Shown here one piece after another: positions 1 through 64,000 of a DNA stretch of 64,000 bases. Positions within the stretch are counted from its first letter, which is position 1; each line of letters opens with the position of its first letter. The stretch spans positions 448,001 through 512,000 of the forward strand of contig CAWDXE010000001.1 of the NCBI GenBank assembly GCA_963806185.1, in the 5' to 3' direction. This DNA is from an uncultured candidate division Zixibacteria bacterium (GTDB lineage: Bacteria; Zixibacteria; MSB-5A5; GN15; FEB-12). The notes beneath the pieces were generated by a model, which did no database searches, was not told the origin of the DNA, and saw nothing but the letters and a program-made list of their open reading frames with translations. A program made the translations under genes and the position numbers.

Positions 1-809
1 GCCGCGCTCCGGTTTTCCGGGTTCGGATGAGTCTCAAGCCATTCCGGCACGCTTCCCCCGCCGCCGGCCAGACTGACGCGATTCAGCATATCGAACACCT
101 GGATCATCTGACGCGGGTCATTTCCCGCCCGAACCATATAGCGAAAGCCGAGATGATCCGCCTGACTTTCATCGTCGCGACTGTATTTCAAATACAACAG
201 CCCCAGCCCGGCGTTGAGATACTGCGCGTATTTCTGAAGTCCCGGCTTAATCATCATGCCGGCCGTCACGCCAAGCTGCGTTAATTCCTGGTTGGACATG
301 CTGTGAACCGCATGTTGTGCGGTCACATGACCGATCTCGTGTCCAATCACCCCGGATAGCTCCGCTTCGTTCTCCACGTATGTTAACAGGCCGCGGGTGA
401 CATAAATGAAGCCCCCAGGTAAGGCAAATGCATTCACGGCCGGGTCATTTACCACTCGAAAGGTCCACGGTAGAGTGGGTCGTTCTGAGTTCTTCGCCAA
501 TTTGGTGCCCAGCTCCGCCACGTAGCGCTGCAAGGCCGAATCTTCATAAAGCCCGAGAGTGGCCACTACCTGTGAATCAGCCTCCCGACCCATCGCGATC
601 TCCCGTGATTCGCCGATCAGATTGAGGTGCCTTTCGCCCGTCGCAAGATTCATGGCGCAGGTCGCCATGATCAGAACCGTCGCCGGCACAATCAGTGCGA
701 AACCCACACAGGTCATGGTGCGCTTCAAGCCACGGCCGACGCCGCAATCGCCAACATCCGAATGGAGACGATTGCGACATCCCAGTGAATTGCTCCTGTT
801 CTTCATCAT
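1..809 (-). CDS. M48 family (BepA/YfgC-like) metalloprotease, runs off the left edge
   Basis: Manual translation, absent from the ORF track: VVNDPAVNAFALPGGFIYVTRGLL...GHEIGH (HExxH)...YSRDDESQAD...PEWLETHP; lipoprotein-like ATCA before the mature part; start approximate. Confidence 0.9.
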   Translation of the reverse strand, partial: MMKNRSNSLGCRNRLHSDVGDCGVGRGLKRTMTCVGFALIVPATVLIMATCAMNLATGERHLNLIGESREIAMGREADSQVVATLGLYEDSALQRYVAELGTKLAKNSERPTLPWTFRVVNDPAVNAFALPGGFIYVTRGLLTYVENEAELSGVIGHEIGHVTAQHAVHSMSNQELTQLGVTAGMMIKPGLQKYAQYLNAGLGLLYLKYSRDDESQADHLGFRYMVRAGNDPRQMIQVFDMLNRVSLAGGGGSVPEWLETHPNPENRSA

Positions 810-848
810 CACATCATCCTATCAGCTTTGTCGCGCGGCCGACCCGCC

Positions 849-1088
849 TCAGACTGCACTGCTGCTTGCGTGGCGCCGCCGCCCAACGACCATTAGTATA
901 ACGCCTGTCGCCAGGGCTGCCGCTCCGGCAATAGGAGGTACCGGGATCTGTCGATTTTCCCTCACCTCGACATGCATCGGTCCCATGTCGACGACGTTCC
1001 TGTTCGTGGCATAGGTGATTCCGCCATAAATGAGCCCCACAGCACCGATCACAATCAGGATGATGCCAATCAGAGTCATAGTTTTCAT
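849..1088 (-). CDS. small membrane protein (DUF3185-like)
   Basis: 79 aa, two hydrophobic helices around a GITY...VDMGP loop. Confidence 0.7.
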   Translation of the reverse strand: MKTMTLIGIILIVIGAVGLIYGGITYATNRNVVDMGPMHVEVRENRQIPVPPIAGAAALATGVILMVVGRRRHASSSAV

Positions 1089-1116
1089 TTGTGTTCCTTT
1101 CCTGACGCAATGTGCG

Positions 1117-1266
1117 TCACGCTATTCGTCGGCCGGAAATGACTCGGACCAACACAACTACGAGTGCGACCACCAGCAAGACGTGAATGAAGCCACTCAT
1201 CGTGACGCCGGTTACCAGACCAAGTGCCCACATAATCAGCAGCACTACGGCTAATGTCCAAAGCAT
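1117..1266 (-). CDS. lmo0937-family small membrane protein (49 aa)
   Basis: Manual translation MLWTLAVVLLIMWALGLVTGVTMSGFIHVLLVVALVVVLVRVISGRRIA; GAGGAG RBS upstream. Confidence 0.85.
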   Translation of the reverse strand: MLWTLAVVLLIMWALGLVTGVTMSGFIHVLLVVALVVVLVRVISGRRIA

Positions 1267-1343
1267 ATAGCTCTCCTCTTTGTTTGTTGCGGGATCGCTG
1301 CCGTCGTGTGGATCTCAGCATCGACCGGCAGCAATCCGGCAAC

Positions 1344-2174
1344 TCAGTTGGTTGACGACTGCGATGTCTCGACAGTCATTTTGTTGTTTACGCTCTTTAC
1401 CCCATGGATATCGTTGACACGTTTGGTGGCCAGATCGATCTCCGCCTGATTCCTGGCTGTGCCGGTCAGCGTGACAATCCCCTTCTCGGTGGACACTTTC
1501 ATGGGAGACAGACCGTCGCCGTGATGATATCTCATCGACATGCGGACCTGGGACGTGATCGAGGCGTCGTCGATCTTCTCTCCCTTCGATCGGGGCGCCT
1601 TCTCAGGCGACGCTTTCACGGTCATTTGATTATCCACGCCTTTGACACCCGAGACGTCTTTGGCATACTCGGTCGTGAGTTCCTTCTGCGCCGCGCTGGA
1701 CGCCTTGCCTCGAAGGGTCACGTTGCCGTCTGTGACGTCAACGTTGGTGCCCATATAGCTGACACTGCGGTGAAACAGCAGGGTGCTGCGCACGCGTTGA
1801 GCCAGCCAGGCATCTGATCCGGCGCTGGCGGGTGCCTCCGTGACCTTGAGCTGGTTATCGACGCTCTTGACTCCAGCCAAGCCAAGAATGGTTTCTTCCG
1901 CCATTGATCTGTGCGACTCGTCGGACACGGTGCCTGTCAGAGTGACAATGCCTTCCTTTGACTGGATCTTGATGGCATCGTGCTTGAGATAGGTCTTAAA
2001 TACATACGACCGCTTGGCTGACGACTTGATGTTGCCGTCGATGCGTGACGCGTACAAAGGGACACTCGTCACCATCATGAATACGGCCGCTCCGATTACT
2101 ATCGCGATACGGGTTGCGTTGAAGTGTCTCAAAATATCTCCTGTTTCCTTTCTATTCGATGAGAGTAGCACCAT
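1344..2174 (-). CDS. BON-domain (OsmY-like) protein, three BON repeats
   Basis: Three G.VTL.G...GVK.V.N repeats after a signal peptide; true start probably ~2130. Confidence 0.9.
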   Translation of the reverse strand: MVLLSSNRKETGDILRHFNATRIAIVIGAAVFMMVTSVPLYASRIDGNIKSSAKRSYVFKTYLKHDAIKIQSKEGIVTLTGTVSDESHRSMAEETILGLAGVKSVDNQLKVTEAPASAGSDAWLAQRVRSTLLFHRSVSYMGTNVDVTDGNVTLRGKASSAAQKELTTEYAKDVSGVKGVDNQMTVKASPEKAPRSKGEKIDDASITSQVRMSMRYHHGDGLSPMKVSTEKGIVTLTGTARNQAEIDLATKRVNDIHGVKSVNNKMTVETSQSSTN

Positions 2175-2222
2175 CCCTTTGTGAGTAGTGCCCTCGTCAT
2201 CAGTTTTCGACCCTCACACGGA

Positions 2223-2708
2223 CTAATGCCCGAACGTCCAGCCAATGGTGGCTTTGAAATCGGGGGCGTCTGCCAGGCCAAGTTTTCCCTCCATGAAGAA
2301 ATGCCCTGATTCACTGCGGGACGACCCTTTTCCCACGCCGAACTGCATGTATACACCTGTTTCAGTCTGGCTGCCCCCATGCTTCCACGAGTAGAATATG
2401 GGACCGACTCCACCACCCAGATACGGCGTCCAGGCTCCCCAATCGGAGCGAAAGCGATAGTCAAGTTCAAACGAGGGTGCGACCGTGGTGATGTTGTCGC
2501 CGACGCCGATTTCCAGATTCGGCAGAATCATCAGATTCTCCGAGATATCGCCAAAGTCGATATGTCCACCGAAATGGAACTGATCGGGGTTGACTGTCAT
2601 TCCGAGTCTCGGTCCTATGCCGTGAAACCCGACCGGGCGCTTGCTCCCGAAGGCGGAGACACTGCACAGGAGGCCTGCTATCAGAGTCGCGATTACTAAC
2701 TTCTTCAT
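2223..2708 (-). CDS. small outer-membrane beta-barrel protein
   Basis: Signal peptide, PYLGGGVG strand, C-terminal aromatic strand GWTF. Confidence 0.7.
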   Translation of the reverse strand: MKKLVIATLIAGLLCSVSAFGSKRPVGFHGIGPRLGMTVNPDQFHFGGHIDFGDISENLMILPNLEIGVGDNITTVAPSFELDYRFRSDWGAWTPYLGGGVGPIFYSWKHGGSQTETGVYMQFGVGKGSSRSESGHFFMEGKLGLADAPDFKATIGWTFGH

Positions 2709-2774
2709 TATTCAATCCTTTCGAAATGTGGTCGTCCCGTACGCGGGCAGACCAGGTGTCAATCTTTGTCTTGT

Positions 2775-3416
2775 TTATCTCAAGGCGATCTGCTTCGACT
2801 GGCTGGAGAAGAACACGACTTCCGTGCCCGGCCCGTAGAAGATATCTTGCTTGCCGGTCATGACTGACAAGCCTGTGCCGGCGGCGGCACCGGCGGCGGC
2901 ACCGATTTCGGTACTCCCCTTCTTGTCAATGATTTTGCCGATAATCCCGCCGACAATTGCTCCGCCTCCAATCATGGCGACCTCTCTGTTCGTGTGCGAT
3001 CCCTTCTTTTCCATGATCATGTCGGTACCTAGGTTGATCCAATGACCGCTTCCGTCCTGGATGGAGGTCAGACTGAAGTTCAATTCGGCGGGGGTTTTGA
3101 GTCGGCCGGACTCGACAACTTTGTTCAGCACGCCTCTCGCCCCGGCGCCGTCAGCAAACAGGGTGTGTCCGCTTACGACAATGGGTCGAGACAATCTGGC
3201 GCGAAATTCCGCGCCCGTCACCTGAACGTCGGTGTCAATTGAATCGATGAGCGTCACGGCTATTGCCGTGCTCTCTGGCATGGTGACGTAGGCGGTCGTC
3301 TTCACTGCGTCACCGGTAAGTCCGGCGCCTGTTTTTGGTTCCGCCGTGCTGGTGCCGCAGGAAGCGGCCAGGAGCACCAGTGAAACTGATAGTAAGAGAC
3401 TGATTACTTTGAACAC
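2775..3416 (-). CDS. lipoprotein with glycine-zipper
   Basis: Lipobox LAASC; IGGGAIVGGIIG...IGAAAGAAAG. Confidence 0.75.
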   Translation of the reverse strand: MFKVISLLLSVSLVLLAASCGTSTAEPKTGAGLTGDAVKTTAYVTMPESTAIAVTLIDSIDTDVQVTGAEFRARLSRPIVVSGHTLFADGAGARGVLNKVVESGRLKTPAELNFSLTSIQDGSGHWINLGTDMIMEKKGSHTNREVAMIGGGAIVGGIIGKIIDKKGSTEIGAAAGAAAGTGLSVMTGKQDIFYGPGTEVVFFSSQSKQIALR

Positions 3417-3625
3417 ATAAACTCCTTAATTCCATTCGAAATGACATGGTTAATCTGGGGAATGCTTATTGACCCATTCTGCCGCTCCTGACTCTCCCTG
3501 CGGGCAAGTTGCACGTGCCATCGCAGTTCACTCGATAGAGAAGCTCAACCTGGGGCATAGTCTGGTCTTCAAACAATGTTCTAATAGTCATAACTTCCTT
3601 TCAACGCCTTCTCAAGACACTTACC

Positions 3626-4225
3626 TCACCCCGAAGCGGATGACTGACCCGCAATTGTTTCGTGATCGTTTTCGCCCACGAGATGCGCAAAGAGCTCCTC
3701 ACGGAGAAACTCACGACCCCGATTGAGCAATGAATCGACTGCCAGCGGCTGCACGCCGGCCAGATCGGCAATCTCCACATTGGAGAATCCCTCGAGATAT
3801 GACAGAATCATCACCGAGCGGAAGGTCGGAGGAAGGCCGGCAAATGCCTCGAAGTAGTTTACGTCACCGTCGTATCCGCCGGTCAGCCATGACCGGTGCC
3901 GCGTATCGCCGGTTGCTGCGGAAATCAGCCGGTCGCCGTTGTCAACGCTTTCGCTGGTCACTCCGCCAGAGGTCTGGTTCGGCGGCTGCACGACCTGGCT
4001 GTTTCTGTTAAGGAATTGTCGGGTCAGGATACTATGCAGCCGAACATAACTTTCTTCCGACGTCAACTCGTCCCAATTGTGAACCGCCTCGGCCATCGCC
4101 GACCGCATCAGCTTGACGGCGTCACGCCCGTTCTTTGTTAACCACAGGGAGAATTGCAGAAGGACTTCAATGTGTGGTGAAATCTTTTCCTTGAAGTCCG
4201 CTCTGATTGTGCTGTCGCTCATCAT
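3626..4225 (-). CDS. ECF sigma-70-like protein, degenerate region 2
   Basis: Region 4 LPPTFRSVMILSYLEGFSNVEIA; region 2 WLTKNGRDAVKL in place of the usual DAEDL. Confidence 0.7.
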   Translation of the reverse strand: MMSDSTIRADFKEKISPHIEVLLQFSLWLTKNGRDAVKLMRSAMAEAVHNWDELTSEESYVRLHSILTRQFLNRNSQVVQPPNQTSGGVTSESVDNGDRLISAATGDTRHRSWLTGGYDGDVNYFEAFAGLPPTFRSVMILSYLEGFSNVEIADLAGVQPLAVDSLLNRGREFLREELFAHLVGENDHETIAGQSSASG

Positions 4226-4425
4226 TATGTAAGTCCTCGCCTTCCATGTCGCGTTGCGAATTTGGTCTCGTTGAGATCCGGAGAGAGAGTGGGCTGCAGT
4301 TGGTGTCGAGAATTCGGAAATCCCTTCCATTCTCGAGATCGTGAGTGTTCTACCCTGGAGCGCCTTGCGCTTCCGGGGGAGAGCTCTCTCCACAGTAGCA
4401 ATTACGATGAAGTGGATGTCCCGGG

Positions 4426-4457
4426 CAATCCATCACAGGATTGAAAAGGGAGCTAGT
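4426..4457. promoter_or_regulatory. palindromic operator-like motif CAATC-N8-GATTG, copy 1
   Basis: caatc catcacag gattg aaaagggagctag; similar copies at 5287, 6337, 11789. Confidence 0.5.
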
Positions 4458-4477
4458 CCTTCAGCGTGTGAAGACAA

Positions 4478-5165
4478 TCACGGTTTGTTTTGGTTAGTCG
4501 CAAACGCCTTCTTGAGAGGGCGCTTGACATTGGCGAAGGCTGCCAATTCCAGTCGTGTATGGAGCGCGAGCTTATCCATGATATTGCGGATGTGACTTTT
4601 GACGGTATAGACTGCGATCTCAAGTATACGAGAGGTCTCCAGGACAGTCTTTTGTTTGGCCAGCAGTTTTATCACCTCTTGCTCCCGATGAGGTCAACTT
4701 GACGGCCTCAATCACCTGGTCCACAGATCCCGCCTGCACGGCGCGCTCGACAATCTGAGAAAACAGCGAATCCGCCATCGTCGGAGGCAGAATCTTGACC
4801 CCTCGGGCAACCGATCTGATCGTGTGCAGGAACTCGTCAAGAGTCGCGTTTCTGGGGATGAATCCGGAGACACCCGCTTTGACGAGGTCGACTGCCTCTG
4901 AATGGGCCGGGATCAGGTCCATGACGATCACCTCGGCCTTGGGGCACTGCGTCCTTATCGAATCGAGCACCTTCAGACTGTTGCGACTCTTGAGTCCCAG
5001 GTCGAGCAATACCACATCCGGCTTCACTTTTTTGGCCCTCTCCAGGGCGCTCTTATTGCCAGGAGACGATACCGCCTCTATGTCCTCCTGCTCGTTGAGT
5101 ACAGAGGTAGTCCCCTCGCGCAAAAGGCGATTATCTTCAATCAGCAGGATCTTTATCTTTGCCAT
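4478..5165 (-). CDS. NarL/LuxR response regulator, +1 frameshift near 4692
   Basis: REC domain (ILLIEDN...VLLDL) in 4620..5165; HTH (HREQEVIKLL...TVKSHIRNIMDKL) in 4478..4675; paralog of 6407..7141. Confidence 0.85.
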
Positions 5166-5285
5166 ATGTCAACCAAGCTCTCATCAATCGATTTGTGACC
5201 CAACTACGACAGATGTGTTGGTAGGCATGCCGGGACCGGGTCACCACCTGTCCCTTGATATGTATACGGCCGATTCCGGCGGAAT

Positions 5286-5729
5286 TCAATCGCTCGTTGG
5301 GATGATAAAGGAACTAGATCTCTTCTCAGATATTCGAACCGCTAACTTCGGCCCCCCCCTGGTATCTCGTCTAGCGTCTTCAGAGGAAGAGCGCACGTCG
5401 CCGACTATTTTCGCAGGCCAAGCGTTGCCAATCAGAAAGAGATCAGCCTGGAGGTATCTGCATATGCGCGTGTGCTGTTGGGCGCTCGTCCGGGCCGCCA
5501 GTACTGCACACTTGATCAATTCTGCTCGCTCTTCCGCACGCCGTATAGCCGCTTGTCGACTAATTGCGGCCTGGTCGTGCCGATCTGTAATTGGCCGCTG
5601 TGAGTTTATGACCGGCGAAATCGATGCAGGATGATTATCTACAGAAGGCGGACACTCCGCCGACCCATCGGGCAATCGAAAACGGGACCCCGGTGAAATA
5701 AGTGTGTTTGATATCTTATGTATATACAT
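5286..5729 (-). CDS. hypothetical protein (doubtful)
   Basis: 147-aa ORF with GAAGG upstream, no recognisable motif; 3' end overlaps an operator-like motif. Confidence 0.3.
   Translation of the reverse strand: MYIHKISNTLISPGSRFRLPDGSAECPPSVDNHPASISPVINSQRPITDRHDQAAISRQAAIRRAEERAELIKCAVLAARTSAQQHTRICRYLQADLFLIGNAWPAKIVGDVRSSSEDARRDTRGGPKLAVRISEKRSSSFIIPTSD
5287..5320. promoter_or_regulatory. operator-like motif, copy 2
   Basis: caatc gctcgttg ggatg ataaaggaactagatc, 122 bp upstream of the 5165 start. Confidence 0.45.
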
Positions 5730-5848
5730 GCAATCTGCCTTCGTGATTAAACCAGGTGATTGTCAACTCATGCCACGGCACGCCTAGACGTGATCCTGTG
5801 GTCTGGCCGCTTCCGGCTGACCATAAATTCTTCTTCGACCGTCGGCCT

Positions 5849-6217
5849 TCAGCCGGAACGTCTGAGCCGTCCGGCCCATGGGTCGGCTTCTCGTTTGGGC
5901 CATTCTCTGGTGACCATTGTCTGCTCGCGCCTGCCTTGTGGCCTGGCATCCAGGTCTTTGGCAAATGCTTCCGCGTAAGCTTTCAGAATGCCGTCCTCAA
6001 GTTGTTTGCGCGTTTCCTGATTGGTCGGGTGGGCAACATCGCAATAGGTACCGTCGCCCCGCCGCCGGCTCGGCATCGACACAAAATACCCGTTGGACCC
6101 CTGGATGACCTTCAACCCGCGGATCACAAAGCAGTCGTCGAAAGTGATGTTGGCAAAAGCTTTGAGTTTCTCCTCATCACGCAGCGTGATACAGATTTCA
6201 GAAATCTTCACGGTCAA
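5849..6217 (-). CDS. spoVG: SpoVG family nucleic-acid-binding regulator
   Basis: LKAFANITFDDCFVIRGLKVIQGSNGYFVSMPSRR...DVAHP. Confidence 0.92.
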   Translation of the reverse strand: MTVKISEICITLRDEEKLKAFANITFDDCFVIRGLKVIQGSNGYFVSMPSRRRGDGTYCDVAHPTNQETRKQLEDGILKAYAEAFAKDLDARPQGRREQTMVTREWPKREADPWAGRLRRSG

Positions 6218-6336
6218 CTCCTTGTCAAACGTTTGACCACCTCTTCACTCAAATCACTGCGTCAGGCAGCGATCTATATTTGGACCGAAGCGAATATCCC
6301 TGACTGATGCAGAATACACGTCACACGATGCCCGGA

Positions 6337-6381
6337 CAATCGCCCGAAAGATTGAAAAATGGATGAGAAAGGGATTAGATC
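6337..6381. promoter_or_regulatory. operator-like motif, copy 3
   Basis: caatc gcccgaaa gattg aaaaatgg, ~125 bp upstream of spoVG. Confidence 0.5.
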
Positions 6382-6406
6382 GGTGAGAGGGCTACGGTAA
6401 GGGGAG

Positions 6407-7141
6407 TCAATCGTCTTCTGCCAGGGTCTTTTTGGAGCCTGACGAAGTAAGAGCAAGTTTGGCAACTTCCAACCGGCTGTGGATGGCGAGCTTTTCCAGA
6501 ATATTGTGCACATGGCTCTTGACCGTGTGAACAGCAATATTCAGTTGTGACGCGATTTCCTTATTGCTCCTGCCCTGTGCAATCAAGTCAATAACGTCCT
6601 GCTCCCGTCTGGTCATCCGGACCGACTCGATCAGCGTCCCCACCTTGCCTGATTGGAGCGCATGTTCCACGATCTGCGAAAAGAGTGATCCCGTCAGCGA
6701 CGGCGGCAGTATCTTCGTACCCTGGGCCACCGATCGTATGGTGTGGAGAAAGTCATCCAGTGTGGCGTCCTTGAGAATAAAACCTGAGACTCCGGCCCTG
6801 ACATATTCGGCGACGTCCGCTTGCACAGGGATGAGGTCCATCACGATCACATCGGTCCTGGAAAATTCTCGCTTGATACTTTCGACTACTTTGAGGCTGT
6901 TGGCACTGCGCAGACCGAGATCCAGCAATACGACATGCGGCTTCAGCTTGCGGGCCTGCTCGAGCGCATCACCGTTGCCTGTTGTCGAGACAGCCCTGAT
7001 ATCGGGCTCTTGGTTAAGCATGGCCGCGATGCCTTCGCGCAGCAGACGATTGTCCTCCATCAGCAACACGCGAATCTTCGCCACCACAGTTCGTGACTTT
7101 GAAGCGGCGGTCCTGACTTTAGGCACAGAGATATCCTCCAC
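6407..7141 (-). CDS. NarL/LuxR family response regulator
   Basis: REC plus HTH TRREQDVIDLIAQGRSNKEIASQLNIAVHTVKSH. Confidence 0.93.
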   Translation of the reverse strand: MEDISVPKVRTAASKSRTVVAKIRVLLMEDNRLLREGIAAMLNQEPDIRAVSTTGNGDALEQARKLKPHVVLLDLGLRSANSLKVVESIKREFSRTDVIVMDLIPVQADVAEYVRAGVSGFILKDATLDDFLHTIRSVAQGTKILPPSLTGSLFSQIVEHALQSGKVGTLIESVRMTRREQDVIDLIAQGRSNKEIASQLNIAVHTVKSHVHNILEKLAIHSRLEVAKLALTSSGSKKTLAEDD

Positions 7142-7421
7142 CTATGAATTACTTAAGAACCACAAAAAGTATGATGCTTTCCAAGATTCCTGTCAACACT
7201 TTTTTGGTGTTTTCGGCCACTAAGTACATATACTGCCAGTACTTCCCCGCCGGGGGGGCTGCCCTACTCACTAATTGTCCAAAAATACACCGAATTTCGC
7301 CAGCTTGAAGGTACACAGGTAATGCGTTACCTTGGGGGGTTGGCCGCGCCTACGAATCGCAGCCCGAGTGAAACCATAGTATGATGCGCATGGAGTAGTT
7401 TTCATCCAAAAGGCAGCAAAC

Positions 7422-8891
7422 GTGAATTCAAACGATAACCAACACCGCACAATTCTAAAGCGAATTGCGCGCCGGGCCATGACCGAGAGGGGATTGCTCC
7501 CCGATTTTTCTTCAGCCGCCCTTGAGGAACTTGCCAGAATCCCGGCCGCCCCATCCTTGGAGCTCACGCAGATACGTGATTTGACCGGGTTGTTGTGGGC
7601 GTCAATTGACAACGATGACTCAAGGGATTTGGATCAGCTCACGGTTGCCGAAGTTATGCCCGGCGATAAAACAAAGATCCGCATCGCGGTTGCCGATGTG
7701 GATTCGATTGTAAAGGACGGATCGGCAATTGATCAGCATGCACGACACAACACTACGTCCGTATATACGGCTGCCACTATATTCCCTATGCTGCCTGAAC
7801 ATCTTTCCACTGATCTCACGTCCCTGAACCACAATGAGGATCGTTTGTCGGTTGTTGTCGAAATGGTGATTGGCGCCGACGCATCGCTGCAGGAATTTGA
7901 TATCTACCGGGCGCGGGTGCGGAATCGGGCGAAACTCGCATATAACAGTGTTGCAGCCTGGCTGGATGGGAGCGGAGACCTGCCCGAAGCCATCGCAAGC
8001 ACCGCCGGACTTGCTGAGAATTTGCGTCTTCAGGACAGGGTCGCGCAGGAATTAAAAAACCTCCGCCATGCCCATGGTGCTCTGAGCTTCGAGACAATCG
8101 AGGCCAAGCCAATCTTTGACGGCGATAATGTCCGTGAGCTTGCCGTGGAGAGAAAGAATCGGGCGAAGGAGATCATTGAAGATTTCATGATTGCGGCCAA
8201 TGGCGCGACAGCCCGATTTCTGCAGTCAAAGCGGTTCCCGTCTCTGCGCCGGGTGGTGCGGATGCCAAAGCGATGGGATCGAATTGTCGCTATCGCCGAC
8301 GAAAACGGATTCCGACTCCCCCCCACGCCGGATGCCCGCGCATTGGAGCAATTCCTGACAAAGTCGAGAGCGGCCGATCCGGACCATTTCCCCGACCTAT
8401 CCCTCACGATCATCAAACTCATGGGACCTGGCGAATATGTGGCGGAATTGCCTGGCGCAACCGCCCCGGGACATTTTGGGCTGGCGGTGAGGGACTACAC
8501 CCATTCAACAGCTCCCAACCGTCGTTACCCCGACCTGATTACCCAGCGCTTCTTGAAGGCCGCCATTGGAGGCGACTCGTTGCCGTATCGCTACGACGAA
8601 CTGGAAATTCTGGCCAGGCATTGCACAGCACAAGAAGATGCCGCAAACAAGGTGGAACGGCAGGTAACCAAATCAGCGGCGGCACTGCTTCTGGAATCTC
8701 GAATCGGAGAGCGGTTCGACACAATCGTCACCGGCGCCGGCCCTAAGGGGACCTGGGTTCGCCTTCTTCATCCGCCCATCGAGGGCAGACTGACAGGGGC
8801 ATCCGCGGATATCGACGTTGGGCGCCGGATTCGCGTGCAATTGATTCATGTGGACATTGATCGCGGATTCATCGATTTCAAGGAAGCGTGA
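7422..8891 (+). CDS. RNB-domain ribonuclease (RNase II family, short form)
   Basis: SIDNDDSRDLDQ, IEDFMIAAN, HFGLA..YTHSTAPNRRYPDL. Confidence 0.93.
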   Translation: MNSNDNQHRTILKRIARRAMTERGLLPDFSSAALEELARIPAAPSLELTQIRDLTGLLWASIDNDDSRDLDQLTVAEVMPGDKTKIRIAVADVDSIVKDGSAIDQHARHNTTSVYTAATIFPMLPEHLSTDLTSLNHNEDRLSVVVEMVIGADASLQEFDIYRARVRNRAKLAYNSVAAWLDGSGDLPEAIASTAGLAENLRLQDRVAQELKNLRHAHGALSFETIEAKPIFDGDNVRELAVERKNRAKEIIEDFMIAANGATARFLQSKRFPSLRRVVRMPKRWDRIVAIADENGFRLPPTPDARALEQFLTKSRAADPDHFPDLSLTIIKLMGPGEYVAELPGATAPGHFGLAVRDYTHSTAPNRRYPDLITQRFLKAAIGGDSLPYRYDELEILARHCTAQEDAANKVERQVTKSAAALLLESRIGERFDTIVTGAGPKGTWVRLLHPPIEGRLTGASADIDVGRRIRVQLIHVDIDRGFIDFKEA

Positions 8892-9013
8892 ACCATTCAA
8901 CGTCCGCGCCGGTTCACATACTGCTGCAGAGCCGGCAGGCCTGACCGCATCAACGTTCAACTGGATCAGAATCACTGATTCACATCACCGAACAAAGACC
9001 CCGGCTACTCCAG

Positions 9014-9673
9014 CTAAAATCCTGTATCGAGGATGAGATCTCTCACGCCGACGATGGCAAACTGCATGGCAATGCAGACGAGCAGAAACCCCATGATTCT
9101 CGAAAGGCTATCGACCCCGTTGACGCCCAGGTACCGCTGCATAAATCCTGCAGCACGGAGAACCAGCCACGATATGATGGCCGTGAGGAGGACGGCAATC
9201 ACAACTCCGGAGTAGGCGATCACCTTATCAATGCCATGCTGGCTGTCGATGGTTGACGACATCGTGATAACAACGGCGATGGAGCCGGGTCCGCTCAGAC
9301 TTGGCATGGCGAGCGGACTGAATGCGAGATTCCGCTTCTGCCGGGCTTCCATTTTGCCTGCCGTGGTGAGGCGATTCTCGCCGGGGAACAGCATTCGCAA
9401 CCCCAGAATTCCTATGACCAGTCCGCCTGCAAGGCGAATACCCGGAATGGAAATACCAAAGGCTACCATGATCAGGTGTCCGGCAAGGAGGAAGGCGACC
9501 AGGATACCTGTCATATAGATGCACGCCCAGATGATCTGACGGTTTCGCTCTCTTTTGCTCAGGTGTTCGCTGATACCGAGCAGGAGTATCGCCGTGCTGA
9601 CCGGATTGATGACGGGAAGCAGCGTCACGAGTGCGACGCCGACCCAGGAGAGCATGTCGGTTAATTCATTCAT
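9014..9673 (-). CDS. MarC family membrane protein
   Basis: INPVS, FGISIPGIRLAGG, PLAMPSLSGPGSI, RIMGFLL. Confidence 0.92.
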   Translation of the reverse strand: MNELTDMLSWVGVALVTLLPVINPVSTAILLLGISEHLSKRERNRQIIWACIYMTGILVAFLLAGHLIMVAFGISIPGIRLAGGLVIGILGLRMLFPGENRLTTAGKMEARQKRNLAFSPLAMPSLSGPGSIAVVITMSSTIDSQHGIDKVIAYSGVVIAVLLTAIISWLVLRAAGFMQRYLGVNGVDSLSRIMGFLLVCIAMQFAIVGVRDLILDTGF

Positions 9674-9837
9674 GATCCATCAATCTCTGTTCGGCTTGCA
9701 TTGTTGGACGATTCTGGCTGTGGCTTCGCGTCCGGGATACCGAATAGCTTCACCCTTCTCGCGTCAGTCCTCCACGAGGCCGATGATGCAAACTCGCCGG
9801 ATCCCTCTCACCAATTATCTACCGCAAAGCTTACGCT

Positions 9838-10080
9838 TTACGGAGTAAGGACTTTTATTGGATGCGACGCATACTGTCTGGCTGCACGCCGCTCATAACT
9901 GTTGATGCCGCCGATGACTTGATGCCGTACATCCGATGATGTGATTCCCTCCCGATATATGATTCCTCCCGCAACCTTGCGAGCTACTTCGTCGCTGATC
10001 CCAGCCGCCGTAATAGAAGCTTTGATCTTGTCCTTGCGAAATTCCTCTTTGACTCCTGATCGTTTCGTGATTGTGCGCAT
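9838..10080 (-). CDS. stand-alone ATP-cone domain protein
   Basis: ITKRSGVKEEFRKDKIKASITAAG...ITSSDVR...AARQY. Confidence 0.8.
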   Translation of the reverse strand: MRTITKRSGVKEEFRKDKIKASITAAGISDEVARKVAGGIIYREGITSSDVRHQVIGGINSYERRAARQYASHPIKVLTP

Positions 10081-10159
10081 TTGCCCTTCCTCTTCCTTAC
10101 TGTTCTGTACTCAGTCGCTCTTCACAACGCCCAACTAAATCAAGAAGGGTCGTGAGACA

Positions 10160-10528
10160 TTAGTCCACGAGTTTGCGAAGCACCTCGGTTGCACCGGTTA
10201 TCCGCATCCACCGCTTCTCGGACAGAAGTGCAATCAACGCTACTACCGGTACAAGCAGGTAGACTGCGCCAATGACGATACCGACAATTGCCTTGCTGAT
10301 TGGCTCCCACGGCATGAAGATGAGTAACGCGAGCGGTACGAGCACCAGTCCCGCACCGATAAGCGTTATAACAAAGACCAGCAGGCAGATGAGGATCAGA
10401 ATCCGGTGCGCGCTCTTGACTCCTTCGAGATAATAGACGGCTGCCCGGAGCTTGAGCATTTTAACCGACGGCTCAAGGTAGGTGGTTTTAAGCCAGTCGA
10501 GCACACCCTGTATTAGTGAGTGTATCAC
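10160..10528 (-). CDS. two-TM membrane protein (YqjE-like position)
   Basis: Two hydrophobic segments, directly downstream of the ElaB-like gene. Confidence 0.6.
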   Translation of the reverse strand: MIHSLIQGVLDWLKTTYLEPSVKMLKLRAAVYYLEGVKSAHRILILICLLVFVITLIGAGLVLVPLALLIFMPWEPISKAIVGIVIGAVYLLVPVVALIALLSEKRWMRITGATEVLRKLVD

Positions 10529-10531
10529 GGC

Positions 10532-10843
10532 TTAGTCCTTTCGTGACCGGCCCAACATGAACCCGCACAGCAATGCGGCAAAGGCTGCACCACCGATGTA
10601 TGCCCACGGATTTTTGTGCACGCTGGCGTCGATATTGGTCGCAACATCGACAATCTTCTGCTTCCCGGCTTCATACTTCTCGCCGGCCCGTGACTTCATC
10701 TGGTCGGTAAACGCGCTCACCACGCCTGATAGGTCGGAGTACTTGTGCTCCATCACTTCCTGGAGTTCTGCTTTCTTGTCGCGCGCGACCTGATTCAGCA
10801 GGTCCAGCGCCTCGTTAATACGCTTGTCCTCAAATCGATCCAT
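10532..10843 (-). CDS. DUF883/ElaB/YqjD family membrane-anchored protein
   Basis: C-terminal VHKNPWAYIGGAAFAALLCGFMLGR. Confidence 0.85.
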   Translation of the reverse strand: MDRFEDKRINEALDLLNQVARDKKAELQEVMEHKYSDLSGVVSAFTDQMKSRAGEKYEAGKQKIVDVATNIDASVHKNPWAYIGGAAFAALLCGFMLGRSRKD

Positions 10844-11105
10844 CTCTGAATCCTCCTTCTTTTGTGTTGGATTTAGCCTCGCACAAAGTTGTGCTCATTG
10901 GATATAATATAGCAATCAAACCCCTCCGGGCCAAGGGAAGCAGTATCACCATAGTATCCTCGTGTCCTTTTCCTGCCGGTTTATCTCGGAATCGCCGCCG
11001 ACGTGTGCGTCCGTGCGATGGTCGGCAGCGATCCGATAATTCTACCAATTGTGCACTCTTCCGGTCAAGCGATCTTCTGACGCGAACTTGCTAAACGACC
11101 TGATT

Positions 11106-11666
11106 TCAGAGGCGGAACAGCAGACCAAAGTTCAGGGAATAGAAATTCGCATCCGTGCCGTCCAACACTGCATCGGGCAGTTCCTTGAACTTGGTGTCAA
11201 GAAACACATAGCGAACATCGCCGAACAGCTTAATACTGGGTGAAGCTGGTAATTCGATCCCGGCAGCAAGATGCCATCCGAACTCCTGAGTGGTCTCATC
11301 AGCAAAGCCGGCTTGATTGTAGGTGTCGGCGTAATCCAGGGTCGTGTTGTACCATCCCCCTCCCACACCTCCATAGATGAAACTCACCGGGTAGAGCAGA
11401 CCGGTGACTGTCACTGGCCACTGCTTGACCGTGACCGCTCCCGAACCGAATTTCTCCTGTCGATAGCCAATATCACCTTCCGCACCGATTACCGACATAA
11501 GCTTGAGGCGCATCGTGGCTCCCACCAGATAATTCGCGTCCTGAGCATCTTGAGATTTCTGGACACCGAGATGAGGACCCACATATACGCTCGTTTGACT
11601 CCGAACGGACAAGGGCACTAGAATGAGAATCCCCAGAAGGATTCCAGCGCTGATCTTTCTAAACAC
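11106..11666 (-). CDS. outer-membrane beta-barrel (porin-like) protein
   Basis: Signal peptide, YGGVGGGWY, GWHLAAGIE, terminal GLLFRL. Confidence 0.75.
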   Translation of the reverse strand: MFRKISAGILLGILILVPLSVRSQTSVYVGPHLGVQKSQDAQDANYLVGATMRLKLMSVIGAEGDIGYRQEKFGSGAVTVKQWPVTVTGLLYPVSFIYGGVGGGWYNTTLDYADTYNQAGFADETTQEFGWHLAAGIELPASPSIKLFGDVRYVFLDTKFKELPDAVLDGTDANFYSLNFGLLFRL

Positions 11667-11788
11667 GTTATTCTCCTACGTTTGTCAAGTTTACCTGCGG
11701 ATACGAATATGCGGTTGCGCATGTCCTCAGCAGGTACGATGTGCTGCCTGAGCACTAGTATGAACTTACGAAGGACGATGCGACAAAT

Positions 11789-11822
11789 CTATCGCCCAAA
11801 GGGTTGAAAAAGGAGCTACATC
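11789..11822. promoter_or_regulatory. operator-like motif, copy 4
   Basis: ctatc gcccaaag ggttg aaaaaggagctacatc, 123 bp upstream of the 11666 start. Confidence 0.45.
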
Positions 11823-11967
11823 GTCCGAATGTGCGGGCGGGCGGATTGACTGTCGTATTGTATCCCCGCAGGCGACATATTCTCACCTATTCTGATGAAC
11901 AGCCTCTCAGCAATCCAGCTTGCCAAGGCTGCGGTTTATTCGCATAATCGACCTGGAAGTAGTCATT

Positions 11968-14079
11968 ATGGAGGATCGGACCTTGGCGAATCGAACTGCT
12001 CTCTCGATAACGGCACTGGCATTGCTGCTGGTGCTTCTCCACTCGCCGATCATGGCGCAGGACAACCCGTTACTTCTCCCCTCCAACACGCCGTATCAGG
12101 CTCCACCGTTTGACCGTATTCAGAATGCGCATTACCTGCCGGCGGTTCAGGAGGGCATAAGGCGGCATCAGGCCGAGATTGATGCCATCGTCAATGATCG
12201 GGAAACCCCCACCTTCGACAACACTATCGCGGCGAAGGATATGGCCGGGGAACTTCTGGATAACGTCACCGCCGTGTTCTATTCAGTGCTGGGGACTATT
12301 CGCACCCCCGAACTGCAGGAGATTGCCACCCAATTGTCGCCGCTGCTTTCCGCGCATGAGGACAACATCTGGCTCAATGCGAAGCTGTTCGCCCGAATCA
12401 AAACCGTCTACGATCAGCGGGCACAATTAAAGCTGACCGGAGAGCAGCTTCACTTGCTGGAAAACAACTATCGCGATTTCGTTCGTCACGGTGCCCTGCT
12501 GGATGAGAAGCAAAAAGCTCGTTTGCGTGAAATCAATAGCGAAAACGGTCTCCTGGAACTGAAGTTTCACGATAACGTACTGGCGGAAACCAACAACTCA
12601 TATATCGTGATCGATAACAAAGCCGACCTGGCCGGGCTTCCGGAAAACGTCATCGCCCTGGGCAGTGATGATGCCAACACTATGAATATGCCCGGCAAGT
12701 GGGTTTTCACCACCCAGCGGCCAAGCTGGACACCGTTCCTCCAATACGCCTCCTCGCGTGACCTGCGGCAGAAGCTCTATACGGCCTATTTCATGCGCGG
12801 CAATCGCGACAATGAGTTCGACAACAAAGCCATCCTGCAGAAGATTCTCACCCTGCGCGAGGAAAGTTGCCGCCTGCTCGGTTCCACGACGCCCGCGGCT
12901 TTCTATCTGGAAGATCATATGGCCAGGACTCCCCAAGCGGTAGACTCATTTCTGTGGCGTCTCTGGAAGCCGGCCCTCAATAGAGCCAGGGCGGAGTTGG
13001 CCGAAATGCAGGCTATTGCTGACAGCGAGCAGGCCGGATTCAAGCTGGCGTCCTGGGACTGGTGGTACTATGCCGAAAAACTGCGGCAGGCCAAGTACGA
13101 TTTGGATGACGCCGACTTGCGCCCCTATTTCAGCCTGGAAAACGTCGAAACGGGAATCTTCACACTGGCACAAAAGCTGTACGGCCTGAAATTCGTCCAG
13201 CGGAAGGACATCCCCGTCTACCATCCCGATGTCACCGTATACGAGGTCAGAGAGAAGAGCGGTGAGGTGCTCGGGCTTCTGTACATGGATTTCTTCCCCC
13301 GCGAATCCAAAGGGGCCGGCGCATGGTCGGGCGGATTCCGCGACACGTTTCAACGGAACGGCAAGCGCGTCCTCCCGCTCTCCACTCTCGTCTGCAACTC
13401 CACCAAAGCGACCTCCAGCACGCCATCGCTGCTGAGCATCGATGAAGTCGAGACTGTCTTCCATGAATTCGGCCACTCCCTCAATACGCTTCTTTCCACC
13501 AGCACCTACCGCCACGCCTTTGCGGAGCAGGACGCGGGGGAACTGCCCTCGCAGATTATGGAAAACTGGGTGTTGGAACCGGAGATGCTGAAGCTCTACG
13601 CCAAACATTACAAGACCGGCGAGGTGATTCCGACCGCTATCGTGGAGAAGCTCAAGCACAGCTACTTGTTCAATAAGGGATTTGTATCTGTCGAATACCT
13701 GGCCGCCTGTTTTCTGGACATGGCCTGGCATGAACTCGATAACGCCAAAAACGTGAATGTGACCAGCTTCGAAGATAGTGCGATGGCCGCGATCGAGCTG
13801 ATACCGGAAATCCTTCCGCGCTATCACTCCGTCTACTTCGGACATATGATCGGTGGGTATTCGGCCGGATATTACGGCTACTACTGGGCGGCGGTGCTTG
13901 ATGCCGACGCTTTTCACGCGTTTAAGGAATCGTCGCTGTTTGACAGGAAGACAGCCACGTCATTCCGTAAGAACATTCTGGAGAAGCTCGGCACCGACGA
14001 CGCAATGACACTATACAAGCGCTTCCGGGGCAGAGAACCGAAGGTCGAGCCGTTTCTTGAGCGGGAGGGATTGCTGTAA
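11968..14079 (+). CDS. M3 family peptidyl-dipeptidase (Dcp-like), exported
   Basis: NPLL N-terminus, KGAGAW, FHEFGH, ELPSQIMENW, GGYSAGYYGYYWA. Confidence 0.93.
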   Translation: MEDRTLANRTALSITALALLLVLLHSPIMAQDNPLLLPSNTPYQAPPFDRIQNAHYLPAVQEGIRRHQAEIDAIVNDRETPTFDNTIAAKDMAGELLDNVTAVFYSVLGTIRTPELQEIATQLSPLLSAHEDNIWLNAKLFARIKTVYDQRAQLKLTGEQLHLLENNYRDFVRHGALLDEKQKARLREINSENGLLELKFHDNVLAETNNSYIVIDNKADLAGLPENVIALGSDDANTMNMPGKWVFTTQRPSWTPFLQYASSRDLRQKLYTAYFMRGNRDNEFDNKAILQKILTLREESCRLLGSTTPAAFYLEDHMARTPQAVDSFLWRLWKPALNRARAELAEMQAIADSEQAGFKLASWDWWYYAEKLRQAKYDLDDADLRPYFSLENVETGIFTLAQKLYGLKFVQRKDIPVYHPDVTVYEVREKSGEVLGLLYMDFFPRESKGAGAWSGGFRDTFQRNGKRVLPLSTLVCNSTKATSSTPSLLSIDEVETVFHEFGHSLNTLLSTSTYRHAFAEQDAGELPSQIMENWVLEPEMLKLYAKHYKTGEVIPTAIVEKLKHSYLFNKGFVSVEYLAACFLDMAWHELDNAKNVNVTSFEDSAMAAIELIPEILPRYHSVYFGHMIGGYSAGYYGYYWAAVLDADAFHAFKESSLFDRKTATSFRKNILEKLGTDDAMTLYKRFRGREPKVEPFLEREGLL

Positions 14080-14094
14080 GACCGAATCGGGCCG

Positions 14095-14120
14095 GTGGCC
14101 CACGGCTTGCCGTGGGTTCC
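14095..14120. repeat. REP-like hairpin
   Basis: Reverse complement GGAACCCACGGCAAGCCGTGGGCCAC matches 54095..54120 at 23/26 positions. Confidence 0.7.
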
Positions 14121-14167
14121 CCACACTCCACTCCGTACCCTACCGTCTATGCGGTTGGGTATCTGAA

Positions 14168-14332
14168 AGTCCCGTAGCCCACCAGAATGGTGGGTTTATC
14201 TTTCTCTGGCTTTCCCTGTGCACAGTATCGCAAATACTCATCTGTGGAGCCGTCTCCAATTGCTGGAAACGTCAAAGCCAAACGACTCCTCTATGATCCT
14301 ACGATTGACCTCTGGATGAAAGTGAGAATTTT
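14168..14332 (+). repeat. direct repeat B, copy 1 (131 bp identical plus diverged tail)
   Basis: 14168..14298 identical to 15415..15545; begins with REP hairpin gtagcccaccagaatggtgggttt. Confidence 0.92.
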
Positions 14333-14432
14333 TCTGCACCGCCGATCCGGTGAAACGGTTTGTTCGGGGGCGGTGATGTCTCTTTTCTCATCTGGCTCGT
14401 CATGGGCATGCCCAATAATGTGCGTTAACCAA

Positions 14433-15242
14433 CTAGAAATGTGCTATTCCCCCTTTCCTAAACGCATAAATCGCCCACCCCAGCGTTTCTCGTCCCCACC
14501 TCAGATATGCTGTCTTACTCTCGCGCACTCGCTTCAGCACGGTCTCCACATCTGGATCATCCCGATGATCACTCGCCCAGGATTCCGCAGCATACCACTG
14601 TAACCCTTCATATCTATCCCAGTCATCCTGGCTGCTTACGAGTGTGTAGACAGCCTCCAATCCGTGCTCTCGCCCGACCTCTACATTCTGATAATGTGTT
14701 CCGAAGTCGTTCCGTGTCACACCGATCGCTCCTAAATACTCGCTTTCCGGTTCATGCCGCCAGTACGGTTCTCCCACAACGATCCAGCTTTCTGGGGCTG
14801 CCATCTTCTGCAGCGCGTTCAACGTCCCTCGATGCCCGCCATAAATCCAACTCGCACCGATGCAGGCTACCAGATCAAAGCTCTCTAAGGTCTCAGGGAC
14901 ATACTTGGCCCCGTCCATCTCCAGGAGATGGAGCTGGGCATCCGGAACACGTTCTTGATGCTTCTTGTGGACATCAGCAATGCAGTAGGGAGAGGAATCA
15001 ACTCCTGTCCCGGTCATTTGTCGGTACCGTTCTGCAAGCCTGATGAGAAACTCGCCCTTTCCAGTGGCGATATCAAGCACGCGTGCCCCAGGTTTCAGAG
15101 GCAGAAGTGTGATAAGCTGTTCAAGTTTCTCAAGACTCATCGGATTGCAGAGAATGTGCTCCCGATGCGTGATGTCAAAGAACTTCCACATGTCCATGCG
15201 AATACCGCCTTTGTCAATGCCAGCCGATCCACCAGATTTCAT
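14433..15242 (-). CDS. class I SAM-dependent methyltransferase
   Basis: RVLDIATGKGE motif I, FDLVACIGA; start may be 15197. Confidence 0.9.
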   Translation of the reverse strand: MKSGGSAGIDKGGIRMDMWKFFDITHREHILCNPMSLEKLEQLITLLPLKPGARVLDIATGKGEFLIRLAERYRQMTGTGVDSSPYCIADVHKKHQERVPDAQLHLLEMDGAKYVPETLESFDLVACIGASWIYGGHRGTLNALQKMAAPESWIVVGEPYWRHEPESEYLGAIGVTRNDFGTHYQNVEVGREHGLEAVYTLVSSQDDWDRYEGLQWYAAESWASDHRDDPDVETVLKRVRESKTAYLRWGRETLGWAIYAFRKGGIAHF

Positions 15243-15280
15243 GGTTTGCTCCCGGACTTCTTGACTCCATAGATCATAAC

Positions 15281-15357
15281 ATTTCTGTGGGCGGCAGGTC
15301 TCCTGACCTGCCCCGGCACTAACCGGGCAGGCGAGAACGCCTGCCGCGCACAGAAAT
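15281..15357. repeat. REPIN-like inverted doublet
   Basis: atttctgtg-ggcggcaggtctcctgacctgcc ... ggcaggcgagaacgcctgccgcg-cacagaaat. Confidence 0.6.
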
Positions 15358-15414
15358 CACCTGCAGATTGGCCCACACGAGCTGGCCGACGCCTGTCAGC
15401 ACGAGCCCGATACG

Positions 15415-15578
15415 AGTCCCGTAGCCCACCAGAATGGTGGGTTTATCTTTCTCTGGCTTTCCCTGTGCACAGTATCGCAAATACTCATCTGTGGAGCCGT
15501 CTCCAATTGCTGGAAACGTCAAAGCCAAACGACTCCTCTATGATCGTTCGATTGATCTGTTAATGAAAGTGGGAATTT
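15415..15578 (+). repeat. direct repeat B, copy 2
   Basis: Copy of 14168..14332. Confidence 0.92.
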
Positions 15579-15598
15579 GCCGCCCCGCCCGCCCAAAG

Positions 15599-15613
15599 TA
15601 AAGCTCCCCGAAC
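15599..15613 (+). repeat. att-like direct repeat, left boundary of PGA island
   Basis: taaagctccccgaac, identical at 40604..40618; core taaagctcccc spans the tRNA-Asn 3' end at 44732. Confidence 0.7.
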
Positions 15614-15712
15614 AGGTGATTCTATAATTTTGGGACGGTTTATTCAGGGGCTTGTGGGAATCGACTGCCAAGAGACTGTGACTCTTACGGAAGTGGGTCG
15701 TGCGACAGCAGA

Positions 15713-15738
15713 AGGCCGCCCCATGAAGAGGCGGCCTC
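15713..15738 (-). terminator. probable terminator hairpin
   Basis: aggccgcc...ggcggcct just past the stop at 15762. Confidence 0.45.
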
Positions 15739-15761
15739 GCAGGAACGAAAGGAATGTGATT

Positions 15762-18700
15762 CTACTGACACGCCGGCAGCGGCGCGAAGGTGATGAACAG
15801 GTTGTTGATCAAAGCTGTCAGGTCGCCGATGTCGATGCCGCCTAATCCGTCACAATTGGCCTCCGGCTCGCAGCAGAGCGGCTCAAAGGTGATAAACAGG
15901 TTGTTGATCAGTGACGTCAAGTCGCCAATGTCAACACCATCACCTTCGCTGCAGTCGACATTTCCAACTACGGCAATACAGCAACTGGCACTCGGTCCGC
16001 CCACGGCCAACCAACCAAGATCGGTCATGCCGGTCGCCGATACCGTGTTGGCGGCTGTGTCTACTACGGTAGCTGCCACTGGACTCCACGTGGAGCCGCT
16101 ATCGCCACTGCGATAGAGTATCAATGTCGCTTCCGTCACACCATTCAACTCGCCATCGACATAGTGGAACACGACTGCGGCGTTCGCGCCTGTCTTCACC
16201 GTCGGTTTGACGGCGAAGTGTCGCTTAATACTGGGGCTGCCGCCGACCGTCAAAGACGTACCCGTGACGCGCGTAACCTGCGTAGAACCCGGCGCTGTCC
16301 CGGCCGCGGCTATTTCGAGGCCAAGTCCGCCAAATAATTCCGGCGTCCCGCTCGCAAGCGCTCTCGTCGTGCCAACCCGGCCCTGGACAACCCAAATGGA
16401 GTCCTCGACAATTGTCGCCGACGGTGCAAGCGTCACCGCAAAGGCTTCCGTTGAAAGAACGCTGTCGGCCAAATGTAGTTGGCCATTGACCGTCACATTG
16501 CTGCCCAGTTTCACCCCCTTGTTGCCAAGGATGCGCAGATCGCGAAGAGCCGTTGCCGACACAGGCAATTCCGGACCAGTCGTCACTGAATCGACCGAGC
16601 TGATATACTCGACATCAACGACGCTGTCGAAAACAGGTGCCACGGTCAGCGAACCAGTAGCTCGACGAAGGGTTGACTGCTTCGCCATGTGCAGCGCCTT
16701 ATCGTCGGATGAACCGTTATTGTCGAACGTCCCCATTGAGAGAGTTAGATCGCCGTTAACTGTCGCATTGGTTCCGAGCGTTACCGTCTGGCCCGACGAA
16801 TAGATGGTCAGATCTCTCAGCGTCGTAGTCGCCGTCGGCAGTTCCGGGCCGGTGGTGACGCCCGTTGTCGAACTGGTGTAGCGGACATTAACCACGCCCT
16901 CAAACTGCGGCGCCGCCGCTATCGTACCGGTCGCCCGGCTGATCGTCGCACCGTTCCCCAGTTTCAGATTGGCCGTACCCGCACTGTTGTCGATCTGGCC
17001 GGAAGTCATGCGCAACAGACTGTCCACCCGGATCGTCTGCCCGCTTCCCGCCAGCACCAGAATAGCGCTGTTGTTCACTTCCAGACTGTCACTCACCAAC
17101 CGATTGTCGGTCAATGTCCAGGTCTTCTTCGTCCCGTTGCCGGCAAAGCTGAACTCGATATCCCAATAGTTGGTGTCGATCACCACCTGGTCGGTGGTGG
17201 CGCTGGACGGGTTGCGCTGATACCGCACCCGGCCATCGTTGACCAGCGTGGGAGGAAAAACGGTCGTCGACGATGTGGTTTTGTAGATGCCCCCGCGCGA
17301 CAGGATGACCACCGAAGTGTCAAACCAGATGTCCGAAGTGGTCTCCTGGAGCAGTATCCCCGCCGAGTCGACGGTGATCGTTCCGGGGTTGAACATCGCT
17401 CCGCTGGTGGTTGTCCCCAGACCGGTGTTGAGATGGAGCGTCCCCCCCGGCTTGACATTGATGTTGGCCAGACTGATGTCGGACGAACTGGCATCGATAA
17501 ACTCAGCCTCGCCATAAATCGTCATCGGCCCGATCGGTGCCGAGCCGGTGTTGGAGCGGACCCAGTGCGATCCGGTACCATCGACCAGGTGGAACTCTGC
17601 TCCCGGCTGGACGGTAATGGTCAGCTGTTGATCGGCGGTGAAATTGCCCGACGAACTCCAGCGTGACTCCAGATCGTCGTCAATCGCCAACAGGAAACTG
17701 CCGCTCTTGACGTCGAGACTGTGCTGAATCCCCAGACGCATGCCCGTACCGGCGGTGCTGACCGTGACGGTGGAGTCCTTGGCGATAATCAGATCACGGA
17801 ACGAGGTTGACCCCGCGCTGGTGCTGAAGCCGGAGATGACAGCCGGAGCGCTGCCGGCGAAAACGACGTACGCGCTGTCGGATGACCAGCCGGCGGAAAA
17901 GACATTGTGGGTTTCGGAGAAGAGGGTGAAATCGCCGTAAATGGAAAGACGACTCTTGGCGTTAAGATCGATCAGCGCGTCGGTGCCGCCGAAGGTGACC
18001 GACTTGCACATCGCCAAGGTATCGTCTACTGAAATCGTATGGCCGGCCAGAATCATCACGTCATCGTCAGCCGTCGGAATGACCCCGCCCAACCAGGTCG
18101 TAGGAGCGGTCCAGGAGCCGGATTGAGCCGAAATCGACTGACCGGAAAGAATGAGGCCGCTCAGGGTCCAGCGCGAGAAGGCATTGACGCCCGCCAGAGT
18201 TACCGTATTGGCGAGAGTGTCGCGCGTACCGCCGCGCAGTATCCAGGTCGCGCCGTAGTCTGAGGATGCGTACAACACCAGAGTGTTTTCGTCCAGTCCA
18301 TTGAGATCGGCCTGGTCGTACGTAAACACCATCGTGGCATTCAAAGCGGTGTTGTTTGCGGGTGAGATGTCAAAGTAACGAGAAACACTTGGGCTGCCAG
18401 TTAATCACCTGGGGCTGGCCCGTGACTCGCGTGACGTTGGTCACACCCGGCACACCGCCGGCGGCATTGATTGAAATGCCCAGCCCACCAAACGTTTCGG
18501 CCGTCGATTGTGCCATTGTCCGCGAAGTGGCGATGTTACCGAGGACGCCAAAACCGTTGGTTTCGGTCAGGGTGGCGGTCTGAGCAAGGGTCAATGTGTA
18601 GCCATCGGTCGACAGATCGCTGCCGTTGACAACAACTGCACCGTTGACGGTGGCGTTGCTGCCGAGAGTCACACCTTTGTCGCCGGTAATGGTCAGATTG

Positions 18701-21318
18701 CGAAGCACGGCGGTTCCCGTCGGAATTTCAAAGGCAGTGATAGCCGGACTGACGGTGCTGATGTATTCCACATCCACGACTCCGGCAAAGCCGGGGGCCG
18801 CTGTCAGAGCGGCTGAGGCCCGCCGAATAGTTGAACCGTCGGCCATATTCAAAGTGTAGTCGTCGTCCGCACCGTTGTTATCAAACGTGCCGGCGGAGAG
18901 GGTAAGAGCGCCGTTTACCACCGCGTCGGCGCCAAGCGTTACGATCTGGTCGCTGGTAAATATCTGCAGGTCGCGCAGAGCGGAGGAGGAAGTCGGCAGT
19001 TCTTTGCCGGTCGTCACAGAAGTTGCGCTGCTGGTATATTTTACGTCGCATACGCCCGCAAACGACGGCGCCGAGGTCATGGTGCCGGTGGCTCGAGAGA
19101 TTAGACTGCCATCGGCCATGCTAATGGTCACGTTCCCACCCGTATTGTCCAGGGTGCCCGAAGTGAGACGGAGGGTGTTATTGATAGTCAGCGTCTGGGC
19201 CGAGGCCGCGCTCGGATAAACCGTGGCGCTATTATTGACTATGAAGCTGTCGGTAACCATGCGTGGTGCCGTCAGGGCCCACAGCTTACGATGGCTTCCG
19301 CCGGCAAAGCTGAATTCTACGTCCTTGTAATCGCGATCCACGACGTTCTGATCGGACGCCGTCGAAGGGTCGCGCTGATAACGTACCTTGCCGTTATTGG
19401 TGAAATTCGTCGGAAAGATGGTCGAACTTCCGGTCGTCTTGTACGTGCCGCCGGGATTTAAGATCACGATAGACGTATCAAACCAGAGGTTGGACGTCGA
19501 GGTGCTGTAAATGTTTCCTCCGGAGTCGACAGTAATCGTTCCCGGATTGAACATGGCGCCGCTCGTGGACGTATAGAGACTCAATCCCAGTTCCACGGTA
19601 CCGCCCGCTTTTACATCGATTCCGGCGATACTGATATCCGACGAACTGGCGTCAGTAAATTCCGCATAACCGTAGACGGTCATTTTTCCGATCGGTACCG
19701 AACCGGTATTTGACCGAATCCAGTGGACGCCACTGGCTCCGTCATTGACTAACCGGAACTCGCCGTTCGGCTCCACAGTGATTTTCAAATTCTGGTCGCC
19801 GGTCAGAGCCGCACTGCTCGCCCATCGGGCTTCCAATTCGTCGTCCGTTGCCAGGACGAACTTGCCGCTCTTGATATCCAGACTATTTTGGATACCAAAA
19901 CGACAATTCGTGCCACTGGTTGTGAGCACTGTTCCGGAGTCCTTATCGACGATAATATCCCGGAACGCCGTGCATCCAGCGGAAGTGCTCCATCCATAGA
20001 GAGTCTGCGTCGCACCGCCGGCGAACCGGACAAAGGCGCTATCGGACGACCACCCGGCCGAGAATACATTGTGTACCTGACTGAACAGCGTGAAATTGCC
20101 ATAGACAGACAAGGTAGACTTTGCGTTGAGATCGATGTGGGATGCAGTGTCACCAAATGATATCGACTGGCATTCCGCAAAATTGTCGTCGATGGATATG
20201 GTGTGACCAGCGGCAATCACCACCGGATCATTCATGGTCGGAACGATGCCGCCGGCCCAGGTGACGGCTGATGACCATGAACCGGATTGGGCTGACGTAA
20301 TCTGTACGTCGGGAGCAAATGTCTGCGCCACCGCATCGGCCAGTTTGTACCAATTGGCCTCGGTGTCGCGAAGTTTGGCGTACGCCTGTTCGAGATGAAG
20401 GAACTGGCCCGTATTCGCAGTTGCCGCCTGATCGCACGGGTCAGCCGACCCGTTGATCAGTCGTCCCTGCACATTATCCTGACCGAGGTAGTAGTTGTAG
20501 GCCAGGTCCACGTGCGCGATCTTGAACGTCAGCGTGTTGTCTTGCAGTAGTAGCTTTGCCTTGAGTGGGGCCAGGTACTCGGTCGCAGGAGTCAGCTGGC
20601 TGCCGTTGCTCATGATAATATCCGGGTCCTCAGCGCTGTAATCCCCCTTGGTATACCCATGAGGCTGGATGACGATGGCGTTGCTGCGGTAGGCAAGCAG
20701 CTCCTCAGTGGTAATCTCAAATGTCGCGCTGGAGGCATGCGCCTGATCGCCGAGGCGATACGGCTCGGACGAATCAGCACACGAAGTAGAGGTCCCGGAA
20801 CATGGAGAATAAGAAGTGGAATTGCACTTGTGAGCGCCGGCCAGGCAGAAGATCCAGGCGTCGGCGGTGGTGTATACTCGAATCGACTGATTGCCTGTAT
20901 TCAGATTCTGCAGGGGATGAGGCGCCTGAATGACCAGGCGAGACCGGCTCGGGCTGGGATTGAATACGAATGTACCCCAGTAGTTGGTCGTGGAGCCGGG
21001 TGTCCGTTCGAGCACCCAATAGACCTGATCAATCACGGGCGGCGTGTCGGTGAATTGCACCACTCGATAGTCGATCGTCCCGGCGAGAGTATGGGCGGCC
21101 GCGTGATCACCACTCAGCATCGCCTGAATAATCTGGCGCCACGTCTGAGTCCCGGTGGTAGTCGGTTCCACATACTTGTCTTGATCGATCCCCGCATCGG
21201 TCGGCGACGCGGCGATAATTGAGTCGATGTGACTAGTGATACTCCCAGTCATCGTGACCTGGCCGCTCGCGCTGGCGCAGATCAGCATCAATGCGATGAG
21301 CATTAACCGGTGATACAC
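15762..21318 (-). CDS. large secreted protein (~1850 aa): putative Zn-hydrolase head, two beta-rich repeat modules, dockerin-like tail; +1 frameshift near 18399
   Basis: Removing one base joins ORFs 18370..21459 and 15762..18344 as VINGSPSVSRYFDISP, matching internal paralog GGSPSIKRHF; tail GNVDCSEGDGVDIGDLTSLINNLF duplicated; GTG start after AGGAGG. Confidence 0.8.
16808..18047 (+). repeat. ~1.24 kb near-identical intragenic duplication, copy 1
   Basis: Matches 23710..24949 (offset 6902) with only a few substitutions. Confidence 0.95.
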
Positions 21319-21455
21319 GCTGACATTCCTCCTGCCGGTATTAGATACCAGCCCTGCATATTTCCAATGAATAAGTTCTGGTGAATAGGCTCTCGACGTC
21401 GCCCCCGTCCGGATCGACGTCTTCCGTTCGACATGTCCCTTTCGCGTCGCTAATA

Positions 21456-22517
21456 TCATGGCGTGAACTCAAAGAGGGTTGTGTCGTATGTGTAGTGCCT
21501 CAGCGCGGAGGCAGTAGCCGGCGACTGGGACTGCAGAAGTTCAGCCACCGCGTCGATTTCCGTCTGGGTCAGTTTCGCGCGCGACGCAACAGCCACCGCG
21601 ACGGTCGTTGCTGTGTCGGATTCACACTTCAAGCCGTCAGAAAACGCGTTCGCCATTGCCTCATTGGGATCGACAATCGCCACGCGATACCCCAATTGCG
21701 CATGAAACGCGCTGTCAAATTCCTTGCGGGCATAGCCGTAGTGCGTGCAGCAGAGTGCCACCACTGCCTCGCCACGATTCTCCGGACCGCGCTTGCTCAA
21801 AGCCTCCTGCACGTACATGCTGATCAGGCTATTCACGATGTCGCTCGCCGGATCAGTCTGAATCTCCGACTCAAGATCCTCGCAGGCCTGCGTCACGATT
21901 CGATTCGCGGGAATTCCGGACTGCTCGAGGCCGCGTTGGTGAGCCTCGGATTGAATGGTCGTCGGCGTCCCCATGATGATTGCCCATTTCGAACTGTCGC
22001 TTTCCAGCTCCTCTCGCAAGGGAGCAACGCCGAAATCGACAATCCCGGCGACCGGCACCGTGCCCGTCGAGGCAAATTCCGTTGCCGGATAGACAACCGA
22101 TAGTGTATTGCAGGCGATGAGAATAATGTCGGGATGATACTTTTGGGTGAATCCGCTCAGCGCTGAGGAGAAGACGCGGGCTTTTGACCCAAGGTCAGGC
22201 ATTCTGTTGTACAGATGCTCGTTGTCGGGTAACGCGTTTGCATAGACGAGATCGACCTTGGACCCCAGCGAACAGTCACGCAACCGTTGTTCGATTGCGG
22301 CCGCCACCGACAGACCCCCCAGACCTGAGTCGGTAATGACGATGGTCACGCGGTCTTTGTGAAACAAAGCGGCGATCGCACTGGAAAGGCTGCGATCGCC
22401 AAGAACTGCGTTGTCGCTAAGAGCAGAGAGAAGTGGCCAGGTCGTGACGATCAACGCCAACACTGGGATTCGACAAAACCAATGGGAAACTCGGGTTGTC
22501 TGTCGCCCCTGCCTCAT
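21456..22517 (-). CDS. glutamate racemase family (MurI-like) with N-terminal signal/TM segment
   Basis: DSGLGGLSV, IACNTLS and LCCTHY two-cysteine motifs; hydrophobic IPVLALIVTTWPLLSALS leader. Confidence 0.88.
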   Translation of the reverse strand: MRQGRQTTRVSHWFCRIPVLALIVTTWPLLSALSDNAVLGDRSLSSAIAALFHKDRVTIVITDSGLGGLSVAAAIEQRLRDCSLGSKVDLVYANALPDNEHLYNRMPDLGSKARVFSSALSGFTQKYHPDIILIACNTLSVVYPATEFASTGTVPVAGIVDFGVAPLREELESDSSKWAIIMGTPTTIQSEAHQRGLEQSGIPANRIVTQACEDLESEIQTDPASDIVNSLISMYVQEALSKRGPENRGEAVVALCCTHYGYARKEFDSAFHAQLGYRVAIVDPNEAMANAFSDGLKCESDTATTVAVAVASRAKLTQTEIDAVAELLQSQSPATASALRHYTYDTTLFEFTP

Positions 22518-22714
22518 TTGGCGCTTCGCATTCTGACCGAAGATTCGGCCGTCTCAGTGCTGTTGATCCAGTGCAGACGCCTCTCGCGGCTCTGCTGATT
22601 GCCACCGTTTTAGTACAGCCCTATGGCACCCCCTACACACGACGCAATGCACCGTTAACTGGATGGCTTGTGCGCCCTCCAAACCACGAGGCGGAAATTC
22701 TTTCTTAGGCTGTA

Positions 22715-22729
22715 ACAATTTCCATGCCA
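22715..22729 (-). promoter_or_regulatory. sigma-54 -24/-12-like promoter for the racemase operon
   Basis: Minus strand TGGCATGGAAATTGT versus consensus TGGCAC-N5-TTGC. Confidence 0.5.
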
Positions 22730-22936
22730 GTATTTTGGCTGCTGATAGACAACGACTTAAGTGGGCTGATGGTGGACACCGATGACCAGTTCGGGCTGTT
22801 TCCGCACGCTCTGTCGTCCGGAATTAGCCCATTAATTGTGGCAATTTGATCAGGTGAAGAGAACCAGCGCGACGATACCGCCCGACCTATGGTCGGGCGG
22901 CTACGTTGCTGGATAATCAGGAGATGCAGAGGATTG

Positions 22937-25900
22937 TCAATTGCTGCAATCAGGGAGCGGTGCGAACGTGATGAAGAGGTTATTGATCAAAGCAGTAAGA
23001 TCCCCGATATCGATCCCGCCAACTCCGTCGCAATTTGCTTCACCGTCGCAACAGAGGGGTGCGAAGTCAATAAACAGGTTATTTATGAGACTCGTGAGGT
23101 CGCCGATATCAACCCCGTCATCTTCTGAGCAATCGACATTTCCGACTGTGCCAACGCAACAACCCAAATCTGCCGTTCCGAGCGTCAGCCACCCAAGTCG
23201 ATCAAGCCCCGAAGCGCTCACAAAATTCCCCGTGGTGTCGATGACACCAGGAAGTGGATTCCAGCTCGCTCCTGAATCCAGGCTCTGATATAGTCCAAGT
23301 GTGGCCTCGCCCAGACCATTTAATTCCAATACTCCGTAATGGAACACCACCGCGGCATTCAAGCCGCTTGTGACACTCGGGTCACCTGTATAGTAGCGTA
23401 AAATGCCGTTGCCGGTGGACAGCGTCTGGGCTGTGCCGGTGACTCTCATGACATGTGTTGAACCGGGAGTTGTGCCGGCGGCCGTAATTTCCAGACCAAT
23501 GCCGCCGAAATTCTGCGTCACACCCTGGTTAATTGTCCGCGTCGTTTGCACACGTCCCCAGACTGACCATAATGAATCTTCGATTAGAGTAGCCGTTGGC
23601 CCCAGCGTCAACGTATAGGCACCCGTAAGGAGGGACGAGTCGGCAACGTGAACAGTCCCACTTGCAGTTGCGTTCGCGCCCAAACTGATACCTTTGGGAG
23701 TAGCAACAGTCAGATCTCTCAGCGTCGTTGTCGCCGTCGGCAGTTCCGGGCCGGTGGTGACGCCCGTTGTCGAACTGGTGTAGCGGACATTAACCACGCC
23801 CTCAAACTGCGGCGCCGCCGCTATCGTACCGGTCGCCCGGCTGATCGTCGCACCGTTCCCCAGTTTCAGATTGGCCGTACCCGCACTGTTGTCGATCTGG
23901 CCGGAAGTCATGCGCAACAGACTGTCCACCCGGATCGTCTGCCCGCTTCCCGCCAGCACCAGAATAGCGCTGTTGTTCACTTCCAGACTGTCACTCACCA
24001 ACCGATTGTCGGTCAATGTCCAGGTCTTCTTCGTCCCGTTGCCGGCAAAGCTGAACTCGATATCCCAATAGTTGGTGTCGATCACCACCTGGTCGGTGGT
24101 GGCGCTGGACGGGTTGCGCTGATACCGCACCCGGCCATCGTTGACCAGCGTGGGAGGAAAAACGGTCGTCGACGATGTGGTTTTGTAGATGCCCCCGCGC
24201 GACAGGATGACCACCGAAGTGTCAAACCAGATGTCCGAAGTGGTCTCCTGGAGCAGTATCCCCGCCGAGTCGACGGTGATCGTTCCGGGGTTGAACATCG
24301 CTCCGCTGGTGGTTGTCCCCAGACCGGTGTTGAGATGGAGCGTCCCCCCCGGCTTGACATTGATGGTGGCCAGACTGATGTCGGACGAACTGGCATCGAT
24401 AAACTCAGCCTCGCCATAAATCGTCATCGGCCCGATCGGTGCCGAGCCGGTGTTGGAGCGGACCCAGTGCGATCCGGTACCATCGACCAGGTGGAACTCT
24501 GCTCCCGGCTGGACGGTAATGGTCAGCTGTTGATCGGCGGTGAAATTGCCCGACGAACTCCAGCGTGACTCCAGATCGTCGTCAATCGCCAACAGGAAAC
24601 TGCCGCTCTTGACGTCGAGACTGTGCTGAATCCCCAGACGCATGCCCGTACCGGCGGTGCTGACCGTGACGGTGGAGTCCTTGGCGATAATCAGATCACG
24701 GAACGAGGTTGACCCCGCGCTGGTGCTGAAGCCGGAGATGACAGCCGGAGCGCTGCCGGCGAAAACGACGTACGCGCTGTCGGATGACCAGCCGGCGGAA
24801 AAGACATTGTGGGTTTCGGAGAAGAGGGTGAAATCGCCGTAAATGGAAAGACGACTCTTGGCGTTAAGATCGATCAGCGCGTCGGTGCCGCCGAACGTGA
24901 CCGACTTGCACATCGCCAAGGTATCGTCTACTGAAATCGTATGGCCGGCAGAGATGACAACATCATCAGTTGGGCCGGGCACGAGGCCGCCGATCCAGGT
25001 GTCGGGATCAGTCCAGCTCCCGCCCTGGGCGGTGCCGAAATTGATGTGTGCGGGAAACGTCGCGGCAATCGCATTGGCCAGTTTATTCCAATTGGCCTCA
25101 GTATCTCTCAAACCCGTGTATACCTGTTCCAGGTGAATGAAGCGTCCGGTCGTTGAGGTGGCCAATGTGCCACATGGATCGGCGCTGCCGTTTATCAGCC
25201 TTCCCTGGGTATTATCACGGCCTATCAGGCGGTCCCAGGTCATGTCGACATGCGCGACCTTGAACGTGAGAGTCGCATCCTGGAGCAGCAGATTATCACG
25301 CAATTGGATCGCATAGTCGTCGATGGGCGTATACCTGGTGCCGTTACTCATGATGATATCCGGATCGCCTGCCTCGGGCGAGAAGCCGTGCGGCTGGATA
25401 ACGATGAGATTCGGAATCGGGGTCAGCATCTCTTCCATGGTTACCTGAAATGGTCCCAGCACAACATGAGCCTGATCGGAGTAGCGATAGTTGTCGTAAG
25501 TTTCCGAACAGGCTGTCGTGGTGCCGTCGCACGGGGAAGCTGTGACGCCGTTGCACCGATGCGTACCGGAAAGAAAGTAGGCCTTGGCGCCCGTTTTGCG
25601 AAAGGCATGAAACCCCTGTTGTCCGGTCTTACGATCGTGCAGAGGATGCGGGCACTGAATGACCAGCGTCGGCCGCCAGGGTGATGGATTGAACACGAAC
25701 GTGCCCCAATACCGTGACGCGGATGTCGCTTGCCGTTCCAGAATGTAATACAGTTTGTCGGGTGTGGCCACGGTGTCGGTGAACGCGGTGACCTGATATT
25801 CGATAGACTCGCCCAGCGAGTCGGCGACGGCATAATTGCCATTGAGGATATTCTGGATAATCGACCGCCACAGCGTACGCGACGACGCCCCCGGTTGAAG

Positions 25901-26044
25901 GTAAAGCCCCGAAGGAGTTGCATCCGGGATCACTCCGATCAGACTGTCGATGTGCTCGGTAATGTCGCCGTTGACCACCACTTGTCCCGAAAGACCGGCA
26001 CTGATCAACAAGAATAGGAAGGCGAAGCTTAGGATGTGTTTCAT
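22937..26044 (-). CDS. secreted protein (~1035 aa): putative Zn-hydrolase head, one repeat module, dockerin-like tail
   Basis: Signal peptide MKHILSFAFLFLL; PHPLHD, DQAH, QPHG, NTQGR, FIHLEQ; paralog of 15762..21318. Confidence 0.85.
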   Translation of the reverse strand: MKHILSFAFLFLLISAGLSGQVVVNGDITEHIDSLIGVIPDATPSGLYLQPGASSRTLWRSIIQNILNGNYAVADSLGESIEYQVTAFTDTVATPDKLYYILERQATSASRYWGTFVFNPSPWRPTLVIQCPHPLHDRKTGQQGFHAFRKTGAKAYFLSGTHRCNGVTASPCDGTTTACSETYDNYRYSDQAHVVLGPFQVTMEEMLTPIPNLIVIQPHGFSPEAGDPDIIMSNGTRYTPIDDYAIQLRDNLLLQDATLTFKVAHVDMTWDRLIGRDNTQGRLINGSADPCGTLATSTTGRFIHLEQVYTGLRDTEANWNKLANAIAATFPAHINFGTAQGGSWTDPDTWIGGLVPGPTDDVVISAGHTISVDDTLAMCKSVTFGGTDALIDLNAKSRLSIYGDFTLFSETHNVFSAGWSSDSAYVVFAGSAPAVISGFSTSAGSTSFRDLIIAKDSTVTVSTAGTGMRLGIQHSLDVKSGSFLLAIDDDLESRWSSSGNFTADQQLTITVQPGAEFHLVDGTGSHWVRSNTGSAPIGPMTIYGEAEFIDASSSDISLATINVKPGGTLHLNTGLGTTTSGAMFNPGTITVDSAGILLQETTSDIWFDTSVVILSRGGIYKTTSSTTVFPPTLVNDGRVRYQRNPSSATTDQVVIDTNYWDIEFSFAGNGTKKTWTLTDNRLVSDSLEVNNSAILVLAGSGQTIRVDSLLRMTSGQIDNSAGTANLKLGNGATISRATGTIAAAPQFEGVVNVRYTSSTTGVTTGPELPTATTTLRDLTVATPKGISLGANATASGTVHVADSSLLTGAYTLTLGPTATLIEDSLWSVWGRVQTTRTINQGVTQNFGGIGLEITAAGTTPGSTHVMRVTGTAQTLSTGNGILRYYTGDPSVTSGLNAAVVFHYGVLELNGLGEATLGLYQSLDSGASWNPLPGVIDTTGNFVSASGLDRLGWLTLGTADLGCCVGTVGNVDCSEDDGVDIGDLTSLINNLFIDFAPLCCDGEANCDGVGGIDIGDLTALINNLFITFAPLPDCSN
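23710..24949 (+). repeat. ~1.24 kb duplication, copy 2
   Basis: Matches 16808..18047. Confidence 0.95.
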
Positions 26045-26112
26045 GTTCTCACCGGTTATGCTCTTGCTACACGTTTCTGAGTCTTCATATATATCGACGC
26101 GCTCAGCCACAT

Positions 26113-27231
26113 TCACTCTTCGTGGCCGAAAGTTTTTTTGTTCGCCACAGCAGGGTGGGTTGATTGCGCCCGCAGTGTGCGGTTTGCTCTCACTCGAACC
26201 CCCAGCAGAGCGGCACATATAGCCGCCAAGCCAACAGCAGGCCCGATCGGGTTGGCCACCCGGTCGAAGTAGAGATCAGTCGATTCGGGAATCTGATTCC
26301 CCGGCGCTACCGGCAAGCCAAACCGGGCCGCCAGATCTTTGATGTTGAGCAAATGAACGATGGGGATATTCCGCTCGGCAAGGCGCACAAGTAGGCCGCG
26401 CTCTTCATCCTGACAGCCGCTCCAATGCTCATGATAACCGTTTGGTATGGAGAGTTCGTGACCGCAACGCCCCATGGCCGCCTGGTTGCCGCCAATATTA
26501 ATGACGAGACTCACGTGCTCTTTCACGAGCAGATTGGTCTTTGCAAGAATCGACTCCTGCAACGATCCGGGATGGTACACTGTGACGTTACACCTCACGG
26601 CCGCCTGTTTAAGAAGCAGAACGCCTTCGTCAAGCATGCCGCCGCCGTTGTCGTTCTCACCGCCTAACGACACAATCATTGAGCGGTACTTCAGCCCGGC
26701 GTTGTCCGCTAACCACTTCTCCATATCGATCCAGGTTGCACCAGGCTGATTCGCACCGTATGCGGACGCCCCGAGCGACGAAAAAACTATCGCCTTCGCG
26801 CCGACTGTCTGTACCGCCGCCAACGCGGCGATACTCAGGGTAGGAAATGACCCGGAGAGCACTACTCCCACGGTGGAAGTGGAGTCAATGCCTGCCTCCT
26901 TCAGCCACCGAACCACCAGTGCGGCGAAGTCGGGGTTGGCCGCCGTCTCTTTGGCTTCCAGCGATCCAAGCGTGGTTGTGGTTGATGTAAAGTCATCGCC
27001 GATCAGAGCATTGTAGTGCGTTGTTGATCGACTGTCGGAAACTATCTGCTGAGAAGTCTTAAGCCGTTCTATCGACTCGAACCATTTGGCGCAGAGAACG
27101 GAAGCCTGCCGCATCTCAGTTTCGAATGGCAGACGATCAGAGGTGAACGATACTTCGTTTACGATCACGACTGCCGCAATAGAGATCAGCAGTACGAGAG
27201 CCATCCACAATGTGCTTATAGGCCGTTTCAT
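26113..27231 (-). CDS. pgsW: poly-gamma-glutamate system protein PgsW
   Basis: LIGDDFTSTTTTLGSLEAKETAANPDFAA, SGSFP, SLGASAYGAN, INIGGN; follows pgsC. Confidence 0.88.
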   Translation of the reverse strand: MKRPISTLWMALVLLISIAAVVIVNEVSFTSDRLPFETEMRQASVLCAKWFESIERLKTSQQIVSDSRSTTHYNALIGDDFTSTTTTLGSLEAKETAANPDFAALVVRWLKEAGIDSTSTVGVVLSGSFPTLSIAALAAVQTVGAKAIVFSSLGASAYGANQPGATWIDMEKWLADNAGLKYRSMIVSLGGENDNGGGMLDEGVLLLKQAAVRCNVTVYHPGSLQESILAKTNLLVKEHVSLVINIGGNQAAMGRCGHELSIPNGYHEHWSGCQDEERGLLVRLAERNIPIVHLLNIKDLAARFGLPVAPGNQIPESTDLYFDRVANPIGPAVGLAAICAALLGVRVRANRTLRAQSTHPAVANKKTFGHEE

Positions 27232-27235
27232 AACT

Positions 27236-27664
27236 TCATCGTATCAGCACAATTATCAGGAAGGTAATAGCACTCACCACGCCGAGCGCGGCGGCGGTTT
27301 TCACGAAACCCTGGCGTGAGGACTCGTTGGCGATTAGTCCCGGAATGATGTAGCCGATCGACTGCATATTAAGCGGGAATCCTGCGAAGGGCTGAAACTG
27401 CATCTCAATCCCTACCTTAATGCAGAAGCCGAGCAGAACAGCCAACAGCAGGCGACGTCGTCCGTACAGAATGGCGTGACGCGAAAGGAAGAGCATGATC
27501 GCCCACACTGCCGCCGCGAGAAGCAGGGTGATCGCAATGCGGCCGGGTTCGTAAACATAGAGCGCACAATAGGCGGGGGCGATTACCCCGCCCGGAGAAA
27601 TGTCGGTCAATTCATAAAACAGAAAGCCGACTACCAGCCCGATGAAAAAGTACTCAAACAACAT
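27236..27664 (-). CDS. pgsC: PGA biosynthesis membrane protein PgsC/CapC
   Basis: SPGGVIAPAY, ILYGRRR, SIGYIIPGLIAN. Confidence 0.93.
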   Translation of the reverse strand: MLFEYFFIGLVVGFLFYELTDISPGGVIAPAYCALYVYEPGRIAITLLLAAAVWAIMLFLSRHAILYGRRRLLLAVLLGFCIKVGIEMQFQPFAGFPLNMQSIGYIIPGLIANESSRQGFVKTAAALGVVSAITFLIIVLIR

Positions 27665-28809
27665 CGGCGCTCCCGGCCCGTAACGTGACCAACAACAGAT
27701 GGCCATCGCCGCCGATGTTCCCCAGCCCCATCACCAGGTGCTGCGGAGAAATGCCCAGTCGGGCCAATTCCTGTTGGCTGTCGCGAATCTGCCTGCGCGT
27801 CCAGCTTACCACGGCTCCGCGAGGACATCCCGCCGAAATCAGGGCCCGGCGCATGTACGGGGCGTGACTACCGATAACGATCACATGGCTCAAGTCTTTG
27901 AGGGTCGGCATGAACTTCGAGAACAGGGTCGATCGGAGCGGCCGGTCTGCGCGAGCATTGAATACTACTGTCAAGTGCGTGGTTTCAGGATAGCGCGAGC
28001 GCCAATATGCGATGAACTGCCCGGCGGACGTCACATCATTGACCGCAAACCCATTGACAAAGGGCACACCATGATCAATCGTGAAGACATCGGGTCGACT
28101 TGCTTGAACCGCTTCGGCTACAATTGCCGGATATGCTATTTCCGATGTCACGCCGCTTGCCTGACATGCCGCCAACGCCAGCGCCACGTTGACGGGAAAG
28201 ACCCCCTCGGGAAGACTGTCTGACTGCTCTGACCGCAAGTCAGGGACCACCGTTACCCGATTGCCCAGCCTGGCCGCCCGGGCTTTGAGTGGTTCCACAT
28301 GCGCGCCCGCGGCGGTGATAACCATTGAGCCGGGAGTCATCGCCCCACAGGGCGGCAATCTGCTGTTCGGTATCGTTACCCAGTTCTTCGCGATGGTCGT
28401 CCAACACATTGGTGAGCAGGTATATGTGCGGTCGAAATACTCGGGCTTCGACAGCTTGCAGATCCGGTCGGATTGACATGCACTCCAATACCAATGCGTC
28501 CGCACTCCCGCGGGCAGCGCGCAGAATAGTCTTGAATTGCTCTTGAACTCTGGCGCCGCTCCGGCGTATGACGGGGACAGACGACCCATCCGGGCGGATC
28601 AACGTCGGTGTGATGCCGGTGATCTTGGCCATCGTCTTTCGACCGCCGGCGCGAAGTCCCGCCGCTATGTATCTGGTGACACTAGACTTGCCACGGGTAC
28701 CGTTCACATGAATACGAATAGACAGGCGGTTGGCCCTGTTTCGGACAACCGTCCCCTCAACGAATAATAGAATCAAGACAAGAATCAACAAACCAAGAGG
28801 TATCATCAT
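27654..28809 (-). CDS. pgsB: poly-gamma-glutamate synthase PgsB/CapB, frameshift near 28345
   Basis: RIHVNGTRGKSSVTR, AKITG, LVLECM, TNVLDDH in 28240..28809; FVNGFAVND, NARADRPLRS, GLGNIGG in 27654..28589. Confidence 0.92.
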
Positions 28810-28844
28810 GTGGGTACAGTCCGGAGCACGTTCGCTCGCTCAAG

Positions 28845-30784
28845 TCAATATCCGATAGCCACCCCTCCGCGGCGCTTGTCCGCCGAACCGTAGTAGGTGC
28901 CCGTCGCCTGATCGACGACGATCACTTGTACGCCGCCGAAGAACAGATCCTGGCCCTCGTACCGGCGTATCGTGTGTCCCATCCGTTCCAGTTCGGCGCA
29001 CACCGTGTCGCCGATGCCTCCCTCGGTAAAAAGAAAGTCCTCGAATTTCTCGCAGAAAAATCTTGGCGCGGCATTCGCCTCATCCGCATTCATGTGGAAA
29101 TCGATGACGTTGACCATGACTTCCACCACGGTGCAGATGATTCGGCTGGCTCCCGGTGATCCGACGACCATGAGGGGCTGACCATCTTTCAGCACGACCG
29201 TGGGACAGATCGAACTGCGCGGCTGTTTGTTCGGCTCGACCAGATTGGGCGTGGCCGACTCGGAGAAATTGGACATGCCGCAGTTCAGGAGTACGCCTTC
29301 GGCAGTGATCCCGGATCCAAAAAACGTTCCCAGCGTTTGCGTCAGGGCGACCATGTTACCCTCGCCGTCAATCACTGAAAGGTGGGTCGTATGACCGCCG
29401 TCGTATCCGTTGTCATCCGGAGTCTCGTTGCCATCGCCCGTCGTGTCGCTCGGCGCTTCTTCGGGATTCGCCGGTCTCTTTTCTTTCACGGCCGCGCCAC
29501 TCTTCTTGCCGCCCAACTATCGAACATGTTCTCGTCGAATCCACCGCGGTTGGTGCCGGACTCGTCCAGCCCGTCGTCCCACCCTTTGGCGGTCTTTCCG
29601 GATTGCACACGACTTCCGCCGGCGGACGTCCGGCTCTGATCGAATGGCTCCGGATTCCCCGCCTGGGTGAGGCGGTACTGTTTTGGCTCGGCGCGGTACA
29701 GGTTGATGTCGTCGACGCGTTGGCGAGCGTAGTCCTTGTTGATGATGCCATCGACCGGCACATACGTAAACTGCGGATCGCCGAGGTACTGCCAACGGTC
29801 AGCATAGCTGCGTCGGAGAGTCTCGGCCATGAAGTGCAGAGTCTTCGCCGAGGTGCTGAAGTGCCCCATTGCCGCGATGTTTTCATTTTCGAGCATATTA
29901 AGTGACTGGATAATGGTCGAACCTGACTGCGGCGCGGCGGCGGAGATGATTTGACACCCGCGATATGTTCCCTCGACCGGTGCGAGAAGCTCAGCCTTGT
30001 AGTTGGCCATATCGTCAATGGTCAGGGCGCCACCCAGTTCGGTGACCCGCTTCACGATCCCTTCAGCGACCGGTCCGGTGTAGAATCCTCGCTGGCCCTT
30101 TGCGGCGATGATCTTGAGTGTATTGGCCAAATCCGGCTGGCGGAGCGTGTCGCCTTCCATCCTGGGAAAACCATCAGCCAGAAATATCGCCGCAGTGGCT
30201 GAGTCGCTCTGGATCGTCTCAAGATTATCGAGCATCAGTTGTGCCAGCGTAGCGTCGACGGGAAAGCCGTCGCCGGCCAACCGAATTGCCGGCTCAATCA
30301 CCTGCGCAAGAGGAAGACGCCCAAACTGTTGCAGGGCCTGGGTCAATCCGGCCACTGTCCCGGGTACCAGAATCGACTTGGCGGTCGTCCGATCTTTGTC
30401 TCCGCGATAGTCGATGCGGTCGATAATGCCGGACGTGCGATGATAATAGTTGATGTACGACGACCGCTTGGTGTCGTTCATGTATATGACCATGCCGCCG
30501 CCGCCGCCCAACCCCGAACCATCGGGCTCGACAACGCCGATGGCAAACGCCGCGGCGACAGCGGCGTCGACGGCGTTACCGCCCTCTCTTAGCACTTCAA
30601 GCGCGGCTTGAGAGGCCAGCGGATGAGCCGTGGCCACCATTCCCTGCTTGCCGGTGGCCATATCTGTTGCCGCCGTCTGCGCGAAAAGACCTGACGGCAT
30701 CGCCCCTGCCAGTATCAGGAGACTGGCGATAACCGCCACCAGCTGATAGGTATGTCTCCGCTTATTCATGTGCTTCATCTCCAT
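28845..30784 (-). CDS. ggt: gamma-glutamyltransferase (GGT/CapD-like), exported; frameshift near 29515
   Basis: GMVATAHPLAS, GGNAVDAA, SGLGGGG; HTTHLSVID nucleophile Thr, PRSSICP, GSPGA, SADKRRGG. Confidence 0.92.
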
Positions 30785-30837
30785 AAATCACCAGCATTCG
30801 GGCGCAGCGGCTTTCGAACGGTCGCAACGCCGCCTGT

Positions 30838-31470
30838 TTACTTCTTAAATATCTGGCCCAGCGGCGTCGCCACGTCGGCAATTTTCACCACAACGTCGAT
30901 CGGAATCTTCTTCGCTTCCGCGATCTTCGTGAAGTATTTATCCTCGTCCCCCTGAGCAACCACAACGAGTCGCTCAGAGTCCGTCGCCGCCACTTTACAG
31001 AAATCGTCCGACTGGCCGCCGCGCCGGGCGGAACCGCCGATGTGAACGGTCACAATCGGAATCTTCTTTTCCTTGGCCGCCGCGACGAGGGCGACCACAC
31101 GATCCATTTCATCCTTTTGGCTCACACCGGCCGCGCCAAGGCCTTTGGACGAGAACCCCGGAACGATCACCAGTGTCTTGACTCCTTCGAGATCAGCCGA
31201 TTTGGCCATTCCCACAACCTTGGCGTCAAGTTTCTGCTGTTTCGCCAACATGCCGACCAATTTCACGTCGGCACTTTGTCCGGCGGAAGTGATCAGGATC
31301 GGCTGTTCGAGCGCGGCTTTCTGCTGCTCCTGTGCCACAACGGTCAGACCGCACAGCATCACAATCGCCAGGACGATAATACTACCCGGTAGATTCTCCG
31401 TGCGAGACTTTGTATTCTTAGATTGTTCATTTATGTCGTACTCATTATCGCAAATAGTGGCCGATCCCAT
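30838..31470 (-). CDS. DUF6305-like exported protein
   Basis: PILITSAGQSAD, GFSSKGLGAAG, HIGGSARRG; start uncertain. Confidence 0.75.
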   Translation of the reverse strand: MGSATICDNEYDINEQSKNTKSRTENLPGSIIVLAIVMLCGLTVVAQEQQKAALEQPILITSAGQSADVKLVGMLAKQQKLDAKVVGMAKSADLEGVKTLVIVPGFSSKGLGAAGVSQKDEMDRVVALVAAAKEKKIPIVTVHIGGSARRGGQSDDFCKVAATDSERLVVVAQGDEDKYFTKIAEAKKIPIDVVVKIADVATPLGQIFKK

Positions 31471-32549
31471 TGCTTATCACCTCATCATAGGACGGCAGCC
31501 CGCCGGTCACAATACTTTTGTCCGGATACATCTCTGAATAGGCGCCAAGGATCGCCTGGAAACCCTGCAAATGGCGCCCCACCCGCAGATCAAGCGGCTC
31601 ACCCTCGGGAAGATATTCAATACGCAGCTTTCCGGATTCCAGCGCGCGTTTATACTCCTCGCTGACGCCATACAGGATCAACTGCTCATCGGTCTTGCCG
31701 CGCAGTCGCCCCTGAATAGGGTTGCTGGTCTCCATGAGGAACGGCATGACGTCCGTCCGGTCTCCCCATTCACGATGGCTCAGGCCGCGAAAGCTCTCCG
31801 GCGATGATTCGGGTGAATAGCGAAGGTCGGACATTTCCAGATTCAGCACCGCTGCGAGGGCAACATCTTCTCCTTTGGGATGGTATACGATCGCATTGAT
31901 AATAGGTATCTCCGGTGCGGCTTCGTGCAGGTCGAACGCTACATCGACGTTCTCCTTCTGGATCAGTTGCATGATTGCGTAAGCGACTTTTTCGGTGAAA
32001 CTGCCGTCCGGCCGTCCCGGATATGCTCGATTGAGATTGCGCGATTCGAACCCGGATAACTGATTGCCCGACGGATAGTGGAGATAAACCAGCGGATCGG
32101 GCCACTGGTCGATCGGATTAGACACGCGCGAACCGAACCGAAATGTGCGTGGAGCGGTCTGCCCTTTGATTGTGAACGAGGTAGGGCATCCTTCAAATGG
32201 ATCAGTGCAGCTGAAGCCACTGGCGCAAGCCTGTGGAATCACCAGCAACCGGCCGGGCGGTCACGTTCGCATTCTCAGCTACGAGAGTAGCGGTGATGAA
32301 TCCGGAAGGTTCGTTTGGATGAGTCCCGCCGAGGAGAAGCACCGTTGCGCCCGGATGGCCGCTCTCGAAGAAGTAGATCTTCGTATCGCCGGATGTTCCC
32401 TTGATCTCCGTGAAGTAGTCGCTCAGCATGCCGGTACGCGTCAAGTGCTCCGACGGTCTGATCAGATCGGGTACACGTTGGGCCAGGAAATCCATAGAGG
32501 CCGCTGTCGCCATTACAGCGGCACACAACAGGAAGAAGACGGCAGACAA
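31445..32549 (-). CDS. succinylglutamate desuccinylase/aspartoacylase (M14-like) Zn deacylase; frameshift near 32255
   Basis: GGTHPNEPSG, RNLNRAYPG, FDLHEA, FLMET; TTG start after GGAGG is tentative. Confidence 0.85.
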
Positions 32550-32581
32550 TACCTGCCTCCGGGTGCTCGGGTGCGTAGGAC

Positions 32582-32728
32582 CTACTTGATCAGCAGGGCC
32601 CGCAACACGAACGGAATCAGAATCATCGCGTACGCGGCTTGTCGTTTCCATGAGCGCTCCGAAAACATCTCTGTACCGAACACTACTATCAGATAAATGA
32701 TGATCGCTATATGCAACCAGAATAACAT
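32582..32728 (-). CDS. 48-aa two-TM membrane peptide (not in ORF track)
   Basis: MLFWLHIAIIIYLIVVFGTEMFSERSWKRQAAYAMILIPFVLRALLIK; TGATG coupling to the permease stop; GGGGAG RBS. Confidence 0.75.
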   Translation of the reverse strand: MLFWLHIAIIIYLIVVFGTEMFSERSWKRQAAYAMILIPFVLRALLIK

Positions 32729-34014
32729 CAGTATCTCCCCTGGCTGACAAAATTCAGTGCCACGGCGATCTCCTCTGCGAAAATCACGATCAACAGCGCA
32801 ACCGTAGCTGCCGCGGTCATTGGAATCAGGCTTTGCTTCAGGATCGCAAACGGATTCTTCTCACCGACTATCTGTCCGGCGTAGGCACACAGCAGGGTCG
32901 GTGGCGGCATTAGATCCCCAAGCGCAGCCATAAGCGCCAGCCCGGCGGTGACGATGATCGCGTTCTTGGTCACAAACACGAAAACCAGCGGCACTCCGAT
33001 GACCGAGGCGGAGGCATAGGCCGAACCCATAAACGGCATGATCAATACCGCCAGATACTTGAATTGATCCGGAAGCAATAATGCGCTGGTCGCCAGGTAT
33101 CCGCGTACGCCGGTGAGGGTCATGATCTGAAGGAACATCCCTACTCCCACCAGGATCGCCATGACCGGCATCGCGGAACGAATCCCCTCACGGGAGACCG
33201 TCAGAAAATTGAACTTCTGCCCGGTACCCAGGGCGGTCAAGGCGCCTATCATGAATGCCAGCGGAACGCCAAGATGCGGGATCTTTGCCGGCAGGATTCG
33301 CTCGATGATCAGATAGCCAACCACCACCACCAACGGTATGAACAATTTCAGCCCAAACTGCGAATAGACCGGTTGGGCGAGCTGAGCCAGCACTGCCTTA
33401 ATCTCAAAGTCTTTCAGGTAACGATAGCGATAGAACACAGCCAGAAGGATAGCCAGTGGAAAAGTCGCCAACAGGAGCGGGATTTCGAATCCAATGTACG
33501 GCATGTCAACTCCGCCCCCGATTATCATGACCGGAATGCAGATCGGCGGCGCAACCTCTCCAAGAACTGCCGCCATGGCAATCAGGGATCCCACCGCTAT
33601 TCGCGGCATCCCCATCGCCAGCAACCCCGGGGCAACCAGCGCTCCGGTAGTCAGGATGCAGGCCGACGACAATCCGGTGAGCATCCCCGGGAACATGACG
33701 AAGAAAGTTATGACGATCATCAGAAGCGTCGGCCGGCGATAGAGCGTCTTGATCAGTCCGTAGTTGATCGTGCCCAGTGCCCCGGTCGCGTCGACCACTC
33801 GCATATACACCATTGCTGTCGCAATGATCAATATCGCCTCCAGAAAGCCGAATGATCCCTCTACCAAGTGCCGGACGGGAAATCCTTCTCCTCCAACTAC
33901 GCCTCCCACTACCGCTCCTAACATGAGCGACAATCCGGCGGGAAGCTTGAACAGGAATACCCCGAAGGCGAACGTCGCCAGCATCGCGAGAAGTATGATC
34001 AGTTCAAAGCTCAT
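32728..34014 (-). CDS. TRAP large-subunit (DctM-like, IT superfamily) permease
   Basis: 428 aa polytopic; RHLVEG, FPGMLTG, APPICIP, DLMPPP. Confidence 0.8.
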   Translation of the reverse strand: MSFELIILLAMLATFAFGVFLFKLPAGLSLMLGAVVGGVVGGEGFPVRHLVEGSFGFLEAILIIATAMVYMRVVDATGALGTINYGLIKTLYRRPTLLMIVITFFVMFPGMLTGLSSACILTTGALVAPGLLAMGMPRIAVGSLIAMAAVLGEVAPPICIPVMIIGGGVDMPYIGFEIPLLLATFPLAILLAVFYRYRYLKDFEIKAVLAQLAQPVYSQFGLKLFIPLVVVVGYLIIERILPAKIPHLGVPLAFMIGALTALGTGQKFNFLTVSREGIRSAMPVMAILVGVGMFLQIMTLTGVRGYLATSALLLPDQFKYLAVLIMPFMGSAYASASVIGVPLVFVFVTKNAIIVTAGLALMAALGDLMPPPTLLCAYAGQIVGEKNPFAILKQSLIPMTAAATVALLIVIFAEEIAVALNFVSQGRY

Positions 34015-34087
34015 TGACGCCTTGTGTCCAAATCGGTTCGTTTGGCGTCGCTTGCCTGACCTCAGCTCCGCAAGTGACGCCGATGCC

Positions 34088-35377
34088 TTAGAATTGCACC
34101 TGCAATTCAGTCATAAAGCGCGTTTTCGCTACGCGGTCTTCCGACCAGGTGACGGCGCCGCTGTTGTTGACATCCCGATCCTCGCCGTTCGGATAGTTCT
34201 TCGCAATACGGAACTGCAGTCGGGCTTGTGGCGAGACTTCGTAATACACCATCATCGCCAATTCGTCGTCCATCGTGTTGTAGTCATCGTTGTTGACGTA
34301 TTCGCTGACGGCGGTGTATTGTATCTGAAAGCGCACCTGTTTCATTTGGCGGGGTATGAGGTACAGCCGCGAGTACCAGATGCGACTTCCCTCGGGATTG
34401 AATCCATTGTAGGGGTAATCGCCGCCGATGGCGCCATCCACGTATCCTGCCCGACTGCCCCAGTAGAATCCCGGGTAGGCCGGGCTGAATATCTCCGTCT
34501 TCTCCGTCGTGGCATCGTTCCCTTGATAGGCCGCATAGCGGGTCTCAGCTTTCACGGAACGGAACGGACCCCACGCCCAGCGGTAGCTGATCCCGGCCAT
34601 ATAACCTATGCCACCCTTGTCCGGCAGACCGGAAAGCGTATTGAACTTCTGGCCGGCCAATTCGGCGAAATATTGGAGGCGATTGCGCATGAAATTGCCG
34701 CTCGCTCCGCCGCCGACGACATAGTGATCATTGAAGTCGCCGCGCAACCGGTCGTATACGTAATACCCCATGACCGTCTGATTTCCGAACGCTCGCGAGA
34801 GTCGGGCGATATACAGTTGATCGCTTCCGGGGTCAGGGTAGAGGCCGCTTGCACTCAACGTCTGCTCGGTGATGGCGCCAAACAATGAAAGGGTGTAGGC
34901 GCGGTAGGCCATGTCAAAGCGGATCGCGTCGAACTTGTCGAAATACTCAACCGATTCGCCCTGTACCAGCCCTTCGCCCAAGGGGAATTGCTGGCGCCCG
35001 ACGCGCGCACGAAACAGATCGAAAACGAGGAATTTCGGCTGTACCAGTTCCGCGTATAGCTGGCTGATACCATACTGCATCTTGCCGGTTCCGGCTATAT
35101 TGCGCACCGGTGAAACCGGGCTGCTCTCGCTGAAAACGGTTAACTCAGAAAATACCGAGGCATTCCGATTTACCTGCGCCTTGGTCCGGACTCTGGCGAG
35201 ATACCGCAAATAGTTTTCCGTTCCTCGATCATCAAGGGCATCCGAGAACCGGTCACTGTACGCCCGAAGCCGGAAGTCGCCTTCGGTCGTGATCTGCTGA
35301 GATCGTCCATCAACGCTCATCAGAACGAGAAACCCCGCGACGAGCAAGCTCGAAATGTGTCGATAATGCCAGTTCAT
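34088..35377 (-). CDS. outer-membrane porin (alginate-export-like)
   Basis: Signal peptide, GDFRLR, RVGRQQF, FDAIR, terminal ELQVQF. Confidence 0.7.
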   Translation of the reverse strand: MNWHYRHISSLLVAGFLVLMSVDGRSQQITTEGDFRLRAYSDRFSDALDDRGTENYLRYLARVRTKAQVNRNASVFSELTVFSESSPVSPVRNIAGTGKMQYGISQLYAELVQPKFLVFDLFRARVGRQQFPLGEGLVQGESVEYFDKFDAIRFDMAYRAYTLSLFGAITEQTLSASGLYPDPGSDQLYIARLSRAFGNQTVMGYYVYDRLRGDFNDHYVVGGGASGNFMRNRLQYFAELAGQKFNTLSGLPDKGGIGYMAGISYRWAWGPFRSVKAETRYAAYQGNDATTEKTEIFSPAYPGFYWGSRAGYVDGAIGGDYPYNGFNPEGSRIWYSRLYLIPRQMKQVRFQIQYTAVSEYVNNDDYNTMDDELAMMVYYEVSPQARLQFRIAKNYPNGEDRDVNNSGAVTWSEDRVAKTRFMTELQVQF

Positions 35378-35387
35378 GGTGTTAACC

Positions 35388-37244
35388 TCATTCCTGCGTA
35401 AAGGTAATGCCCGTCGGTTGAGCGTTGCCCCGGTTTGGCACTTCATATGTCTTCAGCACGGTGCCGTTGGTTGACACCTGGAAGATGTAGTCGAACTCGA
35501 ACGTGCTGTTGGCGATCCAGAAATTGGCGCCATCCCACGCCATGCCGGTGGCATACCGATCGGACGTTGTGCCGTTGGGTGGAATCGGTGTCACGAATTG
35601 CGCCGTCCAGGTGCTGGTTCCGAAATCGTATTGATACACCGAGTCCAGCTGGTAGTCATTGCAGTACAGATGGCCGTCCGCATACACAATGCCTCGCGCC
35701 TCGACTCCGGGCGTTCCAATCGAATCCAGCACCGCGCCGGTCAACGTATCCATTTTGTAGATGTGTGCGGAGGTGCTGTTGCAGGCCCACAAGTACTCGC
35801 CGTCGAAAGCCAGATCCCTGATCACGCCCGATGCCGCCGGCGGCGCCGTAAACGTCCGGGTTGAACTCAACGTTGCGCCCGACGTATTGAGGCGCATGAC
35901 CGCATCGTCCGTGCCGCCCGCGCTTATCCAGATGTAGGTGCCGTCGTAGGTCAGACCCTGCGTCGAGCCACCCGGAGCGACACCGAGGGTGCTCCATCCG
36001 GCGACGATTGAGTCGTTGCTCACCTTGACCTTGTAGAGCGAATCCGAGTACGCGTCGGTAAACCAGAGATACCCGGCATTCGGATCGACATTGAGTATGG
36101 TAAACACCCCTGTACCCACGGCCACCTGACCGTCGGGATTGGTCACCGTAACATCCCGCGCACCGAACTCGGCATCGTCGGTGATTTCTATATCCGCGCG
36201 GATCGCCGATCCGCTCTGGAAGACCGCCGTTTGTACCACAATGCCCGCCCCGAATGACACTTCGAGGCCCGATCCGGGCAGGAAGTGCGCACCGTTGATC
36301 ACGACCGACAACACCGCTCCGCGGGTTCCCGTATTGGGCGATACGCCTGTCACTTCGGGAGCCGGAGCTATGCGCGCATCTTTGGTAGACCAGACAATCG
36401 GCCCCGGCGTATCAAACGAAAGTTCGATACGATTCAACTCCATACCGTTTTGCTTGAGTTCGTAGAGATAGTCCGCCACGCTGCTCGAATTGATCAGCCA
36501 AAACTGGCGGCCATCAAAAGAAAGTCCGTTCGGAAAGATGTAGGATGCCCCTGCCGGCGGCTGAGGTGCCTTGAAAGCGCCTTGAAAGACCTGCTTGTCC
36601 GGCCGGAAGGCATACACCGAGTCCAGGGTGACATCCGCGATATACAGTCCGGCGTCGAGGCCTGAACCATAGGCGTCAGAATTGGCGCCTACATAACACA
36701 ACCCGCGCGGCTCCGGACCGGGAAGAGCAATCTCTGAAAGTACGCTGCCGTCGTCCGGGTTTAACTTATAGAGAGTAGGGGGAGTACCATATGTCTCTGA
36801 ACCGCTGTTGAGTGCCCACAGATACGAGCCATCCCAGGCGATATCACGGACAGTCCCTCGACCAGTCGGCGGCGCATCAAACGAATTTAATACCACAAGT
36901 GAATCGGTGCTTGCGTCCACGCGGTAAATCAGGTCCGCCCCGCCGGCAACAGACAACCAAAGGTTGCTGCCGTCAAAGGTGATCCCCTGAAAACTCGTCG
37001 TCTCGATCAAACTCTCCAGCGACCAGGAAGCGACCAGCTCAAGATTCCGGTCAAACATCTTCAGGGTGTACGAACCGTTGTCGATGCAATAAAAGTACCC
37101 CGCTTCCGAAGTAATTCCCGCGTCTTGGTCCCCGTCGTTCACGAACAGACTGTCGCATGACGCCAAGGCTAAAAGCGTCCAGAGCGCCAAACCGAGTGCT
37201 CCGACACGGTACGCCAATGATGACCTGTTCAACCTGCCCTCCAA
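35388..37244 (-). CDS. surface lipoprotein: two beta-propeller-like modules around an IPT/TIG domain
   Basis: Lipobox LALASC; repeated (G/D)(I/L/M).(F/W/Y)DG..(L/F/I)W blades; PEVTGVSP...RDVTVTNPDG. Confidence 0.75.
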   Translation of the reverse strand: MEGRLNRSSLAYRVGALGLALWTLLALASCDSLFVNDGDQDAGITSEAGYFYCIDNGSYTLKMFDRNLELVASWSLESLIETTSFQGITFDGSNLWLSVAGGADLIYRVDASTDSLVVLNSFDAPPTGRGTVRDIAWDGSYLWALNSGSETYGTPPTLYKLNPDDGSVLSEIALPGPEPRGLCYVGANSDAYGSGLDAGLYIADVTLDSVYAFRPDKQVFQGAFKAPQPPAGASYIFPNGLSFDGRQFWLINSSSVADYLYELKQNGMELNRIELSFDTPGPIVWSTKDARIAPAPEVTGVSPNTGTRGAVLSVVINGAHFLPGSGLEVSFGAGIVVQTAVFQSGSAIRADIEITDDAEFGARDVTVTNPDGQVAVGTGVFTILNVDPNAGYLWFTDAYSDSLYKVKVSNDSIVAGWSTLGVAPGGSTQGLTYDGTYIWISAGGTDDAVMRLNTSGATLSSTRTFTAPPAASGVIRDLAFDGEYLWACNSTSAHIYKMDTLTGAVLDSIGTPGVEARGIVYADGHLYCNDYQLDSVYQYDFGTSTWTAQFVTPIPPNGTTSDRYATGMAWDGANFWIANSTFEFDYIFQVSTNGTVLKTYEVPNRGNAQPTGITFTQE

Positions 37245-37356
37245 TCGGCTACTATTCTTATGCCGTCAACTGGCCAGCAGTCGGTACGGCAGCTGTTTTT
37301 CCTATCACCAGTCTGTTGCCACAGACATCGGACCTGGGATTCCGCAATTGGCCTAC

Positions 37357-37371
37357 ACAATATGCGTGCCA
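37357..37371 (-). promoter_or_regulatory. sigma-54 -24/-12-like promoter for the PGA operon
   Basis: Minus strand TGGCACGCATATTGT, ~115 bp upstream of the first gene, next to a divergent sigma-54 activator pair. Confidence 0.6.
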
Positions 37372-37647
37372 AAGTGCTCCGCTTCCCGTGGCCACACACT
37401 TAAGCTCAATTAACGAGTGTGGATATGGCCGTCCAGATATACTTGAAATATCCTATTATTGTGCTATACTAGCTCATATTGATGGGCGCAAATAGCCCGA
37501 AATCGCCGCATGGAGAGCCCGTCTGCCTGTGACTCCATGGCTCTTAGACTTGGGCATGGGAATTGTAAGCGGTCTCTCGGGACCAATGACGGCCGGGGTC
37601 GGGAATCGGCATCGGGTCGGCAAGGTGACCGTAAGTGCAAGGCAAAT

Positions 37648-39204
37648 ATGAGCTTTTTCAATATCCACCGCCGGGCGATCATACTCTCGACGATTTTCGT
37701 TATTCTTGCCCTTCTTCTGGTGGTGATCACCGACTTCTCCCTTGAGAAGTGGCGTCAGGACGTCATTCGCTCCAATACTGACCTGGCTGTTGAGTCTGCG
37801 GCTTTGCTTCACAGCGCCTCAAATTCGGTAATTGACAGCCTGGCTAAAATTGGTGTTCTCGATGCATCAATAGAATCAGTCGACGCCAAACAAGCTCTGG
37901 ACCTTCACCTCAAGGCATTATCCGACAGTATCTTCGCTCCGAGAGAAGGGATGGAGGGGGGACTCTTTTTGGTGCGACTCAATGAGTTTTTCGGCTATGC
38001 CTTTCCGACTTCGCCCCCGCCGATTCCGGTATATGGCCCACCACCGAGATCCCATGCACTGATCTTGGCTCAGGTCCGTCGAACTATCGAGACGGGTGAG
38101 CCGATCGTCGATCTCCACCAATTTGACCCGGCCGTCTTCCCTTTGGCGACTGAACCGATCGAAAGCCAAGGGAGAATCGTCGCGGTGGCTTGGGCACGCA
38201 CGCATATCGAAAGGGATTTCCCCGCCGCTAAGTTGCGGGAGGTCATCAACGTCGGAGCACTCATTGCGCTGCTCGGATTCTCTGTCGCACTCATCATTTC
38301 GGTGACCCAGTATCGCGAGATCCAGCGGATGCGTCGCGATCTCGAACGGGTACAGGATGGCGACGCAGAGACGATCGAGGAGGGAAAAGGAACTCTGGGA
38401 GTGATCGCCAACGCGATCAATATCATGCTTCGCACGATGCGCCTGGACAACTCCCGCCGTGAACAATTGGAACGGGAGTTGCATCACAAAGAGAAGATGG
38501 CGTCGCTTGGCCGTGTGATCGCCGGTGTGGCCCATGAAGTGAAAACGCCTCTCGCGATCATCAAAACAAGGACCCAAATGTGGCAACATTCGTTGCGGGA
38601 TCTCACTGGCTCGGACCAGGAGCGGAGTGTGATCTCCGACGATTCGCTGCAATTGGTGGTGACCGAGGTCGATCGGCTGTCGGAACTGGTGAAAAGACTG
38701 CTGGTCTTTTCCAAACCTCAGCCAATAAAACTGGAGTCGACCGATATCACGGCCGTGCTTCGGCAAACCCTCGCTCTGCTGGATATGCGGAGCGGAAAAC
38801 GTCAAGTCGAGCTGGTGACTGCCTTCGCCGACGATCTGCCGCAGATCCGGGCTGATCGCAGTGCGCTCCAGCAAGTCTTTATGAATGTACTGATGAACTC
38901 ATTTGAAGCAATTTCCGGTTCGGGCCGAATCATCGTAGCGACCAGCTTTGACTCAGTGCGCAAGATCGGTACGGTGACCATCCGGGACACCGGTTGCGGT
39001 ATTCCCGAGGAATTGAACGCCAAGGTCTTTGATCCCTTCGTCACGACCAAGAAAAAGGGATTCGGATTAGGACTGTCCATCTCCTATGAGATTGTGGCAT
39101 CACATGGGGGGACGATCAAACTGCATCCCGACGAATCCGGAGGAACCGTCTGCACTATCGAACTGCCGGCGCAACCGACAAAGGACCTGCATGAGAAGGG
39201 CTAA
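37648..39204 (+). CDS. membrane sensor histidine kinase
   Basis: Two TMs; AGVAHEVKTPL H-box; QVFMNVLMNS, DTGCGI, GFGLGL. Confidence 0.95.
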   Translation: MSFFNIHRRAIILSTIFVILALLLVVITDFSLEKWRQDVIRSNTDLAVESAALLHSASNSVIDSLAKIGVLDASIESVDAKQALDLHLKALSDSIFAPREGMEGGLFLVRLNEFFGYAFPTSPPPIPVYGPPPRSHALILAQVRRTIETGEPIVDLHQFDPAVFPLATEPIESQGRIVAVAWARTHIERDFPAAKLREVINVGALIALLGFSVALIISVTQYREIQRMRRDLERVQDGDAETIEEGKGTLGVIANAINIMLRTMRLDNSRREQLERELHHKEKMASLGRVIAGVAHEVKTPLAIIKTRTQMWQHSLRDLTGSDQERSVISDDSLQLVVTEVDRLSELVKRLLVFSKPQPIKLESTDITAVLRQTLALLDMRSGKRQVELVTAFADDLPQIRADRSALQQVFMNVLMNSFEAISGSGRIIVATSFDSVRKIGTVTIRDTGCGIPEELNAKVFDPFVTTKKKGFGLGLSISYEIVASHGGTIKLHPDESGGTVCTIELPAQPTKDLHEKG

Positions 39205-40576
39205 ACGGATACTGATCGTTGACGACGAAGTGTCAATGCGGAAAAACCTGGTCGATCTGCTCTCCAGCCGGGGATACAGCGTAACTGAGGCCGGCGATGG
39301 GCTCGAAGCGTTACAGGCGGTCTCAGACAATCGCTTTGACCTCGTCCTGCTCGATCTCAATCTCCCCGGTATGGATGGTATCACAGCACTGGGTGAGATT
39401 CGCAATTCACAGCCGGATCTTCCGGTGATCATTTTCACCGCTTACGGAACGAGCGAGCGGGCGATCCGGGCGATGAAGGCGGGCGCCTACGACTACATGG
39501 AGAAACCGTTTGAGCTCGACGAGTTCATGCTGATAGTCCAGCGAGCCGCGGAGTATTCGGAGTTGCTATCAGAGGTTCGAGAACTGAGGAGCAAAGTTTC
39601 GACCATAACGGACAAGTCGAATGTACAGATCATCGGCAGCAGCCCCGCCATGAAGGACATTTTCAAGTTGATTGGCCGTGTCTCCGGCACCGACGCGACC
39701 GTGTTGATCCAGGGTGGCAGCGGCACGGGCAAGGAGCTCATCGCGGATGCCATCCAGCGGCACTCCCGACGGGCGGAAAAGCCGTATGTCAAAGTGCACT
39801 GTGGTGCCTTCTCGGAGAGTGTGCTCGAGAGTGAGATCTTTGGTCATGAAAAGGGAGCGTTTACGGGCGCCATCTCTCAGCACCAGGGGAGATTCGAACT
39901 GGCGGACGGTGGAACGGTATTTCTCGACGAGATCAATACCATGTCGCCCGGGTTGCAGATTCGTTTGCTTCGCGTGCTCCAGGACAAGATGTTTTATCGG
40001 GTGGGGGGAGAGACGCCGGTGCGCGTCGACGTGAGAGTCATTGCGGCGGCCTCCAATGATGTCGGCGACGAGGTACGCCACGGCCGGTTTCGCGAGGACC
40101 TCTTCTATCGCCTGAATGTCGTTCAGATCAATATCCCGCCACTCCTGGAACGCCGCGAAGATATACCATTCCTGGCGCGGCACTTCCTTCAGAAATACAG
40201 TCCCGATCGGGAACTGATGGTAACCGATCGCGATATGGCGACACTTCTGGCGTACAACTGGCCGGGCAATGTGCGCGAGTTGGAGAATACCATCCAGAGC
40301 GCCATTGTTCTGGCTCGCGAAAATGTTATCAACATCGGAGCGCTCCCCGTTCCGAGCCGTGGTATGTCGGGGGTCATATCGCTGGAGAAGCAGTTGGAGC
40401 AAGGAGTATCCCTGAGGGATATCTTGGCCAAAACTGAGAAAGATCTCATCCGGACGGCGTTAATTAAATCCAACTGGAACCGGACGCGGGCGGCCCAGTA
40501 CCTCGGAATTCATCGTCGGCTTCTCTATTCGAAAATGCAGGAGTACGGAATCCTGGAGACAGGCACTACGGATTAG
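39191..40576 (+). CDS. sigma-54-dependent response regulator (NtrC/AtoC family)
   Basis: REC; GGSGTGKE; HEKGAFTGA; FREDLFYRL; Fis-type HTH. Confidence 0.96.
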   Translation: MRRAKRILIVDDEVSMRKNLVDLLSSRGYSVTEAGDGLEALQAVSDNRFDLVLLDLNLPGMDGITALGEIRNSQPDLPVIIFTAYGTSERAIRAMKAGAYDYMEKPFELDEFMLIVQRAAEYSELLSEVRELRSKVSTITDKSNVQIIGSSPAMKDIFKLIGRVSGTDATVLIQGGSGTGKELIADAIQRHSRRAEKPYVKVHCGAFSESVLESEIFGHEKGAFTGAISQHQGRFELADGGTVFLDEINTMSPGLQIRLLRVLQDKMFYRVGGETPVRVDVRVIAAASNDVGDEVRHGRFREDLFYRLNVVQINIPPLLERREDIPFLARHFLQKYSPDRELMVTDRDMATLLAYNWPGNVRELENTIQSAIVLARENVINIGALPVPSRGMSGVISLEKQLEQGVSLRDILAKTEKDLIRTALIKSNWNRTRAAQYLGIHRRLLYSKMQEYGILETGTTD

Positions 40577-40603
40577 CCCTCGCCCGGTACGCTGACACGA
40601 AGC

Positions 40604-40618
40604 TAAAGCTCCCCGAAC
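40604..40618 (+). repeat. att-like direct repeat, right boundary of PGA island
   Basis: taaagctccccgaac, 28 bp after the regulator stop. Confidence 0.7.
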
Positions 40619-40728
40619 CGTGCGGAACTCAGAACTTTTGAGTTAGTGCTGCAATTGTGAAGTCACTAACTCAAGGGCCGGACAAGGACTTGGCTTCCAA
40701 GGGGCAAGGTCGTCATTCCAAAGGCCGC

Positions 40729-40754
40729 AAAAGGTCGACGGCCATCGACCTTTT
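40729..40754. terminator. bidirectional terminator-like hairpin
   Basis: aaaaggtcga-cggcca-tcgacctttt between convergent genes. Confidence 0.6.
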
Positions 40755-40790
40755 CATTGGCGCACTCGTGGCGTCACGCTCTGACTCCCA

Positions 40791-41615
40791 TCAGTGACGT
40801 TCAGGTGGCTTTGAGTCTACCGAATCCCGTTTTCGTGAACTCAATGTACTATCCAAATCGGGTTGACTCTTGATCCTAGGAAAGTTGTCCATGAAAATAA
40901 GGTCACCAGTAACCGCGTTAATTAGGGTGCGCCCACGGTTGCGCTTATATTTGGGTAGGCCAGGATGAGGATGGATCTCCATAAACTCAATACCCCGTCC
41001 AATAATCGACCACACCACGATTGGTGTATCTGCATGCAGCTTGATGATATAACACGAGGCCTCGATCTCTTTTGCCGCAAGTGGCTTTGACCCCGTGGCA
41101 CGCTTAAGAGCTTCATAGAAACTGATTGGGGGTGGAGAAGGTGGTAGTCCAAGTATGGGCTCACCGCGCAATCTCATCTCCATCTCCACGTCGATTGCGG
41201 GGGGCTCGGGGGCAAGCTCTGGGTCTGGGGTTTGTACCCTGGAATAAACGCGTATAAGCTGACCGGTAGCCGAGTCGAAAAGCACATGATATGTCTTGAC
41301 TCGCTGATTTTGCAAGACCGAAGCGGGCCAATTGGCGAAATCAAGATAAACACTATCATACGTGACCTTCCAAACCGTCGATGGCGCCGAAGTATGCCCC
41401 ACGGCAACTGCTTCACTTGCGCCGTGCAATAATTCCACCGTCGGATTCTGCTGCTCGGGTGACACGCCTGTCACGAAGTCCGAGCCCAAATACTCTTCAA
41501 CCCTCGCGATCGCCTGGGTCGAAGAGGCAACCGAGTGACCGAGCGATACCTCTCCGGCATATGCACACACGACAAGTTGAATCATAGCAATCGAATGGAC
41601 GAACAACTTAGCCAT
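40791..41615 (-). CDS. hypothetical exported protein
   Basis: ORF with a signal-like N-terminus; PepSY-like W.V...DA.TG.L motifs twice. Confidence 0.6.
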   Translation of the reverse strand: MAKLFVHSIAMIQLVVCAYAGEVSLGHSVASSTQAIARVEEYLGSDFVTGVSPEQQNPTVELLHGASEAVAVGHTSAPSTVWKVTYDSVYLDFANWPASVLQNQRVKTYHVLFDSATGQLIRVYSRVQTPDPELAPEPPAIDVEMEMRLRGEPILGLPPSPPPISFYEALKRATGSKPLAAKEIEASCYIIKLHADTPIVVWSIIGRGIEFMEIHPHPGLPKYKRNRGRTLINAVTGDLIFMDNFPRIKSQPDLDSTLSSRKRDSVDSKPPERH

Positions 41616-41714
41616 GTCTGCACCAATTAGGCTCGGTACGCGGAGATTGGGGACGCTCACGAAAATGGGCAAGAGCACTCTGAACAGTCACTCAATGTCG
41701 CACCGTATTCCCTG

Positions 41715-42884
41715 TTATTGGATCGCCCCTTGGCTACGGAACGCCCAGTGGATGTCTTTTACTCGAGGGTCAGACAGAATCAGTTGACGATCAATCAGAT
41801 TGGTATCTGCAACTCGGCCCCTGAACAACTTCTCTCCATCGCGATAATAGACGGTATCTGACTCGATCCAGAGAACTTCGCCATAACCTTCAATATCTAA
41901 GGTGGTCAGCCGCATAGTCTGCGGATTCAGTAACAATAGCGATCCGGTGCGAAGTGAAAGTGCCCCTCTTGACTCACCCATATCAATAGGCAAATGCCTT
42001 TGGATAACCTCGCCAATCACCCATCCGTTGAGCGCTCGGACACTCGAGACATTGCCTGGCACGATGATCGATCGCCAAGTCCGTGCGGTTCGCGAAAAGA
42101 CGAGTAACTCTCGTTCGCTCTCGTCGTGATTGGGCACAGAAGTCATTACCATGAAGGTAGATTCGTGTGCAACGAGATTCCATCCCCTGGCGGTCTTCGT
42201 TTGAATCACGCTATCTGGCACGGGAAACGCCTCCATATCGATTCCTGACGTAGCCCATGCCGGCCGCACGGCCGGACCCGTGACTCTGTTGAACGGAACA
42301 AGATCTTCTCCGTCGACGAATAACCTCGTGCCCGCGAGACGCAAGTCACCATCCTGTTGTTCCTCGGACAGCTTAGCTGATTGGTCTGCTCGCAACGGAG
42401 AGACTCGTATAGTACGCGCTCTCGCACTACCAGTCCTTGACTTCGTATCCAGCGAAATCTGCCCGAGGGGAGTGCCCGTCACATATTGGTGCCACATCAG
42501 CACTCGGGCATCATCGGGAGGAGTAATATCTGTCACCAGTTGTCGAGTGGCTGTGGAAACCACTTGGATACTGCCATTGTGCTGACCGGACTGTGCAATA
42601 AGCAAGCACTCGGCTTCCGGGAACACGCGCACCGACTGCACGATCATAACAGGAGAAATCCAAAGCGTGTCCAGAGTATTGTTACTATCGAGGCTGTACA
42701 TCAACACACAAACAAATTCGCTATGGAGTGAATTTGGAAACTTGGGGGATTCGGACAAAAATACCAGCTTTGAAGTGTCAGTTGTCGATGCCCAGCTATG
42801 CGACACAATAATCAGGGCAGCGGCCAAGATGGCCAAGCAATGAGAAATCACTCTCGAAGTCATGACACAATGGGCACATTTCAT
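41715..42884 (-). CDS. hypothetical exported beta-rich protein
   Basis: 389 aa, signal peptide ending SWA; GAGG RBS. Confidence 0.65.
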   Translation of the reverse strand: MKCAHCVMTSRVISHCLAILAAALIIVSHSWASTTDTSKLVFLSESPKFPNSLHSEFVCVLMYSLDSNNTLDTLWISPVMIVQSVRVFPEAECLLIAQSGQHNGSIQVVSTATRQLVTDITPPDDARVLMWHQYVTGTPLGQISLDTKSRTGSARARTIRVSPLRADQSAKLSEEQQDGDLRLAGTRLFVDGEDLVPFNRVTGPAVRPAWATSGIDMEAFPVPDSVIQTKTARGWNLVAHESTFMVMTSVPNHDESERELLVFSRTARTWRSIIVPGNVSSVRALNGWVIGEVIQRHLPIDMGESRGALSLRTGSLLLLNPQTMRLTTLDIEGYGEVLWIESDTVYYRDGEKLFRGRVADTNLIDRQLILSDPRVKDIHWAFRSQGAIQ

Positions 42885-42888
42885 TGGT

Positions 42889-43174
42889 TCACTTGTCCTC
42901 TCTCAAACCGCTTGCTCGCAGATGCGTATTACCGCTGTCGACCGGCAATTGGCTCGGGGCAAATCTGCAAACGTCATTGACGTAGAAATTGGTGTGTAGA
43001 TTTTCAAGCGAATCACGATATAGCGATGAGTCGTTGACGCACCAAGTTCTCGAATTCAGGTCAAAATAGCAGAACCGTCGTTGTTCAATGGTCTGGCCAG
43101 GAGACGCCTGAATCCCAAGACCATTATACAATTTGATGGCACATGCGTTTTCAATAGGATTAGAACTGCTCAGA
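42889..43174 (-). pseudogene. 5'-truncated gene fragment abutting repeat A
   Basis: Open frame from the repeat boundary to a stop 4 bp before the next gene; no convincing start. Confidence 0.4.
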
Positions 43175-43339
43175 CCACCGCGTACCCCACCTATCAGGTG
43201 GGTTCTTCCATTAGCGCTTTTCCCCTGACATCTCGAACCACACCACCGTCGCGGAGTACCTCCGCCCGTGTGACAGCAATATCGCCGCTCATCTCCATTA
43301 ACGCAATGTCGTGATTATTATAAGAGTAAAGCTCCCCCG
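43175..43339 (+). repeat. direct repeat A, copy 1 (165 bp), ending in the tRNA-Asn 3'-end sequence
   Basis: Identical to 44580..44744 (offset 1405). Confidence 0.95.
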
Positions 43340-43703
43340 AGCGGACGTTACTCGAACTTTTTCGGCGTTCATCGAGCATATGTGGAGCGCCGCGTGAAGC
43401 GGGGTCTACGAGACGCGTTCCGCAACAGGGTGGTCGAGAATGCGGCGTGAAACACGTTCCCCGTAACAGTGCAAACGGCCAGTCCCGGGAAGTCGCTAAG
43501 TTCTTCGTGTATAAAAGGTAAACCTCATCGCTCTCAACCTGCAGGGAGCGGGCGCTTCGGTTCTAATGAGGCAGGAGCGCAAGGCTCCTGCCCTACGAAC
43601 TACTGGGTACACGGAACATACCTGCCAAACTGCGCAGCCTCTTGTTGCCCAGGTTCGGGCGCTTGCCTCCACGGAGTGAAGTGCCGACCATATACCGAAT
43701 CGG

Positions 43704-44225
43704 CTATTTCAGACGGTGTATCCAAAACATGAAACTGCCGATGGCGAATAGTATTGTGCCGGAAAACACCCCAGCGGTCGCCCAAGCCCATTTCCTCCTC
43801 TCGGTTCCTGTCATTTTCTCAAAAGCGTGGAAGTAATCAAGATATTTGTCGTGCCTGAATAATAGGATATGGTTCACTGCAATTGCAGCGGCAATCAGTA
43901 TGACAATTTGATAGGTCCCAAGTCCGAATTCGGCCCTGGTTACTCCACAGTAGAAGTCCCGTAGTCCCAGGCAGAATAAGAAGACGAGGATGCCCATCGC
44001 GCCACCTGCAAAAATGCTACTCAGCCCGATGTCTGGCCTTTCCCAAGCGTGGTCTATTTCGCGGCGAATGTCAATATGCCTCCTTTTGTAGAGTCGCTTC
44101 AGCGAAGGTATCCGATGAAGAAGCACGAACGGATTGATTCTGTTAGTCATTCGGTGAAGTTCACAAACACCTCGATAGGTGAAGTAGTGCACGATATTCC
44201 AAAACCGCTCCACAAATTCCTCCAC
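43704..44225 (-). CDS. membrane protein, putative immunity protein
   Basis: Three TMs; starts 2 bp after the stop of the toxin-tip-like fragment. Confidence 0.55.
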   Translation of the reverse strand: MEEFVERFWNIVHYFTYRGVCELHRMTNRINPFVLLHRIPSLKRLYKRRHIDIRREIDHAWERPDIGLSSIFAGGAMGILVFLFCLGLRDFYCGVTRAEFGLGTYQIVILIAAAIAVNHILLFRHDKYLDYFHAFEKMTGTERRKWAWATAGVFSGTILFAIGSFMFWIHRLK

Positions 44226-44227
44226 GG

Positions 44228-44579
44228 CTAGTGAAGAAGACCTAGGGCGTCCGAAGCTACGTCGGAACCCCATACGCCGCCAGCGATTCCGACAACCACA
44301 CCACCAATGATTGCACCCGGGGCTGCGCCGATGCCGCCAAACATTGCGCCAACAACTGCACCCGCCTCTGATCCTGCCACGGCACCGGCCCATGCACCCG
44401 CTATTCCTCCCACTGATTCGGCCGCCGCTTCCTGTGTGTTTTGGCCAATGGTCCCCCCATCCTCCATGTATCCAGCGCGAACATCAATGAACCCAAATGC
44501 AAACGCGGCAACCAGCGATCCCTTGCCAATTGCCTTTCCCAATCTGGCGGCGCTGTGGGTGACAATTCGCGCCCTGCTT

Positions 44580-44580
<1 letters not shown>
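44228..44580 (-). pseudogene. orphan polymorphic-toxin (Rhs-like) C-terminal fragment with glycine zipper
   Basis: GGSRARIV...GGIAGAWAGAVAG...GAIIGGVVVGIAGG; frame cut at the repeat A boundary. Confidence 0.5.
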
Positions 44581-44809
<229 letters not shown>

Positions 44810-45057
44810 GTATCAAGACTACCCCTTTGGCCTTTTTTGCCCGGCCAAAAGAGATCGTTAGTATACCCCTTTTCGGCTTTTTGTCAACGCCTTTTAACTC
44901 CCCCAATTGCCCGTGTCTCACCCCCTCCGAGTCGCCTCGCCGTTACATCCACCATATAACCCGCCCCTTATTCCCCAACGACTTGCCCACCACTGGAACA
45001 TTCATTTGCGGACTACGTACAATCTCCCAGTTCCGCTGTGACATAGCTTAGTAGGAG

Positions 45058-46042
45058 ATGACTATGAGAAAGAAATTCGCACTCCTGATTCTGCCGGCCG
45101 CAGCCATTTGCCTGCTCGCCGCCTGGCCCGCCCACGCACAGTCGAGCCGCAACGGTAATTCCGCCTGGCTCGGCATCTACACTCAGACGGTCGACAAAGA
45201 GATCGCCGAAACCTTCAAGCTCCCCTCCAGCGAAGGTGTCATGGTGAACCGGGTGATCGACGACTCCCCCGCCGACAAGGCCGGACTCCGCGAAGACGAC
45301 ATCATCCTCAAATTCAATAATCAAACCGTCAACAGCGCCAACGACCTGACACGCCTGGTACGCAGAAGCGACGTCGATGAGAAGATCACGCTCAATATCC
45401 TGCGTGACGGCAACCCGATGGACCTGACCGTCACACTGTCCAGCCGCGGTGAAGATTTCGATTGGTCCGAGTCGACTATTCCCGACGTGCCCGATGTTCC
45501 GGGCGTTCCAAAAATCTCCGGAATCCCGCACACCTTCTACTTCAGCACCGATGATCAGGCATATCTGGGTGTTTCCCTCAACTCCCTCTCCGATCAACTC
45601 GCCGACTACTTTGGAGTACAGTCGGGCACTCTTGTCTCCGAGGTCGACGAGGATTCGCCGGCTGCCAAAGCCGGTATCAAAGCAGGCGATATTATCACCC
45701 AGGTCGGTGACGAAAAGATCACCGACGCCGGCGACGTTCGGGAAATCATCAGTGATATGAAAGACGGCGAGAAAACCACCATCACTATCGTCCGCAACAA
45801 ACAGAATCAGACTCTGACGGTGGCCCCGGAAATCGACAAGAGCAACTCTCGCCACCGGGGCAGTTTCTACACTACCGACATCCCCAAAATTAAGCTCAAT
45901 TTGCCGAAGACTCGCGGCCTCTGGTACGGCAGCCCCGGGAATGGATCAGACAGCGACGATTTGCAGAAGGACTTGGATGACCTGCGCAAAGAGATGGATC
46001 GAGCTGCGCAAGGAGCTCCAGGAATTGCGTGGCGGCCACTAG
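45058..46042 (+). CDS. exported tandem-PDZ protein; +1 frameshift near 46000
   Basis: AWLGI/AYLGV...DSPA.KAG(L/I) twice; corrected end ELRKELQELRGGH then a terminator. Confidence 0.85.
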
Positions 46043-46096
46043 GAAAGCTCAAGAGGCTTTCGAGAAGCATCCCGGCCCGACCTTCCCCTTTCCGCC

Positions 46097-46135
46097 CGAC
46101 CCGCCCCCGTAAAACGGGGCGGGTCGCTGCTTTTT
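46097..46135 (+). terminator. rho-independent terminator
   Basis: cgacccgcccccgt-aaa-acggggcgggtcg followed by a T run. Confidence 0.7.
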
Positions 46136-46175
46136 GGTGTTGCCGCATGTGGTTGAGCCGGATTATCTTCCCGGT

Positions 46176-47148
46176 ATGGCAACCATCACCGTCGAGAAAG
46201 TATACCTGTCGCGGAATCAGGATCTGGAACTGACCCTCCTTTCCGCCACCGACTCCGGCATGCAGCGAGTCGTCCAGAACGCCGAGCTTCATCGCCCCGG
46301 CCTTGCCCTGACCGGCTTCTTCGAACGCTTCGCCTCAAAACGCATCCAGGTGCTGGGCGAAACCGAAATGACTTACATGAGCCGCCTCTCGCCCGATCGA
46401 CTGACCGACGTTGCCGATAAGGTCTTCGCCTTCGGCGTGCCCATGGTGATAATCACGAAAGGAATCATTCCGCCCACCGAATTCATTACCGCGGCCGACA
46501 ATCACAACACGGCCGTATTCTCCAGCCGCCTCTCGACCGCCGTGCTCGTCAGCCGATCTGGCCGCCTACCTTGACCACGTCTTCGCCCCCACCACCAATG
46601 TGCACGGGACTCTGGTCGACGTATACGGTGTCGGGCTGATGTACACCGGCAAGTCCGGCATCGGCAAGTCCGAGGTCGCCCTCGACCTGGTCGAGCGGGG
46701 ACACCGTCTGGTCGCCGATGACGTTGTGCGGATCACTCGCGTCGCTCCCGATGTCATTATCGGCTCCGGTTCTGATCTGCTCGGGCACCACATGGAAATT
46801 CGCGGCGTTGGCATTATCGACGTTGAAGAGCTCTTTGGCATTCGGTCGATTCGTCTCCAGAAGCGGATCGAGGTCGAAGTCCACCTCAGCCTTTGGTCAG
46901 AGACGGCCGATTACGAGCGACTGGGCGTCGAGGACACGCTGACTACCATTTTGGGAGTGGAAATCCCCATCGTCAATGTCCCGATCTCGCCCGGCAAAAA
47001 CATCACGGTGATCTCCGAAGTGATCGCCATGAATCATATGCTCAAGGTGTACGGCGAGAATTCGGCGGTCGAATTCTCCAAAAAACTCTCCCAGCGCCTT
47101 TCCCGACAGTCGATTACGCAGGATTATCTCGAATCCGACTATGAATAG
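46176..47148 (+). CDS. hprK: HPr kinase/phosphorylase; frameshift near 46555
   Basis: HRPGLALTGF, RIQVLG; HGTLVDVYGVG, GKSGIGKSE, LVADD, EIRGVGII. Confidence 0.95.
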
Positions 47149-47298
47149 CTCGGCCCGATAACGGGCCGATTCGGGACTTGGCAAATCGACGTATCCTTTG
47201 TATACTTGGCGATTTACGGGTCCATCGCTCCAACCTTTCGGAACGCCGGCCCCCGGTTATCAGTAGAACATGGGTGAACACCTGGAGGATATGACGAG

Positions 47299-49035
47299 AT
47301 GAGACGTGTATTGGCACTGGGCTTGATAGCGCTGGCCACATCGGCGGTACTTCTTGGCGGATGCGGGAAATCCAGCAGCGATGTCGTTGCCAAAGTCGGT
47401 GACACGAAGATCACGACCGACGATTTCAATTATATTGCCCCGGCTCCGCAGCAAACTTTTGCCACCGCTCAGGACGAGTTCGACAATCGCCGCGCCGCCC
47501 TGGACACGGTTATCAATACTCGACTTCTGGTCCAGGCCGCCTACGAGAAGAAACTCGATCAACAGGAAGAAGTCGCCCGAGTGATTCTGGCCAACAAGGA
47601 CAAGTTCCTGCTCGACGTTCTGTATCAGAAGGAAGTCATCGAAAAGGCCACCGTCTCCGATGCTGAGATCCGCGACTTCTATAATCATCTCAACAACCAG
47701 GTGCGCGTCTCGCACATTCTGGCCAGTACCGAGGACTCCGCCCGCATGATTTTCGACCGGGTCAAGGGAGGGGAGAACTTCGAGCAGTTGGCGTATGACC
47801 TCTCCAAGGATCCGTCGGCAAAACGCAATCGCGGCGACATGGGGTACTTCCTCTGGGGAGCCATGGTCGATGAATTCCAGGATGTCGCGTTCAAGATGGA
47901 AGTCGGCGAGGTTTCGCCGCCCGTCAAGACTCGCTTCGGCTATCATATCATCAAACTTGTCGACAAGAAGCCCAACGACCAGCTCGCCGAGTTCGATAAG
48001 ATGAAAGAGAACATCAAGGGCCAGTTGATCACACGCAAGCGGTACCAGTTGACCGAGGCCTACTTCGTCGATATCCGCAAGCGCTATCCGATCACGGTCG
48101 ATAGCTCAACCTGCCAGTATGTTCTGCACAAACGGGAAAATCTTTATCCGCCGCAGCTTCTGGCGGCCATGCCAAAAAGCGATTTTGACGACGAACAATT
48201 GGATCGAAACGAAAAGGATCTCGTCATCGCCACCTGGGGCGAAACCGGACAGGTCACCCTGTTTGATTATCTCACTTCTTCGCGCCAATTCCCCGTCCAG
48301 ATGAAGCCTGATCTGGACGATTACGATTCCGTCGCCGCGATAATCTTCGAATTAAAAAAGCCGGAGATTCTCGCCTATCAGGCCGCCAAAGAAGGTATCG
48401 AGAACGATCCCGAGTTCAAGCGCAAGATGCAGATATTTAAAGAGCTGAGCATGGCCGATATCATGCGCAATGATTCCATGTTCGTCCCCCAGCCCCCGAC
48501 AGAGGAGAATATTCGAGCCTACTATGACGCCCACCCGGAAGAGTATTCAATTCCGGCCCGCGCCCACGTCTACGAAATCCTCCTGAGCGACGAAATGCTG
48601 GCGACTAAACTGACCAAGGAGATTTCCTCCATAAAGGATTTCCAGGAAAAAGCCATGGATCTCACCGAACGGCCGGGCAAACGTACCAGCAACGGCGAGC
48701 TGGGATGGGTGGAACGAACCTGGTTTCCGGAAATCTTTGACGCCGCCTGGAAGACATCCGTCGGAGCCATCGGCGGACCTGTCGCTACCCAGGGGAAGTA
48801 CTCTATCTTCTACGTGGCCGACAAGATGGAAGCTCAGATGAAGGACTATATCGCGGTGAAGCGGGAGATTGCCTCCAAGATCAGCGCCGATAAGAAAAAG
48901 GAATTGTACACGCAATGGCTGGCCGACCGCCGCGCCAAAACCGACGTCGAAGTGTACGAGGACGCTCTCTGGAGCACGATTGATAAGAACAAGTACGCCG
49001 CAACCGGCGGCGCTGAGGCCCCAAAGACAAACTAG
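47299..49035 (+). CDS. parvulin-type peptidyl-prolyl isomerase lipoprotein
   Basis: LGGC lipobox; SHIL...FEQLA..LSKD...GDMG...TRFGYHIIK. Confidence 0.9.
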   Translation: MRRVLALGLIALATSAVLLGGCGKSSSDVVAKVGDTKITTDDFNYIAPAPQQTFATAQDEFDNRRAALDTVINTRLLVQAAYEKKLDQQEEVARVILANKDKFLLDVLYQKEVIEKATVSDAEIRDFYNHLNNQVRVSHILASTEDSARMIFDRVKGGENFEQLAYDLSKDPSAKRNRGDMGYFLWGAMVDEFQDVAFKMEVGEVSPPVKTRFGYHIIKLVDKKPNDQLAEFDKMKENIKGQLITRKRYQLTEAYFVDIRKRYPITVDSSTCQYVLHKRENLYPPQLLAAMPKSDFDDEQLDRNEKDLVIATWGETGQVTLFDYLTSSRQFPVQMKPDLDDYDSVAAIIFELKKPEILAYQAAKEGIENDPEFKRKMQIFKELSMADIMRNDSMFVPQPPTEENIRAYYDAHPEEYSIPARAHVYEILLSDEMLATKLTKEISSIKDFQEKAMDLTERPGKRTSNGELGWVERTWFPEIFDAAWKTSVGAIGGPVATQGKYSIFYVADKMEAQMKDYIAVKREIASKISADKKKELYTQWLADRRAKTDVEVYEDALWSTIDKNKYAATGGAEAPKTN

Positions 49036-50337
49036 ATGACAAAATTACGCCCTTTCCTTTTCGTCGCGCTCGCTGCGCTCGCTTCGACGACACCCGCATT
49101 CGGCCAGCGTGAGACCGTTGACAAGATCGCCGTGGTCGTCGGTAACGAGATTATCCTCGCCTCCGAGGTCGCCAGCAGCATGCAGCGTCTCGTTCTGCAA
49201 ACCGGCGAACGGCCGAAGTCTGAGGAGGATGCTCAGAAGCTCCGCGACCAGGTGCTCAACCAGCTAATCGCGGATAAACTCTTCCTCGCCGAAGCAAAGA
49301 AAGACACGACTATCTCTGTACGCCCCGAGGAGGTTCAGCAGGCGGTCAAGGAACAAATGGCCCGCGTACGCGAAAATTTCACCACTGACGCCGAATTCGC
49401 CTCCGAGCTGCAAAAAGCGGGGATGACACAGCGCGACCTTGAACGTCAATACAGCGACGAACTGGAAAAACAGCTCCTCAAACAACGGTACATTCAGAAG
49501 AAGTTGATGACCGTGTCCATCTCGCGTCACGAAGTCGAGCAGTTCTACCAGCAATTCAAGGACTCCATCCCCAATCTCCCCGAACGCGTCCAGTTGGCTC
49601 ACATCCTCCTGCCGGTCGCGGCCTCTTCGAAAGTCGAGGACTCCGTCAAGGCCCTTGCTGCCGGGCTCCGCCAGCAGATTCTGGACGGTGCCGACTTTGC
49701 CACCCTCTCCTCTCGGTATTCCAGCGCCGGCGCCGGTGAAAATGGCGGCGACCTTGGGTATATCGCACGAGAGGATATCGCACCGGATTTTGCCCGCGCT
49801 GCCTTCAATCTCAATGTCGGTGAAATCTCGGGGGTGGTGCGCACCCAGTTCGGCTACCACATCATCAAGAATGAAAATCGCCGCGAAGACAAACTCAAGC
49901 TTCGCCATATCCTGTTGGCGGTCACACCCGGGGCAGATGACACCGCCCGTACCGTCCGGCTTGGCGATTCGCTGATGACCCTCATCAACAGTGGCAGTGA
50001 CTTCGCCGAATTGGCAAAGGCCTTCTCCAGTGACGATGAAACCCGCCCGCGCGGCGGTCAATTGGGCTGGTATGCCGCCGACAAGCTTCCGGACGATATC
50101 GCCGCCACGGTGAAAGACTGGAAAACGGTTGGTGAAATTCGCGGACCGGTCGTCACCAAGTTCGGCGTGCAAATCGTCAAACTCCTGGATTACCAGGAGC
50201 AGAAGCAGTTCAGCATCGACTCCGATTACGACCGGATCAAGGAAATGGCCCGTCAGGACAAGACGGCCCGCATGGTCGACAAGTGGGTCGAAGAGATCAA
50301 GTCACACTCGTACATCGACTACCGACTGGAAGGCTGA
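49036..50337 (+). CDS. SurA-like chaperone/PPIase
   Basis: DKIAVVVGNEIILASE N-domain plus two parvulin domains. Confidence 0.9.
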   Translation: MTKLRPFLFVALAALASTTPAFGQRETVDKIAVVVGNEIILASEVASSMQRLVLQTGERPKSEEDAQKLRDQVLNQLIADKLFLAEAKKDTTISVRPEEVQQAVKEQMARVRENFTTDAEFASELQKAGMTQRDLERQYSDELEKQLLKQRYIQKKLMTVSISRHEVEQFYQQFKDSIPNLPERVQLAHILLPVAASSKVEDSVKALAAGLRQQILDGADFATLSSRYSSAGAGENGGDLGYIAREDIAPDFARAAFNLNVGEISGVVRTQFGYHIIKNENRREDKLKLRHILLAVTPGADDTARTVRLGDSLMTLINSGSDFAELAKAFSSDDETRPRGGQLGWYAADKLPDDIAATVKDWKTVGEIRGPVVTKFGVQIVKLLDYQEQKQFSIDSDYDRIKEMARQDKTARMVDKWVEEIKSHSYIDYRLEG

Positions 50338-50588
50338 TGCGGATCGACGACTACCTCTCCACCGTGGGCATCATCAAGCGCCGCACGATCGCCAAAGAAA
50401 TGGGCGATTCCGGCCTGCTGACTGTAAACGGCCGCAAGGTCAAGCCCTCCTACGACGTCAATCCGAACGATATCATTATCATCAAGGGCTCGCACCCGTT
50501 TCATGCCGAGGTGCTGTCCATCCCCCATGGCTCAGTCGCCAAAGCCGAGCGGTCAAAGTATTTCAAGGAACTCGGCCCCGCGGCCTGA
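50337..50588 (+). CDS. S4-domain RNA-binding protein (Hsp15/RqcP-like)
   Basis: MRIDDYLSTVGIIKRRTIAKE...VNGRKVKPS. Confidence 0.9.
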   Translation: MRIDDYLSTVGIIKRRTIAKEMGDSGLLTVNGRKVKPSYDVNPNDIIIIKGSHPFHAEVLSIPHGSVAKAERSKYFKELGPAA

Positions 50589-50706
50589 TATCGCTCTTCT
50601 GCTCCCTCGAAATCGCCGAACCAATTACTCACCATCGCTGTTCTATGTCTGAGCTTTGACGCCACCGGAGGTGGTCGGCTCACGTAATCGTTGCGAAGGA
50701 GTACTT

Positions 50707-52225
50707 TTGAAGACACCCCTGCCTAAGACCCTTGGTGAATTGAAACGCTCCGGCTGGGAAAGCCGAAGCGTCAAAGAGGAAATGCGCCGGAACTTGCTGG
50801 TCAAACTCGAAAAGAACGAACCGATATTTCCCGGCATAGTCGCTTTCGAAAAGACAGTCATCCCCCAACTCGTCAACGCCATCCTCTCGCGGCACCACAT
50901 CATCCTGCTGGGCTTGCGCGGACAGGCCAAGAGCCGCATTCTCCGACAATTGCATTACCTGCTCGACGAATTCCAACCGGTGGTCGCCGGTTCGTACCTT
51001 AACGAGGACCCGTACCACCCCATCTCACCCAAAGCCACTCAACTCATCGACGATATGGGCGACAAAACCCCCATCGAATGGCGCATCGCGCAGCGAACGG
51101 TACCATGAGAAACTCGCCACTCCCGACGTTTCCATCGCCGACCTGATCGGCGACATCGACCCGATCAAAGCCGCTCGCGAGAAACTCGATATCTCCAACA
51201 CCGAGGTCATCCACTGGGGCATCATCCCCCGCACCAACCGGGGCATCTTCGCCATCAACGAACTGCCCGACCTTCAGCCGCGCATTCAGGTCGGTCTGCT
51301 TGAATATTCTCGAAGAAGCCGATATCCAGGTCCGCGGCTTTCCGCTGCGCGTGCCGCTCGATATCTGCATGGTCTTTTCCGCCAACCCGGAAGATTACAC
51401 CAATCGCGGCAATATCATTACGCCGCTGAAAGACCGAATCGACTCGCAGATCATCACGCACTACCCGCGTACTGTCCAGCAGGCGAAGTCGATCACGCAC
51501 GCGGAAATCCAGCCCAAATCGACGTCGAAGATCACGGTGCCCGGAATTCATGCAGGACATCATCGAGGAAGTCGCCTTCGAGGCCCGCCAGAGTGAGTTT
51601 GTCGATCAGACTTCCGGCGTCTCGGCACGTGTGTCGATCTCCGCGTATGAGAACTTCCTCTCCAACATCGAACGCCGTGCCGTGCTGGCACAACGACAAG
51701 GATCTCTACCCGCGCATCTGCGACATCTACGCCATCATCCCGTCGATCACCGGCAAGATCGAACTGGTCTACGAGGGCGAGCAGGAAGGCGCCATTCTCG
51801 TCGCCCAGAATCTTATCGGCAAAGCGATCAACAAGGTCTTTCTGCAGTACTTCCCCGAGCCACCAAAGACAAACCGCGCTCCGATAATCGCGAGAGCCGT
51901 GGCCGCCGCCAGTCGTCAGGCCACGTCGGCCAACAATCCGTATGAGCTGGTTCTCGCCTGCTTCTCCAGCGGTAAGAAGTTGGAGTTGGCCGATGACCTG
52001 ACGTTCGACGAGTACCGCACCCGCCTGAACAGTGTGGGCGGCCTGAAGGAAGTCGTGAAGGAACACTTCCCAGCCTCCGACCCGCGCGAGGCGCTCCTGC
52101 GCATGGAACTGGTCCTCGAAGGCCTCCACCACAACAATATGCTCGCCCGTGAAGAAGTTGATTCGATGGTCCGCTACGGCGACGTCTTTTCTGACATGCT
52201 CCGCGGCATGGGAGGCGCCGATTGA
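50707..52225 (+). CDS. AAA+ ATPase (magnesium-chelatase/MoxR-like); several frameshifts near 51085, 51300, 51545, 51685
   Basis: GLRGQAKS Walker [30 protein letters not shown] spread over successive frames. Confidence 0.88.
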
Positions 52226-53348
52226 AATTCATCTATTCCGAATGGGATGATGAGCAATTCAACCGCATCAAGAATCTCTCTCCGACTTGATGGCGATCTA
52301 CAATTATCTCCTGATGCGCCTCTCCGGCGACGTCGAGGAGACATTCGCCCTCATGCGCCGTCTGCAGGCGCAGGGGATGCTCGACGAAAAATACGATCTC
52401 GACGAATTCGAAAAGACCCTCAAAGAATCAGGCCTCATCAAGCAAGGCAAGAGCGGATCGCTCTGTCACTTTCGCCGCAAGGGTGAGCGCACGCTGCGCC
52501 AGGACGCCTTCGAACAGATGTTCGAAAAGATGCGCACCTCCGGCAAGGGCGATCATCGGCTGCCCCACGAGGGGGGAAGCTCCGACGAACCCTTACCGGA
52601 GAAACGCGAATTTCTCTTCGGCGACAATCCGCGCAATATCGATTTCACCTCGTCGCTGTTTAACAGCATCGTCCGCACCGCCGACCTCAATCTCGACATG
52701 AATGAAAAGGATCTCGAGGTGTACGAGACCGAGCGCTCGACCTCCTGCGCCACCGTCATGATGATCGATATCTCGCACTCGATGATTCTCTACGGCGAGG
52801 ATCGCATCACCCCGGCCAAACAGGTGGCGATGGCCTTCACGGAATTGATTTTGACGAAATATCCGAAGGATGACTTATCGATCGTGACTTTCGGCGACGA
52901 TGCCAGTGAGATTCAGATCAAAGACCTTGCCTATCTTTCGGTCGGCCCGTTTCACACGAACACGCAGGCCGGCCTCCGACTGGCGCGGCAGATTCTGCTC
53001 GCCAAGAAGCATGTGAACAAACAGATCTTTATGATTACTGACGGCAAGCCGTCGATGATCATTCGTCCCAACGGTCAGGTGTACAAAAATCCGGTGGGGC
53101 TTGACCCGCGCATCGTGAATCGTACGCTTGACGAGGCGGTGATCTGCCGCAAGAAGCGCATCCCGATCACGACTTTCATGGTGACTGATGATCCGTATCT
53201 GCAGCAATTCGTGGCCAAGCTGACCGAACTGAATCATGGCCGCGCCTATTTCTCGTCGGTCGACAATCTCGGCAAGTATGTCCTCTGGGATTTCGTGAAC
53301 AATCGGAAGAAGAATAAAGTAGGTCAGGCTCCCTGTGAGCCTGACTGA
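52222..53348 (+). CDS. VWA-domain protein; frameshift near 52280
   Basis: DISHSM MIDAS, TNTQAGL, ITDGKP; partner of the upstream ATPase. Confidence 0.88.
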
Positions 53349-53697
53349 GGGACGAATTCAACGGCGAACGTACATCTTGTGCGCCGGCCGCACGGTATAA
53401 AATTCCTCAGAATGTGATCTTGGCCTCGGACGGAGGTCTTGTTATTCAGCGATGTGGCGGTCCTGTTTTCGTGGGTGCAAGGTGTATGTCAAGATTTTCA
53501 AAGTGTATGTCAAACATCACACGCGATTTCCAACGCGAAATGCGTTGTACCGGATCCGTTGAAAGACAACGGAGTACGAACGCGTGGGGCTCTACAGGGA
53601 AAGGCGAGCAAGTGAGTAGAGATTGTTTTTGCTCGATGGGTTTCGTTTATGGCGGGTCCATAGGAGTGTGGGTTGGGGTGGGTGTGAACAGTAGTGC

Positions 53698-54066
53698 CTA
53701 TATATAGGGTCCCGATCCGCATTTTGTAGCGAATTGGTAGTGCAATGGTTTGAGCTCCGTACTCCACCGCCTATGCGGTGGGATATCTGGGGGTATTGTC
53801 CCAATGAAGATACCCCACCGTAAATCGGTGGGGTACGAAAAGAGGGGCTTCAGGATTCGACGCTCAAGGTGTGCTACGGGCTGAACATGGTCAGGCATCA
53901 GCACATAGCCGAGAATTCCGATGTCGTACTTCTCCCGCATCGCGATCAATTGGTCAATGCACATCTGCGCGAGCACCTCATTGCGCAATGCCGGCATGCG
54001 GCGATATACGCTGAACGTGATGAATCGTGCAGCGCCATCAGAGTCGTAATGGCGAAGCCTAGTCAT
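53698..54066 (-). pseudogene. truncated REP-associated tyrosine transposase (RAYT, Y1 HUH family)
   Basis: RLRHYD...FITFSVYRR...GYVLMPDHV; similarity stops inside the HUH motif near 53880. Confidence 0.8.
53759..53836. repeat. inverted REP doublet downstream of the RAYT remnant
   Basis: gtactccaccg-cctatg-cggtgggatatc ... gataccccaccg-taaat-cggtggggtac. Confidence 0.75.
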
Positions 54067-54094
54067 GAAATCGTGAGTTACGATACTGGATCAC

Positions 54095-54120
54095 GGAACC
54101 CACCGCAAGTGGTGGGCCAC
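54095..54120. repeat. REP hairpin upstream of the RAYT remnant
   Basis: ggaacccacc-gcaagt-ggtgggccac. Confidence 0.75.
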
Positions 54121-54134
54121 CAGTCGAGGCGCAA

Positions 54135-55035
54135 CTACCCCTTCAATTCCTCGATCCGCGTCTCCAGCGCGCTCACCGCCTCCGGATTGACCTCGCGATA
54201 CCCCGCCGCTTCATACCAGGTCTTCGCCTGCAGAAGCAACTGAAGTCCGTCAGCCGTCTTCCCCTCCGCGATCATCGTCTCGCCGAGATCCTCCGACGCC
54301 TGCGCAATCGCGCTCGCATTCCCCAGCCGCTCCGCCCACGCCAGCACCGGGCGAAGCCATTTCGCCGCTTCTTCATTCCGGTCTAGATGCCGCAGCGCCA
54401 TCCCCACATGATAGTCGGCGTACAGCTTTGGCAATTTCATCCGAGTGCTGCCAGTGGTACTCGCGCGCCTGTTCAAAACAGACCAGCGCCGTGTCGTACT
54501 GCTTCATATCAAAATATGTCGCGCCCAGATTATTCCAGAGCGGCCCCAGCCACTGCTCCTGCTCGCCGTCCTGCGCCGCCTGAATACCCTTGCGGCTCCA
54601 CTCAATCTGCTCGTCGGTCGACTCCGACACGATCGCCATCATGTTCGCCGCATCGACTGCTCTCCCCCACAATTCGCTCAACTCGCAGAAGGTATACATA
54701 TCGTCAAACGTCTTCCGCGCCGCGGTCAGGTTGTCATCTTTCCATTCGTACCGCCCGCGCACACCCAGAAACCTCGACCACCCCATCTTGTCGTCTTCAT
54801 CCGCCTTGGCTGCGGCTTTCGCGAGGAATGCTCTCCCCTCCTCTTTCCGGCCGGTCGCGAGGTAACAGCGAGCAATCTGCGCCAGCGCCTCGGTTTCCAC
54901 CGAACGGTTGAATTCGTTGTAGGCCGCCTGCGCCACGGCTTCGTAGAGCGGAACGGCTTGTTCGTAATCGCGTTTCTGGAAAACTTCGTCGGCCTTGTCG
55001 AGGAGATCAACAGAACTGGTGTCTTCGTCGGTCAC
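54135..55035 (-). CDS. tetratricopeptide-repeat protein; frameshift near 54435
   Basis: LWNNLGATYFDMKQYDTALVCFEQA; continues in ORF 54135..54476. Confidence 0.8.
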
Positions 55036-55296
55036 GGCATCAGCCTCCTGGTGTACAAGCTATGTATAGACCGCGGCCGCAACTCGGTGATGGTGTATGA
55101 AAGAAGGATAGGATCGAATGGCCGGGACCGTTTCACGGCGACAATATAGTCATAAACCTCGCGCCATGCCAATTCATTGCCGCAGAGGACATTGGAGGTC
55201 GTTTTTGACCGTTGACCCACCCTCACACAACCCCTATATTGGCTGTCTGTTTTTGAGGGCATAACACAAGCAGAAACCCGAACCGACAACTTCTGA

Positions 55297-57257
<1,961 letters not shown>

Positions 57258-57271
57258 TAAAGAGAGGATTC

Positions 57272-58627
57272 ATGGCGAAGAAAGCGACCACCAAGACCAA
57301 GCCGACCAAACAACGCCCGGCTGATGAGCTGATCTCCAAAATAGAAAACAGAAAAGCCCGACCGGGCATCGTCGGTCTCGGCTATGTCGGCCTCCCGTTG
57401 GCCATGGCTCTGGCCGACACCGGTTTCTCGGTGATCGGTTTCGATATCTCCAAGGAGAAAATCCGTCTGCTCAACTCGGGCAAGTCGGATATCGACGACA
57501 TCTCCGACGCCGTGGTTAACAACGCGGTCAAGTCCGGCCTCTTCCAGGCGACGGATAATCCCGAACTGATCGCGCAGTGCGACACCATCTCGATCTGCGT
57601 ACCGACGCCGTTGTCGAAAACCAAAGACCCCGACGTCTCCTACATCCTCGCGGCCATGGACTGGGTGAAAGACAACGTTAAGAAAGGCACGCTGGTCGTT
57701 CTGGAATCGACTACCTACCCCGGCACTACGGAGGAGTTGATTCTGCCTCTGCTCGAAGCCAAGGGCATGAAGGTCGGACGTGATTTCTTTCTGGCCTTTT
57801 CACCTGAACGCGTCGATCCCGGAAATCCCAAGTATCATACCATGAACACGCCGCGTGTCGTGGGTGGCATCACTCCCGACTGCAGCCGCGTCGCGAAGTT
57901 TTTCTACGAGCAGACCATCCCCAACGTCCACGCCGTCTCGTCGACCCAGGCCGCTGAAATGGTGAAACTGCTGGAAAACACCTTCCGCTCGGTGAATATC
58001 GGACTGGTCAACGAGGTCGCTCTGATGTGCGATCGGCTGGGTGTCGACGTGTGGGAGATTATCGACGCCGCGGCCACCAAACCGTTCGGCTTCATGCCCT
58101 TTTTCCCGGGTCCGGGACTCGGTGGACACTGCATTCCGATCGACCCGCACTACCTGTCATGGAAACTGAAATCGCTCAACTACTACGCCCGCTTCATCGA
58201 ACTGGCCGGCGAAATCAATTCCCATATGCCGGAATACGTCGTCGATCGAATCGCCAGCCTCTACAACAAACACTTCGCCAAGGCGATAAAGGGCTCAACC
58301 ATCCTCGTCCTCGGCGTTGCCTATAAGCGCGACATCAAGGACGTGCGCGAGTCCCCGGCCCTCGATGTTATCAAACTGCTCGAGGATAAGGGCGCCAAAG
58401 TCGTTTACAACGACCCACACGTGCCGCAAATTCACTGGCGTGACGGCATCCTCAAGTCCACTGACCTGACCACTACCCTCCTCAAGAAAGTCGACCTGGT
58501 CTGCGTCGTCACCGACCACTCCTCGTACAATTACCAGTGGATTGTCGACAACGCCAAGTTTGTCTTCGATTCGCGAAACGCGACCCGCAAAGTGACCAAG
58601 AACCGTCAGAAAATCGAACTTCTCTAA
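57272..58627 (+). CDS. UDP-N-acetylhexosamine 6-dehydrogenase (WbpA/WecC family)
   Basis: GLGYVGLP, ICVPTP, ESTTYPGTT, GPGLGGHCIPIDP. Confidence 0.93.
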   Translation: MAKKATTKTKPTKQRPADELISKIENRKARPGIVGLGYVGLPLAMALADTGFSVIGFDISKEKIRLLNSGKSDIDDISDAVVNNAVKSGLFQATDNPELIAQCDTISICVPTPLSKTKDPDVSYILAAMDWVKDNVKKGTLVVLESTTYPGTTEELILPLLEAKGMKVGRDFFLAFSPERVDPGNPKYHTMNTPRVVGGITPDCSRVAKFFYEQTIPNVHAVSSTQAAEMVKLLENTFRSVNIGLVNEVALMCDRLGVDVWEIIDAAATKPFGFMPFFPGPGLGGHCIPIDPHYLSWKLKSLNYYARFIELAGEINSHMPEYVVDRIASLYNKHFAKAIKGSTILVLGVAYKRDIKDVRESPALDVIKLLEDKGAKVVYNDPHVPQIHWRDGILKSTDLTTTLLKKVDLVCVVTDHSSYNYQWIVDNAKFVFDSRNATRKVTKNRQKIELL

Positions 58628-58654
58628 GTCACTTATTGTCAAGTTGTTAGCCGC

Positions 58655-58686
58655 AGCCGGCCCCGCTCGGGGCCGGCTATTTTTCT
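58655..58686 (+). terminator. rho-independent terminator
   Basis: agccggcccc-gctc-ggggccggct-attttt. Confidence 0.85.
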
Positions 58687-58747
58687 GTCCGCCAACAGGT
58701 TAAGCTTATTGCTGCGGTGCCGATATCCTGGAGATACCGGAGAGACT

Positions 58748-60688
58748 ATGACTGATAAGGCTGTCACGCCCCACACCCGCACTGACGAGATTCGAACCAT
58801 CTTGAAAGACCTGCTCAAGGTCATCAAGATCGTTTCCATGTATCCGGAAAATAACCCGCTCCCACAGTCACTACGCCGTACCTTCGCCGAACGGTTCTCC
58901 GAGATGCTCGAGACTCACGGTGACCTGACCATCTCCGTATTCAAGGATTACCTGTGCTGGAATGACGAAACCGTCTACAGCGATCGCTCCAAAGAAGAGA
59001 ATCTCTCCGGGCTCTTCTTTGACACCGGCATTACCAGCCTCACCTTCGGCTCCTCGTTCGGCGTCGCAGAGACCGACGCGTTCCTCGACATGATCAAGGC
59101 CCACATGAACGCCAAGGGTCAGAAAGATGATCTGGTACAGACATTGTGGGAAAAAGCAATTCCGAATTTCTCATTCACTACCGTTGAAGACATCCAACTG
59201 GCCGAATACCAGGGCGATTTTCGCGTCGAGGAAATACGCTCACACCGAGCCGGCCGCGGAGAAGGCCAGCTTGGACTCGACTCCGCCGAATCCTACGATG
59301 CCATCTTCTCTGAGGAAGGGACCGACGCCACCGATGGAGACGATGACGATTCCCCCGAGGACAATACCGATCGGCCTCGCTCCAATCCGGCCCGCCGGCG
59401 AATGAGCGGTCAAATGTTCTATGCGGTAAACACTGGACAGGAGCAAGCGTCGACGGTTTTTGGCGACGGCGTGGACGAAGTAGCATTCCACGCTGCTGAA
59501 GCTGCCATGGCCATGGGCTTTGGTGACATTCACAAACCGTCCATTCCCATTCCGGACACGGCCATCATTCTGAACGATGAGCTCAAATTGACGGAAGAAG
59601 ATGAGCAGTGTATCACGGAAATGTGCGTCGAGGATGCCCAAATCGATATGCACGAATCGACGCTTGAACTTCTCAAGGAACTGTTGCTCCAGGAAGGCGA
59701 GCTGCCTGATTTCGATGAAACCGTCACCATCGGTGAGAAACTTCATGCCGATTTTCTTCGTGCCGGGCAGATTGCCTGGGCCGGCGCTCTTTTTGTGCAT
59801 CTCCGCCAACTCGAAGAGGATATCAGGCGTGGTCGTCCCGCCTGGGCCGACCGGCTGAAAGAAGCCCGCACAACGATCGGCAGCCGCGAGCGACTGCACA
59901 TCCTTGCCGAGACGTTGAATAGGAACGCCGAAATACCGGCCGTCACGCTGCGCCATTATCTCGATCTCTTCGGCTGGGAGGCGCTGGGATTCATCGCCGA
60001 TCTTCTCGGCGATCTCGAACACCGGACCCATCGCGAGTGTCTCTGCACTTACCTGACCGACCGAGGCAAGGAAAATCTGCCCCTCGTGGTCAAGGGAATA
60101 TATGACAAGCGCTGGTTTGTTGTCCGCAACACCGTCATTATCCTGGCCCGCATCGGCACTGACGTTGCACTGAATAATCTCAAGCGGGTGGTCAAGCATG
60201 AAGAGCAGCGCGTACGCATGGAGCTGGCCACTTCCCTTCGCGACTGTTCCAATCCCCTGGCTGTCGATATCCTGCGCCTGTTGGTCACCGATGCCGACCC
60301 GGCCATCCGTTCGGCCGTGATCGGCTCTCTCCTTGCCCAGCGTGGCGAAAGAGCCTTTGACACCGTGAAAGGTATTGTGCACGACCCGCGATTCACCACT
60401 CTTGATCGCGATGAACGGCAACTGGTCCTCGACGCCTATGCGGCCATGGGCGGCGACGACGCCATTGCCTACCTCGTTGCCCTGGCCAAACGAATCAACT
60501 TCTGGCGCGACGCCGAATTGGAGTCATTCCGACGCGCTGCTCTTATGGCGCTGGCCCATAACCAGTCGGCCAAGAGCGAAGAAACACTGCTGCGGCTCGC
60601 GCGTAGCTGGCGTCCGGAAATCAAGCTGTCGGCCATAAAAGCACTGAAAAGACGACGGGAGGTGATGCTTGCTGACACCAACGTCTAG
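58748..60688 (+). CDS. HEAT-repeat protein
   Basis: MYPENNP N-motif; DKRWFVVRN, DADPAIR repeats. Confidence 0.8.
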   Translation: MTDKAVTPHTRTDEIRTILKDLLKVIKIVSMYPENNPLPQSLRRTFAERFSEMLETHGDLTISVFKDYLCWNDETVYSDRSKEENLSGLFFDTGITSLTFGSSFGVAETDAFLDMIKAHMNAKGQKDDLVQTLWEKAIPNFSFTTVEDIQLAEYQGDFRVEEIRSHRAGRGEGQLGLDSAESYDAIFSEEGTDATDGDDDDSPEDNTDRPRSNPARRRMSGQMFYAVNTGQEQASTVFGDGVDEVAFHAAEAAMAMGFGDIHKPSIPIPDTAIILNDELKLTEEDEQCITEMCVEDAQIDMHESTLELLKELLLQEGELPDFDETVTIGEKLHADFLRAGQIAWAGALFVHLRQLEEDIRRGRPAWADRLKEARTTIGSRERLHILAETLNRNAEIPAVTLRHYLDLFGWEALGFIADLLGDLEHRTHRECLCTYLTDRGKENLPLVVKGIYDKRWFVVRNTVIILARIGTDVALNNLKRVVKHEEQRVRMELATSLRDCSNPLAVDILRLLVTDADPAIRSAVIGSLLAQRGERAFDTVKGIVHDPRFTTLDRDERQLVLDAYAAMGGDDAIAYLVALAKRINFWRDAELESFRRAALMALAHNQSAKSEETLLRLARSWRPEIKLSAIKALKRRREVMLADTNV

Positions 60689-62126
60689 TCCTCAGGCGCT
60701 GCTCAGCAATCGCGTGCTGGCGGGCAAAACCGAGGAGAAATTCCTCAACGCGTTCTTCGTTGCGTATAAGACTGCGCGCATCATGGAAGAACACAACGCC
60801 GCCTTCAAGAACCAGCTCACATCGCTCTTTGATACCCTGGAGTCACTCTGCCGGGAAGAGGGCGATGTCGCTCTTAAGACCGTCGCCGGGCGGTATTTCA
60901 TCAATGAAAAGATGGTCCGCTTCGACGACCGCGGCCTGTCCGGCGCCGCTTCGGTGATTGCTGAATGGCGCATGCTCGGTGTCGGTGGAGTGCAGTTCCA
61001 CAATGGAATCACCGTCGAGCAACTAGGGCACTTCCTCAAGTTCATGAGCGACCTCCGACCCAGTCAGGAGAAACTCGAATCCCTCGCCCAACGACTCAAA
61101 TCGCACGGCGTCCCCCATATCACGCTCCTGTCGGTGGTGGAAAACGAGCCCCACTTTCAGGCGATCAGTGAAGAATCGCGCAAGCAGTTTCGCGCCGTGG
61201 CTCGCGCTCACTTCTTTTCGGCCATGAACGTCGTCCAGGAGGCGGTCGTCAACGCGATCGCCGATCGGGAAATCAATATCGCCAAGACGAAGCGCGTGGT
61301 GCACACGCTCATTGACCACATCAGTCGCGATGAGTCCTCCCTGATGGAGCTGGCCGCGATTAAAAACTTCGACGACTACACTTATGCTCACTCTACCAAT
61401 GTCTGCGTTTACTCCCTGACGCTCGGCGTTCGCCTCGGACTCGACCGGGGCCGCCTGGCCCATCTCGGATTCTCCGCCCTCTTTCACGACATCGGCAAAG
61501 TCAAGCTGCCCATGGATCTCATTCGCAAACCGGACGCCTACGATGAAAATGACTGGATTCAGATGCAGCGTCATCCCCTGCTGGGGGCCAAGACTATTCT
61601 GCGTACGATGAAGCTCGACGTGTATTCCGCCCGGGCCGCCCGCGCCGCCTTCGAACACCATATCAACCGCGATTTTACCGGCTATCCCACCCTTCGCCAC
61701 CAGCAACGCGTGCCCGATTTATTCTCGCGTATCATCTCCATTGTCGATTCGTTCGACGCGCTCACGTCAGGCCGGGTTTACCTCAAGAAGAGTATGACGC
61801 CAGACGTTGTTTTCAAGAAGATGCGCTACCAGATGGCCATCAAGTTCGATCCCTTCCTGCTGAAGCTCTTCAACGATATCATCGGCGTCTATCCGGCCGG
61901 CTCGCTTGTGCTGTTGACCACGGACGAGATCGCGCTGATCCTGACCAATAACGAAATCGATCGCGCCCGACCGTATGTTCAGATTGTTGGGAATAAGGCG
62001 GGATTGCTCGATGAGTCGATCTGGGTCGATCTCTCCCTTCCGGAAAATGTCGATCGCAAAATCGTGCGTCAAATCGACCCGACCAGGTACGGTCTGGATC
62101 CGAAGAAGTTCATCCTGACGAGTTAA
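60669..62126 (+). CDS. HD-GYP domain phosphodiesterase
   Basis: YTYAHSTNV, LFHDIGK, FEHH, GYP, VDSFDALTSGR. Confidence 0.9.
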   Translation: MLTPTSSPQALLSNRVLAGKTEEKFLNAFFVAYKTARIMEEHNAAFKNQLTSLFDTLESLCREEGDVALKTVAGRYFINEKMVRFDDRGLSGAASVIAEWRMLGVGGVQFHNGITVEQLGHFLKFMSDLRPSQEKLESLAQRLKSHGVPHITLLSVVENEPHFQAISEESRKQFRAVARAHFFSAMNVVQEAVVNAIADREINIAKTKRVVHTLIDHISRDESSLMELAAIKNFDDYTYAHSTNVCVYSLTLGVRLGLDRGRLAHLGFSALFHDIGKVKLPMDLIRKPDAYDENDWIQMQRHPLLGAKTILRTMKLDVYSARAARAAFEHHINRDFTGYPTLRHQQRVPDLFSRIISIVDSFDALTSGRVYLKKSMTPDVVFKKMRYQMAIKFDPFLLKLFNDIIGVYPAGSLVLLTTDEIALILTNNEIDRARPYVQIVGNKAGLLDESIWVDLSLPENVDRKIVRQIDPTRYGLDPKKFILTS

Positions 62127-62755
62127 CGAAACCCGACCGTCAGTCGAATATTGGCGCCCCCGGTCATATCCGGCGCCACCCCTATCGTCACTTTCCGATT
62201 CCGCACGTCCGTCGGCGACCCGGAAAGATGGGCGTCGACATAGGCGTCAAACATCGAAATAAACGTCGTCAGTCCGAAAAACCAGAGATACTTGTTTCGT
62301 TCACTCCGACGATCGAGATACAGCGAATAATAAGTGTTTCGAGCATCGTGGTCGGAAGTTCCGTTGTACTGGTCCAGAAAGTTCCCTGCCTGGCCCCCGT
62401 AGTGAAGCGCGCTGGTCAGAAACCAGGTCTGCAACCCGATAAACACCCCCGCCTTCACATGCTTATGATTGCCGATCTGCCCCCAGCCGGGTACCAGCAT
62501 CGATTTGAACAGCGCCCTCGTGGGAGGCTGGCTCAGATGCATCTCAAGGTCCTCTGAATCCGTGATAAGTTTAGCGGCGGTGGTATCGACCACGGGAACA
62601 AACAGGAGGGTATCGGGCTTACGCACACTGTCGGTGGCGACCGGCGCGACCGTCAGAATCGAATCGGGGCGCGGTAACGAATCAGGCGGCACATCCTGAG
62701 CCGCCCCCACGCTGGCCATCGACGCCAGTAGCCCGGCGCAGAGTAATGGACGCAT
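62123..62755 (-). CDS. DUF5683-like membrane/exported protein
   Basis: ALFKSMLVPGWGQIGN, MFDAYVDAHL. Confidence 0.75.
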   Translation of the reverse strand: MRPLLCAGLLASMASVGAAQDVPPDSLPRPDSILTVAPVATDSVRKPDTLLFVPVVDTTAAKLITDSEDLEMHLSQPPTRALFKSMLVPGWGQIGNHKHVKAGVFIGLQTWFLTSALHYGGQAGNFLDQYNGTSDHDARNTYYSLYLDRRSERNKYLWFFGLTTFISMFDAYVDAHLSGSPTDVRNRKVTIGVAPDMTGGANIRLTVGFR

Positions 62756-62756
62756 A

Positions 62757-63653
62757 TTAACAATACACGCGAAGTTGTTTTCCGCTCAGGCTGATTTCGA
62801 GCACGCTGGCTGGGACGGTGATGATCTCCCCATCAAGATACAGTCGCTTCCCCTGGGTGGGTGAACAGGTGATGACCCTCCCACGATAAAGCCGGAAAGA
62901 AGTGCCGTACAGAAAACTGTCTTTGACCACCTGTTTCAAGTAACCACCGAAGGCTTCAGGGTCGGCGGCCAGATCGAAGATCACCTCCATTTCGCCATCG
63001 TCGGTGATTGACGATCCCGATATCGGAATACCGGCGACATATTTCAGGAGATTAATCTGCAGCATCAGCGGCGCTATATCCAACCGATACGAATCGACCT
63101 TGAGCAAGAACTTTTCGGGCCGGACTTCCATGGCCAGACGAGGCCCGAGCTGGCTCCAACCCAGACCGAAGCGCGGTGGGCGGTGCGTCGCCAGATAGCC
63201 CACCAAGTGCGGCACAAACCCGAAGCCGATCGCGTCGAAAAACATCAGACCGCCCGCACTCCCGGCGTCGAGCAGGCGGTATTCACCCTTTAAAGTGCGT
63301 GCGATGGCCGTGTCGATTGATACGGGGCCGAAAAGTGAAAGGGCGATATTGTTGAATTTGCCGAGCGGCAGTATGCCGATTGGTATTTCCGCCTCAATGG
63401 CGGCACGCCCGACCAAATTGACCGTGCCATCACCACCGGCCGCGATGAGTCCGGTTATCGATCCGCGCCGTGGCCCGACACTCGATCCAGATTCGGAGCT
63501 CAACCGCTTGGCCTGCTCAATCAAGTCATTGGCCGAACCCGGTTCAACAACGGTATAGGCGCCGCCGGAGTCCTTAACCGCCTTGATTAACTTATTGACA
63601 GCCTTGGAGTCATAGCGGGAAGCCGCTTTGTTGACGAGAATCCCCCAGTGCAT
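62757..63653 (-). CDS. diacylglycerol/lipid kinase family protein
   Basis: AAGGDGTVN, GILPLGKFNN, YLDGE. Confidence 0.85.
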   Translation of the reverse strand: MHWGILVNKAASRYDSKAVNKLIKAVKDSGGAYTVVEPGSANDLIEQAKRLSSESGSSVGPRRGSITGLIAAGGDGTVNLVGRAAIEAEIPIGILPLGKFNNIALSLFGPVSIDTAIARTLKGEYRLLDAGSAGGLMFFDAIGFGFVPHLVGYLATHRPPRFGLGWSQLGPRLAMEVRPEKFLLKVDSYRLDIAPLMLQINLLKYVAGIPISGSSITDDGEMEVIFDLAADPEAFGGYLKQVVKDSFLYGTSFRLYRGRVITCSPTQGKRLYLDGEIITVPASVLEISLSGKQLRVYC

Positions 63654-63808
63654 TTCCTTCTGTCGTGCATGCCGTTGGCGTATCATAGCCCTAAAGTATA
63701 GCAAACACTCGCCCAAGAACAAAGAATTTACCCATTCTCCTCGCCGATTCCGGCCGGATTACAGGCTTTTGCTTCCGATACTCAACATATATATTGGGCT
63801 TGGCTTTT

Positions 63809-64000
63809 ATGACCGAAACAACTCTCGATCAGACAAACACCGATCCGATCCGTCAGACCCGGGGAGTTCTCTGGCTGCTACCCTTTGCGGCACTAGTGCT
63901 CATTTTCATTCCTACCCTGGCCGGGCTGGTCTCCCAGTGGTTTACCGATGACAACTACTCGCACGGCTTTCTGATCCCGTTCATTTCCGGATGGTTGATT
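63809..64000 (+). CDS. exosortase family protein, 5' part (runs off the right edge)
   Basis: Manual translation ...LVSQWFTDDNYSHGFLIPFISGWLI. Confidence 0.8.
   Translation, partial: MTETTLDQTNTDPIRQTRGVLWLLPFAALVLIFIPTLAGLVSQWFTDDNYSHGFLIPFISGWLI

Follow-up and report, generated by a model that had tools for sequence, protein, structure and literature searches.

Most of what is known about poly-gamma-glutamate (PGA) comes from Bacillus, and the literature, in the parts consulted here, leaves open how Gram-negative bacteria export, localise and reuse this polymer. A Gram-negative three-gene cluster is reportedly found in Fusobacterium nucleatum, work by Candela in 2009 being said to be its source. 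Cloacimonadota carry a three-gene capB-capC-pgsF cluster, the available part of the report describing these three genes only (10.1101/2025.11.11.687785), and PgsF is presumably the same protein as PgsW. In Bacillus, the consulted part of PMC5751247 places PGA under the control of DegS-DegU and ComP-ComA.

The locus analysed in this work couples, as predicted from its sequence, a known type of PGA synthase with a hitherto unstudied set made up of transporters, a racemase and cutting enzymes for which export is predicted. It belongs to an uncultured candidate division Zixibacteria bacterium (GCA_963806185.1, contig CAWDXE010000001.1, positions 448,001 to 512,000, forward strand); the window is this full stretch of 64,000 nt, and coordinates are counted from its position 1. 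All the genes listed by the original prediction were located, and a 15-gene cluster was confirmed at 15762-40576 in the order and orientation given there, with a long operon on the minus strand and a kinase/regulator pair diverging from it on the plus strand:

15762-21318, minus: large hydrolase 2, predicted to be secreted, with a length of about 1850 aa in relatives; broken by a frameshift near 18395, start position approximate
21456-22517, minus: MurI-type glutamate racemase with a signal-peptide-like N-terminus and both catalytic-Cys motifs
22937-26044, minus: large predicted secreted hydrolase 1, with a zinc-exopeptidase-fold domain, a G8-containing tail and a C-terminal repeat
26113-27231, minus: pgsW (TIGR04332), hydrophobic segments at both ends, in pgsA's usual place
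27236-27661, minus: pgsC (TIGR04011)
27654-28809, minus: pgsB synthase with Mur-ligase fold and GTRGKS P-loop; broken by a frameshift near 28345
28845-30769, minus: predicted exported gamma-glutamyltranspeptidase (GGT), HTTHLS nucleophile motif; frameshift near 29512
30838-31386, minus: DUF6305, one Rossmann-like domain predicted to be exported, in which Lys/Arg/His are conserved (profile, fold)
31445-32561, minus: zinc amidohydrolase of the AstE/AspA type (M14), carrying a hydrophobic anchor at its N-terminus; broken by a frameshift near 32255, start position approximate
32582-32728, minus: conserved 48-aa two-helix membrane peptide, C-terminus LRxxxIK
32728-34014, minus: permease of about 12 hydrophobic segments, weakly DctM/CitMHS-like (Pfam, hydrophobicity)
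34088-35377, minus: probable AlgE/alginate-export-like outer-membrane beta-barrel (porin) with conserved Arg residues (PF13372 in orthologues, Atlas, alignment)
35388-37232, minus: predicted lipoprotein, LASC lipobox, DUF6923/propeller-like repeats and TIG-like domain, co-occurring with the porin
37357-37371, minus: conserved promoter motif of the sigma-54 -24/-12 type, TGGCAC-N5-TTGT, ahead of the long operon
37461-37498, no strand: two conserved imperfect dyads, GGGCT-N5-AGCAC-like
37552-37566, plus: weaker -24/-12 site resembling those of sigma-54, oriented towards the kinase/regulator pair (sequence and aligned conserved block)
37648-39204, plus: sensor histidine kinase, two hydrophobic segments flanking a predicted periplasmic domain
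39191-40576, plus: sigma-54-dependent response regulator (receiver, AAA+, HTH; AtoC/NtrC-like; Pfam, start from orthologue)

From the lipoprotein to pgsW, the first nine genes of the long operon, gene order is the same in 7 relatives. DUF6305 and GGT have profile matches over curated cut-offs, as do the histidine kinase and the sigma-54 response regulator by their Pfam domains. The pgsBCW type is the known part of the cluster; for the accessory module no published account was found in a literature search outside which lie Candela 2009 and the Cloacimonadota supplement, both possibly relevant to novelty. Nor did that search turn up a description of the full set, for which the original prediction had known no characterised equivalent.

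The genes pgsB, pgsC and TIGR04332 are adjacent, in that order. PgsC scores 113.5 bits against TIGR04011 (cut-off 96.45) and PgsW 276 bits against TIGR04332 (cut-off 100); PgsB matches TIGR04012 (cut-off 222.7) in two pieces of 148 and 79 bits, which jointly span the model, and its P-loop is kept in all 59 full-length orthologues. As had been noticed from the sequence, CapA/PgsA is missing: PF09587 was found neither in the operon nor in the genome, which is 82% complete. Sequence search returned no solved relative of PgsW, and no mention of TIGR04332 or of the 'poly-gamma-glutamate system protein' was found in the relevant literature searched. In a quick tree of PgsW, a branch with SH-aLRT 98 sets off 46 module-linked rows; 18 stand-alone rows from the phylum, about 32% identical to the module-linked type, lie apart (SH-aLRT 99).

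The chemistry predicted for the accessory enzymes (GGT, AstE/AspA, FGase/PghP-fold, racemase) points to glutamyl or N-acyl-glutamate bonds. The GGT had been thought to be of the CapD type, an assignment rejected by score, since an intact orthologue reaches 4e-66 against the large chains of Bacillus GGT and 1.8e-45 against CapD, closer, that is, to ordinary GGTs; an N-terminal hydrophobic stretch is present in 69 of 72 sequences. The AstE-like enzyme matches PF24827 (AstE/AspA) with 28.8 bits (cut-off 25), has the HxxE...H metal motif (HxNE in 73/74) and an N-terminal hydrophobic stretch (72/74), and finds its nearest solved relatives in Mlr6093 and DoeB.

The two large hydrolases have the same catalytic domain, which lies at 25043-25981 in hydrolase 1, the tail being doubled in hydrolase 2. 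The domain's conserved H, D, H and E (H191, D195, H277 and E364 in the ORF numbering of hydrolase 1), presumably metal ligands, are kept in 104-105 of 105 rows. The model of this domain (pLDDT 97) resembles in fold FGase (Z 12.0 and 11.9; FGase-like 2odf, Z 12.0) and the PGA hydrolase PghP (3a9l, Z 11.3, rmsd 3.7, 174 aligned), a fold also seen in numerous zinc peptidases and amidases that are not related to these (Z 9-10.7). Modelled in this way, both are FGase/PghP-like zinc-fold proteins with PGA as putative substrate, which gives body to their earlier label of 'hydrolase-like'. Membership in PF05908 was rejected, there being no sequence match to it (an Atlas score of 0.84 to a PF05908 cluster is a lead only), and so was a sequence relationship with the neighbouring FGase-like genes, one such sequence giving an hhalign probability of 2%; sequence search found no solved relative. 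The domain occurs in at least 7 of the 201 genomes of the phylum, all cluster-bearing, as counted from whole-domain matches with E below 1e-130 only and 8 candidates scored per genome; the shared C-terminal tail matched all 201 genomes, so tail matches were left out. The C-terminal repeat of hydrolase 1 is common to many proteins of the same genome. Of 41 loci, 24 carry an FGase-like gene whose product is predicted to be secreted.

The racemase scores 31.9 bits against PF01177 (Asp/Glu racemase, cut-off 31) and 53.6 bits against TIGR00067, below that model's cut-off of 146.65. The DSG, CNT and C(T/S)H motifs are present (the second Cys being Gly in 1 of 14 orthologues), and an N-terminal hydrophobic extension is found in 36/36. 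This gene is additional to the housekeeping murI (contig C4), and its product has YN where housekeeping MurI has PYG, a motif that presumably has a role there. No mention of a periplasmic, secreted or extracellular glutamate racemase was found in the literature.

Four cluster genes (pgsB, GGT, AstE-like and the second hydrolase) are split by frameshifts at the positions listed above, and are single ORFs in the relatives examined. The original prediction made no mention of these frameshifts. A census of 88 orthologues outside the cluster (an earlier one had 21 genes) gave 18 frameshifts in 13 of them over 33,633 aa, a genome background that predicts 4.2 frameshifts for the cluster; as four are seen, cluster-specific decay was rejected. 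These breaks are one of the observations that would suit a decaying copy, or a locus devoted not to bulk PGA but to some different glutamyl conjugate, be it N-acyl-glutamates, peptides like glutathione or short gamma-glutamyl tags, as are the absence of a solved relative for PgsW and the action of FGase and AstE/DoeB relatives on small N-acyl amino acids. Given, on the other side, that frameshifts are at background level, that PgsC and PgsW exceed curated cut-offs, that the PgsB P-loop is invariant and that the consulted part of PMC3815933 counts Fusobacterium nucleatum among Gram-negative producers of PGA, we regard this interpretation as highly improbable.

The cluster had been called an island, for which composition gives no support: its GC is 0.568 compared with a genomic 0.564, and in tetranucleotides 40 of the genome's 141 windows deviate more than it does. 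With both typical and no integrase among the proteins scanned by Pfam, a horizontally acquired compositional island was rejected. The nearest tRNA lies 4 kb from the cluster, which is carried, patchily, by 8 of 201 genomes of the phylum; six flank genes of the window are unmatched in the stretches around the cluster from 7 relatives.

A core made of the DctM-like permease, the 48-aa peptide, the AstE-like enzyme, DUF6305, GGT and pgsBCW is also found in Bacteroidota, Ignavibacteria, Calditrichota and cultured Cetobacterium, and on metagenome contigs that are likely monoderm. Since it occurs in loci where no gene for an outer-membrane protein, racemase or large hydrolase was detected, the core is neither confined to diderms nor the outer-membrane adaptation it had been taken for; porin, racemase and large hydrolases are lineage-dependent add-ons. 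Literature on Cetobacterium together with glutamate and pgsB was searched for and none found. The original prediction had staked itself on the accessory genes travelling with pgsBCW, and their separation is not what is found, since permease, AstE-like enzyme, DUF6305, GGT and pgsBCW are together in 37 of 41 full-flank loci, and pgsW is present in 8/8 DUF6305-bearing genomes among the 201 of the phylum and in 5/5 genomes with strong DUF6305 in a Bacteroidota sample of 301, counts that are not independent, as the genomes are related. Where pgsB is missing from the module's stretch (10 genomes, three metagenome loci being left out of this genome-wide search), it lies elsewhere in 8, and pgsW is present in a ninth; one genome (G215) has the module and neither gene. 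At the level of loci, pgsB is present in 27 of 47 of at least 10 kb, and some metagenome loci have the module with no pgs gene nearby. In whole genomes, then, the accessory module is almost never without the synthase, and pgsBCW is often alone (27 of 35 pgsW genomes lack the module).

This linkage bears on whether the module is primarily there to sense and eat foreign PGA or gamma-glutamyl peptides, the synthase re-polymerising surplus glutamate as a store or coat. SusC is present in 21 of 41 loci, never with the porin, which suggests uptake, and SusC/SusD fills the porin role in Bacteroidales; these import systems, other TonB-dependent receptors (3/41 loci), a sensor with a predicted periplasmic domain, the T9SS tails on large secreted hydrolases of relatives, the loci with no pgs genes nearby and an exported racemase that fits a D-rich foreign polymer would all agree with such a diet. 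A module almost never found without the synthase does not, and by contrast CphZ occurs mostly in non-producers, according to the consulted part of PMC9974463. Foraging as the first function is rather unlikely.

Feature searches back the name 'porin' given earlier, as 3 of 13 orthologues match PF13372 (best 6.6e-6, the window's own porin being without Pfam match) and the Atlas score is 0.98, with PF13372 on 27 of 30 matches; profile search gave no solved relative. The permease scores 18.3 bits against DctM (PF06808), below the cut-off of 23.8, and equally well against CitMHS; it has no solved relative by sequence search, and neither a DctP-type binding protein nor a DctQ subunit was matched by Pfam among the cluster proteins. 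The 48-aa peptide, present in 73 of 80 loci and in Cetobacterium, is linked to the permease and not to pgsC. DUF6305, which exists fused to GGT in one protein (P0342), matched no solute-binding protein in fold searches, only generic Rossmann-like folds (best Z 9.7 or less), and the literature search found no paper on it.

Synthase-dependent secretion of alginate employs AlgE, AlgK, AlgG and AlgL. The parallel with this set invites a different interpretation, in which the PgsBCW chain is edited in the periplasm (the racemase acting as epimerase, GGT anchoring or sizing, the hydrolases removing stray chains) and exits by way of the lipoprotein and the AlgE-like barrel, whilst the permease salvages trimmings only. 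It would explain the pairing of barrel and lipoprotein (11 and 11 of 41 loci) and the YN of the exported racemase in place of PYG, and anchoring of the CapD type is known, as the consulted part of PMC3815933 has it. However, the module's absence from most pgsW genomes implies that synthesis presumably works without it, 30 of 41 loci have no porin, the GGT is nearer the canonical type, and the racemase retains MurI motifs for free glutamate, all of which make this alginate-like maturation distinctly unlikely.

The sigma-54 control proposed originally gains from a promoter motif, matching the -24/-12 consensus, in 12 of 12 upstream regions (0.05 expected) and from the presence of rpoN in the genome, which together suggest that the operon is so regulated. 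The dyad, in 10 of 12 regions against 0.24 expected from shuffles, likely marks enhancer sites of the regulator. The weaker plus-strand site follows the strict pattern in 5 of 12 regions, the window's own being unmatched, and autoregulation of the kinase/regulator pair is possible.

Our best reading of these predictions, held with moderate confidence, is signal-inducible PGA synthesis combined with extracytoplasmic breakdown and re-uptake of glutamate. In its favour are the linkage of module and synthase, the separate branch of module-linked PgsW, the enzyme chemistry, the N-terminal hydrophobic stretches, the secreted FGase-like genes, the restriction of the hydrolase domain to cluster-bearing genomes and, for uptake, SusC that never accompanies the porin. 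The kinase would perceive a signal in the periplasm, and the regulator would activate transcription from the conserved sigma-54 promoter; PgsB and PgsC, assigned by family, would polymerise glutamate using ATP, with PgsW in the place of PgsA. The barrel and lipoprotein may pass polyanionic chains or oligomers over the outer membrane, outwards or inwards, and the two surface zinc hydrolases, by their modelled fold, would cut the polymer to oligomers. By analogy with CphZ in cyanophycin turnover, periplasmic GGT and the anchored AstE-like enzyme would trim these, and gamma-Glu-Glu, to glutamate. The D- and L-forms so released would be converted into each other by the exported racemase, and permease and peptide, probably aided by DUF6305, would import the glutamate; from hydrolysis to import, these steps are deduced from family chemistry, predicted location and gene linkage. 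Against this reading, synthesis and breakdown under one promoter could amount to a futile cycle unless split in time or place, and against uptake, the AlgE-like barrel points to export and maturation. The loci that have the module and no pgs gene nearby, genome G215, the generic fold matches of DUF6305 and the wide spread of the hydrolase fold weigh against it too.

In its widest and somewhat doubtful form, the same reading would be of an as yet undescribed polyglutamate cycle that spans several phyla and is fullest here. For the first time a MurI-type racemase would be placed in the periplasm, where it might even epimerise the polymer; the large surface hydrolases would be a new family acting on PGA, the AlgE-like channel would carry a polyamide, and permease, peptide and DUF6305 would form a new importer, PGA being a regulated extracellular carbon and nitrogen store shared among anaerobic bacteria of sediments, digesters and guts. 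The cluster offers candidate proteins for each missing Gram-negative step (export, localisation, reuse), and probable roles for DUF6305, PgsW, the conserved 48-aa peptide and an unnamed hydrolase family. Direct testing is feasible, as a cultured fish-gut anaerobe, Cetobacterium somerae, carries the core, and new PGA hydrolases and an exported racemase could help control the size and D/L ratio of industrial PGA.

Among known systems, the cyanophycin genes cphA-cyanophycinase-cphZ and the Pseudomonas aot operon likewise unite, in the consulted part of PMC9974463, a non-ribosomal polyamide synthetase, a depolymerase, an isopeptide dipeptidase of AstE/AspA fold and a transporter. The polymer is another one; in the present locus export is predicted for the enzymes, and module and synthase remain linked. 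Alginate secretion, too, has its AlgE-like barrel next to a lipoprotein and, within a single operon, enzymes for degradation and for stereochemistry in the periplasm; it differs in handling a polysaccharide and not a polyamide, whereas here the lipoprotein is propeller/TIG-like, the racemase MurI-type and the barrel absent from most homologous loci. Bacillus subtilis (pgsBCAE-pgdS, ggt and PghP-like hydrolases) and Bacillus anthracis (capBCADE) also have PgsB/PgsC with linked gamma-glutamyl-cleaving enzymes; in this cluster PgsA/CapA was not found, the GGT is not CapD-like by score and the hydrolases fall outside PF05908, whilst a permease, DUF6305, an AstE-like enzyme, an exported racemase, an outer-membrane channel and sigma-54 control are added. 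The Gram-negative capB-capC-pgsF or pgsB-pgsC-pgsW cluster (TIGR04012/04011/04332) has, like this one, the order pgsB, pgsC, third gene and no pgsA, but here twelve further genes are attached to it and the module-linked PgsW stands on a branch of its own.

The cluster in this window is real. Its operon of thirteen genes spans 37232 to 15762 on the minus strand, with the kinase and the sigma-54 regulator divergent from it on the plus strand, and every gene named in the original prediction was located, down to its smallest:

32582-32728, minus strand, gene of the 48-aa peptide

The source genome, in 8 contigs and 82% complete, has Zixibacteria as its closest named relatives and so probably belongs to that lineage. 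Frameshifts split four cluster genes, each of which is a single ORF in the relatives examined. With 248 proteins over 400 kb of the relative G080 as reference, 88 orthologues outside the cluster show 18 frameshifts over 33,633 aa, a background that predicts 4.2 frameshifts in the cluster against the 4 seen; judging from these sequences, the four are most likely assembly errors. The two hydrolase genes share a stretch of about 1.17 kb with one base different (window 16828-17993 and 23730-24895, 6902 bases apart), which suggests recent gene conversion, or assembly collapse between their tails. Just outside the cluster sits a methyltransferase gene (14433-15242) flanked by a 164-nt repeat (14168-14331 and 15415-15578, 96% identical), which contains a terminator-like hairpin and has only these two copies genome-wide. 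Right of the regulator are two unannotated ORFs (40791-41678 and 41715-42884), with one genomic paralogue each and no counterpart adjoining the cluster in relatives, and a tRNA-Asn gene (44736-44809) lies about 4 kb off the cluster's right end.

Each enzyme belongs to a family acting on glutamate, glutamyl bonds or N-acyl amino acids. The structures closest to the AstE-like enzyme are Mlr6093, DoeB and AstE/AspA; CphZ, a relative of this fold, is described as cutting cyanophycin's isopeptide dipeptide, its gene clustering with cyanophycin synthetase (PMC9974463). The GGT scores higher to canonical GGTs than to CapD, at odds with the CapD type first proposed. The racemase is MurI-type, with the MurI motifs kept and a hydrophobic N-terminal extension in 36/36 orthologues, and the genome has a housekeeping murI besides. 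DUF6305, a Rossmann-like domain with predicted export, gave no telling match in fold searches; one of the 12 longer homologues scanned is a natural fusion of it to GGT. The permease is weakly DctM/CitMHS-like, with neither DctP nor DctQ detected in the cluster. As for the large hydrolases, their modelled domain (pLDDT 97) has a zinc-exopeptidase fold. Its best matches are with FGase-like proteins (Z 12.0 and 11.9) plus the phage PGA hydrolase PghP (Z 11.3), a tie in that these scores differ by less than 1; carboxypeptidases and amidases follow closely. For PghP itself, a zinc enzyme, a relationship to carboxypeptidase A is reported (PMC4497714). Across 105 hydrolase rows, the His, Asp, His and Glu positions hardly vary. 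Both C-termini (window 15762-15990 and 22937-23180) carry a repeat of about 75 aa, Cys-rich and dockerin-like, that has dozens of genomic copies; since most shorter homologues bear a T9SS tail in its place, its role may lie in sorting or anchoring.

Given these families, the predicted export of the accessory enzymes and the fact that the module tracks the synthase, the reading preferred here, at somewhat better than even chances, is that the cell would make its own PGA and then reclaim it; another substrate, or decay, seems quite improbable. The porin resembles AlgE-family barrels, and a barrel of export type speaks against make-and-reclaim; alginate-like maturation and export is doubtful.

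Make-and-reclaim draws on the linkage to the synthase. In the phylum, all 8 genomes with DUF6305 (of 201) fall within the 35 with pgsW. Seven relatives keep the order lipoprotein-porin-permease-AstE-like-DUF6305-GGT-pgsB-pgsC-pgsW with the kinase divergent alongside; the regulator is full length in six, the large hydrolases are present in six and the racemase in four (the contigs of two end early), and the entire window order is common to relatives G012 and G080. The complete hydrolase domain occurs in 7/201 genomes, every one cluster-bearing, and the module is absent from the three stand-alone pgsBCW neighbourhoods inspected (G037, G040, G043). At stand-alone pgsBCW loci of family f2 (L011:15628-18186, L012:1070-3141, L013:13514-21007) a BNR-repeat protein precedes, and two conserved unannotated proteins, predicted to be exported, come after; these may provide an alternative way of export.

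In a GTDB survey reaching beyond the phylum, the 80 best of 125 DUF6305 loci, which may overlap with the phylum genomes counted, were spread over Bacteroidota, Ignavibacteria, Calditrichota, Krumholzibacteriota, Marinimicrobia and Zixibacteria. Among these 80, 41 had full flanks and were counted, the remaining 39 being too short: permease and AstE-like gene are found in 41/41, the peptide, GGT and pgsBCW in 39/41 each, the racemase in 30, an FGase-like gene (secretion predicted) in 24 and the hydrolase in 14, and with the whole core in 37/41 the expected co-occurrence of accessory genes with pgsBCW holds. The outer-membrane slot of the same 41 is taken by SusC in 21, by the porin and nothing else in 10 and by just a different TonB receptor in 2; one locus has porin plus such a receptor, and 7 have none of these. 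Of 301 sampled Bacteroidota genomes, five have strong DUF6305 matches, all with pgsW; three more have pgsW without DUF6305, and two weak DUF6305 matches lack pgsW. Some Bacteroidales loci (L048:4016-5476, L058:4699-6156) carry a different, longer (~485 aa) racemase-like lipoprotein adjoining a SusC/SusD pair, and loci near these add C45-like or C69 peptidases.

Ten genomes have the module with no adjacent pgsB; eight of them carry it at another site, for G211 there is pgsW, and in G215 neither was found. Module-only loci count against make-and-reclaim; foraging on PGA plus re-synthesis is the likeliest of the other readings, at roughly one chance in five.

A distant, lipoprotein-rich DUF6305 group came from a metagenome search (best 80 of 566). 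In the 47 of its loci that reach 10 kb or more, counted with an ORF filter that drops some genes (GC-rich loci), GGT is found in 45, the AstE-like gene in 42, the permease in 35 and pgsB in 27, and racemase, hydrolase and FGase-like genes in none. Lipoprotein signals and gene content make these contigs likely to be mostly monoderm, and some of them group with Cetobacterium. A cultured species of that genus, Cetobacterium somerae (Fusobacteriota, NZ_CP143320), has kinase, regulator, ggt, DUF6305, permease, pgsBCW, a 47-aa peptide and a desuccinylase-like gene.

In a quick PgsW tree (85 of 117 rows kept after removal of near-copies, careful search unfinished), the window's PgsW and 45 other module-linked rows fall together (SH-aLRT 98), and the stand-alone PgsW of the same phylum sits apart (SH-aLRT 99); because the tree is unrooted, no donor is claimed. 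The exception is one module-linked Bacteroidota row outside the main branch. At the Bacteroidota locus L095:10000-19000 there are two convergent module copies, the second with divergent pgsBCW outside that branch.

Sigma-54 control, as originally proposed, is supported at the sequence level: TGGCA(C/T)-N5-TTG(T/A) lies 5' of the operon in 12/12 regions, where shuffles give an expectation of 0.05, and a dyad farther upstream in 10/12 (0.24 expected). The contrast is inflated, because 11 of the same 12 regions, some of them near-copies, served to derive the patterns. rpoN is present in the genome, and two-component genes recur at the metagenome loci. One promoter driving both synthesis and breakdown is a further point against make-and-reclaim.

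Full-text searches of non-subscription papers returned no description of the module. Its fullest version is the one in this window, with porin and lipoprotein, a pair of large hydrolases and sigma-54 sites that are conserved. The synthase is of an already known type: PgsB and PgsC are reported together in 250 species (PMC4497714), PgsB as cytoplasm-facing (10.1101/2020.07.17.209205) and PgsA as required in Bacillus (PMC5751247), F. nucleatum is among the listed PGA producers (PMC3815933), and a capB-capC-pgsF operon is described as the typical arrangement in Gram-negative producers (10.1101/2025.11.11.687785).
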